From contig PS015054.1 of NCBI GenBank assembly GCA_048213135.1, positions 319,812 to 383,811 on the forward strand: DNA of 64,000 nt, given 5' to 3'. Positions 1-64,000 of this stretch are shown here, piece by piece. This DNA comes from Reclinomonas americana ATCC 50394 (lineage: Eukaryota). Positions within the stretch are counted from its first letter, which is position 1. The number at the start of each line of letters is the position of its first letter. Position numbers and translations under genes: made by a program. Below the pieces are notes generated by a model. It did no database searches. It was given only the letters and a program-made list of their open reading frames with translations, and was not told the DNA's origin.

Positions 1-3000
1 AGCGTAAACTCGCTCTGCGACTTGACGTTGCGTTGCACCTAGTCTCTTGCTGTCTGTCTGTGTCTGTTGCCGACTGATTCAGTTCTGCGCTGCAGCCTAC
101 GACTTGCGAGGTTGTCGGTTCATTTGAGTTCCAGAACGGTGACGATGGAGAGAGCGCTGTGGCCAAGGATGCGCCGCTGTTGCACTTTGGTGTTGTTGAC
201 GAGTTCCCGTCGCTGTTGCTGGCTTCATCGCTCAAGAACAAGCGGCCGTACGCCATGTCGTGGACCGGCGACAAGTTGGTGGTGCAGCCACTCACAGTTG
301 CGTGCTGAGTGAGCGAGTGTGTGCGAGAGCAGCAACTCACTGTGCGCATGCAGACGGACGAATCTCCGGCGTTCGGCTCCGTGTGCCCTGCCATTGTTGG
401 TGGGGTGCCGTGGACCATGGTGCTGCACGAAGATGGCTCGCTTAGTGCCTGGCGACTTACTGATGTGCGACTGCGAACTCTTCGCGTCGGCGTGCGCTCT
501 CCTCACCTGCTGGCGCGCAAGAGCGAGTTCTTCTCGCGCGCGTTTGCCACCATGGCCAGAGAAGATGTGCGTCTACGTAGTCATCGGAGCAGCAGCAGCT
601 TCTGCTCGAAGAGTGTCCTCATTTCTCGAATCGCTTGCAGAGTGCCAGCGAACCGTCGATCGACGCTTTCGAGCGCAGCCAATGCGACAAGGGCAGCATT
701 GTGTACAGCGGCGATTTCTCGTCCGTGTACAGCGCCTCGCAGCTGCGTAGACGTCTGACCAGCAATCCGGAAGATGGACACGTTGAGTCACCGGTGGAGC
801 GACCGACGCTGCACATTGCGTGCCAGAAGGCCGATTTGGTAAGTGTTCACTCTCCTCTTGTTTTGCACTCTCGGTTACTGAAGCACCCCGATGTTTTGAG
901 CGCAGGTAATGGTGGGCGCTCGAGTGTTCCTGGGCCACGGCTCACCCAACAACATTCCGTCGTACATTCAACTCACCAACTCGGGACGCATGATTCCGAC
1001 GATGCAAAACTGTGAGCGCTTCTACGACGTGCCGCTCTCGCTGAATGAGATTCGTGAGGCAATGAGCAACGGCAACAAGGTTTGGCGTGTGCGTGACGAA
1101 GACTTGACGCACGAGTACGCATCCTCAACTGCCCCATCGCAGTTTTCTCTCACGTTTGGTCCGCCACCCACTGGCAACGCCGGCTGGATCAATGCGGTTG
1201 ACGTGTATGTGCGTGCGCGTCCCGAATTCGAGGCGTCCATCGGTGCGAGCTCCGCGGCATCTCTGCAGCACGGTAATCAAACGCACACACGCGCGCGTCT
1301 GTTGTTGTGGTTCGATGCTGACCACGATTCTCAGCGGCGGCCACGGGAACCGTAGATCCGCATCTGCTGTCTCTCATTCGAGACACAGAGCCGCCTCGCG
1401 AGCTTGCCTCGCTCGTCGACTGCGTGAGTGTCGTTGGTTCGGCGCTGTCCGTCGTACCGCGCGCTGCCACTGAGGTGCGTGCATATATATTCAGTGAACG
1501 TGAGCGTGCAGGTTCGCCGCTCACTGTGCTGTGACAGGCTGTCCGCGAGCGTGTGAGACGTCTTGGTGCGCGTGTGCTGGGCGACCCCGAGTTTGACGCC
1601 GTCGCCGCCGTCATGAAGCGTGCACTCTTCTTCCTGCCCTCGGGTGGCGTCTCCGTGAGTCTGCCCGAGCTCAAGGCCGAACTCGGATTGGCCTTTGTTG
1701 ATGATGTGGCACGGGTGCGTAACGAGCCACCCATCCAGCATTCTCTCTCACGCCTGTCTTCTGATGTGTGTGTTTGTGCGCAGTTGTCTCGTGCGCCGCT
1801 CTCCGTCGGTGATCTCGAGGCTGCCGTGCTGGTCCTCCGCAAGGTCAGTGTTGCCGCCGGGTGTGTGTGTGTGTGTGTGTGTATATCGTTGCTTCTCACC
1901 GAGAGTGTGTGGTGTCGCAGGCATGCAGCCGCGGTGTCAACGTGGTGCACTCGTTCGCATCACTGCAGTACGTGCTCGATTCGTACACGACCTTGTGTCA
2001 GTCGGCGGCCACTCGAGCGCAACTGGACCGCCGCTTCGTGCTCACTGGCATTGGTCAGATGGTGTCGGCACTGTGCTTGTACGCCTGTTCCGGCAGCGTG
2101 GTATGCAACTCGCACGCAGATTCTCGCTGTTGCGGCATGTCTAATGTATCTGACTGCGTGGGTATCACACACAGGGCGACGAGGAGCGCGAGAAGCGCCT
2201 GCGGGCGATTGTGACGCCGTTTACGGCGCTCCTCAGCAGTGCGGAGCACTTGGAACGCTCGGTGGTGTCGCGAAGCTTTGCGGAGTTCATGTCGGTGCAG
2301 TGCCGTAAGAGCTCCAAGGGTTGCGTCTCGCCCGCTGCCGTGTTTTTTATGTTTATGCGGTGTGGTGGGTGTCCAACACTTTCTCCGACTCCCGCAGCCG
2401 CCAATGCCGGGTCGTCGCGAGCGCTGCAGTTCAATCTGCGACCACTGGTTGAACTCCTCGTGCACATGTTCTCGGCCACAGTCAGCGAGACGTCGGCCTT
2501 GCGCGCCGTGCAGTACTTCCAGACGCTGCTGCTCACCACGCAGTTTGCACTGGCATTGTCGCCCTCTGATGCGGACGCCATCAGTGCGCTGCTGGTGGAC
2601 AACTTGTGGAACCACCGTGCGGTGGTGGAGGGCCTGCACAGTGCCGCCACTCGTTCTCGCTCCAGCGAGCTGTCTGTCTGCGTTTTGCTCTTCTTCGTGT
2701 ACTTGTTGCGCAAGGATCGGCGCCTTCGCAAGCCGCTCACGCCGCTGGAGGAGGTGGCCAAGCCGAAGAAGTCCACAGTGTCCGCCTCCATGGCTGCCAT
2801 CTGGCGACGCCTGATGGGTGATGGTGCACTGGTCGACCGCCTGCTGGCTGCGGTGCAGTCGGTGGTGCACGCACCTCCCTCGCAGGTTGCTGCCCCTGCC
2901 GCGGCTGCCGGTGGCGCCAGTGGCGCGGGTGGCTCAGGTGCCAGCGGTGCCGCGGATGGCTTGTTGTGCCCGCCGGACGACGACTTGACCGACCACAACT

Positions 3001-6000
3001 TTGCGCCGTTCTTTGTGCCATCGTATGTGCGAGCCAATCAGCCCGACATTTTCCGCCACTTCCACTCGCTGCTTCTCGGCAACGCTCTGCGTCTGCTGAC
3101 CACGGTGTACCGCGCGTATGAGCTGTCTGGCGAGCCGCTGGAAGTGATGCGCAGTGACGGTATGAGCCGCACCCGTGTTCGCTGAGTGACCAGCTCGCTG
3201 ACTGCTTTGCGTCGTTATATTTGGTGGCTACAGCCTGGACGGAGTTGCTGCCGTCTATTATCTCGCGCACCGAGTTCGCGCTGTGTCGCAACCAGGCGAA
3301 GCGCTCGCTGTTGCAGCTTGTCGGCGACAAGGTCGGTCGAGTGTGTTTCTTTTGTTTGTCTGCCCGTACATTGTCTGACGGCGGCGCACGTGCGACACAG
3401 GATCGTTTCTATGAGCTGCGCGACCAGTACGCGTACGCAGCGTCGTTCCGCACGCTGGTATCGTCGGGCTTCTGGGAGATGGAGAAGTCGGAGAGCATTT
3501 CGGACGAGATGCTGGAGGCATTGGCCATTCTGCGAGCCATCGGAAAGACTGCTGTTCGCCGCCCGGCAGAGTGGTCGCGATTCCTCGCCGCCGAAGGCTC
3601 CTCCTTCCAGCAACTGGTCAGAATGCACTTCCGGCTGCACAGTGGATCGCGGTCGACCATTCTGCTTCTGCTGGCCACGGCCACCTGCCGCGTCGCCGAC
3701 GACCCAGTGCGCGAGCATCAAGTGCAAATGGTCTGTCGGTGTTGTCGATGACCAAAAAATCCCTGCGTTGTTGTGTGACCACTCGGTGCGCAGGTCGAGC
3801 AATTGCGCGACGATCGCGACTTGCTGACGCGTTACGTGGACGAGAGTCTGTTGGGAAGCGCCGACTCGCAGGTGCGGCGCAACACACAGTGCAGTCTTTC
3901 GGAAACTCAGCGAGTTGTGTCGACTGATCGCACGTGCCCCACAGATGCGCGCTCTGACGGCAGAGTTCCTGTTTGGTGTGTACCGAGCTGGAGACGATGC
4001 CGTGCGTCGTTTCTTCTGGAAGCTGTTTGTGGAGCGTGTGCGGACAGTGGCCGTGCATGGCTCGTGGTCGGATTCGTTCTACTCGCTGGTGTGCCGCGTG
4101 ATGCACGAGTCGGTGATCCCCGATCCCGAGACCAACATTCCGAGTTGCGCGCACGAGACGAGCGCCGTGCATTGTGTTTGTTTGTCTCATTCCGCGCGCA
4201 CAGAGTTCCTCGAGGTGTTCCGCGACGTTCTGCAGGAGTGCAACTCGTTCCTGGCCAACCACGAGAACTCGCACATTTACAAGGCCCTCCAGACGCTGGT
4301 GTCCTTCGACGGCTACTACCTGGAGGTGCATCCGTGTGCGCTGTGTTCGGCGTCGGCCGATTCGCACCCGGAAGACGTGAAGATGGACGAGGTGCGCACG
4401 GAAGTCAAGTACACGGACAAGTCGGTGTACTACCGGCTGGCCTCGCGACAGCGCATTTCGCGCATCGCTGTGCGTATCCAGGACCCGAACCCGCGCCGCC
4501 TGGTGCGCAAGATTGGCATCTACTACAACAACAAGGTGAGTGGATCGTGTGCATGTTGGGAGGGGAATGGTTCATGCGACACTTGGCTTGCTCACTGCGT
4601 CGTGGTGGCAGCCGGTGAATGACGTGAATGAGCTTCGTGTGGATCCGTCGCGCCTGCATCGTGTTGGTGCATTGGTCCTGGAGCGCTCGCAAACCGTGGC
4701 CGAGTTTGACCTGCCTGTGCCCGTGGTGGCGCTGAATCTGCTGATCGACTACGAGGAGTTTTATCCGAGCACGTCGGTGAGAATGATGCGCGCGCGCACA
4801 CGTGCCGGCATTTTGAGGAGACTGACTGTCTGCACAGCTCGCACCGGAACGCATGACTTGCCCACGCTGCACGCGTCCGGTGACGGATTCCCACGGCAAT
4901 TGCCAGTGCGGCGAAAACGCGTATCAGTGCCGCAGCTGTCGCAGTTGCGGAGATGAAAGCATGGGGCGAGTAGGTTGGTCTCGTCCACTCTAATCTCTCC
5001 CTCTGTTTTTTTTCTCGCTGCAGACATCAACTACGACAACCTCGATGCCTTCCTGTGCAACGAGTGTGGCTTCAGTCGGTACGGTCGTTTCGAGTACGTG
5101 CTGTCGGTGACGCCGAGCTTTGAAGTCGGTCACATTGACTCGGAAGACGGTGCGTTGCCGTATGAGAAGATAACCGAAGAACAAAAGAAGAAACTCATGT
5201 GCGTGTGCAGAGGCGGCCAAGATCAAGAAGCTGGTCGACGAGCAGACGGAGGCCAGCCATCGATACTACGAGCAGCTGAAGCAGAGTCGCACGTCGATCC
5301 TCCAGCTGCTGCGGCAGATGCGCGACACGCCTTCAGTGGCCGGTGGCGCCGGTGTCGGCAGCGGCAGTTCGCGGGTGTGTGTTGTTTGACTCGCATTTTG
5401 GCGGCAGTGTGGGGGATGCTTGCCATCTCACAGTGTTTTGTTGTTTGGAAAGCAGGCGGCGCGTGTGAATCCGCACATCCTTCCGTTGGCGCAGCTGTTC
5501 TCCACCGAGTGCCGCACCACCTTCCAGTCGTTCACGCAGAGTTCAATGCTGCTGGCGAACGCACGTCGCTCCCTCTCTCTCTTCGAGACGCAAGCCGACG
5601 ACGGTAATTCTGTGTCTCGTTGCACTCCAGCCGGCGGCAGGGTGTGGTGATGGTACTGACTAGGTGCTTGTTCACCAATGCAGAGACGTACATTCCTGTG
5701 AGCTCCTACTGCTACAGCTGCAATGTGCAGCTGGTGTCGTACTGCCTCACCTTCTTGAAGATTGTGTGCTCCTCGGAGGTGTGATTTTGTGGTTGTCGAC
5801 TTTTGCATCGTCGAATGACAGGTGACTGACTGCACACAACCGCCATACGCAGCTCAAATCAAGCGTGTCGGAGTACTTGGTGTCTGGTGGCTTCGTGCCC
5901 GAGTTGCTGGCCAACATGCAGCAGGGCAACTCGGAGACTCGCGAATCCGCCAAGAATGTGCTGTGCCGCATCTCCGAGTGCAGTGTGGAGGCCACGCAGA

Positions 6001-8512
6001 TCGTGTCTGCGCTGCTCAAGGCACGTGCTGTCCTTAATTGAATTGCCATCTGTCGCTCACTAACTGCGGTGCTCTGCTTCGACAGGAGAAACTGCGCTTT
6101 GTGCTCAGCCAGTATCGCTCGCTCGACGTGAGTGCGGCAGTCGGCGAAGACATGCAGCTGCTGACCGAATTGATCTCGCTCACCGACGACCGCTGGGAGT
6201 CACGCATGAAACTCGGTGCGCCACTTGTCTTGTCACTCTGACGATGGATCGCCGTGTTCTTCTGACGTGCATGGCGGCAGTGTTGGAGTTGCTGTTTGAC
6301 GCCATCAATCTCGGCATCGCCAGTCCTGTGGTGGCAGAGGAGGTCATTCTGCCGCTACTGACCGCCGTCAAGACCTACGTGCAGTGGAGCGCCGACCAGG
6401 AGGGTGCCAAACAGGAGGGCAGTCGAGGTGCGCATCGTCCCATCTCTCTCTCTCTCTCTCACAGACTTCGCTGTGTGCTCATTATTTGTTTTTTCTTGCC
6501 GCAGTGCCCTTCGAGGCGTGGGCCGAGAGTCGCTACACCTTTGAGATGTTCACGCGCGGCGAGGTGTCGCCCAAGTCGGAGCCGGCGTCGCCGTCGAGTG
6601 GACAGCCGCACGTGATGGCGTCGCCCGATTGGCTGAAGAAGCTGCTGCTGTGTCGCAGCTCACGCGCAGTGCGTCAGGAGGCCGTAACTCTGGTCACGCT
6701 GTTGTGCACTGGCAACGATTCGCAGTGCGTCACATGTTTTCTGTTGAAGCGCGATGGTGATGGCTGTGGACTGATGATTCAGTGTGCACAGCCGCCGGCC
6801 GTTCTTGCGCTACCTGACCACGCTTCTCGAGGACGCGATTCAGCTCGGCGACAGGTCGGAGGAGTTTTGTGGTCTCTACGGTGCGTTTGTGGAGAAGGCA
6901 GAGGACAAGAAACTGCTGGCATCACGAGTTGCGTTTGTCGATCAGCCACGTTCCCGAAAAGAGAAAATGCCCGCCCTCTCACGAATTCCCGCAGGGCTTC
7001 CTGACGCTCCTGATGCGTCTCATTCGCCGCGAATCCTCACGCCTGCAAAAGATGGAGGGCAGTCCGTCTGGCGACGCTTCGCAAGGCTTCTCCATCAAGT
7101 TCCTCACGGACCTGCTGGACGCTTTCTTGAAGATCCCCGAAATCTTTGCCGTGTTCAAGGAGGGCCGGGGCGTCGACGGACTGCTTCTCTCGTTCCTCTC
7201 GCTTCGGTGAGTGAGATGTGTGTGCCTCTCGAACGAGACTTGTCTCATGCTGCTGACATGCTGCGATAGTGGTCTGATGATGCAAAAGACCAAGCTGACG
7301 GAGGACTCGGCCAGCACGCTCAACACGATCCTCACCCGCTTCCTCTCCGAGTCCGATGAGCAGAAGCGCAAGTACGTTTCGGCTTGCGTTCGCGCGCTGG
7401 CAGTGTTGCGTGCTGTGTTGTTTTGCTGCATGTGTTTTCTCTCTGGCATCTCATGCGGCAGCAGGTCGACGGGCGACCGCACCACGACTGTCGTGTTCAA
7501 CGAACTGGCGCGGCTCACGGTCCCAGAGAAGAAGGAGAAGGACTACGAGCTGGAGCTGCGCAAGGCGCGCTCCCAGGAGGAATTCATCCGCGGAACGATG
7601 ACCCGAAACCCTTACAAGAGCTCACAGATTGTTGCGTCTCTGCCAGCAAATGTCTCTTGTTATGTGCGTGTGTTGTTATCACTTCCATGTGACTCACGTT
7701 TCTCTCTCTCTCTCTTGCGCGTAGGGACCGCTGATGCGCGACGTAAAGAACCGCATTGCGCGCGACTTGGAGCTGTATGTGGACGAGGACTTTGGCATTG
7801 AGTTGCTCGTGGCCAATCACATCATCAGTCTCAATCTGCCAGTCAACCTCGTGTACGAGAAAGTGTGGAAGAAGCGGCCGGAGAGTCGCAACGAGGCCGG
7901 CGGCGAGGCACCCATGGTCGTGATTTATCGTCTGCAGGGCCTCGACGGCGAAGCCACTGGTTGCGTGACTTGCTGTCTATCCTATCCGTGTGTGTATGTG
8001 TACATTTTGTGGCCTCTGACTGTGGTGTGCGACTCGGCAGAGGAGATTGTGGACACTTTGGAGGAGGAGAAGGAGGAGGAGGTGGATCCGGAGGAGAAAT
8101 TCCGCCTGACCAACGTGATGGCCGAGGTGCGTGGTGTGCATCCTGTGTGCTGTTGCGACAACAAACCGCCCAATCTGTGTGTTGCCTCTTGTCAGTGCGG
8201 TGGCATCGAGATTATTGCCGGCAAGTTGGCACGCATCGACTGCTTCTACAAGCATCGAGATATGGCGCTGGCGCTGCTTCATTTCCTCTCGTACTGCTCC
8301 AAGCTCAAGGTCAATCGGCAGCGCTTGTTGGAGATTGGCGCGATTGACACGTTGTTGGGTCGCGTGCGTCTGGCCCTGGAGGAGGCCGACGCGGTCATGG
8401 CGCAGCAGCTGTTGGAGGTCACAGAGGAGGTGGTCCGTGAGGCCAACGAGATCGCCGTGCGTGTGTCAGACGAATCGTCACCGTCGGTGGCCGCCACGTC
8501 GGATTCGACTGC

Positions 8513-8543
<31 letters not shown>

Positions 8544-11425
8544 TCGGTGGCGACTGCGGCGGCAGAGTCAAGCACGACACCCTCTGCCGTCGTGTCCTCT
8601 GCGTTTGGCTGGGAGGTTTGCACTGGACTCGACGATTTCGTTGTTGTGCTTCGTCGCTAACCCCCCTTTTCTTTTCTCGGTTGCAGGCCGGCAAGGACAA
8701 GTCGCTGGATCACTTGCGCTTCTTCCTCGATCATTTGAGCAACGATCTGGTGCGCTCCAGCCCGCCGATCTTCAACGCTGTTGCCAGGCTGTTGGCGTTC
8801 TTGACACAAGGCGACACACGGGCAATGGAAGTGCTGGTGGCCTTTTTCCAGCCGACGCTGGACTTTGCGGAACTCGACGCTGTCGCACAGCTCATCCCCG
8901 ACCGCATGTACATGGCCGAGCTGTTTGTCAAGGTGGTGCAGAGCATCACCGGCGATCGCAACGGCAACGCCTTCAAGGAGTGGCTGGCCGGCAGCAGGGT
9001 GGCCTCGGACGTGTTGCAGTACATCAACACCATGCTCGCGCCAGACAAGCGACAGGACTTGGCATTGTGCGTTTCTGTGATCTCTTGCTGGATACGTGAG
9101 AACATTGTCTTTCACTCATTCCACTCTCCCGCGACGCAGCTGGTCCAACTCACTGGCGGGTGCAAGCTTGCCGCTTGTGTTTGACTTGCTCGAGGGTGAG
9201 TGTGGAGCGAGAGGTGGTGAGCACGGAAGGATGACAGTTTTTGCGCTGATTTCTTGTGTGCATGCAGCGCTTGGACGGTCGTGCCCGCGCTTCCAGGAGC
9301 GCATGATTGAGGCCGGCGTGGTGGCATGCCTGCACGCAGTCGAAAGCTATCTGTCCACTGAAAAGGAAGAGAAGAGGGCGACGTCGCAGGCGGAGAAGGT
9401 CCTCGACTTTTTCGCCGAACATGGTGAGTTGCTTCGTGGAGCTGCGTGTGCGGGCTGCACTGCTGCTGTTGCGAATTGCTGACCTGTGGATGACTGGCAG
9501 GCGAACCGCACTTGCAGGAGGCCATTAAGAACCAGCGCGATGCGACGAGGTTGGAGAAGAAGAAGAAGGCAGATGCGAAGCGCAAGGTCTTGTTTTTTTG
9601 ATTTTCTTCTGAACCAGGAGATTCTTGTATGCGCGGTGATGCTGACGAATACCTCTGTGTGATGCGTGCAGGTCATGCTCGAAAAAATGGGCATCCAGCA
9701 GCAGGCCGGCTCCGCACGTCTGGTGTCGACGGCTGTGGTAGCGGGCGTCGACGACATTGCACCGGAGACGGGACTCGCTTGTGTCGTGTGCGACGAAGGC
9801 TACGTCAACAAGCCGGGCGAGTTGATGGGCATCTACTGCTTCTCCAAGCAGGCCGATCTTCGCCGCTCCGTTGGTGCAGCTCCCGAGGTCTGTTCGCAGC
9901 GACCGCAGCAGCTGCAGCACACTGTGAGTGTGACGCGTGCTGACTGACGACGCGATGCGCCACGCAGGGCGGATACTCGACGGTGTCGCACTTCAATGTG
10001 ATTCACTACAACTGCCACCGACGTGCTGTGGAGGCCGACCGCAACACGCGGCCACCCAAGCAGGAGTGGGAGGGTGCCACCGTGCGCAATCAGCATACGC
10101 GGTGCAACAGCATGCTGCCAGTGTTCCACACCAGCAACGATCGTGCCGAGTACACGCAGGCGATTGAGGCGTACTGGCAGACGCAGTTCAACCATGTTGG
10201 GCGATTCGATTCGAACCGCGTGCGGCTGCTGGTGCACGACATCAAGGTAGTGTCTGCGAGAGATGTAGTGTTTTTTGTGATGTTGACCTTGGGTGCTGAT
10301 TGCGTGTGCGGTGGCACAGAATCTGGTGATGCGATTTGCACGTCAGCAGTCGTTCTCGGAGGACGCGCATGGTGGCGGCACCGAGAGCAACATGAACTTC
10401 ATCCCATTCCTGTTGCAGATCGCCATGTTCACGCTCGACGAGCCGAGTGTCGGCGGAGGTGAACCGTTGCGCCGCCAGTTGGAGCAGGTGTGTGTGCCGT
10501 GCTGGGTTGCGTGTGCTCTACTATGTTCCTCACAGTTGTGAGCTTTTCGGGTGCGCGCAGAGCCTGTCGGAATTCGTCAACCAGACTGACGAGGAATCGT
10601 GGGTGGCCAGCTTCAATGAGGTGGACGACGTTTTCTACATGGCCGTCCTCTCGTTGCTGTTCATGACGGCGGAGGAGTGGGCCGTTTGCAAGTTACGTCG
10701 CCCGTCACCACGCAGTCACTTACATGCTGTCGCGATTCACACTCTGTGTGTGTGTGTGTGTGCAAAGGACGAACTTTGCGCTGCAGGCCATGCTTGCCAC
10801 AATGGCGGAGGTGTCGGAGTCGGAAGAAGTTGAGTGCACGCACACTGTGCTCCCATTGTATTGTGTTTGTCGAGTGACTGAATATGGGGTGGAATGCACA
10901 GGTGTCTGAGTTCTCTCGCGGACGCATCGGCCTGATCTTCATGTCGATTGTGCACAAGATCCACCGCTTCTTCCACAAGCGTGAGGCGCCGGCGGCGATG
11001 CCCGAGGGTGAGATGCGGATTGCGCACGACTCCAGTGATCCGCTCGTGCAGCAGCGCAAGCAGGTGTTGGCCAGTGAGCATGAAGAGGTCGGCAAGTACT
11101 TTGGAGGCGAGTTGTTGAACGCGTACCACGAGGAGCTGACGCAGTTTGAGGAGTTTGACGAGTTCTTCGACTTTATGAGTTGCGGGCGTGTGCACACTGT
11201 GCACGTCGAGTTTGACGGCAGCTTACACGCGCAATATCCCACGCAGGAATTGTCGACACGGTGGCCGGCAAGGGCGCCACTGCCGAACTGGTGGAACGGT
11301 ACAACCAGCTGGCACTCTCCAATCCCGTGATTGTGCAAGCCGATGTGCCTGTGCACGACGCAGGCCGCTCGTACGCGGGCGAGTACGCGGAAGAAGAGGA
11401 CTATGAAGGGGAATTCGAAGAGTAG
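1..11425 (+). CDS. UBR4: E3 ubiquitin ligase UBR4/p600/BIG, 3' portion; ~40 introns, 5' end outside the window
   Basis: Spliced exons give UBR4/BIG hallmarks: [136 protein letters not shown]. Stop TAG at 11423-11425. Confidence 0.95.
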
Positions 11426-11540
11426 CGATTGTGGCAGTCAGAGCAGTGCTCTTGTATGCGTAAACGAAAAACTCTCTTCTCTGCGACGAAAAATGTGTAC
11501 AAGCAAGCAGTCCTCCTCTCTCTCTCAGTGCGACAGCCGC

Positions 11541-14500
11541 CTATCGCTTCTCCTTGAACATGAAGCGGAGCGCAAGATACGTGAGCACCTTGGTCGCCAC
11601 GATGGAGAGCAGCAGCCAGATGCAGCTCCACCCGCGCGAGTTGATGCCGATACCGAGATCCTGCAACACTGCGTCGCCCGGAATAGGGCACGGGACGAGG
11701 GCGCCTTCAACGCACGGGAACTCCCGATCGTGGAACTCTGTGTGGAAAACGCAAGGCAATTGAGTGGGGAAAACATTTGCTGCAGTGCGTGAAGCGAGAC
11801 ACAGTACCGCCCACAGCAATGCCTTCGAAGCCGTAGCGGAAGAACGAAATGGCTTCGGCCCTGTACGTGTCGAGCTGGGTGAGTATTGAGAGGGGAAAAA
11901 GTTACGAAGAGAATACGCACCACACGTAAAAGTGCGGAGTGCCCTTGACAAAGAATTTGGAGAATAGGATCTGTGTGTGGCACGTATGCGTGAATACACA
12001 AGTTCGTCGATGCGCGCACGGACAGACGCAAACCATGAACGAGAAAATCAAGCTCATAATGGCGTTTCCACTCGTCTGCACGATGCAGCGAGTTGAGCAC
12101 ACACAGAGTGAGAATCAGTGGTGGCGAGTGAACGACGCAACAAAGTTTGGCAGGGCGGCCGAAATCATCTGGTTGTACGACGCTCCAGTGCTGAGAACGA
12201 GCCACGACAGCAGAACGAACCACATGAAGAACTCGAACGAGGAGTTGAATCCAACCTGCGAAACTCATCCGTTCAGCCGTGTGTGCGGGCGGGGTGAGTG
12301 CCGAAACCCACGCTCACCATCCAATACACCATGGCCGCGTACATCAGAGTCAGAACAATCGAGCTCGGAATGTCCAACAGTGTCGAGGCCACCCAGTATG
12401 CACTCGTGCGGTAGTAATTCGAGGCATTCTCGCGCTGGAACAGTGCACGCTCCTCCATCACTGCGACCATGGCGCAAACGCAACACTCTCAGCTCCATTG
12501 CTTTCCCCACCACACAGATGTGTTTGGCATCGAGACGCAACAACGCGGCATGGCAGGGAACGAAGATAGGCCGAGATAGGTGACGCAGAAGAAGAGGGCG
12601 CTGTATCGATCTGGGCGCACATACCACACGAGAATGAGAGACGGAGAATGACAAACAGACAGCAGGCTGGCAAGTGTACCGCGGATGGTGTTGACATTGT
12701 ATGCGATTTGCCAGTAGACTGTGCGTGTCGTCGTGCGAGTGAGTAAGCAACAAGCGTGCGAAGCAGGTGCCGGTGCGCGACAGCAACAGTACCGGTGCCA
12801 GTGAGAAGAGCCATGACGAGATTCACAAACAGGCGAACCCACACAACACTCGGCTCGCGCATCATGTACAAGAAGCCACGCTTGGTGATGTGGTAGGTTT
12901 GCACGAAAAAGTTGGTGGCGTACAGACTCTCGCGCTGCAAGCGGAAATAAACGTGTCAGAGAAGCGACACTGCCATGTGAGCGCATCACGCAATGCAGGC
13001 TACCTGTTTCGATCGTCGGCTGCTGGGCTCATCAGAGTTGACAGTTCGCATGGGCGACGCATCGGGTTGCTGCAACAGACGACCCAACTGCACACAGATA
13101 ATCCTCGTGTGAGTCACGCTCCCTGCTGCACCTTCCACGTTGTTTTCGCCGCACACACAAACCTCGGCTTTTGTGTCCCGCGCAATCGAGCTGTTGCGAT
13201 AGGCCTCGACCAGCGTTCTCTTGATGGAGCCAACGGATTCTCGGCGCTTCAACGCCTGCGGGCTCTCAGGATCCTTTGCCGCCAGCAGCGTCGGTCCCTT
13301 GTCGGTGAGGATGTCCACTGCAGGATACAATGAGGTCGTACTGAATGCTGTCAACGTGGGTAGCGAGGGAGGACATACGGAAAAAGTCGGACGGGTTGCA
13401 GAAGCGGTCGCACGCGTAGCCAAGTGACTCGAAGTACGGCAGGGCGCCCGCCGCCTCGCCAAAGTACGCCGTCTCACCACCTTCGGCGAGCAGAATAAGG
13501 CTGTACAACACGGGAGTGGGGAGGACGTCAGAGGCGAGGGCCGAGAGGAGAGAGTGTAGTCGCACTCCAGACGCACCGATCAAACAAGTGGAAAATGTCG
13601 CTGCGTGGCTGATGAATGCTCATCACCACAGTGAGATTGTTGGCTCTCGCAAGTTCCACAATGGCTTCCACAACAGATAGGGCGTTGCTGCCTGTGATTG
13701 ATGCACGCCTGTGCAGTGAGCAGCACTCGAGAGAGGTCAGGAGGGGACAGCAAAGCGAACCATCGAGGCCAGTGGTGATTTCGTCCTGTGACACACCGCG
13801 TCAGTGGCATGGGGCGACAACGACGCGATGACTGTACTGTCGTTGAACACTCACCAGGAAGAGAATGCTCGGGTTCGTCACCAACTCAACACCGATGCAC
13901 ACACGACGCCGCTCGCCTGTGTATGATGATGAGTCAGAAGTGGGAAGTCTTCTTGCCAAGGAGTGCGCACGTTACCTCCAGAGATGCCGCGCTGCATCTG
14001 GTCGCCAATCTTGCTGTCGGCAACGCGGCGCAGCTTGAGAATGTCAATCACTTGCTCCACCTGCCAGCGACGCAGTGAATAACCCGCGGCGCACGCATCG
14101 AGCAGGTGAGACAGCACTGACCCGCTGCTTCTTCTCCTCGTGCGAGACGCTTGGCGGCAGTCGCAGCGACGCCGAAAACATCAGAGTCTCACGGACAGTG
14201 AGGCACCTGCACCACACTCGTTAGAAGCAAGAGGAGGCAGAAGGTGGAGGAGGTGGAAGAGACAGACCGCAACAACACATCGTCTTGCATCACATACGCT
14301 GCAGAGTCGACATCAGCACACATCACTCCTTTGCTACTGAGCACACACCAGGCAGCACAGAGGGGTGCGCACCAGAGATGCGCTTAAAGTACTTGTCGGG
14401 AACGCGTCCATTGATCTTGATGGTGCCCGACATGTTGGCCGGGTCCTTCCTGCAATCACACACACAAAGCGCCACTCACTCCTCTGCAGTTGTCTCTTGA

Positions 14501-15233
14501 ATGCATACTCGCACGTGTGTGTACCTCATCGCCAGACAATCCAGCAGCGTCGTCTGCACGGGCACACGCACACATTCACTTGAGCACACATCAGGTTCGG
14601 ATTCACCAGCAGACAACTCCCAGCATTCACCTTGCCTCCGCCCTACACGCGACGCGAAACGAGTGAGACAACGCCGCAGCCACAACAACATCAAGCCGCA
14701 ATGCACGCAACAGTCGGACCCATGATCGCACAGGCTTTTTGACAAGCGAGTGAGAGTGAGTGATGTGAAGATTCACGAAACCATCACTCACCTTCGCCCG
14801 GACGCACAAAGCCCGACACACGATTGAGAAGCACCTTGTTCTACACATGCATGCCCACATCAGCACAGACGCAGACGAAACAAGCACAAGAACACGCAAA
14901 GGAACCTCCTTCTTGATGCGCATCACATACGACAAGTCTGCCAATCATCAATCATCATCATCATCCAGTGAGCGCGCGTGAACATGTGTGTGTGAGAAAG
15001 AGAGAGTGTGTGTGCGCGCGCGCATATTTACCCTCAAAGGTGAGTGTGCATGGCACAGGAGGCACCAGTGATGCACTGGCATACAATGATCGCGCAGCTG
15101 AGTTGTTGCTGGAGTTGTTGGTAGTTGACTGATACCCAAACTGCAGGCCATCACCTGCGTCATGGTCACCTGCAGCAGCAGCAGCAGCAGCAGAGGAGCT
15201 GAGAAGAGGTGTGCGATCGCGTTCTGTCGCCAT
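11541..15233 (-). CDS. ABCG (White-type) half transporter, NBD followed by TMD; multi-exon
   Basis: Spliced Walker A MGPT|GGGK|TTLLDCLA, signature GISGG, Walker B region DEITTGLD, H-loop SIHQPRSDIF, CNPSDF, EERALFQRE, and a hydrophobic C-terminus ending YLALRFMFKEKR. Inferred ATG at 15233. Confidence 0.92.
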
Positions 15234-15358
15234 TCTGCACTGTGAGTGAAGTCCGTTCGAACTCCGCGCTTGCCGACGTTCTTTCCCTTTTTTTACTTTC
15301 TGCACTGAGAGGTGTGCTGCACAACAAGAACGATGATAGAATGTGCCTACGTTGCTCG

Positions 15359-17532
15359 TCATCTTCTCTGCGTAATGTACTGATTGACGACGACGTTGGC
15401 CTCGACGTGGTTTCGTCGAGAGGCACCGGCGCCGGTGGCGCCCACTGCGGCCGGCAATCGCTGCATTTCCTGTAGAGGAGCGTGGGGAGGTGAGTCTCTC
15501 ATTGCCACGCACTCGGAGCACGGAGAGAACGCAACTTGGACCATGAGCAGCGGATTGGCCTCGGCCAGTACGTCCTCGTTGACCGAGATGCCGTCGAGGT
15601 ATTGCTGTGCGGCGACGATGCGTTTCGTTTGGCCACTGGACGCCATGATACACCACAGACAATGACGAAGACACACACACACACACGCACCTTCAGCAGC
15701 GTCTGCAACTTGGCGTTCTCCTCCTCCAGGTGCTTCCTCTCCTGCTCCAGCGCGATCTTGTCGAGCAGCACCTTGTTGTACCGCTTGTAAAAGTTGCGCA
15801 GCTTCTGTGACTCGCCGCCCTCGTGTTGCGCCAGTGGTAGCGACGGGGTCGGACTGATGCCCTTCTCCCCACCCATTTCCGATTGTATTGTGTGTTCCAT
15901 AAACTCCTGCGCACATGGCGGCGTGAGAATTGACGACGACGCAGAGAGAAAAAAGAGGGAGAGTCGGATCCGCCCTACCTCCTGCGTGTGAACCTCGCGT
16001 AGCGTGGCCTCGTCAATCTCGGTCTCCTTGTAGAATGGCATAATCTTTTCGCGCTCCGTCTCCAACTTTCTGTTGAGTTCGGCCAGCTTGAGAATGCGTT
16101 CTGCCTGCTCCCGCTGCGTCTTCAACCGATCAATGGCCCCGTTGGAGTTGGTGACCAAGTCGGCTAGCCGCTGTCGCTGTCGCTCCCGACGCCCGTTCAT
16201 CTTGGCCTTCAGCTTCTTGAAATGACCCGACAGAGCATCCTTTTCCAGCCGCATCGCCGCATTCCTCGACTCACACTCGCGAATGTTGGTCGCCAACTTG
16301 GCCTTCCACGACGACACCTCCTCCGACAGCCGCTGCAACTTGCGCATCTTCTTCGCAATGTCGTTGGCCGTCTCCTCGTCCTCGCCCTTGAGGATTTCGA
16401 ATCGGTTCATCAACTCCAATGTGGTGTTGTTGTTCCGCTCGTGCTCCTGTGACAAACAAGTGAGCGAGTGGAAGAGGGGAGATGAGGGGAGGGAGAAGAG
16501 CCACAAACCGCCAAGAGTTTCTCCTTCAAGTCGACTATTTCCGTCTCCAGTTGCACCTTCAAGTAATGGTACACCTCGGTGTGCTTGCTGGTAATCTCCT
16601 CCTTCTCCGCATTGAACTCTTGGTCCACAAACTCCTGCTTCTCCTCACTCTCCAGCAGCACACTATCCACAATCGCCGCAATCTCGGCCTGCGCGACATC
16701 ATCATCGTCAGCATCAGACGAGGCGAGACGTGGAGGAAACGAGACGGACCTTTTCTCTGGCATGACGAGTGAGAATCTCCTGCTGCTCCTTCTGGAACTC
16801 GGCCTGCAACACGCTCACATCGTGCGTGTACTCGTCGGAGAGCGCCTTGATACGCGCCTGCTGCAACCGAATCAACTCGTCCACATTCTGCAGGTGCGAG
16901 CGCAACGCCAGCCGGTACTGCTCCTCCGCCACCTCCACATCGCGCAACAACATTTGCAACACAGCGTCCTTGCGATCGACTTGCCGATCGTGGTTTTGCG
17001 ACAAGACATCGATCTCGCGCTTCAGTTCCTCCGTCTGTCACAACAGTGAGAGAGTGTGAGTGAGTGAGTGAGTGAGGGCGTGGGAGGGAGAGAGGGAGAG
17101 GATGAACCTTCAATCGTCGCAGGATCGTTCTCCAGTTGCTGGCCACCTTGAGCGCATTGACTCGCGACATTCTCATCTCTTCCTCAAAGTCCTCCTGTGG
17201 TGATTGAGAGAGAGAGAGAGAGACAGAGAGTGAGTGCGACAAAAGAGAAAGAGTGTCATGGGTTTCAACACTCACAGACCTTCAGCTTACGCCTCATCTC
17301 CTCCACGCGCTGCTCTTGCGCACGACTGTGTATACACGAGCGTAAGACACAGAGAGTGAGAGAGAGAGAGTGACAGAGAGAGAGAGAGAGAGTGACAGAG
17401 AGAGAGAGAGAGAGGCAGAGAGAGAGAAAGAGAACGCAACTACTCCAACTCAAGCATCTCGGCATCAGTCGGCGGAGGCGCTTTCGGCCTCTTTGACTTG
17501 GCACCTCCTTTCGCCGTCTTGCCTCCTCGCAT
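15359..17532 (-). CDS. CCDC65: Dynein regulatory complex subunit 2 (CCDC65/DRC2)
   Basis: SQNHDRQVDRKDAVLQMLLRDVEVAEEQY..LRSHLQNVDELI, AERILKLAELNRKLETEREKIMPF, NFYKRYNKVLLDKIALEQE..QYLDGISVNEDVL..NPLL. Confidence 0.9.
17200..17432. repeat. Intronic (AG)n/(CT)n microsatellites in CCDC65
   Basis: Long GAGAGA tracts at ~17205-17232 and ~17350-17432. Similar (CT)n and (GT)n tracts occur in many introns of the window. Confidence 0.85.
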
Positions 17533-17772
17533 TCTTTGTCACACAGAGATGAAGATGTATGTGTCAACGCTCACACAATCCGTCCGCTCACTGGACGGTG
17601 GAAACCAAACACAAACAACTTCGCCGAAGAAGTGAAGAAAATCGGGGAAGGCGACTATGGGTGAGCAACTCGCCGCAGCTTACACTGTGCGTGTGCGCGC
17701 GCGATGAGAGTGGCTTCACGTTGACGTGTGGGACGCGACGGGACATTTCTGTAACTTCGTCACATAACAAGC

Positions 17773-19261
17773 ATGTCAGAGAAGGAGGTTGACGATGAGT
17801 CTGCTGCAGTGATGGCTGCAGTGTCACAGGCAATGGCAGAGGCACAACAGCAGCAAAGAGCGGCTGCAGCTGCTGCGGCTGCGGCTGCTGCAGCTGCGGG
17901 CGAGGACAAGGTGCTGTACGCGCAGAGACGAGAGTGGGCCGACGTGCAACCGGTGTTGCAGGATGAGGGCCCGCACCCGGTGTGCGCCATTGGTTACTCG
18001 GCAGAATGTTGCGCTCGCTCTTGCACGCGCGCGAGATGAGAGTGAGCAATGGCGTATACTCACACACTCGTTGCTCACACACGCACACTGTGAAGTCGCC
18101 GATGCCATGAACTACTTCCGCGCCATCATCAAGGCGCAAGAGAAGAGCACGCGTGCGCTGCGATTGACCGCCGATGTGTTGATACTCAATCCGGCTAATT
18201 ATACCGCCTGGTGCGTCGTCCTTCAAGAGAGCGGGCCCAGCCAGAGGTGACTCATCATCATTGATGGCTGCAGGCAGTACCGCCGTGAGATTTTGAATGC
18301 GATTCCATTTGACGAGGAGGAAGAGCAGCAATTTGTCGATGAGGCCGCCGAGTCCAATCCGAAGAACTATCAGATCTGGTCCGCGCTTCTTCCATTCCTC
18401 TGTCTGTATATTGCTCCTTGTGCTCAATTTCTGTCTCTGTGTCAGGCATCATCGACAGTGGCTGCTGTTGCGCAGAAGAGTGCCGGAGGTGTGATTTGCA
18501 TTTTTTTGCTCATTGAGTTGTCTTTGCCATGCGCTCACTCGTGCGCAGCTGGAGATTGCGTTCTTGGATCGCTCGCTGGCGGACGATGCGAAGAACTATC
18601 ATGCATGGTGTGTGTACATGTGCGGCTGTGTGCGGCCTGTCGCTCAACTGTGCGCGCGCAGGTCTCATCGACAGTTTGTGGTGGCGCATTTCGATATGTG
18701 GGAGCGCGAGTTGTCGCTGTGTGTGGAGCGTCTGCTGGTGGAGGATCCGTACAACAACTCGGCGTGGAACCATCGGTATTTCATCGTCACGCGCAACAAC
18801 ACGGTCGCCATGAGCTCCGAGGTGCAGATGCGCGAAATCGAGTTGCGTGACGGCTCTTTATCGTCATCGTCGATCCCGCTCCTCCTCCTCACCGCGCGTG
18901 CAGATTCGCGGTCGACTGGGCGTTGAGGGTGCCGGGCAATGAGAGCTCGTGGAACTTCTTGCGTGGCATTGTGTTGCCGATCCAGTCGAGTTGCACACAA
19001 GAGGTGGCACCGGCGGCGATTGAACGAGTGCGTGCGGCGTGTGACGATCAGATACAACGGGACGAGCGACACGAGACGAACCAGCCGTGCGCACACGCCA
19101 TGGCGCTGCGGGCCGACCTCGTACTGCGTCGCGTGGCCGACGCCTCGCCAGTCGACGTGGAACGTGCTCGTGGTCTGTACGAACAACTAGCCGCCGTGGA
19201 TCCCGTGCGTGCACGGCTATGGCAACGAAAGAGATCGCAGCTGCCACCGGCAGCCGCATAG
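17773..19261 (+). CDS. FNTA: Protein farnesyltransferase/geranylgeranyltransferase-I alpha subunit
   Basis: WADVQPVLQDEGPHPVCAIGYS, AMNYFRA, and PPTA repeats NPANYTAW, NPKNYQIWHHR, DAKNYHAW.HR, DPYNNSAWNHR, PGNESSWNFLRG; ends with DPVRARLW. Confidence 0.95.
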
Positions 19262-19394
19262 TCCATTCGCCAACCACTGCCCCGCTCGTTTACCTTGGTG
19301 GTTAAAGAAAGAGTGTGAAGTGAACGAACGTGTCCTGCGCGAGAGTGCTTTGGCGAACGACAACAACAGTTGATACGTAGACAAGAGACCGCGC

Positions 19395-20922
19395 ATGCGT
19401 CTGCAGTGCCACTCGCACGTCTCGTGTGAGGGCCCTGTGGACGTTGTCACATTCGCGGGCGCGAACGATGAGCTTCTCATCGTCTCTGCAGCAACTTCTT
19501 CTTCTTCTTCCTCCTCGCCACCACAACACGAGGGCGTAGTGTGTGCCTTCAGCGTGGACACCCACTCTGTGTGCTCCCCTCGCTGGCGACTGCCTGGACA
19601 TCGGTGGCCGAGTGTGGCCGTGTTGCAGGCCTCGTCTCTCGTCATGGTGCGTCCAGCGCAGCATCTGCTCGTGGTGGACGCGTGGTCGGGCTCTGCTGTG
19701 CGAGTGGAGTCGCCCTCAGCCACATCGACAACACAACCAGTTGTCGACAATGCAAGCGAAGAAGAAGAAGAAGACGGAGGAGACGAAGAGGCAGACGAAG
19801 AAGAAGGCACGATTCGTTTGGGAGCTCACATCGGCGACAGCGAAGTGCAAGTGAGCTGTGTGGCCGTGTCACCCGACGGGCAGTGGGTCGCTGTGGCAGG
19901 TGCCTATGGCACAGTGGTGCTGTTTGCACTGGAGGTGCTGGGAGGCGGATCGTGGTCGGTCGGCCGGTCAATGGTGGTGCTGGAGGCGGCGGGGGGCGTC
20001 ACGCGACTTGTCTTTGATGGGCGCAGTCAAACGCTGTGCGCGCTGGCTGGTCCCTCCCTCCACCTGGTCGATGTGGTGGCGTTCGATGCGCCGCGGATGG
20101 TCGATGCGCCGCCGGCATTGCAGTTCTTGTCGGCGGCCTTTCGTCCACACGACGACCACGACGACGACGACGACGACGACGACGAGGCAGTGGTGCAACT
20201 GGCCGTCGGCACGGGTTCGACCGACTCGGCACCGTGCCCCACCTTCGTGTTGGTGTACGAATGGGCGCGCGGCGAGCTGGCGACGGCGCCGCGTGTGCGC
20301 GTTGGCAAGGGCCACCGGCAGCATGTGTGGGGAGTCGACTGGGTGTGCAGTGGACGATGGGTGGTCAGCGGGTCTGCCGATGGATCCGTCGCCCTGTGGC
20401 ACCCACCGTCTATGCGCTGCGTGTGTCGCGTGGCTGACGTGTGCACGTCGCGCATCTACGCGCTGGCGTCCAGCGGTCAGCGATTCGCCACGGGCGAAAG
20501 CGACGGCACCGTGCGTGTGTGGAGTGTGCCGGAAGTTGGTGAGTGTCAGCAACACAGACACATAGACACTCTCATGATCATTTTCTGACGTGTGCTTGGC
20601 AGAGTGGCTCGCCGAGTGCGAGACGGCTGCTTGTGCACAGCTGTGCTCGGTGGTGGAGGAGCTGACGCCGCCGTCGTCAAAAATGACCAGCCTGGTGTGC
20701 GGCGCGGCTGCGATCTTGCACGACACAGCGCTGGCAATACACGGGGCACTGTCGTCGCACGGCGGGCAAGGTGGGTCGCCAGAACCCGTCTCGAGATTAT
20801 CGCCCAGCGCAAGCGCGCACGTGGCCGCCAACGCGGTTCACATTAGCAACAGCAGCAACAGTAGCAGCGCCACTGCTGCCGCCATCGCCGACAGGGGAAG
20901 AGATGCCTGTGGCACTATGTAG
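19395..20922 (+). CDS. WD40-repeat protein (one intron near the 3' end)
   Basis: VSCVAVSPDGQWVAVAG, GHRQHVWGVDW..VVSGSADGSVALW, IYALA..FATGESDGTVRVW. A GT-AG intron at ~20539-20602 joins the last exon. Confidence 0.8.
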
Positions 20923-20964
20923 TGTGTTGCATTCAATAATAACATGTTTACGTATGTCTTTCTA

Positions 20965-23011
20965 TTACGCCTCTGCTGTGGCTGGCGTCGGTGGTCTGTA
21001 CACACCGTAGCTGCGATACCGATTCCTGCGTGTGGACAGGAGTGGCACAAACAGGGCACGACTCCACGACGGGGAGTGCTCGGGGTCGATGAGATGGAGT
21101 GGCTCGCCCTCGACAAGCCAGTCCGACGCCGCCGGTGGCGCCTCGCCGACAAACACACTGCATGAGGAGAGGTCGGGGGCCACCAACAGTTGGTCGGCCT
21201 GGTTGCGGTCATTCGTGCCGGCCGGACACTCGCTGGCGGTGATGTGCCGCAGTTGCGACCAGGTAAGCGACGGTTCGTCACGAGCGGGCGAGGAGAGGGC
21301 GACACTGTGCGGCAGGAGGCCGGAGAAGGACGAGTGCACAAACTGCAGTCGCACACCGTCGGGCAGGAAGAAGGAGCTCGGGAAACGGAACCAGTCCTCC
21401 CCGACACACACAGTGTGATCCGCCGGTCGCAGCACCGACTGCAGTGATCGATACGTGCCAAATGTGGCACCGTAGTTGACGTGCAGGGCGGCTACACGCG
21501 AGGCGGCAGCGGCCACGAAGGCCACCAGCAGCAGCGCGAGAAGCCACTTGCGGTGACGCACGAGCATGGCGGCGCCGAGGGCCGCGGCGACACACAGCGA
21601 GGTGTAGGCGGGCGCCAAAAAGCGCTCCTCCTTGTGCGCCTGCAACGACATGAAGGTCGTGTGCAGCACAAACGGTGCGCACAGTGTCAGCGCACGCCAG
21701 CTGCGTCGCCAGATCAGAACCGGCACGGCCAGCATGGTGAGCAGCGGGAGCAGCGGGGTAAAGTTGAGCGCCACATTGCGCAGATAGTACGACCACGACT
21801 CGGTGCCGTAGGCCTCGGAGGCACTGGCGCCCCACGACACGTTGTACGCGAAGAGATTCAGCGGTGCCAGTACCCACCGTCCATACAGCCACGAGTCGAC
21901 AGTCAGCATGATGGCCTGGTGTGTGTGTGTGGCGAGTGAGCGGAAGCGTGTGGCGGGGGGAGGACACGCGCACCACGCTGACGCAACAGCAATCAAGGCT
22001 GTGGAGAAGATGGCCCACAAGACAGTGCGTGGAAGCGATGCAGAAAACAACACAGCCACCGCCAGAGGCACAAAGCACAAGACGCAGAACGGCCAGCCGA
22101 CCAGCACAGCCACAATACCGCAGAGGACCACGCCCAGCAGCGGGCGCGATACCCCAGACAGCGGCTTCTTGGCGCCGTCACATTGACTGCAACAAAAAGA
22201 TCACGTGAAAACCACGGACGCACAAGGCGACGCACACACGGCACAACGCACCTCCAATGCTGCAGCATGAGACCGAGAGCAAGCGTGACGCAGTACATGG
22301 TAAAGGTGCTCGGCAAGAACGCTGCGTGGCGAGAGGCATGAGCATGTCGCCGAGTGCACGCACGGACCCGGAAGAACGCAACCCGAGCTCGCACGGATCA
22401 TGCCCGGTGCCGCAGCCATGAACACCAGCGACAACCACGCCTCTAGCACACCGATCGATCGCCGCACTGCACAACAGACTTGTGAGAATCTACGACTGTG
22501 CGACAGAGAGAAGTGGGATGAGGAAGCACCTTGCGTGAGCAGAAAGGCCTCACAGATGCCACTGACAACACCAAGCGAGGCACGAGTGGCGAAGAATTGC
22601 AGCATCTGTGCGACACGGAGGAATCATGACTGACGATGATGGATGCACAAGACCAACACGATCGGTCGCACCTTGGAGACACCAACCGCCTGCAGCGCAG
22701 CCGCTGGACCACTGTGCACGAGCACATACACAAACGAGCGCAAGGCGAACTGCGGACTACCAATGCACGTGAGATCCACAGACAACCGACTGAGCACACA
22801 CACAACATACACACCAGTGCTCCCATGTGCGCAATCCACGTCCGTGCACGAGCAAATGCAGAGGCTCCCAGTAGTTGAACACCTCGTCGCAATCATCCGG
22901 CACCGACCACCACGACGCCAGTGCGCGCCACACAAGCAACGCCACCAGTGCACTGCGCCATAATGCAGAAGACGACGAGGAGGGTGAAGGCACACGAGGC
23001 TCGGTCCGCAT
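20965..23011 (-). CDS. ALG9: Alpha-1,2-mannosyltransferase ALG9 (glycosyltransferase family 22)
   Basis: DCDEVFNYWEPLHLL, TWE..PQFALRS, LPSTFTMY, VLVGWPF, YGTESWSYY, HKEERFL, VCVGEDWFRFPSSFFLP. Confidence 0.93.
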
Positions 23012-23094
23012 AAAGGCACTTTGGTCGCGGTTCAATTGGGGTCGTCCCTCTCGCCGGGACAAGTCAAACGCACACTCACTTACGTAACTCGCTC

Positions 23095-24169
23095 ATGCGC
23101 GATGAGCTGTATCAGGAGCTGGTGCCGCAGCTGACTTCCGTGGAGGCAGTGGATCGAGTAGCGCGCGCATACCCCGAGTTGAGCACGCGCAAACTTGCAA
23201 TTCTCACACTTGCGCTCACCTGCGCTCTGCCCATAGTGTCTCCTATGACACACTGCTGTCAATGTACCACAGCACAGTGCGACAGAGTGTGCTGCGGCAT
23301 CATCACCGGCTAAAGGCGCGCGCAGGTGAGCTGTTGGTGCGCTTTGAGCGCGACGGAGAGTCTCTGGCGGCGATGGCGCAAGCGGAAGGCTTCCCGGCGT
23401 GGATCATTGCGAGGCTGGTGGTGGCGGAGAAGTACAAGAACACCAAAGGTGCGCGGGCGTGAGGCAGAGAGAGACAGAGAGAGACTCACTGAGTAACTTA
23501 TGAGTGTGCGTTACAGAGAACGTGAGTCGTCTCATGCGCGACGTGCATCTGATCGAGGATGAGCGGCTTCGTGAGGCCGTGCAACAGTGCGCCGAGGTGG
23601 ATGAGTACTCGTCGCCCGGAGGCGATTTGGTCAAGAGGTTCCTCTTGGGTTTGATTGCTTGCTTGCTTGTTTGTTTTTCTCCAGCACCCACCGGCGGTGA
23701 CCGCGCAGGTTAATGGGCATGCAGTACGAGTACTATTTGCAGGAGAGACTGACGGCGCTGGGGATTCCGTTCAAGAACGAGGAGGATCTGCGGCGAGAAG
23801 GATCGCAAAAGACGCCCGATGTGCTCCTGCCCATTCCGATCCGTTGCGTTCTCCTCGCCGCCGCCGCCAACCGCCTTCCCGTGTGGCATGCCAACACACA
23901 CACACTGGCGACACGCAGAGGTCCACGGCCGCGTCGTCAACTGGATCGACTCCAAGGCCATGTTTGGCGACGAGTCGGGCTTCCGCAACTGCGAGGAGCA
24001 GCTGCTGGGCTACGTGCACCGCTTCGGACCGGGCATGGTCATCTTCTGGCTCGACTTTGTCGACTCGCTGCGCGACCGCGAACCCGACCTGCTCGTGGTC
24101 AACGACGTGCCGGAGCTCGCCGACATGCGCCTGCTCGTGCGCGATGATCTCGCCGGTCATGTCAGGTAA
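23095..24169 (+). CDS. CDIN1: CDAN1-interacting nuclease 1 (C15orf41) homolog
   Basis: DEYSSP, G..YEYYL..L..LGIPFKNEEDLRREG..KTPDVLL, VNWIDSKAMFGD, YVHRFGPGMVIFW. Confidence 0.88.
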
Positions 24170-24326
24170 ATACAAACAAACATGCAACAGAGGGAACAGG
24201 AAATAATGAGCTTTGTTGTTGTATGCGGGCGGGCTTCCCACGTGCGCACAGGTCGAAGCGGCACACCGGTGTGCGCGACGTTCACATATTACGAACGATG
24301 TCCTCTTAAGTTTTTGTCTTCCATCA

Positions 24327-25634
24327 ATGTCGGGCGCCACGAGTGGAACGAGCAGTACACAAAGCAGTGTCTCACTACGCTCAAGAGAATCAACTGCCGC
24401 CGCCGGAGCAGCAGCAGGCGGAGGAGGAGGAGAGCGCTCCGAACGCAGTCCGTCGATGACAATCAGTGCGCCTCTCTCTCACACACACACGCACTCTCGC
24501 ACACGCGTGTACGTGTCACTCGAGATAAAGACACACTTGCTAATGCGCATGTGTGTATGTGTGTGAACAGCGGATAACTTGAACACAGGGAAATCAAAGT
24601 TACTTTCTCCGCGCATGCGCTGTGTGTGTGTTCTTCTTCTCTCTTCTCTCTGTGTCTCACACACGCACTTGTGCGCAGTTTCTTGGAGGGAAACTACGGT
24701 CGAGCCGAGTTCTTCTTCCGATTGGTGTATGTCGACTGCTATCAACGATACGGAGAGGATGATCCAAGAACACGAGTGCGTGTCTCTCTCTCTCTTCTCT
24801 CCCCACCTTTGCCTCTCTGGAGTGCACTCAATCGTACTTCTGTGTGTGTGCGTGTGTGTGTGTGTGAGCAGGAAGCGGAACAATGGTTGTGTCGTGTGCA
24901 GTTCGAGATTGCAAACTCGCGAGACTTTTCACGAGTGCGGGCCTCCGTCTTCTCACACTTCTCTCTCTCCTTCTATGTGTGCTCATTGTGCTTGCTCGCA
25001 GGTGGCACCCGACATGCTCAAGTTTGCGGCGAAATCGTTGCGTGCTTTGCCCGGATCTGATGTCCGCGTTGTTCTTCTGACGTGCGTTGCGCAGTGGATT
25101 CTTGACAAAGCGAGGCGGCGCATGGAAGAACTGGAAGAGGCGGTTCTTCATCCTCGAGGTCTGCTTTGTACTGTGTGTGTGTCGCACCCGGCAAGTGGAC
25201 CTCTCCTTGACATGATTGTTGCAGGGCACCAACTTGTTGTACTTTTCGTCGAATCAGGTGGCGTCTCTCTTGCGCGTCCCCGCTCTTGTCGTTGTTGTGA
25301 GGAGCTCACACTCGCGTGCACGCAGTCACTGCAACCAAAAGGCGTCATCTTCATAAGACAAAATCGAGTTTGTATTGTCGACGGTGGGGCATAAGGAGAA
25401 GAGAAGACCCTGTACCACTGAGCAGCTCACCCACCTCTGTGTACAGGCAAGGAGTGCAAGCAGAAGCGGCAATGTCTAAAGATCGAGACCGCCGACCGCG
25501 TGTACTATGCATACGCCGAGACGGAAGACGAGCTGTTGGAGTGGATGGAATTCATAGAACGCATGCAACGACTGGAGTACGAGACGAGCCACTTGTCAGC
25601 CGAACCTGACACGGCCGATGCGCCGCCCGGCTAA
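24327..25634 (+). CDS. PH-domain protein with a short helical (TPR-like) N-terminal part
   Basis: Visible only after splicing: KSGFLTKRGGAWKNWKRRFFILEGTNLLYFSSNQSLQPKGVIFI..CLKIETADRVYYAYAETEDELLEWMEFI. Stop TAA at 25632-25634. Confidence 0.85.
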
Positions 25635-26065
25635 TCTCTGCTGCTGCTGCTGCTGCTGCGCGCCTCGAGCCGCAGATGTATTCATTGTGACGCTTCTCTT
25701 TTTGTGCTTCTCGTTCTTTTTGATTTCTTCCTCTTTATCCTCTCCTTATGTATCTGTGTCTGTGTCTGTGTGTATGTGTGTGTGCGTGTATGCCAAGAGC
25801 AGGATTGGGCTTTTTTTCCTTATAGCCGCGTATAAGTTGTTGACGGGCGCGTGTGGAAGGACGTTGTTTTTCCTTTCATTTTGTGTGTGTGTGCGAGAGA
25901 GTGAGACGCTGAGAGCAATCCACTGGTGTGTGTGTGTGTGTGTCTCTCACGTGTGTGCAAGACGAAACGCAAGAGCATCAGCAGTTCACTCATCGCCAGG
26001 CACAGTGTCGCCGACCAGTGACAACAGTCAGTCGTTTTTTTGCAAAGTGTGGCGAGAAAAGCACA

Positions 26066-27799
26066 ATGGGTGGCTGCAACAGTCGTCTCCCCGTCGAGGT
26101 CGCTCGCCTGTACCAGCGCAACACCTCCAAGACACAGACGTGGGCCTCACCGCCACCATCGCGACTGGCGACGACGACAATCGACACTGCGGTGACTCCA
26201 CTTGTTCCGATCATCGATGATGGTGATCGTGTGCGTCGCCGTCGTCGCAGTCTGGCCACCGGCACAGTGTGTGCACAGCTGCAGGACTCGTCGCAGGCGC
26301 TGCTGGACTTGTCAGGTGCGTGCTTCTTGTCATCGTCGTCGTCGTTGTCGGAGAATCGTGCTCATTGTTGTGTTGTTTTGCTCATGATCAGTGCGAGGTG
26401 GGGGTTGCTCGGTGATCCCACTGCCGGTGGTGTCGAGTAGTGCACGCGAGGCTTCGTCGCCCGAGTCGTTGCATGCGCGGGAGCCGACGTGCCAGTCGGC
26501 GCCCGTGTCGGCACGATTGCAGTCGTGGGTGACTGATCGTGATGGAGGCAAGGAGAATGCGATTCCGGTGACGGCCACGTGCATGCCGCCGCCGAGCAAG
26601 CTGGCAGGTGTGTGTGCTGTCAAAGAAGGAGGGGGCGGGTGTGGGAGTCTTGTGCTCAGTTTGGGTCATTGACAGGTGAATCGCCGGGATCGCGACCGCC
26701 ACTCAGCCGATCGAAGCGATCGCTGCAGCAGCATGTGGCCGCCGTGGTCAATCGGAATCGCGTTGTACGAGGAGGTGGTGGTGGGGGAGGAGGAAGCCCG
26801 CGAATGTCGCCTTATAGTAGTGCGTACGGAGCCGACGAGGACTATTGGGGCACGAGGGCCAGCGAATCGATGTACGACGACGGCTCCACCATGGTCGACG
26901 AGCATGAGCTGTCGCTGACACTGGAGGCGTCGGTGGTGATGGCACGGCAGCGGCGGCAGCAACGGCAGCAGCAGCAGCCGCCGCAGCAGCAGCCACTGAC
27001 AGAGTTGGCTCTCCGCTTGCACTCTTCGTCGCCGGGTGGCAGTGGCGGCGGCGGCGTGCCCACCTCACCAGCACACTCGATTGCCGAGTGGATGTCGGCG
27101 GACCACAGCGGCATCCTCGCGGCGAGTGATATCGGTCTGGGCGCTGTCCCGTCACCGCCGCCACCGAGCCACTGCAGCAGCAGCATGCTGAGTGGAATGC
27201 GCGTGACGGCGGCCTCCTCCGTGGCACCGGCGTCTCCGCTGGTGCTGGGGCGCGTGTCGGCAGTCGGTCGGATTGAGCCAATTCTGCCGGCGGCCTACTG
27301 CTCGCCGAGCACACAGCGCGTGCTGGCGCCACTGTCGCCGCGCGTGCCGGCCACCAGAGCACGACCAGCACAGTACAGTGGCGGTAATTTCCAGCCACCA
27401 CCACTGGTCAGCCGTGCGCAGCAAAACATGCGCTCCTCGCCGGCCAATCTCAGTCAGCACTGGCGACGACCAATCTCCGGCGCTGCGGCGCGACCGCCTC
27501 TTCCGCGCACATCCACGTCGCTGATGATGATGAACGCCAGCCTGCCGCTGCACCTCGACGACGGCAACGCGAGCATGGACTCTGTGCGGTGTGGACCGCG
27601 TGCGAAGCAGCAGCAGCAGCAACAACCGCCGCCGCCGAGCCACACATTCTTCACCGAATCGGCTCTGCGCGAGTACGGCTTGCACACAGACGAGTCGGGT
27701 GCAGGCGCCGACGACAATGACGAGCGGGGACTGGCGGCCATGATGATGGCGAGGCGAGTGGAGGAGAGGTGGCGCACCATGCCGGCGGGGTTGAGGTGA
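26066..27799 (+). CDS. Low-complexity S/P/Q-rich hypothetical protein with an N-terminal MGGCNS acylation motif
   Basis: Three exons joined by GT-AG introns; long final exon (ORF 26579-27799). No recognisable domain. Confidence 0.55.
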
Positions 27800-27998
27800 T
27801 CAAGTAGAAACGAGGGTGAGAAGAAGTATACCGTGCTTGCGATGTACCTGAAGTGGGCGGCGGTGAGAGAGACTCGATTACTCGCCGACTCTACACTGCA
27901 GTTGTTGCTGCGACCACCTCCTCTCTCTCACTCTCGCTCATTTCTCTTGCCGCTGCCCAGCAAGGAGCAGCACTCACTGACATGCGCGCGCACGTGCA

Positions 27999-29062
27999 CT
28001 ACGGTGCATCCTGCAGCAGATCCAGATTCTCCAGCAGGTATTCGCGCAGCAGGGCGAGACCCTTGCCGCGGTGAGAGATCTTGTTCTTGTCGTCCAGCTC
28101 CATTTCGTCGTACCTGTTGCGCACATGCATGAGAGATAAGGCAAAACAGGGAGGCGGGCAGGGAAAACTCACGTCAGCTCATGCCCCTCGGGCACAAAAA
28201 TCGGATCCCACCCAAAGTTGCGGTTCACACGGGGAGCCACAATCGACCCCTGCACGCGATGGTGAGTCGTCACGAGCATCGATTATCGTCTCCTTCACAC
28301 ACACACACACACCCTGGCCACTCCAGTAAACAAAACGGGTTCATGCCCGGGTCCAGCAGAGAAAGCGTAGGTGCACACGGCCGTGGCTCGCTTGTCCTCA
28401 AAGCCAAGCAGCATCTTGTACAGCCCTGCATCGCCATCAATGAGCGAGCAAAGAGCGTGGAAAACTCACGAAAACAATGGCTTGCCTTCACAGCCAATGG
28501 ATGCATAGAACCACTTGCTGCATGCATCGAGTGAGCAGAAGCTGAAGGATGGGTGTGCACACAAGCACGACTCAACATGTAGGGACCAGGCATGCTGTTC
28601 AATGCATCGAACTCCAACGACACGTCCTCGGTGAACACGGGTCCACCGGCCTGCTCACCATGCAACATGCAGTCAATGATTGGTTTCTCTCTCACACACG
28701 CACATGTGCAGAGTGTTTGCGCACCGCCTGCGCTGCAAGACGGCACTTGGCGAGGGCGATCTCATCGCGTGTTCCTTGGATCTCCTCAGCTGTCGAGCGC
28801 ATGAGACCATCATGACAGAGAAAGAGTGTATGTGTGAGTGTGTGTGAGTGTAACGCAACTGTCGACATCGCAGCGCTCGACGAGGAAGGTGCTGCTGCCG
28901 AGCACACGCATGACTTCCAGAGCTGTGTGTGTGCGTGTGCGTTTGTGAGAGATTGAGATTGAGATGCACGTGCATGCATGCATGCGCAGGAGCAAGGTCA
29001 CCTTTGCCGGCATTGCCAGTCACAAAGAGCAGGCGCTTGCGAGGGCTTGCAGCGGCGGCCAT
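27999..29062 (-). CDS. ITPA: Inosine triphosphate pyrophosphatase (HAM1 family)
   Basis: [58 protein letters not shown]. Confidence 0.95.
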
Positions 29063-29392
29063 TTTCGGAACATGCATGACATGGGGACAGCGACAACTCG
29101 CACTGCCGTCGTGGTGAAGATCTCATTGTGCTCATGCAAGCGGAGAATTGGGCCGTGGTGATGCACAGTCGTGCATGTGTATCAAGGCAGTGCTTGTGGT
29201 TCGCCGTATGCAAGGCGCCGGCGTCGACGTCGACGCGTCGAAGTCGTCCATGACCACACATCCCCTCGTCGTGCGAGTCGGGCTCGGTCCAGCCCTAGCA
29301 GTACCTTGCGACAAGCCACATAAGCGACCTGCAACCTCGGGATGAACGCACCTGCGATTCTGCAATTCTTTTGTTCGCGTGGCAATTCGGAA

Positions 29393-29947
29393 GATCGATC
29401 CTTTCTTCGCCTCGCTCCTGCACCAGGGAATCTCTGCATTCTCGGAGTATCCTGCAGATCCGTCCACCACACTCCACGTATCACCAAGCCGCGTGGCAGG
29501 CGGCAGGTCGCTGGCCACGTGGCGACACCCGCTCGACGGTCCAGATCCAATTTTGGATGGATCGACCGCCACTGGTGTCCGCTGCAGCATCTGCCGCCGC
29601 ACGCCGGCGCCCCTGCCTCGCCACACGCCCGTCCATGCATCCCAGCTGCATGTGCTATGCCGTGTTTTTCCTCCACACGCAGCGCACATCGCAGGGAATT
29701 GACGTAAGCTGCAAGAGAATCGCTTTTTGCTTTTTGGACAGGTTGATGACAAAACGGGTAGGTATATATCGCGATCGAGGCCTTCATCATGTCGCTGCTG
29801 CAGCAAGGAATCTCTGCATCCTCGGAGTATCCTGCAGCTCCGTCCGTGATCACCGCGTCACGTGGCAGGAGGGGGGTCGCTGGCCACGTGGCGACACCCG
29901 CTCGACCTGCACCAATTTTGGATGGACGTGCAGCATCTGCCGCCACA
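29393..29947. repeat. Degenerate direct duplication (copies ~29393-29600 and ~29773-29947, offset ~380 nt) in the ITPA/sHSP intergenic region
   Basis: Shared blocks GGAATCTCTGCATYCTCGGAGTATCCTGCAG.TCCGTCC, GGTCGCTGGCCACGTGGCGACACCCGCTCGAC, CCAATTTTGGATGGA and TGCAGCATCTGCCGCC. Confidence 0.9.
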
Positions 29948-30072
29948 CAGAGAATGACGCAAGCAGAGAATCGCACGTAGCTTCGTCTTTGGACAGCTCT
30001 CATTATCCTTTTTTCTCTCCTCCGTGAGCCAAGACAACTCCCCTCCCCTCTTCTATCCACATCCCTCCTACC

Positions 30073-30923
30073 ATGACCACCCGTTTCCTGGTACTGAACG
30101 TGCTTCTGGTGCTGTTGGTGTGCTCGATGGTGAGCGCCCTCGGCGACCGCGATCGCGACCGCGACCGCATGCACACCGACGACGACACGAACACGATGAT
30201 GATGAACCGCGGCTCGGGCAACATGATGATGATGGACGCCGATCCGCTGTGGGACATCATGTCGTGGCCGTTCCACACTCCGATGCGCCGCAACGGAGGC
30301 GGTATGTTCACCAACAACTTTGGCATGTTCCCGACGTGGGGCGGCCAGAATGCCCTTGACATGTACGAGCAGCAGCTGTCACACCTCGTTGCGTCTCTTC
30401 CCTTCCCCCGTCTCCCCCTTCCTCCCTCCCTCGCCACTGACCTTGCCGTCAAACAGGACCGCATCAACCGCCGCATGGAGTCACTGCGCAAGCAGATTCG
30501 CACCACCACCACCGACACCAAGATGCAGCTGTGGCACCCGACGGCCGATCTTTTCGAGACCGAAAAGATGATCAACATTCAAGTGGCGCTGCCGGGCGCC
30601 AAGCGCGACGACATCAAGGTGCAGGTCGACGAGGGCATGCTGACTGTGATGGCCACCGTGCAGCAGGAGAAGAAGGACGAGTCGCAGCGATACGTCCACA
30701 TGGAGCGCCAGTTTGGCACCTTTACGGTACGCACGTTACCGTAGTGTGCGAGTGTGAGTCGAGTTGTCCGTGCTGACCGCGTGCATCACAGCGCTCGTGG
30801 CGCATGCCGAGCAACTGCGATCCGACCAAGGTGACTGCCAAGTACGAGAACGGCGTGCTGAACGTGGAGATCCCCAAGACCGGCGACGCCAACATGCGCA
30901 CTCGCACCGTGAGCATCTCGTAG
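30073..30923 (+). CDS. Small heat shock protein (HSP20/alpha-crystallin) with an N-terminal signal peptide
   Basis: WHPTADLFET..IQVALPG..DDIKVQVDEGMLTV..ERQFGTFT|RSWRMP..VTAKYENGVLNVEIPK. Hydrophobic N-terminus FLVLNVLLVLLVCSMVSALG. Introns 30388-30456 and 30727-30791. Confidence 0.93.
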
Positions 30924-31109
30924 AACCAGTCTGTGGGTGTGAGCGACGAGGCGTCTGCGTCTCTGCATTTTTTCTCCCCCAATCTACATGCACCTAATGA
31001 ATGCAGAGATGCAAGAAAAGCCTCTCTTGTCCCTCCCAATTGCACTCTTTCCTGGCAACCCTCCCCCACATTACTGCGTAACATCGATTTTCCCCGATTC
31101 ACCACCATA

Positions 31110-33283
31110 TCATACCGCACAGTACTGCGCCACAAAATCATCTACGGGCATGCGACGCACTCCGAGCGCCGGCGCGGAGATGGCACCATTACCCACCAGC
31201 ATACCGCTAACATCGAGACTGTGTGCCGCATGCGTGATCGGGGTGAGTTGGAGGGGGAGCAGAGACGAATGGTATGCACAACGCACCCCCACGGGAAATG
31301 AACGATTACTCGCAGACTGAGCACTTGGTCACGCTCAGAATCGACACGCTGCCGCTGCACATCGGCCCGCTGCGTACGCGGCACCACCTGCCGTGCCAAG
31401 GCCCTCCAGCGCACACGAATGCACTGAAGAAGCAACAGCACAGAGTCGTGACATTCTGCATGCAGTACCGCTCGTGAAACCAGCCGCACTCACCGACTGA
31501 TACCGCTGCAATGCCTGTCGTAGGCGACTCCAGTCGCGCCACAATGTCACCAATTCGCACAGTTCTCGAGCGGGCAAGAAGTGCGTTCTGTGGCACGCCG
31601 ACGATATGAGTGCTACGTTTCAATAGAAAAACCTCACACGACTTGCACGCAACTGCAACGACAGATCACGCGAACCCAGATGCTCCCGCACACCGGCCTT
31701 GGTGAGCGCATCGGCATACAACCACAGCCGCTCTCGCAAGTACAACGGCGCAAGTGACGGATGCAGCGGCAACTCACACTGTGGCACACTCGGGTGCGTC
31801 TGGAGGACCACTTGCAGTGATCGGAATGGCTGGTGATTTTCTCGAGTCAGTCCGGAAGCACACACATACGCACACACACACACAGTTTGCAGTGTACGTA
31901 CATTCTCCGGCGGTGAGTCCGCAAACGACACCACAATGTGGTGTTTCCAGTCGAGTCGCATGCTGACACAGTCCTCGCGTGGGCATGGCACCTCGGCCGG
32001 TGGTCGGTGACCGACCTCCTTGAGCACCTGCGAGCAAAGCACCAATTGGTCACCCTAAAACACTTCAGAGGCGATTCCACAGTCGCACTCTCACCATTTG
32101 CATCACATCCTTGCCAATGCACGCCTCTTGCAGGTAAAGGAAAAGTCTGTGAATGCGATTGGTCCGTGACACACCTGCGTGCAACACAAGTGGTGAGTCT
32201 CTGTTCGCCCTCCTCTCCACATCATGCCTTCTGTCTCACCACTGTCGCCCAACACGCTATTGGCGGTGAGATACGAGTAGCCGTTGACAAACTCGGGCGG
32301 AAACATGTAATCGCAGTGCATGCCGCGCCGCAGCAGCGTGGCGTACTTTAGCGCAAATGAACGCCCTGTGAGCCGCAACACACACACAGACACATAACGA
32401 GTGTAAGCAACTGCAGTGGGCTCACACACATCATCATCTGGCACACGCACCACCGCGCAAGCCGAATGACAATCGCGCCGACTGGTTCAAGTGCGGCGAC
32501 AGATGCCACCTCCGTTGCAACGACAGCAACTCTGCGTACTGCTCGCGCATGCGCTTGGTGGCCACTCGACCGGCCTCGAGCCCCTCTCGCAGCACCTCAC
32601 GACACTGGTCCAGCTCGCGCAACTTGGAGCCCACCAGCACCGGCACATCGCGCTCCTCGAGCGCATCACGCCTCGCATACAGTGACGAGGTGCCGAGCGT
32701 GGGCGGATCGCGCAGTACACCCTGCATGACCTCCACCAGCTGCTCCAATTCCCCAATGCCCGCTCTGCACGGAGACAAGTGAGTGGATGATGCCAGCTGA
32801 ACACACACACACAGACAAAAAAATGCATGCAAACCTGATGTGCCCATCACACACACCCAACGACGGCTCATTCGCACGGTGCCACGTGGCTGCCGCCAAT
32901 CGCTGCTGCTCCGCAGAGAACTCGAGAGAATGCACCACATCGGCGTACTTTTCCTCCCACGTGGGAACACTGCATTTTTGCGCGCGCGCACACACACACA
33001 CACACGCACACAGAGTGCACGCAATGTGAGGAGCTCATGCACGCCCGACAGTGCCTGCGCGCACACACACACGCAACGGTACGAGGCTCTCCTCGCCACC
33101 AGGAATGATCTCCAACACTCGGCGAGTCGAGTACGGCTCCACCACCACACGCTGCTTCTTCAGCTCAGACTCAATGATGGTCGCGACTGTGGTGGTGGTG
33201 GTGGTGGTGGTGGTGGTGGCAGGGGGCGAAGGTGCTGAGCCACTGGTGCCTCCACCAGCCTCTGCCGGCTCATCGACCTCCAT
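31110..33283 (-). CDS. MED17: Mediator subunit 17-like protein (3' exons uncertain)
   Basis: VVVEPYSTRRVLEIIPGGEESLVP..EKYADVVHSLEF and SKLRELDQCREVLREG..AELLSLQRRWHL resemble MED17 N-terminal blocks as I recall them. No search was run. Confidence 0.55.
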
Positions 33284-33329
33284 GATTGTACGACAATGGT
33301 AACAGGACGACAGGCTTTAATCACACAAG

Positions 33330-34216
33330 TCAACGACCGACTCGAGCAAGCGCAGCGTTGGTCTTGGGGTTGGCGGTGCACTGTTGCAGCATGACGGTGA
33401 TTTCGTCGACCTCGGTCTGCAGATCGCGAATGTTGGCGACGTACAGCAGGCGCAGAATGAGGGCGGCGCGGTCGACCAGCTTGTCGCGAGTGGTGAAGCC
33501 GAGTGGTGCCTTGGCCAGCTTCTCCTCGATGCTCATCACTGGCGCTGCGTCAGTCGAGCTCTGCATCTCCTGCTCGCGCAGACGGCTGAGCAGGTTGCGC
33601 GTGATGCCGCGCAGCAACGCAATCGTCTCCACGTCGCCCGACACCATCATGCCCATGTCGCGTGCCACAGTCTCCAGCGTTTCCCTGAACTCGGGCGACG
33701 ACAGCTGCACATGCGTGCTCCCCGTGCTGGCGCCCTGCATGGCACGAGCGCGAATCGCAGCGGCTGCCACACACAGCACATCAATGTGAGACGCACATCT
33801 CACTCTCTCTTTCTCTCCGTCGCACGCACTCACCGTGGTCGTGATAGTCGAGCGCCACAGCTCGCGAGATCAACCATCCCAACACCGGCAGCAACCCCTC
33901 CGCCTCGCTCAGGTCCTCCGCGTCGCACGGCAGCGGGCAGTCGAGATCCTGCAAGTACGTCGACAGCACATCGTAAAAGCCGCTGTCTGGCGTGTGCGCC
34001 AGTGTCACTCTCTCCGCCTCGTCCAGCTGCCGGATCTTGTTGCACTCCAGCCAGTAGATCAACGCGCGAACCGCAACCACATCTGTCGTCATGCATGATC
34101 ATCATCAATCTTGTTGTCAAAATCATCTCTTTCTGACTCTTGCATGTCGCCGCACCAGTAACATTCACATCGCCTGCCACTGGATAGCCCAGCGCACGTA
34201 GTCTGCGCGCAAACAT
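33330..34216 (-). CDS. RTRAF: RNA transcription, translation and transport factor (C14orf166/CGI-99, RLL motif), tRNA-ligase complex subunit
   Basis: MFARRLRALGYP, LIYWLECNKIR, PLGFTTRDKLVDRAALILRLLYVANIRDLQTEVDEI..Q..TANPKTNAALARVGR. Confidence 0.93.
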
Positions 34217-34576
34217 GCTGCTTCCTTCCTGCTTCTTCTTCTTCTGCTTTGACTTCGGAGATGCTGCTGCCGCTGTTGCTGCTGCTGTTGTTGTTGAAAC
34301 GACTCGACGCCGCTTGTTGCTCTGTGCGTCACTGATCACTCCCACAGTCGGCTCGTGATGCACAGCGGAAGGAGCACGAGCGGGCGCGGACGAAGAGGCA
34401 GGCCCCGAAATGGTCAGCGACACAAAGAGAAAAAAAGGGACACGCACAGCGCTCACGCAAACACAGAATGCACAGGTCTGTGTTCACCGATCTCCTCTCT
34501 TCCCTGCCACAAACACACAAACGACAGAGCACAACACGCGCGCGTATGTACACAAGCGAAGGGACAGACAACAGCG

Positions 34577-34584
34577 TGACGTCA
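34577..34584. promoter_or_regulatory. CRE-like palindrome TGACGTCA in the divergent RTRAF/TSG101 promoter
   Basis: GTGACGTCAT followed by CCAAT, ~60 nt upstream of the TSG101 ATG. Function is inferred. Confidence 0.4.
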
Positions 34585-34641
34585 TCACCAATTGTACAAT
34601 GCGAGGATCCAGTGTTCACACGTCGCAGAGAACGAAAGCAA

Positions 34642-36497
34642 ATGTCGCTTGACAGACTGCTGGAGCGAGTTGCGTGTGTGCTCGCCTGCGCCTGCCTGCT
34701 TGTTTGCCTGCCTTCTTGTGTGATTGTGTGTTCTGACACTGTGTATCTCTGTCTCTCTTCTCAGGCCTTCCCGTACCCGAATCGTGAGCACGTGAAGACC
34801 GAGGTGCAGAATGTGTGCCGCATGTACCCCTCGTTGACACCCGATGTGGGTGAACTTGGTGAGCGCACCTCAATCTCCCTTCTTTCTCTCTCTCTCTCTC
34901 AGTCTCTCTCTCTCACTCACTCACGCCCACTCCAGTGCGCGAGGACGGCTCCGACGCACGGTTACTGCTGCTTGACGGCACCATTCCCATGTTCTACGCC
35001 TCGGCGCAGTACAATGTGCCAGTCAACATTTGGATTCCGGAAAACTTCCCCCTGCAACCACCCGTGGTGTATGTGACGCCCACGCCCAGCATGTACATTG
35101 TCGACAAGCATCGGCATGTCGACACCGAGGGCCGTGTGTATCACCTCTACTTGACAGAGTTCTCGCGGACGTCGTCGCTCCACAAACTCGTGCAGCAGCT
35201 GTCGACGGCGTTCTCGTCCGATCCGCCCATTTACTCCAAACCTCCGCCTGCGGCGGCCGCGGCTGCTGCTGTGGCCGCGGCGGCCAGCTCCGTGGCAAGA
35301 CCGCCGGATGTGGGCCGCCCACCACAACCGTACGGCCAGGTGAGGGCGCGAGGGAAGGGAGTAGTCCCGTGTGGGGTCGGAAGATCGTCGTGTGACTCAT
35401 TGTGTGTGTGTGGTGTGGCAGCCGCCGCCGCCGTTCGGTGCGCGACCCATGCCTCCTGCTGCTGCCCTGGGTGGTGGCGGCGGTGCCGGTGGAATGCAGC
35501 ACGGTCTGCCTCCCATGATACCCGCTCAGCATCCGCCACAGCCACCCGTCGTCGTTGCGTTGTCGTCCGATTTGCGTATCCTCTTTTGCTTTTTGTTGCC
35601 CTCTCATGTGTCTGTACAGCGACAACCACCACCGCCCGTACGGTCGTCGGAGGCCGACACTCGGGACGTCATCATTCCGCAGATCACGGCCAAGCTCAGG
35701 GAGTTCTCCGAGCACTTTTTGGAACACATCAGTGCACAGGTCGACGAGTTGGTGCAGGACGAGGTACGGAGTGGTGCAAACGGGGAGAGCATGCGCGTTT
35801 CAAGCGTTGGTGTATGATGCTCACTCGCTCGCTGTGCCGGGCAGACGCTGCTGAGTCAACGTGCCGACTACTTTATCGAAGCCAAGTCGCACTTGGCACG
35901 GACCAAGGTGCTTGCTTTGCTTGTGTGCACGAGTTCATGTCAAGCAAACCGCGTCCACTAACTTGTTTACGCACACACACGCAGCAACATCTGGAGCAAT
36001 GTCTGGCAGCATACACTGCCGAGTGCGACAACCTGACGCAATGGCTGGAGCACGACGCGACGCAAGTGGCCGACAAGCCACTGGAGGAAGTGCTGGTCAT
36101 GGACGACGAATACTCAAAGGAGTTGCGCATCTGCTTCCCTCTCGCTAAGCATCGTTGTCTCCCTCTCATCTCCTATCGCGCTGCTAGAGTGGCGACATTG
36201 TTGGCCGCCGACCGCGCCATGGACGAGGCGCTGTATCACATTAACAAGGCGTTTACGTCGGGCAAAATCACCATTGAGGTGTTTCTGAAGGTACGATGTG
36301 TGTGTTGTTGTTGTTGTTGGATGCGTGTGCGCGCGCACGCGCTCACCGCGCCTCTGCAGTACACGCGCATGGTGGCGCGTGAGCAATTCTACAAGCGTGC
36401 CGCCATCCGCAAGCTGTTCCAGGATAGAATGCGTGCCGTACGACCATCGTCGGCCGCGAGTCCACAAGTCGGCGGTGCACGCCCTCAGTGGACGTGA
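34642..36497 (+). CDS. TSG101: ESCRT-I subunit TSG101/Vps23
   Basis: UEV domain LLLLDGTIPMFYASAQYNVPVNIWIPENFPLQPPVVYVTPT..HRHVDTEGRVYHLYL, Pro-rich linker, and SB box AADRAMDEALYHI..FLKYTRMVAREQFYKRA. Confidence 0.95.
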
Positions 36498-36614
36498 TCA
36501 GGGGCAAGCTTTGCCTTCTCCACTGCTGCCGCTGCAAGGGGAGGCGTGTGAGTGGGTGAACCTGGTGGTGAAAAATAAGGAGTGAAGGAAAAAACAAACA
36601 TCAATGTTGCTGCT

Positions 36615-39156
36615 TCATCGCTGCGTGGACGGTGATCGGTGGGTCGTTGTCGACCGCTCGCGTTGGTACTGCGCGAGTTGCTGCTGAAGGTGCATCAGCA
36701 TGCGATCCTTGTCGGCACACTGCGAGGGGGGAGAGCGCGCAGTGAGCAACTCAGCCATTCACTCTTCGACTCCGTGTACTGCGCACCAAGCGAGCCCACT
36801 CTGCCAGCTCGGCTTGCTGCTGTTGAATCATGGCGTCGAATTGCTGTGCCAAAGCAGCAAACTCGTGTCTCTCCTGGTCGAGCTACGAGACACCAGGGTC
36901 AACAACAATCATAGCGCGCTGGCACGCCAGTTCCACGAGCGACGCACCGTCAGTGCCAGTGAATCTCTCTCTGCCGTCACGCGCTGCAATCGAGCTGCCA
37001 GTGGTTCCTCGGTGGCGATAGCCGGTCGAGAGGCAGGAGGAGGGTCGCCGGCGGTGCCGAGTATCAAGTGGCCATCGCGCAGCTCCAGCACTATGCGCAG
37101 TGGCTACCAAGTTGTCGACCAAGTGAGAAACAGAGCGGAAGAACTGCACCTCCATCACCCACACGCACCGTGTGCGCTCCATTGACGGAGGGCTGCATCG
37201 ATATCGGTGGTGCCGACGGTGTTGCCGGCGGCACTGACTGCACTGGTGGTGCAGGTGGTGCAGGTGGGGGTAGTGGTGGAGGAGCAGGAGGCGGAGAAGG
37301 AGAGCGCGGTGGCGATGGCGGAAGCACGTGCAAGATGGGAGGTGGCGACGGTGGCGATGGAGGCGTCAGCGACGGCGCGACACTGCGCGTGAGACGAGCA
37401 CGCAGTTGCATGTAACGCGCACGCGTGTTGGCGGTCCAGTCGCCAGAGCTCAGCAGCACATCGCGACTGCGTTCCGGATCAGTGTTGGGCGGCGTCATGC
37501 ATTCGAGCAGACACAACGCGCCCACATCGCCTGCGCGACAGTGAGTCGCTACGCATGTCACAATCTCTCCCAAGTGGCGCATCTCACCAATGGGGTTGTG
37601 TTGCAAGTCCACATTCCGAATGCTCGTGTTGTGCAGCAGGGCCACACTCAGCAGCGCAGCATTGGCATCTGTCACCACAACGGGGGGCGTGAGGAACACG
37701 ATGGATGAAGCTCCTACCATCAATGCGTACACGCACCATCCAGTCGGTTCTCGCTCACGTCAATCGCAGTTACGGTGTGAAGCTGCACGGGGGAGATGAA
37801 TAACCATGATGAACCTCCACGAAGATCTCTTGTCGTAACTCGCGGAATCGTCTCCGCCAGCGCCTTGGCTCCATCGCCACCAATTTTGTTTCGCCGCAAG
37901 ATGAGTGACACCGACGCATCCCCGTTCCCACCATCAGCGGCACCCTCTGCGTCGGCGAGTTCGTCCATGGTGGCGAGCAGTGCCGAGATGCCGTACAGCT
38001 GAATGTCGTTGTCGCCGGCGTCGATGATGCGCAGACTCGGCAGCCAGCGCCGAAATGTTCTGCGCCAGCAGGGTGAGGAGAGGGGAAGAGAGAAGGGGAG
38101 ATGAAGTTGCCGTCTACGAAACTGGCACGCCTCGGTGATGCCATAGTCGGTGAGGTTGCAGCGACTCAGATTCACCGTGTGCACACAGCTCAAGCTGCGG
38201 GCGACCTCCTCGCTGCTGTCGGCCTCGCAGGCCAGCGACGCGAACACCAACACGCACAGGTCATCGCCCATACGCGACCCAGCCAGCGATAGCTGCTGCA
38301 GGGCACTGATGCTGTGCACTCGTTGCACCTGTGCGCGGTGAGGGGGCCAAATAGAGACAACTCACTCACCACACGCCAGGCATGACGCACCAAGTGAGCG
38401 ACGTCTGCCCGACCAAAGCTCCACAGTGCGTTCTCCCGCCAGTGCAAGCTCGCATCGACAGCATTGAAGGCCCACTTGACTTCGGTCGGTGGTGCACGTG
38501 GCGAGGTGCCGGCGACAAACAGCTCACGTCGTGGCGATGCAGCGGGCGACGACGATTGCTGTGCACGCACCCGGAATGAGAACACAGCAGATTGCTTCCA
38601 CGTACACAGAAGCACGCACCGATGACGACGCCTTGCCATTCGCGCCACCGCCCTGCAGCGGCGGTGGAATGAACAGACGAGCGACCGATGGTGGAGTGCG
38701 CTGTGCGTCTGGCGTATAAGCTGCGGTGGCGTTCCCATGAATGACGACATCACGACGAACGCACCTGACCGCCACTCGGAAGCAACGCAGCTGCACCGGC
38801 GCGACTGAGCTGCGGATGCACAGGTCGCAGCTGACCCTGCAACAATCGATCCGTCAAATGCACCAACACACAATGCACACACTCAATGCACGCACCTCAC
38901 TGGCGGTCACCAACGCCGCTGCATCGTCGACTGTACGCAGCTGGAACATCATCGACGTACCTGCAGGCGGCACCGGCGATTGTGTCGGCGCCTTGATTGC
39001 AGAGGGTGGTGTCTTGACAGAGGTTGTGGCGGGAACAGTGGTCGACACTGCCTGGCGAGTGACGCGCGACAGCACCGGCGAGGTGGCGTTGCGGAGGCGC
39101 CAGATACGCTCTGCCATGGTGCCGGCTGGCGGGGGAGGCGGCGAGCCAGGCTCCAT
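36615..39156 (-). CDS. RNI-like leucine-rich repeat protein with a Pro-rich linker and C-terminal coiled coil
   Basis: LQQLSLAGSRMGD, VHTVNLSRCNLTDYG, LRIIDAGDNDIQLYG, LILRRNKIGGDGAKALA, IRNVDLQHNPIG. Confidence 0.75.
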
Positions 39157-39605
39157 GTCAGCCTGGCGCCCTTCCGCACCCGCGCCGTCGCCGATGGATT
39201 ATATGCATCATCGGATCAATCGACGACCACAATGCGACTCGCGATGCGTGCGGTGTACACCCGGCTGCGATGCACACCCGCTGCCCCCTTGAAGGATATC
39301 GTAATCTTAGTCTCCTCCGGGAGCTATGATAGCGACACACGGAACACCGCCAAGCGTGTGACTCTAACAACATGGGTCAATCACGTGCCAGTAGTAGTGT
39401 GCCGGAGAGCAGAACGCAATTAGGAACCTTGGTGTTGGGCTCGTTACAAAAGGCCTCCTGAGGGTCGATATGACGCGGACATTCACTCATACTTGGAACG
39501 AAAGCGAAAGCGAAGAAATGATGCGCATGATGAATGCGGGGGTGAAAGGAGTACATTGGTGTTTGTTGTTGACACTGATGATAATACGCGCGCACGCACA
39601 CACGG

Positions 39606-41483
39606 TCACTTCTTCTTGCCCTTCTTTCCCTTGCCGCCCTTCTGCAGTGCCACCACCGGTGCCGGGTGAGGTCTTCTTGCACTCGCACGGGTGACGAGGG
39701 AAAAATGCACAAACCTTGGGTTTTGGTGGACCATTTCGTCGGAAGTAGCCACGCCACGCCGTCTGCAGCATGAGCACAGCAATCTGCTTCTGCCGTGTCT
39801 CCTCCTCCTTGCGCTTCCGCTCGTCCTCCCTGTACACCCACGATGAGCATCATGACACACAGCCGCGACAACACTGGCAGTGACGCAACTTGCGCCGGTC
39901 CAGTTCCTCCCTTCTGGCCTTGCTCTCCAGCTCCTGCTGGTACTCCTCTCGCGCCTTGGCCAGGTGCTCCAGTTGGATCTCACGCTCCTTGCGTGACACC
40001 ATCAGTGCCTCCTCCAGATCCGTGGTCTCCGCACGCGACCTGTTGCGCCAATCCTCCAGCCGTTCCGTCAGCTCCTCCACACTGGTCACCAAGTGCCGCT
40101 GCAGCTCCTTGAAGACGCGCGTCTCGATCAATGTCTCGCGCTCCAGCAGTTTTGCCTGTCACACACACACGAGTCAGCATCAGCGCGCCACCATTGCCTG
40201 CACTCCAGCACCACATACCTGCTCCTGCAGTTTCTTGAGTCGCTCGGCCTCGAGTCGCCGCCGTGCCTGCGACTCGGCTCCTGTCTCCGCCTTGAGTTTC
40301 TCAAACGCATAATCCGTCTCGTATCGCAGCTGTCGCACATTCTCCTTGAGCGCAATGAGCTGGTCGGAGCGCTTGGAGAGCTCGGCGGCACGCGATTGCC
40401 GCTCCGCCTCCACTGACGCCTGCAACTCGCGGACCACCGTGAAAATCTCGTTCTCCTGCGACAACAGCTCATCTTCCCGCTCTCGTCGTGCACGCTCGTC
40501 AAACACTTGTCGCGAGAATGCGCTGCAGTTGACCTCGCCCAGTCCAATCGTGCCCGTCACACCTACGAGGCGAGTGATTGTTCAGTGTCTCTCGACTGCG
40601 TGTCAGCCCGGACACACACGATATGACTGACACACACCTGCAAGGTTGCGAATGACACCATCGGAGAGGTCGCGCACACACGACTCCAGCGACTCGTGCA
40701 GCTCCAGTCGCTGGTTCTGTACACGCCGGAAATTGTCCGAGTCACTCGGGTTGGCCTTCAGCGTCGAGCACAGCTTCTTGGTGGTGTCGCGCAGTTGTGC
40801 CGCCACCTCTCGCAGCTCTTGTTGCTCCCGTTGTGTCTCGTTGAGGGCCTTGTTCTCGATTTGATGCACTGCGCAAGAGATATATGTGTGAGAGGAGACA
40901 TGTGGGCGGTGCACACGGTGGAGGGAGGCTGCACGCACCGCCAAACTCCTCCAGTGCAAAAGGCGTCATGGTCGACACCTTCTTGCTCTCCTTCTTTGTC
41001 AGCAGGCCCTCATACGCCGCTTCCAAGTGCTACCCACACGCACGCGAAGAGTGTCAGCCCTCCAAACACGCCAGTACCTCTCGCTCCCCCCAGCACAGAC
41101 CTTTTGATCCTCCAAAATCTTGCCAACGACACCATCGCCATCCGAGTCGTCTGAACGCGACACGCATTCAGTTTTTAACTGCACTGTTGCACGACTCTCC
41201 CTCATCAACTGCCGCGTACCCTTCAGCTTGGCCTCGGCCGACTTGAGCGTCGATCCCGAGCTGATGATGCTCAACAGTTGCAATCGCTGTCATTCGCAAG
41301 TCAGCACTCAAGCACAACACACAGACAGACAGTCGCCCACGCACTTCTGTGGCCTTTTCGAGAATGGCCGCACACCGAATAGCCTGCGTCGTGCTCAACA
41401 GCAGCTGCACAGAGACGCTCGTGTCAGACACTCTCTCACTCCCCACTGTCATGCACACACACACACCTGCGCACTGCGACCAT
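39606..41483 (-). CDS. IQCG: IQ-domain dynein regulatory complex subunit (IQCG/DRC9-like)
   Basis: LCSTLKANP..NFRRVQNQR, long coiled coil, IQ motif LQTAWRGYFRR, basic tail KGGKGKKGKKK. Confidence 0.78.
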
Positions 41484-41587
41484 GACTACTCGCAGCTCCG
41501 GCTCCGACTCCCGACGACGATCCACCTCCGCCGCCGACAGCACTCGACGACGCTGTCTTACTCATCTCACACACGAGTTAACGACCA

Positions 41588-41595
41588 TGACGTCA
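41588..41595. promoter_or_regulatory. CRE-like palindrome TGACGTCA in the divergent IQCG/surface-protein promoter
   Basis: ATGACGTCAC, about midway between the two ATGs (41483 and 41693). Confidence 0.4.
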
Positions 41596-41692
41596 CGCAT
41601 CTCATTTGTCAGCCACTGTCCACATTGTGTCCGAAATCGTGATTTTTTCCTCTTGCGTGGAGTCGCTCACCCACTCTTTCTCTCTCTCCACC

Positions 41693-44600
41693 ATGTCATC
41701 GCCTGGTGGTCGACCATGGGCTGTGGCGATCGCTGTGATTGTTCTTTTAGTGACCGTGCTTCAGCCGGTCGATGCAGGTGAGTGTGTCTGACATAACACT
41801 GTGCTTCTCGTCCGCGTCATACGTGTTTTTTTGATCCGCATGCCCCGCCCGCAGCGTATACGGTGACGGGAGTGGTGCCGCTGAGCATCGTGGCTGGATC
41901 GCCAGCCACCAATCAGGTGTTGAGTGTGGCGGGCACGGGATTCGCGGCCGGAGATACTCTGTATCTGGTGTCGTGGCGAGGAGGCATGGCGTCGTGCCCT
42001 CCGTCGCCCACTGCCGACACCTCTGTGACGTCGACGAATGTGGCGGTCACCGATGCCGCCAATGTGGTGGTGACGTTTTCGGCGGCGTCGCTGGTGGCCG
42101 GCAATTCATATCTGGTGTGCGGTGCCTCGGTCGACGGGACATCGACGGCCAGTGCGGGTGGCGCGCTGTTGGTGACGGCGCGTGCGTTGGTGACCACGGC
42201 GGTGTCGCCAACTGTGGTGCGTACGACAGTAGCCGTCAAGCTGCAGGTCACAGCGCCGGGCACCACTGATTTGTCGCAAGTGGCCAAGTGGGCCCTGGTG
42301 GCCGCCGGCAGCTCCTGTTCCACGGCCAATGATGTGGGGGCCGTGGCCGTCACCACGGTCAACAACGTCAACAACCAGACCGTGCAGCTCACCTACACGG
42401 CTGCGGCGGCGGGCACGCGCATCGTGTGCGCCCTGCTCCACGCCACCACTGCAGCGAATGCGGTACCCGTGGCCACGAGCACCCAAATCAGCGCCGTCGA
42501 TTTCACTACGGCTGCAATGACGCCCGTGGCACCGGTGGTGGTGGTGGCTGGCGTGACCACCACAGTGGTGACTGTCACCGGCACCGGCCTCACCGGCACG
42601 AGCGTGTGGGTGGCGGTGCCGGCTGCTGCCGCCGATTGCAGCACGACGGCCGTGACGGCCTCGTCTGTGAACGCCCCCGATGGCACTGCTGTGCTGGTGA
42701 CAGTGACGTTTGGAGCCAGCGGCACAGAGAGCACACACGAGCTTTGTGGCCGTCCGTCGGGATCCGACGCGCAGAGCTTCTTGCGTCTTGCCGGCATCAC
42801 CGTCACTGCCAGTTGCGATATCGATCATCGCCTTCTTTCTTCTCCCCGCGGTCAGCACGCAGTGTTGTCTCACAGTCTACGATGCGCACACAGAGGGCAT
42901 TACTGCCACTTCCATCTCCCCGTCTGGCATCTTTGCCGGCGTGGCGCAGACCACGACAATCGCCGGCACCAACATGGCGGCCGATCACTCAGTCCGTGCA
43001 GTGGCCAATGCGTGCACAGATACGGTAGGAGCTGTCACCGCCGATGCGGTGGCTCTCAGTGGAGCGAACCTCACCGCCACCTTCAACACACTTCCTGCCG
43101 CATCCTACAAATTGTGTGTGTCTCCCAATGGCGGCACTGCGACCAATGGACTGCAGGTCACTGGAACACTGACCGCACGCGCCGTCACACTAACATCGGT
43201 GGCGCCCGCAGTGGTGCTGGCCACCACTGCTGCGCGCACAGTCACTGTCTCGGGAGCGGGATTCGTGGCCGGCGACATTATGTACGCCGTGTCCGGTGCT
43301 GACTGTACCGACACGTCTCTCGATGCGGTCGGTCAACGTCGCGCTGCTGCTTGATCGCAAGTGTCGCCACTCACTCACTCGCAATTGTGTTTGTAGGGTG
43401 CATCCACCATTCAGAATGCGGGCGCACGCCTTGTTGCCGATCTCCCGTCGCTGGCAGCTGGCGACTATCGCGTGTGCGTACGGTCAGCGAACTCGGCCGC
43501 CGGCAACGGAGTGTTTGTGGGCATGGCGGCCGACAAAGTGACTGCCGGTTTGTGGCGCTGGCGGATTCATCTTGTCGTGCACTGAACGCACTCAAAATGA
43601 TCTTCCGCACAGTGGCGTTCACTCTCAACACCATCACGACGAATATCATTGCCGGCGAAGCGCAGCAGCTGGCCGGCGTGGGCACTGGATTCACCAATAA
43701 CGACACGTGGTACGCGGTGGCATCAGGAGCCGCATGTGCAAGTGCAACGGTTGTGGCCACTGGCAGTGCCACGGCCGCTGATGCCATGAACGGCACTGTA
43801 ACGCTCACCCTCGGCACACGAGGTGCGATCGGTGCAGTTGCCAATCACTGTACTCCCCACCACGTCTTACCTGGGGGTGCGTTTTTTCTGTGACAGGCGC
43901 CACGTCGGCGTATACATTGTGTGCGTTTCCAGTGAACTCCGACAAGAATAATAGCCTGGCGTGGGGCACGGCTGTGAATGCCAGTTGCGTTGTTGCATGT
44001 CGAGTTCTCGAGTTTGTACGGCGGCAGGCTGATTGACGGCGCACAGTCGGCCTGCAAGTAACATCGTTCTCCATCACGCGCATCTTGTCGGGCGTACAGC
44101 AAATAGTTCGCATTGCGGGTAACAATATCGCGAACGACAACACTTTTAATGCTGCAACTTCGACCACTTCGGTAAGCACTCTCTGCACACTCGTGAGACT
44201 CAGAAGGTGTGTACCTCATGCGTGATCACGATGATTGTCGAGCAGGTGGCAGATTGCAGCACCATGGGCACTGCAGCTGCTTCAGTGGCGCAGACTGGCG
44301 GCACGCAAGCCGATGTCACATTTACGACGCTCACCGCGGAAACCTACAAACTCTGCTTCAACCTCAATGGTGGCCTGGCGGCGAATTGGGTTTACGGCTC
44401 GCCCACATTTACTGTAGTCGACCTCACGACCACCAGTATCGACACCACGGGTGTGATTGCTGGCTCCGCACAGGTCATTGGCATCACGGGCACTGGTCTG
44501 GCAAACACCAACTTGTGGCGTGCTGTTGACGGAGCGCAGGTGAGTGTTTCCGCACTTCATTGCCTTGTGCCGCTACCGCTCACTCAACTGGTGACAGACC

Positions 44601-47600
44601 GACTGCTCGACTGCTGGTACCGCTTCTGGTGCCGTGTCTACGACTGGTGGCACCAGTGCCTCGGTGACGTTCACTCTCGGCAGCAGTGGGGCGGCGTCCT
44701 CGTGGAAACTGTGTGTGACAGTCGGCGAAGTGAGCACCGTGAATGCGGTCCTTGCTGCCTCCGGAGCGACAGTGTCTGCAAGTTTCGTCCTGTTTGCTTC
44801 TTCTCTGTCTCCCCCCTGTCTCTCTCTTTGGCGCTCAACAACAATCCCTCTTCTGCCATCATTGTCAGTCGCCACCACGACGACCGACACGACGCCGACT
44901 GTATTTTTCGCTGGCATTCAGCAGAATGTGGTCGTCACTGGCACAGCTCTCGACCAAGTCTCGTTCAAGACAGTCACAACGGCACTCACGTGCACCGACG
45001 CTGGAACAGCTGCCATGCCCACACTGACGAATGCCAACGCCACAGGCACATTTGCGCTCACACTGGTAAGTGCCATTCATGCGAACATACTCTTTTTGTC
45101 GCTATTTGTGTCGCTGAGTTTGCACGGTGCAGGGTGCCGCCGGAACGACAAGCACGTACATTCTGTGCATGTGGCCCACCACGGGCGGCACCAGTTCGAG
45201 CGCCGTGGTCGTCAGCAATCTCACTGCCAGTTGCGTCAGCTGTCGTTGCGCCCATATTGTCGAGGGTGGCTGTGAACTCAAACGCGTGTCCCTGCAGGCG
45301 GCATGACTCTCACCTCCATCGACACCAAGAAGATCATTGCTGGTGTTGCGCAGACTGTGGCGCTGACTGGCACCAACTTGGCCGCCAATCCCCTCCTGCG
45401 TCTCGTGAGCGATGCCGACACGGACTGCTCCAACGCCGGAACTGGCACGACGCCCACCTCCTCCTCGGCCGTTGCGCACTCATGCGTTGTATTCCCTCGT
45501 TTCCTACCCACTAATTCTCATTCGTCGTTATCATTATTTAGTCCGGAACAACTGGATCCTTTGTGGCCACTCTGTTGCGTATGCCACATGCAGCGACGCG
45601 CACTGGGGCTCTCCACCAGTATCTTACATTCCCCCCCCCCCCCCCGCCTTGTGCGCAGTGGCACGTCTGGCACCGCCTCGTCTTACAAGCTGTGCTTTGG
45701 ACCGGCGAGTTCATCGGTTGCCAACATGCAGCTTGCTGAGGCTGGAGCCAAAATCGATGCCTGTTGCGTACACGAGGGATATTAGTGCAGACCACCGTGG
45801 CAGCGACTCATTTATTCTCTTGTCGCACTCTGTAGCTGCGCTGACGGCCACCGACGTGGCTCCTCGTGTGATCATTGGTGGTGTGGTGCGTACCAGTGTT
45901 GGTTGCATGTTGTGTGATTGTCGTGTCCGCTGACTTTTCATCCTGTTCGCAGAATCAAGTGGTGACCATCACTGGCACCAATCTGGCCGACACGCACGTT
46001 GTCACTGCCGTACCAGCTGCGAGTGCCAACTGTGGCGTGGGAGGCGCTGTTGCAGGCACTGGCGGAACAGCTGCGGGAGACGGAAACTCGGCCACGGTAC
46101 GTCGACACGGTCACGCTCTACGTAGAACAATAATTCACCCATTCCCGCTCCGCAGTACACTATGAATCTCACCGCCGGCAGCTACCGTCTGTGCATCGGG
46201 CCTGCCAATGGTGTTGCGGCTAACTCTGTGTTCATTGGCGACAATACGGTGCAACTGCAAGCTGGTGAGTGGCCACCGCGCGCTCATCGGTTTATTGCCC
46301 TGCCCTGCATTGTGCTCACCTTTTGCTCACAGCCGGCATCAACGTCACCGATGTCACTTCGGGTGTCATTGCCGGCCTGAGCCAGACTGTGGTGCTCAGT
46401 GGCAGTGGGTTGTCGATGAACGACGAGGTGAAGGCTGTGGCCGCCGGCGGCAACTGCAATGCGGCCAACATCAACCCCACGTCGCTGACCAACACGGCGA
46501 GCACCTCGTCCAAGGCGCAATTCACGTTGAGTACCGCCGGTACCACTGCGTCGTTCATCGTGTGCATTGGACCGCAGAACGGCACCGCCGGGAACCGCAT
46601 CAATGTGGGCACGGTGCAGGCTGTCGGCTTGACAACAACTGCACTCGCGCCCGGAGTGGTTGTCGCTGGTGCAGCGCAAGTGCTGCAAGTCTCTGGCACA
46701 TCGCTGGCCACCACGCAAGCATTCGTCGCCGTCCCTTCCTCTGCCACGGACTGCTCGAACAGTCAGGCCGGTACCGCTGCCGCACTCGTGGGCATTGCCG
46801 GCACAGATGCACTCGTCACCATTACGATTCCGTCGGCCGGCACCTGGAAACTGTGCGTCAGCATCCTGTCGGCCACTGTCTCCTTCAATGGCGTCCTGGT
46901 CAACAGCGGATCCACGTTCCAAGCTCGCGCCATCACGTTGACGCAGATCAGCACACTGTCGATCATCGCCGGCATCAATCAGACGCTGGTGATTACCGGT
47001 TCTGGTTTGACTGCTGTCGACACGATTCGCTTCGTGGACGCCACCAATAACAGCTGCCCGGCCACGGGAGGCACTGCGCCGTCGGCCGCCGTGCTGGCTC
47101 CCGGAGGTCAGCAAGCCACCATCACCATCAATCTCGGCACCGCCGGCACGACCTCACAGTACAAGTTGTGCTTTGGGCCGCAGAACGGAGCCGGAACCAA
47201 TGATCTGTTTGCACAGAGCGCCGCCGTCGTCAATGCACGTTGCGTAGGACGACTAGCGCATTGCACACCATGGCACAGCGTGCGCATGCTCACTGAGTTG
47301 TGGTTTTGTTTTTGTTTGATGTCTGCAGAGGGTGTGTCGGTGACCGCCATTGCCCCGAATCTGTTTGTCGCCGGCTTCCCGCGCACTGTACAGCTCACAG
47401 GCACGGAACTGAGCAATCTCTCGGTGCTCACATTGCCGAGTTCGAGCACCACATGCCCGCCGACGGTCACCGCCAACTCGTTGACTGCACTCACGTCGGT
47501 TGCGGGCAACGGGCTGACTGGCAACATGACGAGGAGTGTGCCGGTCGTTGCGTTTCTGTCGATTTCGGAGAAGACAAAAGCGCAGCCTCAAAGCGCTCAC

Positions 47601-50600
47601 TCACATGTGCCTCCGATCTACACAGGGCTACACGAATCTCTGCATCGGCTTTGCGGACTCGTTCTCCAATGCACTGTTTGTGGGCAACTTGTACACCGCC
47701 ATTGGCTTCACGACGGTGGCTCCCAAGGCACACTTGCGTCTCGCGCAACGGATTGTGACGCTGAGTGGTAGCCTCCTTGACCAAGCCACGAACGCCGCCA
47801 TTCGGCTCGGCACGTCGTCTTCGTGCACTGGCGGCACAGCAGTGGTGAACGGCACCGGTGTAAGTACGACGGCGCAGCGACTGACTGCCACATTTGACCT
47901 GTCTGCTGTCAATGGTGATGCAATCGTGCTTGACGATGAACTCCTCTGTTTTTTTTTGTTGGATCGACAACTCACGATGTTTGTTTGCAGCTGGCTCCTA
48001 CACGCTGTGTGTGGACCTCACCGGCACTGGTGTGTTTGAGGAGGCCGGAACTGCAGCCGCTTTCCGCGTCAGTTTCGTCCGCGATGTAACGCTTGGTGCT
48101 CACATCGCCGCTCACTCCTTGCCTCCCCAGGTCGCTCGGTGAGTGTGGAAAAGTCCGCGATTTCCTCCGGTGCGAATGCCGGTGTCGTCATCAATGGCGT
48201 TGCTTTCCCCGTCGACGGTGTCTCGGTCGGCCTGACAACGAGTGCCAACTGCGGAGGCACGCTGCCAGTGCTCTCCTCCTCCGCTTCTGCCAACGATGCG
48301 AGCATCACGTTGCGTTCGATTGCGATGTACGCGTGCGATTCGAATCGGCATGTCATAACACGCCTGGCACGCGCAGAGCTTCGTTTGGCACGCTTCCGTT
48401 TGCCAGCGGCTCGTTGCTGACGGTGTGCGCGAGTGTTGACGGTCCGGCATTTACAGCGTATGAGCTTGTCGGCACTGCCAACAGTGTCTTTGTTGGTCTG
48501 TGATGCCGTGGTCTCTGGCGGCAATGCATGGACACTCACGGCCCGCGTGACTTGTGTAGGGCGTATCACGAGCGTGTCACCACGTCGTATCAGTGTCGGC
48601 TACGAGTCGACAATCACGCTCACCGGTTTGCAGCTGTCGACGGCCGACAAGCTGTATGTGGTGGGTGTTGCCTCGGTGTGCACGCTGGCTGCCGGTGCCA
48701 AGCCGCTGCCACCCGGCAAGCTGTCATCGGCCACTGTCAACAGCACCGCGACGCAGTTGGCGGTGCCTGTGTTGGCTGATGCGAACTACTCCGGCGATTG
48801 GCATCTGTGTGTGCTCTCCAGTGCCTCGGGGCAGCTGGAAGGAACGCAGCAAGTCATCAATATCGGTGTGCTTGCGTTGCTCCTTGCCGTTGACTGATCT
48901 CTTTTTTCATACGTGCTCACGAATGTGGTTTCCTCCTACCAACAGTGCCGCGCGTCATCAGCTGGACTCCGACAAGCATTCCCTTTGGTATTCCGACCAC
49001 GTTCCTCGCCAAGATTGACGGCAACTGGCTCGATGCATCATTTGTTGTGCGTGTCGTTGACGCCAACGCCTCGTGCGCCGGCGTCACCGGCGACATTCAG
49101 AACTTGAGTGGCACATCTACCGGCAATTTTGCGGTTGTCTCGCCCGTGGTCATCTCCTTCTCGGTGACTGTCAACACGCAATCCGTGGTCACTCTGTGGT
49201 GCGTGCGCTCCCGTCGTTGCATGTGTCGCAAGATGTCTGCGATTACTCAAAAAGTGCCCGCATAACATGCAGCTTCCGCTACGCCAACGAGTTCACCAAG
49301 GACGCCGGGCAGCCAGTGATCGTTGAATGTTGCGTCGGGATGTCCAGTCAAACTTGATGTATTTTTGCATGGCTGACGCGATTGCTCCAGTCCCCCGTGT
49401 GAACAGGATCACGCCGACGACCATCCCCTTGTTCTCCGAGTTCAACATCACCATCGACGGTCAACTGCTTCGTGACGACAACGGAGTGGACTTCCGGCTG
49501 GTGACTGCACCGGCCACGTGCGGTGTCGGCAACATTGCCAATGCCGAGGGGGCAACGGTGGGATCGCCGCTCTTGCTTCTGAGCGATCGCACACGGATGC
49601 AAGTGACGGCGCGTGTGTCATTTTTGGGATCGTACCAACTGTGCGCCAAGTTTGTCGAGGCCTACGTCCCGTTCACGACGACGATGACGGTGTTGTGTGC
49701 GTAGCCATCCTTGTTGTGTTCTTATGGGGAAAGTGTGTATGGGTGACTGATTGTTGTTCTCCTCTGTTTGTGATTGCAGCGCCTGTCATCAACTCCATGT
49801 CGGTATGTTTGTGTGTGTCACATTTTTTAACTCCGTCATTGTCGACACGCTTCTTACCTGTCGACCTGAACACAGCCGCGATCCATCGGTCTCAACGAGC
49901 AGAGCAGCATCACGATTTCCGGCGACAATTTGTATGGCGCGCCGCTGTTGCGAGCGTACATTGTCGTCGAGTCCGCGTCTGGTTGCACATCGTCGGTTAG
50001 CCCGGCCACCGACGTCACTGTCGTGAGCGTGACAACAACCACATCGACTCCAGTGAGCATCATTGTGACGGCGCAGTTCACCGCTCAAGGCAGCTACCTC
50101 GTGTGCCTGTCACTGCCTCCGCTGGCACTGAATCCAGTACCCGGCGTGCTCCGTGTTGACCGTTGCGTGCCACCCGTCGTGCATATATGTTGCTTCTCCT
50201 CCACCAGTTCTCACTCCTTTAACAGGACCACTGGTGTCTGGCTACTCTCCGACCACGGTGATTTCCAATCGCAGCTCCACGCACACATTCCAGTGCGTAC
50301 TACTCGCGACATTTTGACCACCGCCACCTGCGCTGTAGCTGCTTCTTACATTGTGGTGGTGCAGGATCCGTGGCGGTACCGGTATTCGTGGCATCTTTGG
50401 TGTTGACATTTTGATTCCGCGATCGTTGCAAGTCCGCGCCGACACCATCGACCCGTGCACCACTGCGACGCAGGCGTCCGGAATCTTGGTGGTCGACCAA
50501 GTGAGCGTGGTCGGCGACCAGCTGGTGGCACGTGTGCGCTCCAGCCGCGACGGTACTTTTGTGCTGTGTGCCGTGGCCAACGACGTCGGCTCGTCCCAGC

Positions 50601-52816
50601 TCACGGCCTACAGCCTCAATCCGCCACTCCGTGTGGTCGCCTCGTCGACGGCCAGTGGCTTCAGTCCAGCCTCCATCACCACCCTCAATTCGCCTGTCAC
50701 ATTCACTGTGCAAGGCACGGCACTGTCGACGAGTGATGTGTTGGTGTTTGTGCGCACGACCGCTGCCGACGCCTGCTCGTGGACCTCGGTGCCGAATAAC
50801 TCGTCGATTGTTACCTTCCCGGCGTCCACTGCCACGTTGAGCACCGCGGCAGACTCGCTTACTGGCTCTGTAACATTCACGCAAGCGGCGTATTACACGC
50901 TGTGCTACCAGTCCGGTGGTGTTGGGAGTGCTACTGCTGTCTCTGGCACACTGAACACTGGTGTGTGTCATTTTCGCAAGTCGATACCGGTTGCGTCTCT
51001 CCTTGCTGATTACGTTCTCGGGTGCAGGGGTGTCGTCCAAGTGGTGGAACACGTGGCGCATTGCCGTCATCAGCGCCGCTTGCGGTGTGGCGTTCATTCT
51101 GCTCATTCTGCTCATCATCTACCTGTGCATTCGACGCCGGCGCAAGTCGTCCATGTGGGTGGCCTCACCCACCACTGGCAAGGTGTGTATTTTGTCAGAT
51201 TGGTCATTGCCACGATCAGTGATGTCACTCATCCCTGCTCACTACCACAACAGCCGTTACTGGCCATGACTGTGAGTGACCAAGGCACTCCTCGCGGCCG
51301 CCCATCGCCTGTCAAGTGGTCACACGCCCCCACGCCGTCGACCGGCAGCGTCGCCGTTGTCATTGAAGAGGAGGAGATGAATGGGACGGCCGCTGCCTCG
51401 ACGTACGAAGCCGCAGTCGCGTCGCCCACTTCACCAAACGGCAATGCGTCGCCGCGCCTGGTGCTGCTGGCCACCGACTCACGCAGTCACCAGCCCGCTC
51501 CAGTCGCTGCGCGCGCGTCCAGGGAATTGCGCCGCGGTGTGGCAGTCAGCAGCATCCTGTCGGCAAGTGCCGGCGCCATGGCAGCCGCGGATAGCCTCAA
51601 TCCGGATCCTCGACATGCAGACGCCGCCGAGCACACCGACTCCATCAAGATCGAGATCATTGACTCGGAGCCGCAGCCGGTTTGTACGCGGATGTGACAC
51701 TTGTGTTTTGTCTTTCTGCGTTGCTACAAATCTCACACGTATCTGTTCGCCTCGCACAGGTCATAACCACGCCGGTCGCCATGCGCGCGACCGACTCGCA
51801 CACACCGGCCAGCAGTCAAGGACTGCTGCAAGGACAGATTGTCACCACCACGGGAGCCAGTGCAGCCACCGCTGCCGCTGCCGCCGCCGCCGCCGCTGCT
51901 CGCCGTACGACTCCCGACGAGTGGCTGGAGGAACCAATGGACCACGCCAACCCGATTCGCACCACTGTCGAGCTGGACGAGCCGCGACCATTGACCGATG
52001 TGGCCGACGACACGGCGCTGCGCGGAACGCACATTCGACCAATTTTCCGTGTACGCGACGTGGCTCCCGCCACCCCCCAGCGACCGCTCATATATTCGCC
52101 TGCCAGCGCCCACACACCACACTCGCCAGACTTTGACATGGACACGGTGAGGGTCGCGCATCTCTCTCGGCACCTCCATTCTTCATTTCACTCACTCACT
52201 CGCTCATTCGCTCACACTCTCGCAGGTGGCACAAGTTCGCGTGTCCCTGGCAACGGCACTGGCCTCGCCACTGGTTGGCTCTCGTCCGCACCAAGACACC
52301 GACAACGAGCGACAGCAGCGACAGGCATCGCCACCCAAGGCCGGCCAACGAGCGGCCTCATCGCCACGGCGCACGCGACCGTCGCCACAGCCGCCGCAGC
52401 CGCCACCAATGCCTCAGCCGCAACCGCAATCGCGACGCAGTCCACCCGGCACGTCGCCAACACGCAGACGACCGGCAGCCTCACCACCGCCACCAGCACG
52501 TGAGCCACGACGCCGGTCACCATCATCGCGAGTTCCAGTGCCACCGCCACCACGCTCTGTATCCCAGTTCTCCCCAATCCCGGCGCCGAGCGCATCACCC
52601 GAACGCTCACCACGACAGCAGGAGCGGCTGGTGCGCAGCGCCGGGCCCTCACGTCGCTCACCGTCGGCCGGACGCAGCCAGTCACCCATCCGCCCCGCCC
52701 TGCCCGTCGTTCTCCCCTCCTCCGTGCCAACATCGGCGCGCGGCGGAGCAACCGCGGCAACCAATCGTCGTCGGCAAGCGTCGCCGTCGTCGCCCACCAG
52801 GCGCCAGCAGCGATAA
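41693..52816 (+). CDS. Giant type I membrane protein: signal peptide, ~23 tandem Ig/IPT-TIG-like modules, one TM helix, P/S/R-rich cytoplasmic tail
   Basis: Signal WAVAIAVIVLLVTVLQPVDA. Repeated ~100 aa units with T/S-I/V-x-P..G..TGTxL..C..G-x-Y/W-x-L-C. TM IAVISAACGVAFILLILLIIYLCI followed by RRRRK (~51060-51145). Stop at 52814-52816. Confidence 0.85.
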
Positions 52817-52854
52817 CAAGGAAACGCAAGCGTTTTGTACCAGTAACATCCTCC

Positions 52855-53343
52855 TCAGATGGTGAAGAGGTTTTTGAGGAAGCCGAGGGAAAAGTAAATA
52901 AAGATTACGGAGAAGAGTGCGGACCAGATCATCAGATCGAGCACATAGATCAGATGATTGCTGGTGGCATAGATGGCCGCCACTGCCAGCGCTGAGTCCA
53001 TGAGGGAGAGAGAATGAGACACGAGCACACTGGTGAGCAATGGGGTGTGAGACTCTCTCACCTGGAGGCGCAATGTACACGAATCCCAGCAAGCCGCTGA
53101 GCAACGCCATGGCAATGGGGAACGCCACAAACGAGATGTAGTACTTGGAGACGACGCGAATCGAGGCGAATGCCCACAGAAAGTGGAACCCTGCGATCTC
53201 CGCCACTGTCACACCCACCAGAATGCCCCAGATGCCTTGTGTTGGAGAGAGAGACGAGCGTGAGCGGATGATGCAGGCAATGAGAGATTGACAAGGGAGA
53301 TGCAACTCAAGAGGCCTTCCCAGAAACTTGGTTCGCTCGCCAT
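52855..53343 (-). CDS. Small multi-pass membrane protein, TMEM170-like
   Basis: Spliced MASEPSFWEGLLSIWGILV..FH..ALAVAAIY..FLKNLFTI. Size, TM layout and the AAIY and C-terminal pattern recall TMEM170. Confidence 0.55.
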
Positions 53344-53467
53344 GTGTGTGCGTGAGAGAGAGAAGAGAGCGTGCGCGTGAGTGAGTGTGCGTGAGAGAAT
53401 GCGCGGACAATCAGTCGCTGACTCAACGGCCACCGATTGCTTCTGAGCGTGCGAGAAGAGGCCCTCC

Positions 53468-56173
53468 ATGGCACTCTCTGGATGGGAGGCACCTCGCGAT
53501 GACGAGTTCTTTGCCAGCAGGTCAGTGCCGCTTGTTGCTCTCCGTGAATGCGTGTGTGCGTGTGAGAAGAATACGTGTTTTACGCATTCGGTGAAAACTT
53601 TACAGGGTCTCTCCGACTCGAGCGCTGACCGAGGACGCTCATCACCATCATCAACCATCGCATTATGGTCGTCGTTCACCGCCCACGACTCATGGTGAGT
53701 CAGTGTGTGAGAGTGCGTGTGTGTGTGTGTGTGTTTTATTTTGACTGTGTATATGTTCGCTGCTGCCGTAGATGACAGCAGCATTTCGATATTTGGAGTG
53801 AGAGCCACCTTGTCGCCACCGAACCAGCCGCCTCCACCACCACCACCACCACCACCACCAAGTGTGCCACCACTGCCTATGGAAACGATGCGATCGTCGC
53901 CTGTGCGAAGGAGACCACTTGTACGCACCGCAGCTGGCTCACCGACGGCACCGGCGTCGCCTGTGGGCAGCGAGGCCGCAGCGTCACACTCACTGTTGAT
54001 GGCGCGATCGGTGTCGTCGCCTCACATGCAGCAGCTACAGCAGCAGTTTCAGCAGCGATTGGTGTCGCCACGTCCGTCGCTCACCTCACTGTTGGAGATG
54101 CGTTCGAACTCACTCAAGTCACTGTTCTCGGGTGGCCTGTCGAACGCATCGCCGCCGCCAGCCGCGTCGCCGACGCACGTGTCGTCGCCGCGCGTCGCTA
54201 CTCCGTCATCTGTTCCGTTGCAGTTGCAACGGGAGGCCAAGGCTCGTCGTTCGTCGTTCTCGGTGGCTCTCCTGCAGGAGGAGTCGCGACCGCTTCGGCG
54301 AGCGCAGCTCTTTCACACCGATCGCGGCCGTCCTGATGTGCCGCCACAACGTGCACCGTCGCCACCCAGGATACGAGTGCCGAATCACTCAGAGACGCAC
54401 AGTGTGGGCATGGCGCCCAGCGACGGTACGCTGCTCGACGTGAGCCACGAACTCTCGGATGCTGTGTACGACGACGATGAGAGCGACAGCGATGAGCAGA
54501 GTGACGACGAAGGCGGCAAAGGTGGTGCGCGAAGTCGCCGGCGTCGTCGCGCATCACCCAGCCACTCTGCCACTCGTCTGGCGACGACGGATGCGAGGTG
54601 GCGTCCGCGGCTGCGTGTGCCGCACACGGATCTGTCGTTCGACACCACGTCGGTGTACTCGCCCGTTGCCCGTGGTCACTCGCCACCGCAACCACTGGTG
54701 GCCTCACCACCGCCGTCGGCTCGACAACTGAATGCCGCACTCTCCGCAGAGGTCGGCCATCCGCTTATCAAACTCGATCTGGTGAACGAGCAAATGAGGT
54801 TGCGTCACCAGCGCCTTCTGTTCACGATATCTTCTGTCTGAGCTCTCATGGCGCACTTCATGCCCGGCAGGTTACAAGTGTATCACAGTCAGCAGCACCT
54901 GCCACACCCACATCCGGCGCTGCCGCTGGGCGGAAAACTCGGAGCGCTTTTCGTTCCCGGAACCAGTGGTGTGCGTGCCACGCTGCACACACGTCACGAC
55001 CGACAGCCGCTGCGGTTACCCGCCGATCAGTTCTTCTCCAGCCCTTGGTGTGTGTATGTGTGTGTACCGGATGGTACCCCTTCCCCCGCAGTCTCTCTGA
55101 CTCGCAAGTGCGCAGGCAACCACTGCTGAACGGCATTCCGACTCGATTTGTCACTGACGGTGAGTGAGCGAGCCTCCCCCGTGGTGTCGGGAGTTTGTCT
55201 TGCTTATACACTGTCAATCAGATGTGGACTTGCCGCGGGCCGAGTTTACAGATGATTCCGACGAGGAGGAGGAGGAGGAGGCCGAGCGCAGTGGTATGGA
55301 AAGCGCGATTTCGGAAGCGGCCGCCAGCGAGGCGGAGACCAGTGGTGCAGGTGATGCACCTCCATCTCCCGCTCAGACCACTACCGCACTGGCACCGGAG
55401 GCCGACAGGGAGCGACGGGTGTCGCCTGCGGTGAGCCCGAGTGAGCTTTTTTGTGGAGAAGTGTGTGGTATGAGTGTGGCTGACACCATTTTTTGATCAG
55501 CTTGCCATGCGAGTGGTCACCTGGGTGGCAAGAGCGCGAAGGAAGGTGCGGCGACGGCGACACATGCAGCAGCGCGAAGCCATTCAGAAACTTATCGACA
55601 GCGGCAAAGTGAGTCATGCAACGAGTATCGCAGAGCAATTCGGTGTCGGCGACTCACTGTGCCGCCAATGTGCAGCTGATTGTCGAGGTTGACGAAGACG
55701 ATTTGCGCAACGGCAAGATCCCGTTGCCTTACCGGATGCAGGGAAACATGGACATGTACACGGACGATGCAATGCTGACTCGAGAGCAGCTGCGGAAACA
55801 TCCACGGATCATGGCAATGCTTGATCAGGTGACGTCTGCTATTCATCTCGTGGGAGTGCGAATCGTGCACAGAGGCGACTAACCGCATGTCCGCAGTTTG
55901 TACACCTGCTGGCCCGCAGCAAAAAGACGCAGCGAATTCCCAAGTCCGAGTACGTGATGATTGCACGCTACGTGTACGACCTGCTGGCGCCAGAAATGCC
56001 GCGGCACTTGCGGCGCGAAGCGGTAGAACAGGAATGGGCAGAGGAGAGCGGCAGCGCTGACGCACAGGAAATGACGACAGATCGCTTCCGAGACTCGATT
56101 TTTGAACTGGCAGGTATGTCAATGGCATTATGCACGGGAGGATGTGTGACTGGGAGCGACTCAACAGTCGCTC

Positions 56174-56204
<31 letters not shown>

Positions 56205-58233
56205 GCGATAGACATCTGGTGCCGAACGCTGAATCCCGACGAGTAAGTCCAAGCGATGCTTCTGGTGTTAATGCTGCGGCTGCTAATCGCGTCATGTGCG
56301 ACTTTAAACAGATATGTCGACTTCCTGCACTCGCTACTGATGGCCATTGATCCGGATGGGAAGCTTCGTGCACGCGGAGTCGGTTTGAAGAAGGACCCTG
56401 ATCGCAAGAAACGACAGCGTCTCATCGGACCTCCCTCTCGTCGCCTCTACGAGCCATCTGCATCACAACAAGAGATGCAGGGTGGCCACACGGTACCGGT
56501 ATGGCTCGTGCAACCTCCACCACGCCCACCAGCGCAGAGTATGGCACCACCACCTCCTCCGCTTCCTCCTTCGTTCCAGTCGGTGCTGCCTTCACGGCTG
56601 CGGCATCAGGCTGTTGTGCATCCGCCAATGGCCGGCGGTCGGGTCAATCTGGTCGGCGCTGTTATCCGACCAGCATCCGCCGCGGCCACGGCAGCAACCG
56701 CCAGCGACATGAGATCGTTGATGACTGGCGCTCGTCCGACGCAGCCAAATCCATCGTCTTCAGGGGGAGCCAGGAGGCCCGCCAGTGCAGCTGCCACGGT
56801 TGGCCGTCGTCGACATCGAAAGAAGACTGGCAAGCGTGGTGTGTGTCTCTCTTGTGTGTGTATTCTCTCCACTCTGTCTCACCTCTGCAATGCAGGCGAG
56901 GATCCGAAAGAGACCTACACGCTGGAGCGTGTGATTCTGCAGAGGGTGAACTCCAATCTGAAGAGCAAGGACGAGATTGCGAAGAACAAGAGTGCCAGCG
57001 TGAGTGGAGCTGTCACTCCGCGTGCACCATCGGCTCTTGCCACCCCGCGCCCTTCATCGTCCACCACCCCGCGCCCCTCGTCCTCCACCACTCCCCGCCC
57101 TTCATCATCCACCACTCCGCGCGTGTCGTTCACGACCGGACCCGTTGCTCGCAATCCTCGCAGTCCGCCTCTCTCGCCGCGTATCGATCACATTCTCCGT
57201 CGACCGTCTCCACCTCGATCGGTTTGCATTTGCCATTCTGTTTCCGCCGCACCCCCCTGAGCTGACCATCGTATTCGCACGCGCGCAGGACTCGGAGTCG
57301 CCACCTCCACAACTGTCTCTCCCACCTCCATTGTCGGCTCGTGTGCGACCTGAGAGTGCGAGTGCCATGTTGCAGGGTGTGCCGCGTCCGACTGGCTGGG
57401 GCGGTGGTATTCCACCCTTCTTGGCCGCTGATTTGCGGCTGCCTCTGTCCGAGACGCGACCGGTGGAGAGCGAACGCGATGGATCGTTGCGGCGACCTGT
57501 GAGTGCAGCACCAACCACCTCACCAAGACCTGCTATCGCCAGCAGCACGTCGCCTCGCCGTCCAATGCCTGCCGCTGCTGTCACTCCGCCACCGCCGCCG
57601 CCACCACCACCATCATCGCAACAGCAACAACCACAGCCGACCGAGAGGCAGAGCGCACGCCTGGTGGTGCAACTGCCGGTTGATGCATCGCCGCTGTTGT
57701 CTCCGCGAGCCAAGAGTGCCAGACCCATGTCGGCTCGTTCTCGGCGCTTCACGCCGCGTCCATCCTCACAGGCATCGTCGACAGCAGCGGTGTCAGGGAC
57801 GGCCACTGCCCGATCGTGGCATACGCCCAGACCACACTCGGCCGCCAGTGGCAGCACCACGCGATTGGATTCGATGCGCGGTTCCATTCTCTCGCAGAGG
57901 CCGCGATCGGGTCGAATGATTTCTGGTGCCGGCAACGGTGGCGGCGGTGCTGCCGTCGCCGGTGACACTGTTCTGGCTTCGTCGATGCTGGCCCTGCTGG
58001 AGGCTGGTCGCATTCCAAAGAAACACGCCAAGTTGATTGACAGAGCGACGAATGGCGAAGTGCGTATATCCCACCCACGCCAGTGTTGACCGTCTCCCTC
58101 CGCTCACTCTTCTCGATGACAGATGTCGGAGACGTACAATGAGCTCGTCAGTCGTGACCTGCAGCGACAGGAGGAGCTGCTGCAGCATCGACTGGACCTG
58201 GAGGACGACTGGGAGATCACGGATAACTTCTAA
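53468..58233 (+). CDS. Large P/S/R-rich hypothetical protein with a central folded (EF-hand-like) segment
   Basis: Exons join through GT-AG introns from MALSGWEAP to DWEITDNF*. Ordered segment LRKHPRI..EQEWAEES..FRDSIFELADIWCRT..YVDFLHSLL. Confidence 0.65.
57040..57123 (+). repeat. Coding 24-nt tandem repeat (~3.5 copies) encoding TPRPSSST
   Basis: CCACCCCGCGCCCTTCATCGT-like units; the translation reads TPRPSSSTTPRPSSSTTPRPSSSTTPR. Confidence 0.85.
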
Positions 58234-58316
58234 TTAATTACCAGTGAAATCCCTCCCCCGTCGCCTGTGCCGGGCTGCTGCTACACACACGCATGCGTTC
58301 ATGTCGTATTTTTCAT

Positions 58317-61300
58317 CTACAGCAGAGCATCCGAGAGAGCGGTGGCCACGCGGAACTCCTCGCGAGAAAGCATCGTGTACATCCTTTGTGGGCACGCCAG
58401 ACCACCGCCAGCCGGGCGAACAGAGGCACTGCGGAAGATGAACTCGCGTGCAGTCGGTGCTGGGAACTCTGCGAGGAACGACTTGAGTGCACGTCTGTGG
58501 AAGAGAATCAAAACAGCCGCCCACCCCCACTCACCACGCCCGCCACCGCTCACTCGCAGGAACTCGACCACGAGTGGAATGTCCATCACACCGACTTCGA
58601 ATGTACCATCCAACAGCTGGTTGACAAATGTCTGCGCACGATCGGGAGCCAATCGCTCAAACTGCCGTCACAAGCGCAGGTAAGCTCCCGTATGCGCGCA
58701 CTTGGGGAGATTACGAGAGCACGCAACTCGCTCCAACAGCGAAGCCACTCGTGAAATGGCAATCTCCAGCTCCTCCATCTTGTAGATGACGTCTTGCAGT
58801 GCGCGCCTGCTACATCCCATACGAACGCGTGAGCATTGACGCAGAGAGGAACAACAACACAGTTCAGCGGCTGGATGGTGGGGCGCAACATGTCACCGGC
58901 ATTATCGGGATCAAACGCATGTTTCATCAGCAGTCTGCAGTCCTCCACGAGATCCTCGAGAAGAGGGAATCCGGTGACATCCATGGCGCTGGTGAGCACC
59001 AGGAAGCCGGTGACAAGGCACTGGCGCAAAATCCTGCGAACACATGTGGCTGTAAATACCACAAGCGAACAGGTGGAAACGTAACGATGACGCACGCAAC
59101 TGGAGCATGAACTCATCCATGGTCATGGTCTCAAAGTAGTGCAGCACGAGCTCGGCCTCGCGCACATAGTCGAACAAGGCGCGCTGCTTGGCAGCAGGCA
59201 CTGGCGTTGCTCGCTGCGCGCTCCCTACAGTTAGCAGAATGCACGGCACGAAATCGTTCCGGAATAACACACCTCCCACGACTCTGTCCACTGGCTGGAC
59301 TCGCGCATGCGCAGACTCAGTGAGCCATCCGGATCCAGATCCTACTCCACGCAGGCAGTGAGTTTCTCTTCCAGTGCAACCCGTGGGAAATCAATGCGTC
59401 GCACACAGGTACCTTTGGCGAGTACCACTTGATGAAATCCTTCAGCGTGCACCCGGGGTTCGCGGCCTTGAATGCTTGCATGTCTGTGGCGTTCTCCAGG
59501 ACTTCAGGGAGACGGAAAGAGAGAGAGAGATGACTGCAGCACGACGTCGGCACGCACCAGACACGAGCTGTGGGGTCTGCATGGCAGCACGAATCCGTGC
59601 CGCTTCGCGCGAGGTGCCGAGATTGGAAAACACCTCCTGCTGGTGAATGACCACATCCTCAGTGACGGGTGGCATCTCCTGTGAGCGTGGTTCGTTCAAT
59701 TTCTGAGTGCTCGAGAGAAGCACTCACATATACAAACCTGCGTCTCGGGCACATACAGTGGGGCGCCAGAATCACAGCGAACGCCTTTCAAGCGACTCTT
59801 GATACCGACACCCGGTGGTGCGCCTCCGTCTTCCATGCTGTCGCCCTCCAGCAGTACATCCGTGAGGTCGACCTCGGCAGTGACGACTGAGTCGTCGACA
59901 GCGGCTGATTCGTCGACGACAGCGTGTGCGATCGCTCCTGCTTCGTCCTCCTCTTCCGGTGCCTCATCGGGGTCGTCCACCTCTGCATCGAAAAACTCCT
60001 CGCACGTCTCGTCCAGCTGCGATGCAGATCCCTGCTGCAAGCACAATCATGTCGGTGGAGAAGCCGAATGCAAACAAGGGTGGAAGCTGCAACGTACAGA
60101 CGAGGCCACTGTAGAAGCAGTGCTTGCGGTGGCGGCGACGGTGGCAGCGGAAGGGGGACTCGCCTGCTGTGGCGACGGCACCAAGTTCAGCTCCTCTTCG
60201 TCGAGGAAATCCCATCCTACCACGTTGACTTTAGTGAAAAACAGTGGACAACCACGCTCAAAGTAGATGCAACACCAGCTGTCACACCTCCTTCCTCGGC
60301 AGTGGCAGTGGACACGTTGAGGGTGGCGGCTGCGCTCTGAGGCGAGCGCACCGGCGACTGGCTACCTCCGTGGAGCCGACTGGCCGCGATGCAACAGTTG
60401 AGCTGCGTCGTCATCATCATCATCATCATCATTGTGATGACGATCTCGTGTCAGTGGATGGCGAGTGCAAACAGACTGAACAGGTGCGCCTAACCAGCTG
60501 CAGCTTCTGATGGAAGAGCGACGTGTCTAGATTTGGATTGCCGGGGTCCGTGTACGGCAACGAAATGTTGTTCTCCCAGCGATAGCGCAGCTCACGCAGG
60601 AACACCCGTCGCAGCATTTCCACTCCTTCGTCCTCGGACACGAGAGACAACTGCACCGCCATTCGCCACGGCAGCGAGCCAGGTGGACCGCACTTGGGCA
60701 GCATCTGTCGGACGAAGCGTGAGTTCACGAACGCGGACTCGACCGCAGCACCCGCAATCCGACCACTCACCCGCAAGTGACTCTCCCACGCGCTGCGAGC
60801 ATGCGCTGTGGTGGCCACATCGACGGCCCCGCCAGCGATTCTTCACGAGAGGAAGATGCAGAGAGTGAGCTGGCGTGCAGATTGCAAGCAGTAAACTTTA
60901 TCCTTCTTCGCCCCACACTCACCTTCTGTACCGCTCGACGGCTTCGCTCAGCTCCTCGGACATGGGCCACGTGTACAGGTTGCCCAGTGTATTCTGCAGC
61001 GCCAGATACACATCGCACTGCGACACGGTCTCGCGTGCCTTTCGCCGCTCTGCACCGCGAATGAGCTCGCCCTTCTCTCAAGGCAAGACCACACCGCACG
61101 ACGACGCAACGCTTCTTTTCGCCAAACAGATTGCCAATCACCTTGATCAGCTGTTGCTCCAGAGCTGCATGTGTGTGAGCAAAGCATCAGCTGCAGGAAA
61201 CAGCAACGGAAGACATTACTCACCAGATCCCCCTCGTGCACTCCCAGGTCTCTGATAGTGTCCGTATGTGGTGAACACTGCACGAAGGAACTCACTCACA

Positions 61301-62846
61301 CCGGCGCTGTGCCTGCACAGAGATGCACAACGGCTTGTGAGTACAGTGTCAATCCACGGCCATTATCCCATCACGCCCCCACGCAACTTGTCTTGATCGA
61401 ATGCGGTGATCATCCATCGCGAGGCAGCCTCGGGGTGCAGCTCACTGTAGCCGGCTGTGTCGACCAGTGCCGAGGACGGTGTCATGTCCCAACGTGCGCA
61501 GCATCGGACGGCCGCCACTGCGTCGGCTTCTGTGCCCACCTCCCACTGCGGCACAATGGAGCGCTCGTTAAGCCGGTCAAGAACCTTGGTCCAGCTGTGC
61601 ATCTCCAGCGCGTCGCTGACGTAGGTGAGTTGCGCGGTCACATTGATCTTGCTGCCGAGACTCGATCGTAGTCCCTGCAGTGCGCGCGCGGTCAGTGGGG
61701 AGACGAACTGGTGGAAGAGAGCAGAGTGCTCACCATTTTCAGCGAAAACAAGTCCACCAGACCGGCGACGTTGGTGTAGAGTGGCGGAATGGTGGTGGTG
61801 CTGTCGACGGCGTACGATGTGACAAACTGCTGTGTGGCGTGACACTTTTCGCCCATCTCTTGCACAAGCGGGCCCTGGCCGTGCGCCGCGACGCACTTGG
61901 TGCGCGAGGCCACAGCATCCTTCTCCAGCGAGTAGCCGACATACGACAACGATCCGATCTGCACAAAGCACGGCAGCGAACTGGTTGTTGAATGGAGGAC
62001 ACCGTGAGCTGATCGCCGTTCCTTCAGCTGACAACAGGCGATGCGCTCGCACTCACCACCCGAGATTGCCAATGGCCGTGGTGACGGCGCTCAGCAGCAG
62101 AGGCGCCGTGCGCTTGTCAAACGATCCAGAGTTGGGCGACACCACCATGAAGCGCTCCACTCCAAACCATCGGTGCAGGCGATGGGCGCTCTCCGGAAAG
62201 TCCCTTCGCGGATCCAGCAGCGCGCCAAACACATCCACTGATCCGCACAGAGACAAGTGTCACAAAATAAAGACGACAACAATCAACAAACATGAGTGCA
62301 CAAACCCTCTTCCGTTTCACGCGAGAAGAAGTAGAACAGCTTGTACGACTCGGCATCAAAGAGCAGCACACTGGAGAGACACAACTCGCCGACCGCCGTG
62401 GAAGCGCGCGAATTCGCCTGCTGCCGACACACAATCAACATCACAAACTGAACATTCTCTTGGTCCGCCCCTGCCCACGCACCTCTTGTTCCTCCTCTCG
62501 CTCCACAAGCCACTGTCGCAACAAGTCCTCAATCTCTGCCACAAACCTGCTCACTCGTCAGATCACAATCTGATCATCACATCATCTGCCGCTGCTGAAA
62601 GTCACGCAACTTTTCATACGGCGACACACACGAGTAGTCCTCGATCTCAAAGTACTCCTCCTCCTTCTCAGCTGGCTCCTCGCTGTCATCCTCCGCCTCC
62701 TCTGCCTCCTCCTCTCCTTGATCTTGTTCTTCATCGTCGTCGCCCCACGTGTCATCATCATCATCAGCGTCGCCACCAGCAGCACCCGGCTTGGGTCGTC
62801 TGGGTCGACCAAAGGCGTCCAGTGATCCCTCTGCCGCAGCCGACAT
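58317..62846 (-). CDS. RAB3GAP1: Rab3 GTPase-activating protein catalytic subunit
   Basis: FEIEDYSCVSPYEK, RLHRWFGVERF, LRELRYRWE..P..LFHQKLQL, PLYVPETQ, PVTEDV..RAAMQ..SDMQAFKAANPGCTLKDFIKWYSP, LFDYVREAELVLHYF, PQRMY. Confidence 0.95.
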
Positions 62847-62931
62847 TGCCTCGTCACTGGAAGGGTTGGTGGGAAGAGCGACTGACTTGTCCTTCACGGA
62901 CACTTTTTGCTCTTTCAAGTACGTATGCCAC

Positions 62932-64000
62932 CATGACGCAGGCACCGTTGATGCGCTCGCCACTCTGGTGGCGCACTTCGGCAGCGATGGAGCCGGTTGT
63001 CACTGTGGTGCTTCCATCGTCGCCATCGCCTTCTGGGCAGACATCACCGACGCCGTTGTCGCTGCCGTCGGAGGTGGCGACTGCTGGGTGGCGTGAGGCC
63101 ATGCAGCTGGTGGAGCAAGCGGAGCAGAGGCGGAGGGAGGAGGCAGAGCTGCGTGAGCAGGCGATACAGCGATTGCAGGGTAATGGTGAGGCGTGTCTCG
63201 CCTAACGATGTTGCGATTCATGCTCATTCATCGCTGCGTGTGTAGCGCTGTGGCAAGTGGCAGTGCGTCGTCCTCGTGGTGTGTATGGAGTCGCAGGAGA
63301 GTCGGTGTCGCTTGCAGAGTGTCGACAACGCATGGGGCAAGCGAGCGCGGCGATCGTGCATCGAAAATCGTTGGTGTCTGCGGTGCCGCTGCTGTGGTGC
63401 ATGGTGGACCTGGTGCAGGCGAACGGGGAGCGCGAAGAGCTGCGTGGCTTGTGGGACGATGTGCTGTGCGTGGTGAGCTTGGCTGTTGTGTTGTGCGTGG
63501 CAGCTGCATGCATGAGTTCATCGGTCTTCCAACATGAAGCTGCAACACGACCAAGGGCAAGCGGCGAAAGCTCTGGCGGTGATGGACGCGGTGCTTGGCA
63601 TGTCGGCGCAGGAGTATCACTGGTGCGTCCGTGGGGTGGCGACTTGCGTGCATGTGTACGTCGGTGTGGTGACAGCAAATGTGCAGCGTGGTGTGGCAGC
63701 TGGTGCAGCTGCACGATGCACTCTTCCACGCCGCGCGACATCTCGGCTCGCCCCACGATGACTTGGCATGGATGCGTATGTGGCACCAGTTGACGTACCT
63801 GCAGCTGTGGTGTGGTGCACTGCCGGCATTGTGCCCGCCGTGGACCATGTCTCTGCAGGAGTTGCATGAGGCCGCTGGCGTCGGTGACAGAGCGCCGCAT
63901 CCATCCCTTCTTCGAGGTTCGTCGCACAGGTCGTGAATCCTGTCTGCATCACGCGCTCAGCCTCTTATTGCAGCCGTTTGTCGGGCACTATACTCTGGAT
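62932..64000 (+). CDS. Hypothetical helical protein, 5' part (runs off the window; start uncertain)
   Basis: Protein-like exon fragments (WREAMQLVEQAEQRRREEAELREQAIQ; LVSAVPLLWCMVDL; WMRMWHQLTYLQLW) separated by GT-AG-bounded segments. Confidence 0.5.

Follow-up and report, generated by a model that had tools for sequence, protein, structure and literature searches.

In the window, which is the whole 64,000-nt stretch of Reclinomonas americana DNA analysed here, ordinary 5' splice sites (class 1) coexist with a second, abundant donor of the type N/GTTGCGT (class 2; the slash marks the cut). The share of class 2 among the introns is about 19% under a donor-blind gene model and about 25% under a donor-informed one. 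These introns are probably U2-type GT-AG introns, in which U1 would read the second donor, N/GUUGCGU, in a register shifted by one base. At the level of the DNA sequence, the analysis establishes the motif, its excess, its restriction to one strand, its position at intron starts, its homology-fixed junctions and a one-base displacement on the exon side. In the literature searched, no description of a GUUGCGU-type donor class was found.

Gene Models and Frequency of the Donor

The gene models are predictions from sequence; a few junctions, named in the section on the cut, are backed by protein homology. The donor-blind gene finder, which gives every GT or GC donor an equal prior, predicted 192 introns. 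The donor-informed model uses learned donor weights and yielded a catalogue of 212 donors, 140 of them ordinary, 54 of class 2 and 18 with some other GTT start. All class 2 introns have GT..AG ends in both models, which is partly by construction, as both models were restricted to GT/GC..AG introns. The genome piece is protist-like and very intron-dense, and the ABCG transporter is encoded by a micro-exon gene. Gene finders trained on donors with +3R will mis-model about one fifth of the introns in this lineage, including those of micro-exon genes such as this one.

An initial annotation had listed 44 donors of this kind, and GTT is present at the base and on the strand given for all 44. They comprise 32 GTTGCGT, 4 GTTGCGC, 2 GTTGCGG, 2 GTTGAGT and one each of GTTGCGA, GTTACGT, GTTGAGC and GTTGCAT. 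The window contains 42 copies of GTTGCGT, compared with 17.6 +/- 3.9 in 100 dinucleotide shuffles (maximum 26). Already in the crudest first pass GTTGCG was the commonest donor (8 of 95), and it is the top donor hexamer of the donor-blind model (37 of 192 introns), followed by GTGCGT (18), GTGTGT (14) and GTGAGT (9). Among the other sense-strand GT dinucleotides, by comparison, only 32 of 4295 belong to GTTGCG (odds ratio 32, p ~1e-33). The copies of GTTGCGT keep to the sense strand of genes: under the donor-blind model 41 lie on the sense strand, 1 is intergenic and none is antisense, and the donor-informed model places all 42 on the sense strand. Between 30 (blind) and 39 (informed) of the 42 copies are modelled as intron starts.

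The donor-blind model re-found 34 of the 44 listed donors, and 42 were recovered once donor weights had been learned (Table 1). The two donors missed by the informed model are 4944, which is supported by homology, and 53306 (GTTGCAT), which has no support. Among the 37 blind class 2 introns, 26 are not readable through, as they contain a stop in frame or their length is no multiple of 3, and 11 could be read through. The annotation's claim of a second donor class, with the U1-complementary block one base downstream and routine use after non-G exon ends, is supported by sequence statistics and protein homology. Donor 53306 on the minus strand is absent from both models and lies inside a predicted 173-nt intron. 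The introns at 35554 and 36122 lie within an open 544-aa frame, so that ORF logic can confirm neither. For the possible intron at 14207..14273 (-), an in-frame GT 6 nt downstream makes the cut site uncertain.

Table 1. Class 2 introns and listed donors of the window. N, initial annotation; B, donor-blind model; I, donor-informed model; B(a), donor found by the blind model with another acceptor; eye, read by eye.
Position	Strand	Donor	Remark	Evidence
27..82	+	GTTGCGT		N, I
297..353	+	GTTGCGT		N, B, I
2320..2397	+	GTTGCGT	follows G	N, B, I
4144..4203	+	GTTGCGC		N, B, I
4944..5023	+	GTTGCGG	UBR4-like zinc-finger region	N, homology; missed by both models
6928..6994	+	GTTGCGT		N, B, I, homologue scores
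7405..7464	+	GTTGCGT		N, B, I; homology weak
7631..7724	+	GTTGCGT	SQI/GPLMRD	N, B, I, P0002 alignment
7960..8040	+	GTTGCGT	follows G; GEAT/EEIVD	N, B, I, P0002 alignment
10692..10767	+	GTTACGT		N, B, I
10829..10901	+	GTTGAGT		N, B, I
11179..11246	+	GTTGCGG		N, B, I
12076..12141	-	GTTGCGT	ABCG gene; newly found	B(a), I
12461..12541	-	GTTGCGT	ABCG; newly found	I only
14207..14273	-	GTTGCGGT	possible; ambiguous	I only
14643..14711	-	GTTGCGT	splits ABCG P-loop GPT/GGGK	N, I, eye
15470..15535	-	GTTGCGT		N, B, I
17326..17440	-	GTTGCGT		N, B, I
18008..18095	+	GTTGCGC		N, B, I
18842..18903	+	GTTGCGT		N, B, I
21916..21987	-	GTTGCGT	ALG9-like gene; newly found	B, I
22322..22382	-	GTTGCGT	newly found	B, I
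22953..23088	-	GTTACGT	possible	I only
23178..23236	+	GTTGAGC		N, I
23843..23918	+	GTTGCGT		N, B, I
25037..25094	+	GTTGCGT	before GFLTKRG (PH-like)	N, I
28518..28576	-	GTTGAGT		N, B, I
28790..28859	-	GTTGCGT		N, I
30388..30456	+	GTTGCGT		N, B, I
31588..31653	-	GTTGCGT		N, B(a), I
32970..33077	-	GTTGCGT	possible; newly found	I only
34669..34764	+	GTTGCGT		N, B, I
35554..35619	+	GTTGCGT	66 nt, in frame, stop-free	N, B, I
36122..36187	+	GTTGCGC	66 nt, in frame, stop-free	N, B, I
37783..37839	-	GTTACGA	possible	B, I
39830..39889	-	GTTGCGT		N, B, I
42812..42893	+	GTTGCGA		N, B, I
43984..44046	+	GTTGCGT		N, B, I
45230..45297	+	GTTGCGT		N, B, I, eye
45471..45541	+	GTTGCGC		N, B, I, eye
45574..45658	+	GTTGCGT		N, B, I, eye
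45763..45835	+	GTTGCGT		N, B, I, eye
47239..47328	+	GTTGCGT		N, B, I
47547..47625	+	GTTGCGT		N, B, I
48309..48376	+	GTTGCGT		N, B, I
49329..49390	+	GTTGCGT		N, I
50162..50225	+	GTTGCGT		N, I
53300..53306	-	GTTGCAT	listed donor; unsupported	N only
54799..54888	+	GTTGCGT	follows G; newly found	B, I
58662..58727	-	GTTGCGT	newly found	B, I
58807..58889	-	GTTGCGC	newly found	B, I
59034..59100	-	GTTGCGT		N, B, I
61050..61110	-	GTTGCGT		N, B, I
61313..61387	-	GTTGCGT		N, I
62547..62610	-	GTTGCGT		N, B, I

Position of the Cut

Four junctions (4944, 7631, 7960 and 14711) are pinned by conserved protein motifs or by an intron-less homologue, and the junction motifs quoted in the initial annotation, GPT/GGGK, CRSCR-N-INY, SQI/GPLMRD and K-S/GFLTKRG, are all present. 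At 14711 (-), the cut within the ABCG P-loop GPT/GGGK is, as read by eye, the only one that preserves the Walker A spacing GxxxxGK. The sequence CRSCR-N-INY at 4944 (+) agrees with the homologues P0017 and P0051, while SQI/GPLMRD at 7631 and GEAT/EEIVD at 7960 each give an ungapped alignment with the intron-less homologue P0002, and the junction codon at 7960 rules out a cut slid by one base. The annotation had also put the share of such donors in UBR4 at about 12 of about 40 introns; the UBR4-like model has 11 class 2 introns among 42, to which 4944 has to be added.

If a GC 3 nt downstream is taken as the donor instead, the scores fall against 7 of 8 homologues at 6928, against 6 of 8 at 7405 and against all 8 at both 7631 and 7960. 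When the boundary pairs are left free, several tie for the top homology score and GT..AG is the sole canonical pair among them; at 6928, this sole GT..AG is the modelled pair. By homology score, the modelled pair ranks 27th of 121 at 7405 and 9th of 118 at 10692.

These results bear on the very improbable reading that the true cuts lie elsewhere (at the GC 3 nt downstream, one base to the side, or at a GT at +6/+7), or that a systematic assembly error has inserted an extra T into N/GTGCGT donors. There is some room for such an artefact, as the gene models are predictions and homology leaves a margin of 1 to 3 nt in the length and place of an intron, but the P-loop spacing, CRSCR-N-INY (N, not S) and GEAT/EEIVD (E, not G) exclude 3-nt, 5-nt and 1-nt alternatives at those sites, and the modelled pair is the only GT..AG among the tied top-scoring pairs. 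An insertion error would, moreover, have to be confined to sense-strand intron starts after non-G bases, with 0 of 42 copies antisense, and we know of no error mode of this kind.

Length, Branch Motif and Interior of the Introns

Beyond the donor, class 2 introns look like ordinary ones, and both classes appear to be handled by one splicing machinery. The median intron length is 68 nt in class 2 and 69 nt in class 1. A CTNAY motif between 8 and 45 nt upstream of the 3' end is found in 42 of 53 class 2 and 105 of 137 class 1 introns, at a median distance of 18.5 and 19 nt, respectively, from the 3' splice site, and CTCAC is the top tail 5-mer, at 34% in each class. An interior 10-mer is shared by 24 of 1431 class 2 pairs (1.7%) and by 229 of 9730 class 1 pairs (2.4%). 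The common lengths and branch motif, together with the unrelated interiors, indicate ordinary GT-AG introns rather than mobile copies or minor-type introns. A recent spread of mobile introns (introner-like elements) carrying GTTGCGT at the 5' end would account for a 7-mer common to dozens of introns of similar length, but with interiors that are unrelated and with the lengths and branch motifs of ordinary introns, such an origin is extremely improbable.

Minor introns of the U12 type have the donor consensus /RTATCCTT and the branch consensus TCCTTRAC, and they resemble class 2 in providing a second distinct donor consensus beside the major one. In contrast to them, class 2 has the branch motif, length and acceptor of class 1. 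Assignment to the U12 type was rejected because the tail 5-mers and the CTNAY distance are equal in both classes and the U12 consensus is absent.

Exon-Side Bases and Pairing Register

As the initial annotation had claimed, class 2 donors rarely follow an exonic G. Only 2 of the 44 listed donors do so (2320 and 7960), with A preceding 23, C 11 and T 8. In the blind catalogue, -1G is found at 4 of 37 GTTGCG donors, but at 80 of the 135 donors that lack +3T. In the informed catalogue, the -1 profile of class 2 is A 24, C 12, G 5, T 13 (n = 54), whereas ordinary sites have G at -1 in 115 of 140 cases and a -2 profile of A 55, C 36, G 14, T 35 (n = 140). The class 2 -1 position thus matches ordinary -2, not ordinary -1 (log-likelihood -68.3 shifted versus -142.6 unshifted), a match that comes from the informed catalogue; in the noisier blind one, ordinary -2 is G in 33 of 135 sites. 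For class 2 -2 and -3, the corresponding values in the donor-informed catalogue are -148.2 (shifted) and -152.4 (unshifted). The resemblance of class 2 -1 to ordinary -2 fits a U1 pairing register that is shifted by one base.

Within the intron, the class 2 block of the informed catalogue is nearly fixed: of the 54 donors, 50 have +4G, 50 have +5C, all have +6G and 43 have +7T. Among the 140 ordinary sites, 58 have +4C. Compared with G/GTGCGT, the U1-complementary block of GTTGCGT is displaced by +1 from the GU cut. GTTTGT donors, which combine +3T with normally placed +5G and +6T, are preceded by G in all 6 blind cases, indicating that the displaced GCGT, and not +3T alone, goes with non-G exon ends.

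The ordinary site can be written as (A)G/GUGCGU(G), or loosely as G/GUNNGU, and class 2 would be the same block placed one base farther from the cut. Both classes could then share the form A-G-[G or U]-U-G-C-G-U, paired by U1 in one physical register. U6/U5/Prp8 would presumably set the cut 5' to the first GU, giving either AG/GUGCGU or A/GUUGCGU. The intron +1G would stand where the exon -1G stands in ordinary sites, and class 2 donors would for this reason work after non-G exon ends. We infer U1 as the reader, pairing in the shifted register, and its 5' end would carry G opposite +4C and perhaps C opposite +3G. The near-fixed GC at +4/+5 of class 2 would fit a weaker, mismatched helix, which is expected to need every other pair. 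In U6 terms, +5G/+6U are displaced as well, which weighs against this proposal.

The predicted duplex with a canonical U1 5' end amounts to -2.5 kcal/mol for class 2 versus -8.9 kcal/mol for class 1, which suggests that canonical U1 would bind GUUGCGU poorly. The shifted register thus needs a hypothetical U1 variant, and the duplex energies would make a U1 carrying G opposite +4C likely. The 64-kb window contains no snRNA genes.

Alternatively, U1 could stay in the normal register with the extra U at +2/+3 looped out. This arrangement, GU-[U]-GCGU, retains every ordinary pair and is the predicted minimum-energy duplex with -1G, and the bulge +2/+3 register is among the noncanonical registers validated in human cells (PMC4856993). 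It would, however, leave the U1 base opposite -1 free, so that -1G should be favoured as it is at ordinary sites, yet no more than 4 of 37 class 2 donors in the blind catalogue and 5 of 54 in the informed one have it. The exon-side profile is also better fitted by a one-base shift, and a bulge is considered improbable. With one shared U1, class 2 sites after -1G reach -11.0 or -13.0 kcal/mol in the bulge register versus -8.4 or -10.4 kcal/mol; bulge pairing is stronger after -1G and yet such sites are rare, so that U1 affinity alone is insufficient to explain the pattern.

The exon-side bases also bear on the possible presence of two U1 snRNAs, a main U1 and a variant with a 5' end fully complementary to GUUGCGU, in which A would replace the C by which the main U1 normally pairs with +1G. 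The two donor classes would then be read by different U1 species, and the shift would be encoded in an snRNA. The hypothetical variant is predicted to pair with class 2 sites at -14.7 kcal/mol after A versus -12.3 kcal/mol after G and thereby, unlike a single shared U1, reproduces the A-over-G preference at -1. The near-invariant class 2 motif is likewise as expected of full Watson-Crick reading. Co-evolved U1 variants occur in Entamoeba and Mastigamoeba, and Physarum is said to carry a standard and a modified U1 (bioRxiv 10.1101/2022.06.08.495308). Two U1 species are nevertheless rather unlikely: the variant would still accept a G at -1 through a G-U wobble, yet no base is rarer at this position, and the simpler shifted register with one U1 is already proven in humans (PMC4856993). 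It is similarly doubtful that a two-code system operates, in which a second U1, or a changed U1-C/LUC7-type protein, would read GUUGCGU, with branch and 3' signals in common. In that case, 5' splice-site recognition would be split inside the major spliceosome and introns could follow any exon base, which would fit the even phase distribution of class 2 introns.

Comparison with Known Donor Systems

Shifted-register 5' splice sites of the /GUUAAGU type were reportedly first described in humans by Roca and Krainer. They are reviewed in Tan et al. 2016, and their mechanism is proven in human cells (PMC4856993). All validated noncanonical registers account for 1.5% of 201,541 human sites, and the bulge +2/+3 class for 68 predicted sites (PMC4856993). 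The /GUUAAGU sites share with class 2 the GU cut, +3U, a U1 block one base downstream and a cut that is not set by U1 pairing. Class 2 differs in comprising 19 to 25% of introns, in its near-invariant block GCGU instead of AAGU, and in being known from sequence alone. A eukaryote that relies on a single fixed out-of-register donor for about one fifth of its introns would show that such a mode can join the regular splice code, and it would be a natural system for cut-site setting independent of U1.

In Entamoeba, donors read GUUUGU(U) and U1, with the sequence 5'-AACAAAC-3', has co-evolved with them (bioRxiv 10.1101/2022.06.08.495308). These donors resemble class 2 in being atypical, with +3U, a motif extended to +7U and a lineage-specific splice code, which in Entamoeba is tied to U1. 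However, Entamoeba has one near-universal consensus in normal register and an intron-poor genome, whereas the genome studied here is very intron-dense and has two coexisting donor classes, of which the one with +3U is out of register. In the window, GTTTGT donors come after G and act like ordinary sites. A single transformed consensus of the Entamoeba type was rejected because two classes coexist, with 140 ordinary and 54 class 2 sites besides 18 further GTT donors (n = 212).

Donors with +4C are found in Mastigamoeba balamuthi (GUGCGC, with the U1 sequence ACGUAC) and, alongside a standard U1, in Mamiellales (GYGCGY) and Thecamonas (bioRxiv 10.1101/2022.06.08.495308). For none of these lineages does the available part of the preprint mention a second class of the GUUGCGU type. 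As +4C coexists with canonical U1 in Mamiellales and Thecamonas, a variant U1 cannot be assumed here. The ordinary class of the window is likewise of the GUGCG type with +4C, and M. balamuthi provides a precedent for a U1 with G opposite +4C.

Gene content of the window

The window has a G+C content of 59% and is gene-dense, with genes on both strands interrupted by very short introns (192 in the blind and 212 in the informed gene model, median length ~70 nt). Intron density is very high in the UBR4-like gene, at ~5 per kb of coding sequence. The giant gene encodes Thr/Ala/Val-rich, VTVTGTGL-like repeats; none of its four long frames tested matched Pfam, and its product is possibly a surface protein.

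Genes modelled in the window, with positions on the 64,000-nt stretch
Gene	Position	Strand	Introns	Remarks
UBR4/BIG-like ligase	1-11425	+	42 or 43	C-terminal 2,765 residues
ABCG half-transporter	~11541-14840	-
ALG9-like mannosyltransferase
Vps23/UEV protein
WD40 protein
Giant repeat protein	~41.7-52.8 kb (41693-52816)	+	~34	~2,700 residues

The protein libraries searched yielded neither proteins of the organism itself nor a close relative. A library-wide search with a conserved UBR4 exon gave a 98-aa environmental fragment of 71% identity as top match, a separate search among longer proteins, up to 2000 aa, gave zero matches, and the top protein match of the ALG9-like frame reached only 30 to 34% identity. 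Named best matches are spread over eukaryotes (Diplonema, Gefionella, Cyanophora, Mastigamoeba, dictyostelids, Balamuthia, Acrasis). All results refer to one 64-kb window, its own gene models and distant homologues.

An abundant second donor motif

The initial annotation had named 44 introns with GTT donors and proposed a second class of 5' splice site, N|GTTGCGT, in which the conserved block is displaced by one base (class 2). GTT is present on the annotated strand at all 44 positions and GTTGCGT at 32 of them; the window contains 42 copies of GTTGCGT, compared with 17.6 +/- 3.9 in shuffled sequence. Because circular reasoning had to be avoided, a blind gene finder was built with equal priors for every GT and GC, using only codon periodicity, frame consistency, stop codons, intron length and an acceptor profile. 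Its commonest donor hexamer is GTTGCG (37 of 192 donors), followed by GTGCGT (18), GTGTGT (14) and GTGAGT (9). GTTGCG occurs at only 32 of the 4295 other sense-strand GTs (odds ratio 32, p ~1e-33). From the second pass onwards, an intron-content Markov model was trained on complete predicted introns, so that their opening bases entered the training data; the resulting leak of donor information is small, since the leak-free, crudest first pass also ranks GTTGCG first (8 of 95).

The blind model recovers 34 of the 44 annotated donors. In the informed model, where donor weights were learned as a two-component mixture, 47 of 212 introns start with GTTGCG, three with GTTACG and three with GTTGAG. 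This model contains 42 of the 44; the two that it misses are 4944, which is backed by homology, and 53306 (GTTGCAT), which neither the models nor homology back. Class 2 makes up 19% (37/192) of the blind introns and 25% (54/212, by a slightly wider motif definition) of the informed ones, these counts being approximate, and is present in 14 of the 19 modelled genes. Among the modelled cases, 14273 is followed 6 nt downstream by an in-frame GT, and 60494 is only a loose fit to the motif.

Restriction to the sense strand

The most telling result is the restriction of GTTGCGT to the sense strand. Relative to the genes predicted by the blind model, 41 copies are sense, one is intergenic and none is antisense; relative to the informed model, all 42 are sense. 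The blind model places intron starts at 30 of the 42 copies, the informed model at 39. Most copies of GTTGCG with A, C or G as the next base are not donors, and 27 copies of this kind are antisense. From this comparison, the complement of GTTGCGT seems to be avoided in sense transcripts. Sense copies also occur inside predicted introns at 10506 (+), 50990 (+) and 12484 (-), the first of them 18 nt 3' of the modelled donor 10488 and in frame with it; these copies may be true or alternative donors, or flank missed micro-exons.

Position of the cuts

Four junctions, 14711 (-), 4944, 7631 and 7960, are fixed by protein conservation. Cutting at 14711 (-) in the ABCG gene joins ...IMGPT to GGGK and regains the Walker A spacing, GxxxxGK; an exon that kept the GTT, or a cut at a different GT close by, would disrupt spacing or frame. 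The spliced product at 4944 reads CRSCR-N-INY, corresponding to CRQCRNINY in two UBR4 homologues, and a cut slid by one base would yield S in place of N. The intron-less environmental homologue P0002 aligns without gaps through both 7631 (SQI|GPLMRD) and 7960 (GEAT|EEIVD). With GT-AG boundaries the split codon at 7960 encodes E, as in P0002, and a one-base shift lowers the homologue score. The fixed junctions also rule out the GT at +6/+7 as donor. Use of a GC donor 3 nt downstream reduces the scores at 6928, 7405, 7631 and 7960 in 7, 6, 8 and 8 of the 8 best homologues, respectively, and ordinary control introns show the same drop when their donor is moved by 3 nt.

When all boundary pairs within +/-9 nt were scored against homologues irrespective of their dinucleotides, homology defined the size and location of the excised stretch to no better than 1 to 3 nt. 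Of the pairs sharing the top score, the modelled one alone is GT..AG, for class-2 introns and ordinary controls alike; 7405 and 10692 are too poorly conserved for a choice. Reading through is impossible for 26 of the 37 blind class-2 introns. The remaining 11 are in frame and stop-free, including 35554 and 36122 within the long Vps23 open frame, and their backing consists of coding potential and intron signals.

The ABCG P-loop region (14525-14840, -), read by eye, contains micro-exons of 23 nt (14712-14734), 12 nt (14631-14642) and 29 nt (14525-14553), with introns of 57 to 77 nt between them; the gene finder did not recognise the 12-nt exon and instead read straight through it.

A probable shifted register

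Ordinary donors follow the consensus (A)G|GTG[C/A/T]GT(G), with G at -1 in 115 of 140 informed introns; the blind set, which is noisier, has it in 80 of 135. As had been proposed, class-2 donors mostly follow non-G exon ends: G is found at -1 in only 5/54 (informed) or 4/37 (blind), and A in 24/54 or 17/37. The base composition at -1 in class 2 (A 44%, C 22%, G 9%, T 24%) is nearly equal to that of ordinary donors at -2 (A 39%, C 26%, G 10%, T 25%), and its log-likelihood is -68 under a register shifted by one base, versus -143 unshifted. A bulge register, in which an extra U is looped out and U1 stays in its normal pairing, should retain the preference for G at -1, but class 2 does not. T at +3 alone was rejected as the defining feature: GTTTGT donors, which combine +3T with G/T at the normal +5/+6, follow G in all six blind cases, and the hallmark of class 2 is therefore the displaced GCGT block. 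A single 8-mer, A-G-[G/T]-T-G-C-G-T, covers both classes, with the cut placed before its first GT. The shifted register of human donors has the same geometry; there, the cut site is not set by U1 pairing (PMC4856993). Intron phases 0, 1 and 2 are represented by 65, 51 and 24 class-1 (ordinary) introns and by 16, 17 and 21 class-2 introns, the flatter distribution being expected if class 2 releases introns from the requirement for an exon-final G.

Intron type

Beyond the first bases, class-2 and ordinary introns are indistinguishable. Median lengths are 68 and 69 nt and G+C contents 0.556 and 0.541, respectively; CTCAC is the commonest tail 5-mer in each class (34%). CTNAY is present within 8 to 45 nt of the 3' end of 42/53 class-2 and 105/137 ordinary introns, at a distance of ~19 nt from the 3' splice site, where the branch-like motif CTCAC/CTGAC is seen. 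The acceptor is [G/A]CAG, with G/A before CAG in 32/37 class-2 and 121/135 ordinary introns (blind). This agreement argues against a separate minor-type spliceosome for class 2, and the U12 type is rejected on length, branch motif and tail. A mobile intron family (introners) can be excluded as well, since the interiors are unrelated (a shared 10-mer in 24/1431 class-2 pairs and 229/9730 class-1 pairs) and length and tail signals are the same as in ordinary introns. The informed model uses one putative GC-AG intron at 6021 (+), with the donor GCACGTGC. The class-2 intron 45574-45658 contains a run of ~15 C (45633-45647, +).

Relatives and comparison with known donor systems

UBR4 relatives are encoded at 72 metagenome loci, all distant (identity at most 63%), and a sense-strand excess of GTTGCG is found at none of the 72. 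The nearest relatives seen are the environmental proteins P0001 and P0214. The match of P0001 (71% identical) ends right after ...QGLDGEAT, corresponding to the exon end at 7959, and is followed by Phe-rich text, which resembles read-through of a T-rich intron located at that point. P0214, an ABCG fragment, aligns ungapped with the spliced window product over five ordinary junctions and departs after NPSDFF, where the window carries an intron.

The noncanonical U1 registers validated in humans add up to 1.5% of 201,541 sites, and 68 sites are predicted for the bulge +2/+3 class (PMC4856993). In the window, by comparison, 19% (blind) or 25% (informed) of introns carry a single fixed out-of-register motif. 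Entamoeba, as described in bioRxiv 10.1101/2022.06.08.495308, has +3U in nearly all introns of an intron-poor genome, together with a matching U1; its donors sit in the normal register, unlike class-2 donors. Literature on the motif itself concerned only primers, aptamers and miRNAs. The main texts of articles on shifted registers and atypical donors described no comparable two-class donor code in any lineage, although a genome paper may do so; a tunicate paper names the shifted register only as a possibility.

Possible readers of the class-2 donor

An Rfam scan of the window returned zero families, and hence zero snRNA genes within the 64 kb. Nearest-neighbour duplex energies were calculated with the canonical U1 5' end as given in PMC4856993. 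Canonical U1 would bind the ordinary consensus with -8.9 kcal/mol and class 2 with only -2.5 kcal/mol. A U1 with G opposite +4 would reach -14.8 and -8.4 kcal/mol, close to the human values with canonical U1 (consensus -14.0, shifted type -7.6), and its predicted duplex with class 2 is in the shifted register with one U-C mismatch. From these energies we infer that the class-2 reader could be a U1 variant. Such a change to G opposite +4 is reported, together with a preference for GUGCGC donors, for Mastigamoeba balamuthi (bioRxiv 10.1101/2022.06.08.495308). G and C at +4/+5 are each found in 50 of 54 class-2 donors, whereas ordinary donors carry +4C in 58 of 140 cases; the near fixation of GC fits a helix unable to bear a second mismatch.

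Two observations count against U1 affinity as the whole explanation. Mamiellales and Thecamonas prefer +4C despite a standard U1 (same source), and if both classes shared one U1, class-2 sites preceded by G would form a stronger duplex as a bulge, although few such sites exist. A live alternative to a single variant is a dedicated second U1 complementary to GUUGCGU; this hypothetical RNA would prefer A over G at -1 (-14.7 versus -12.3 kcal/mol).
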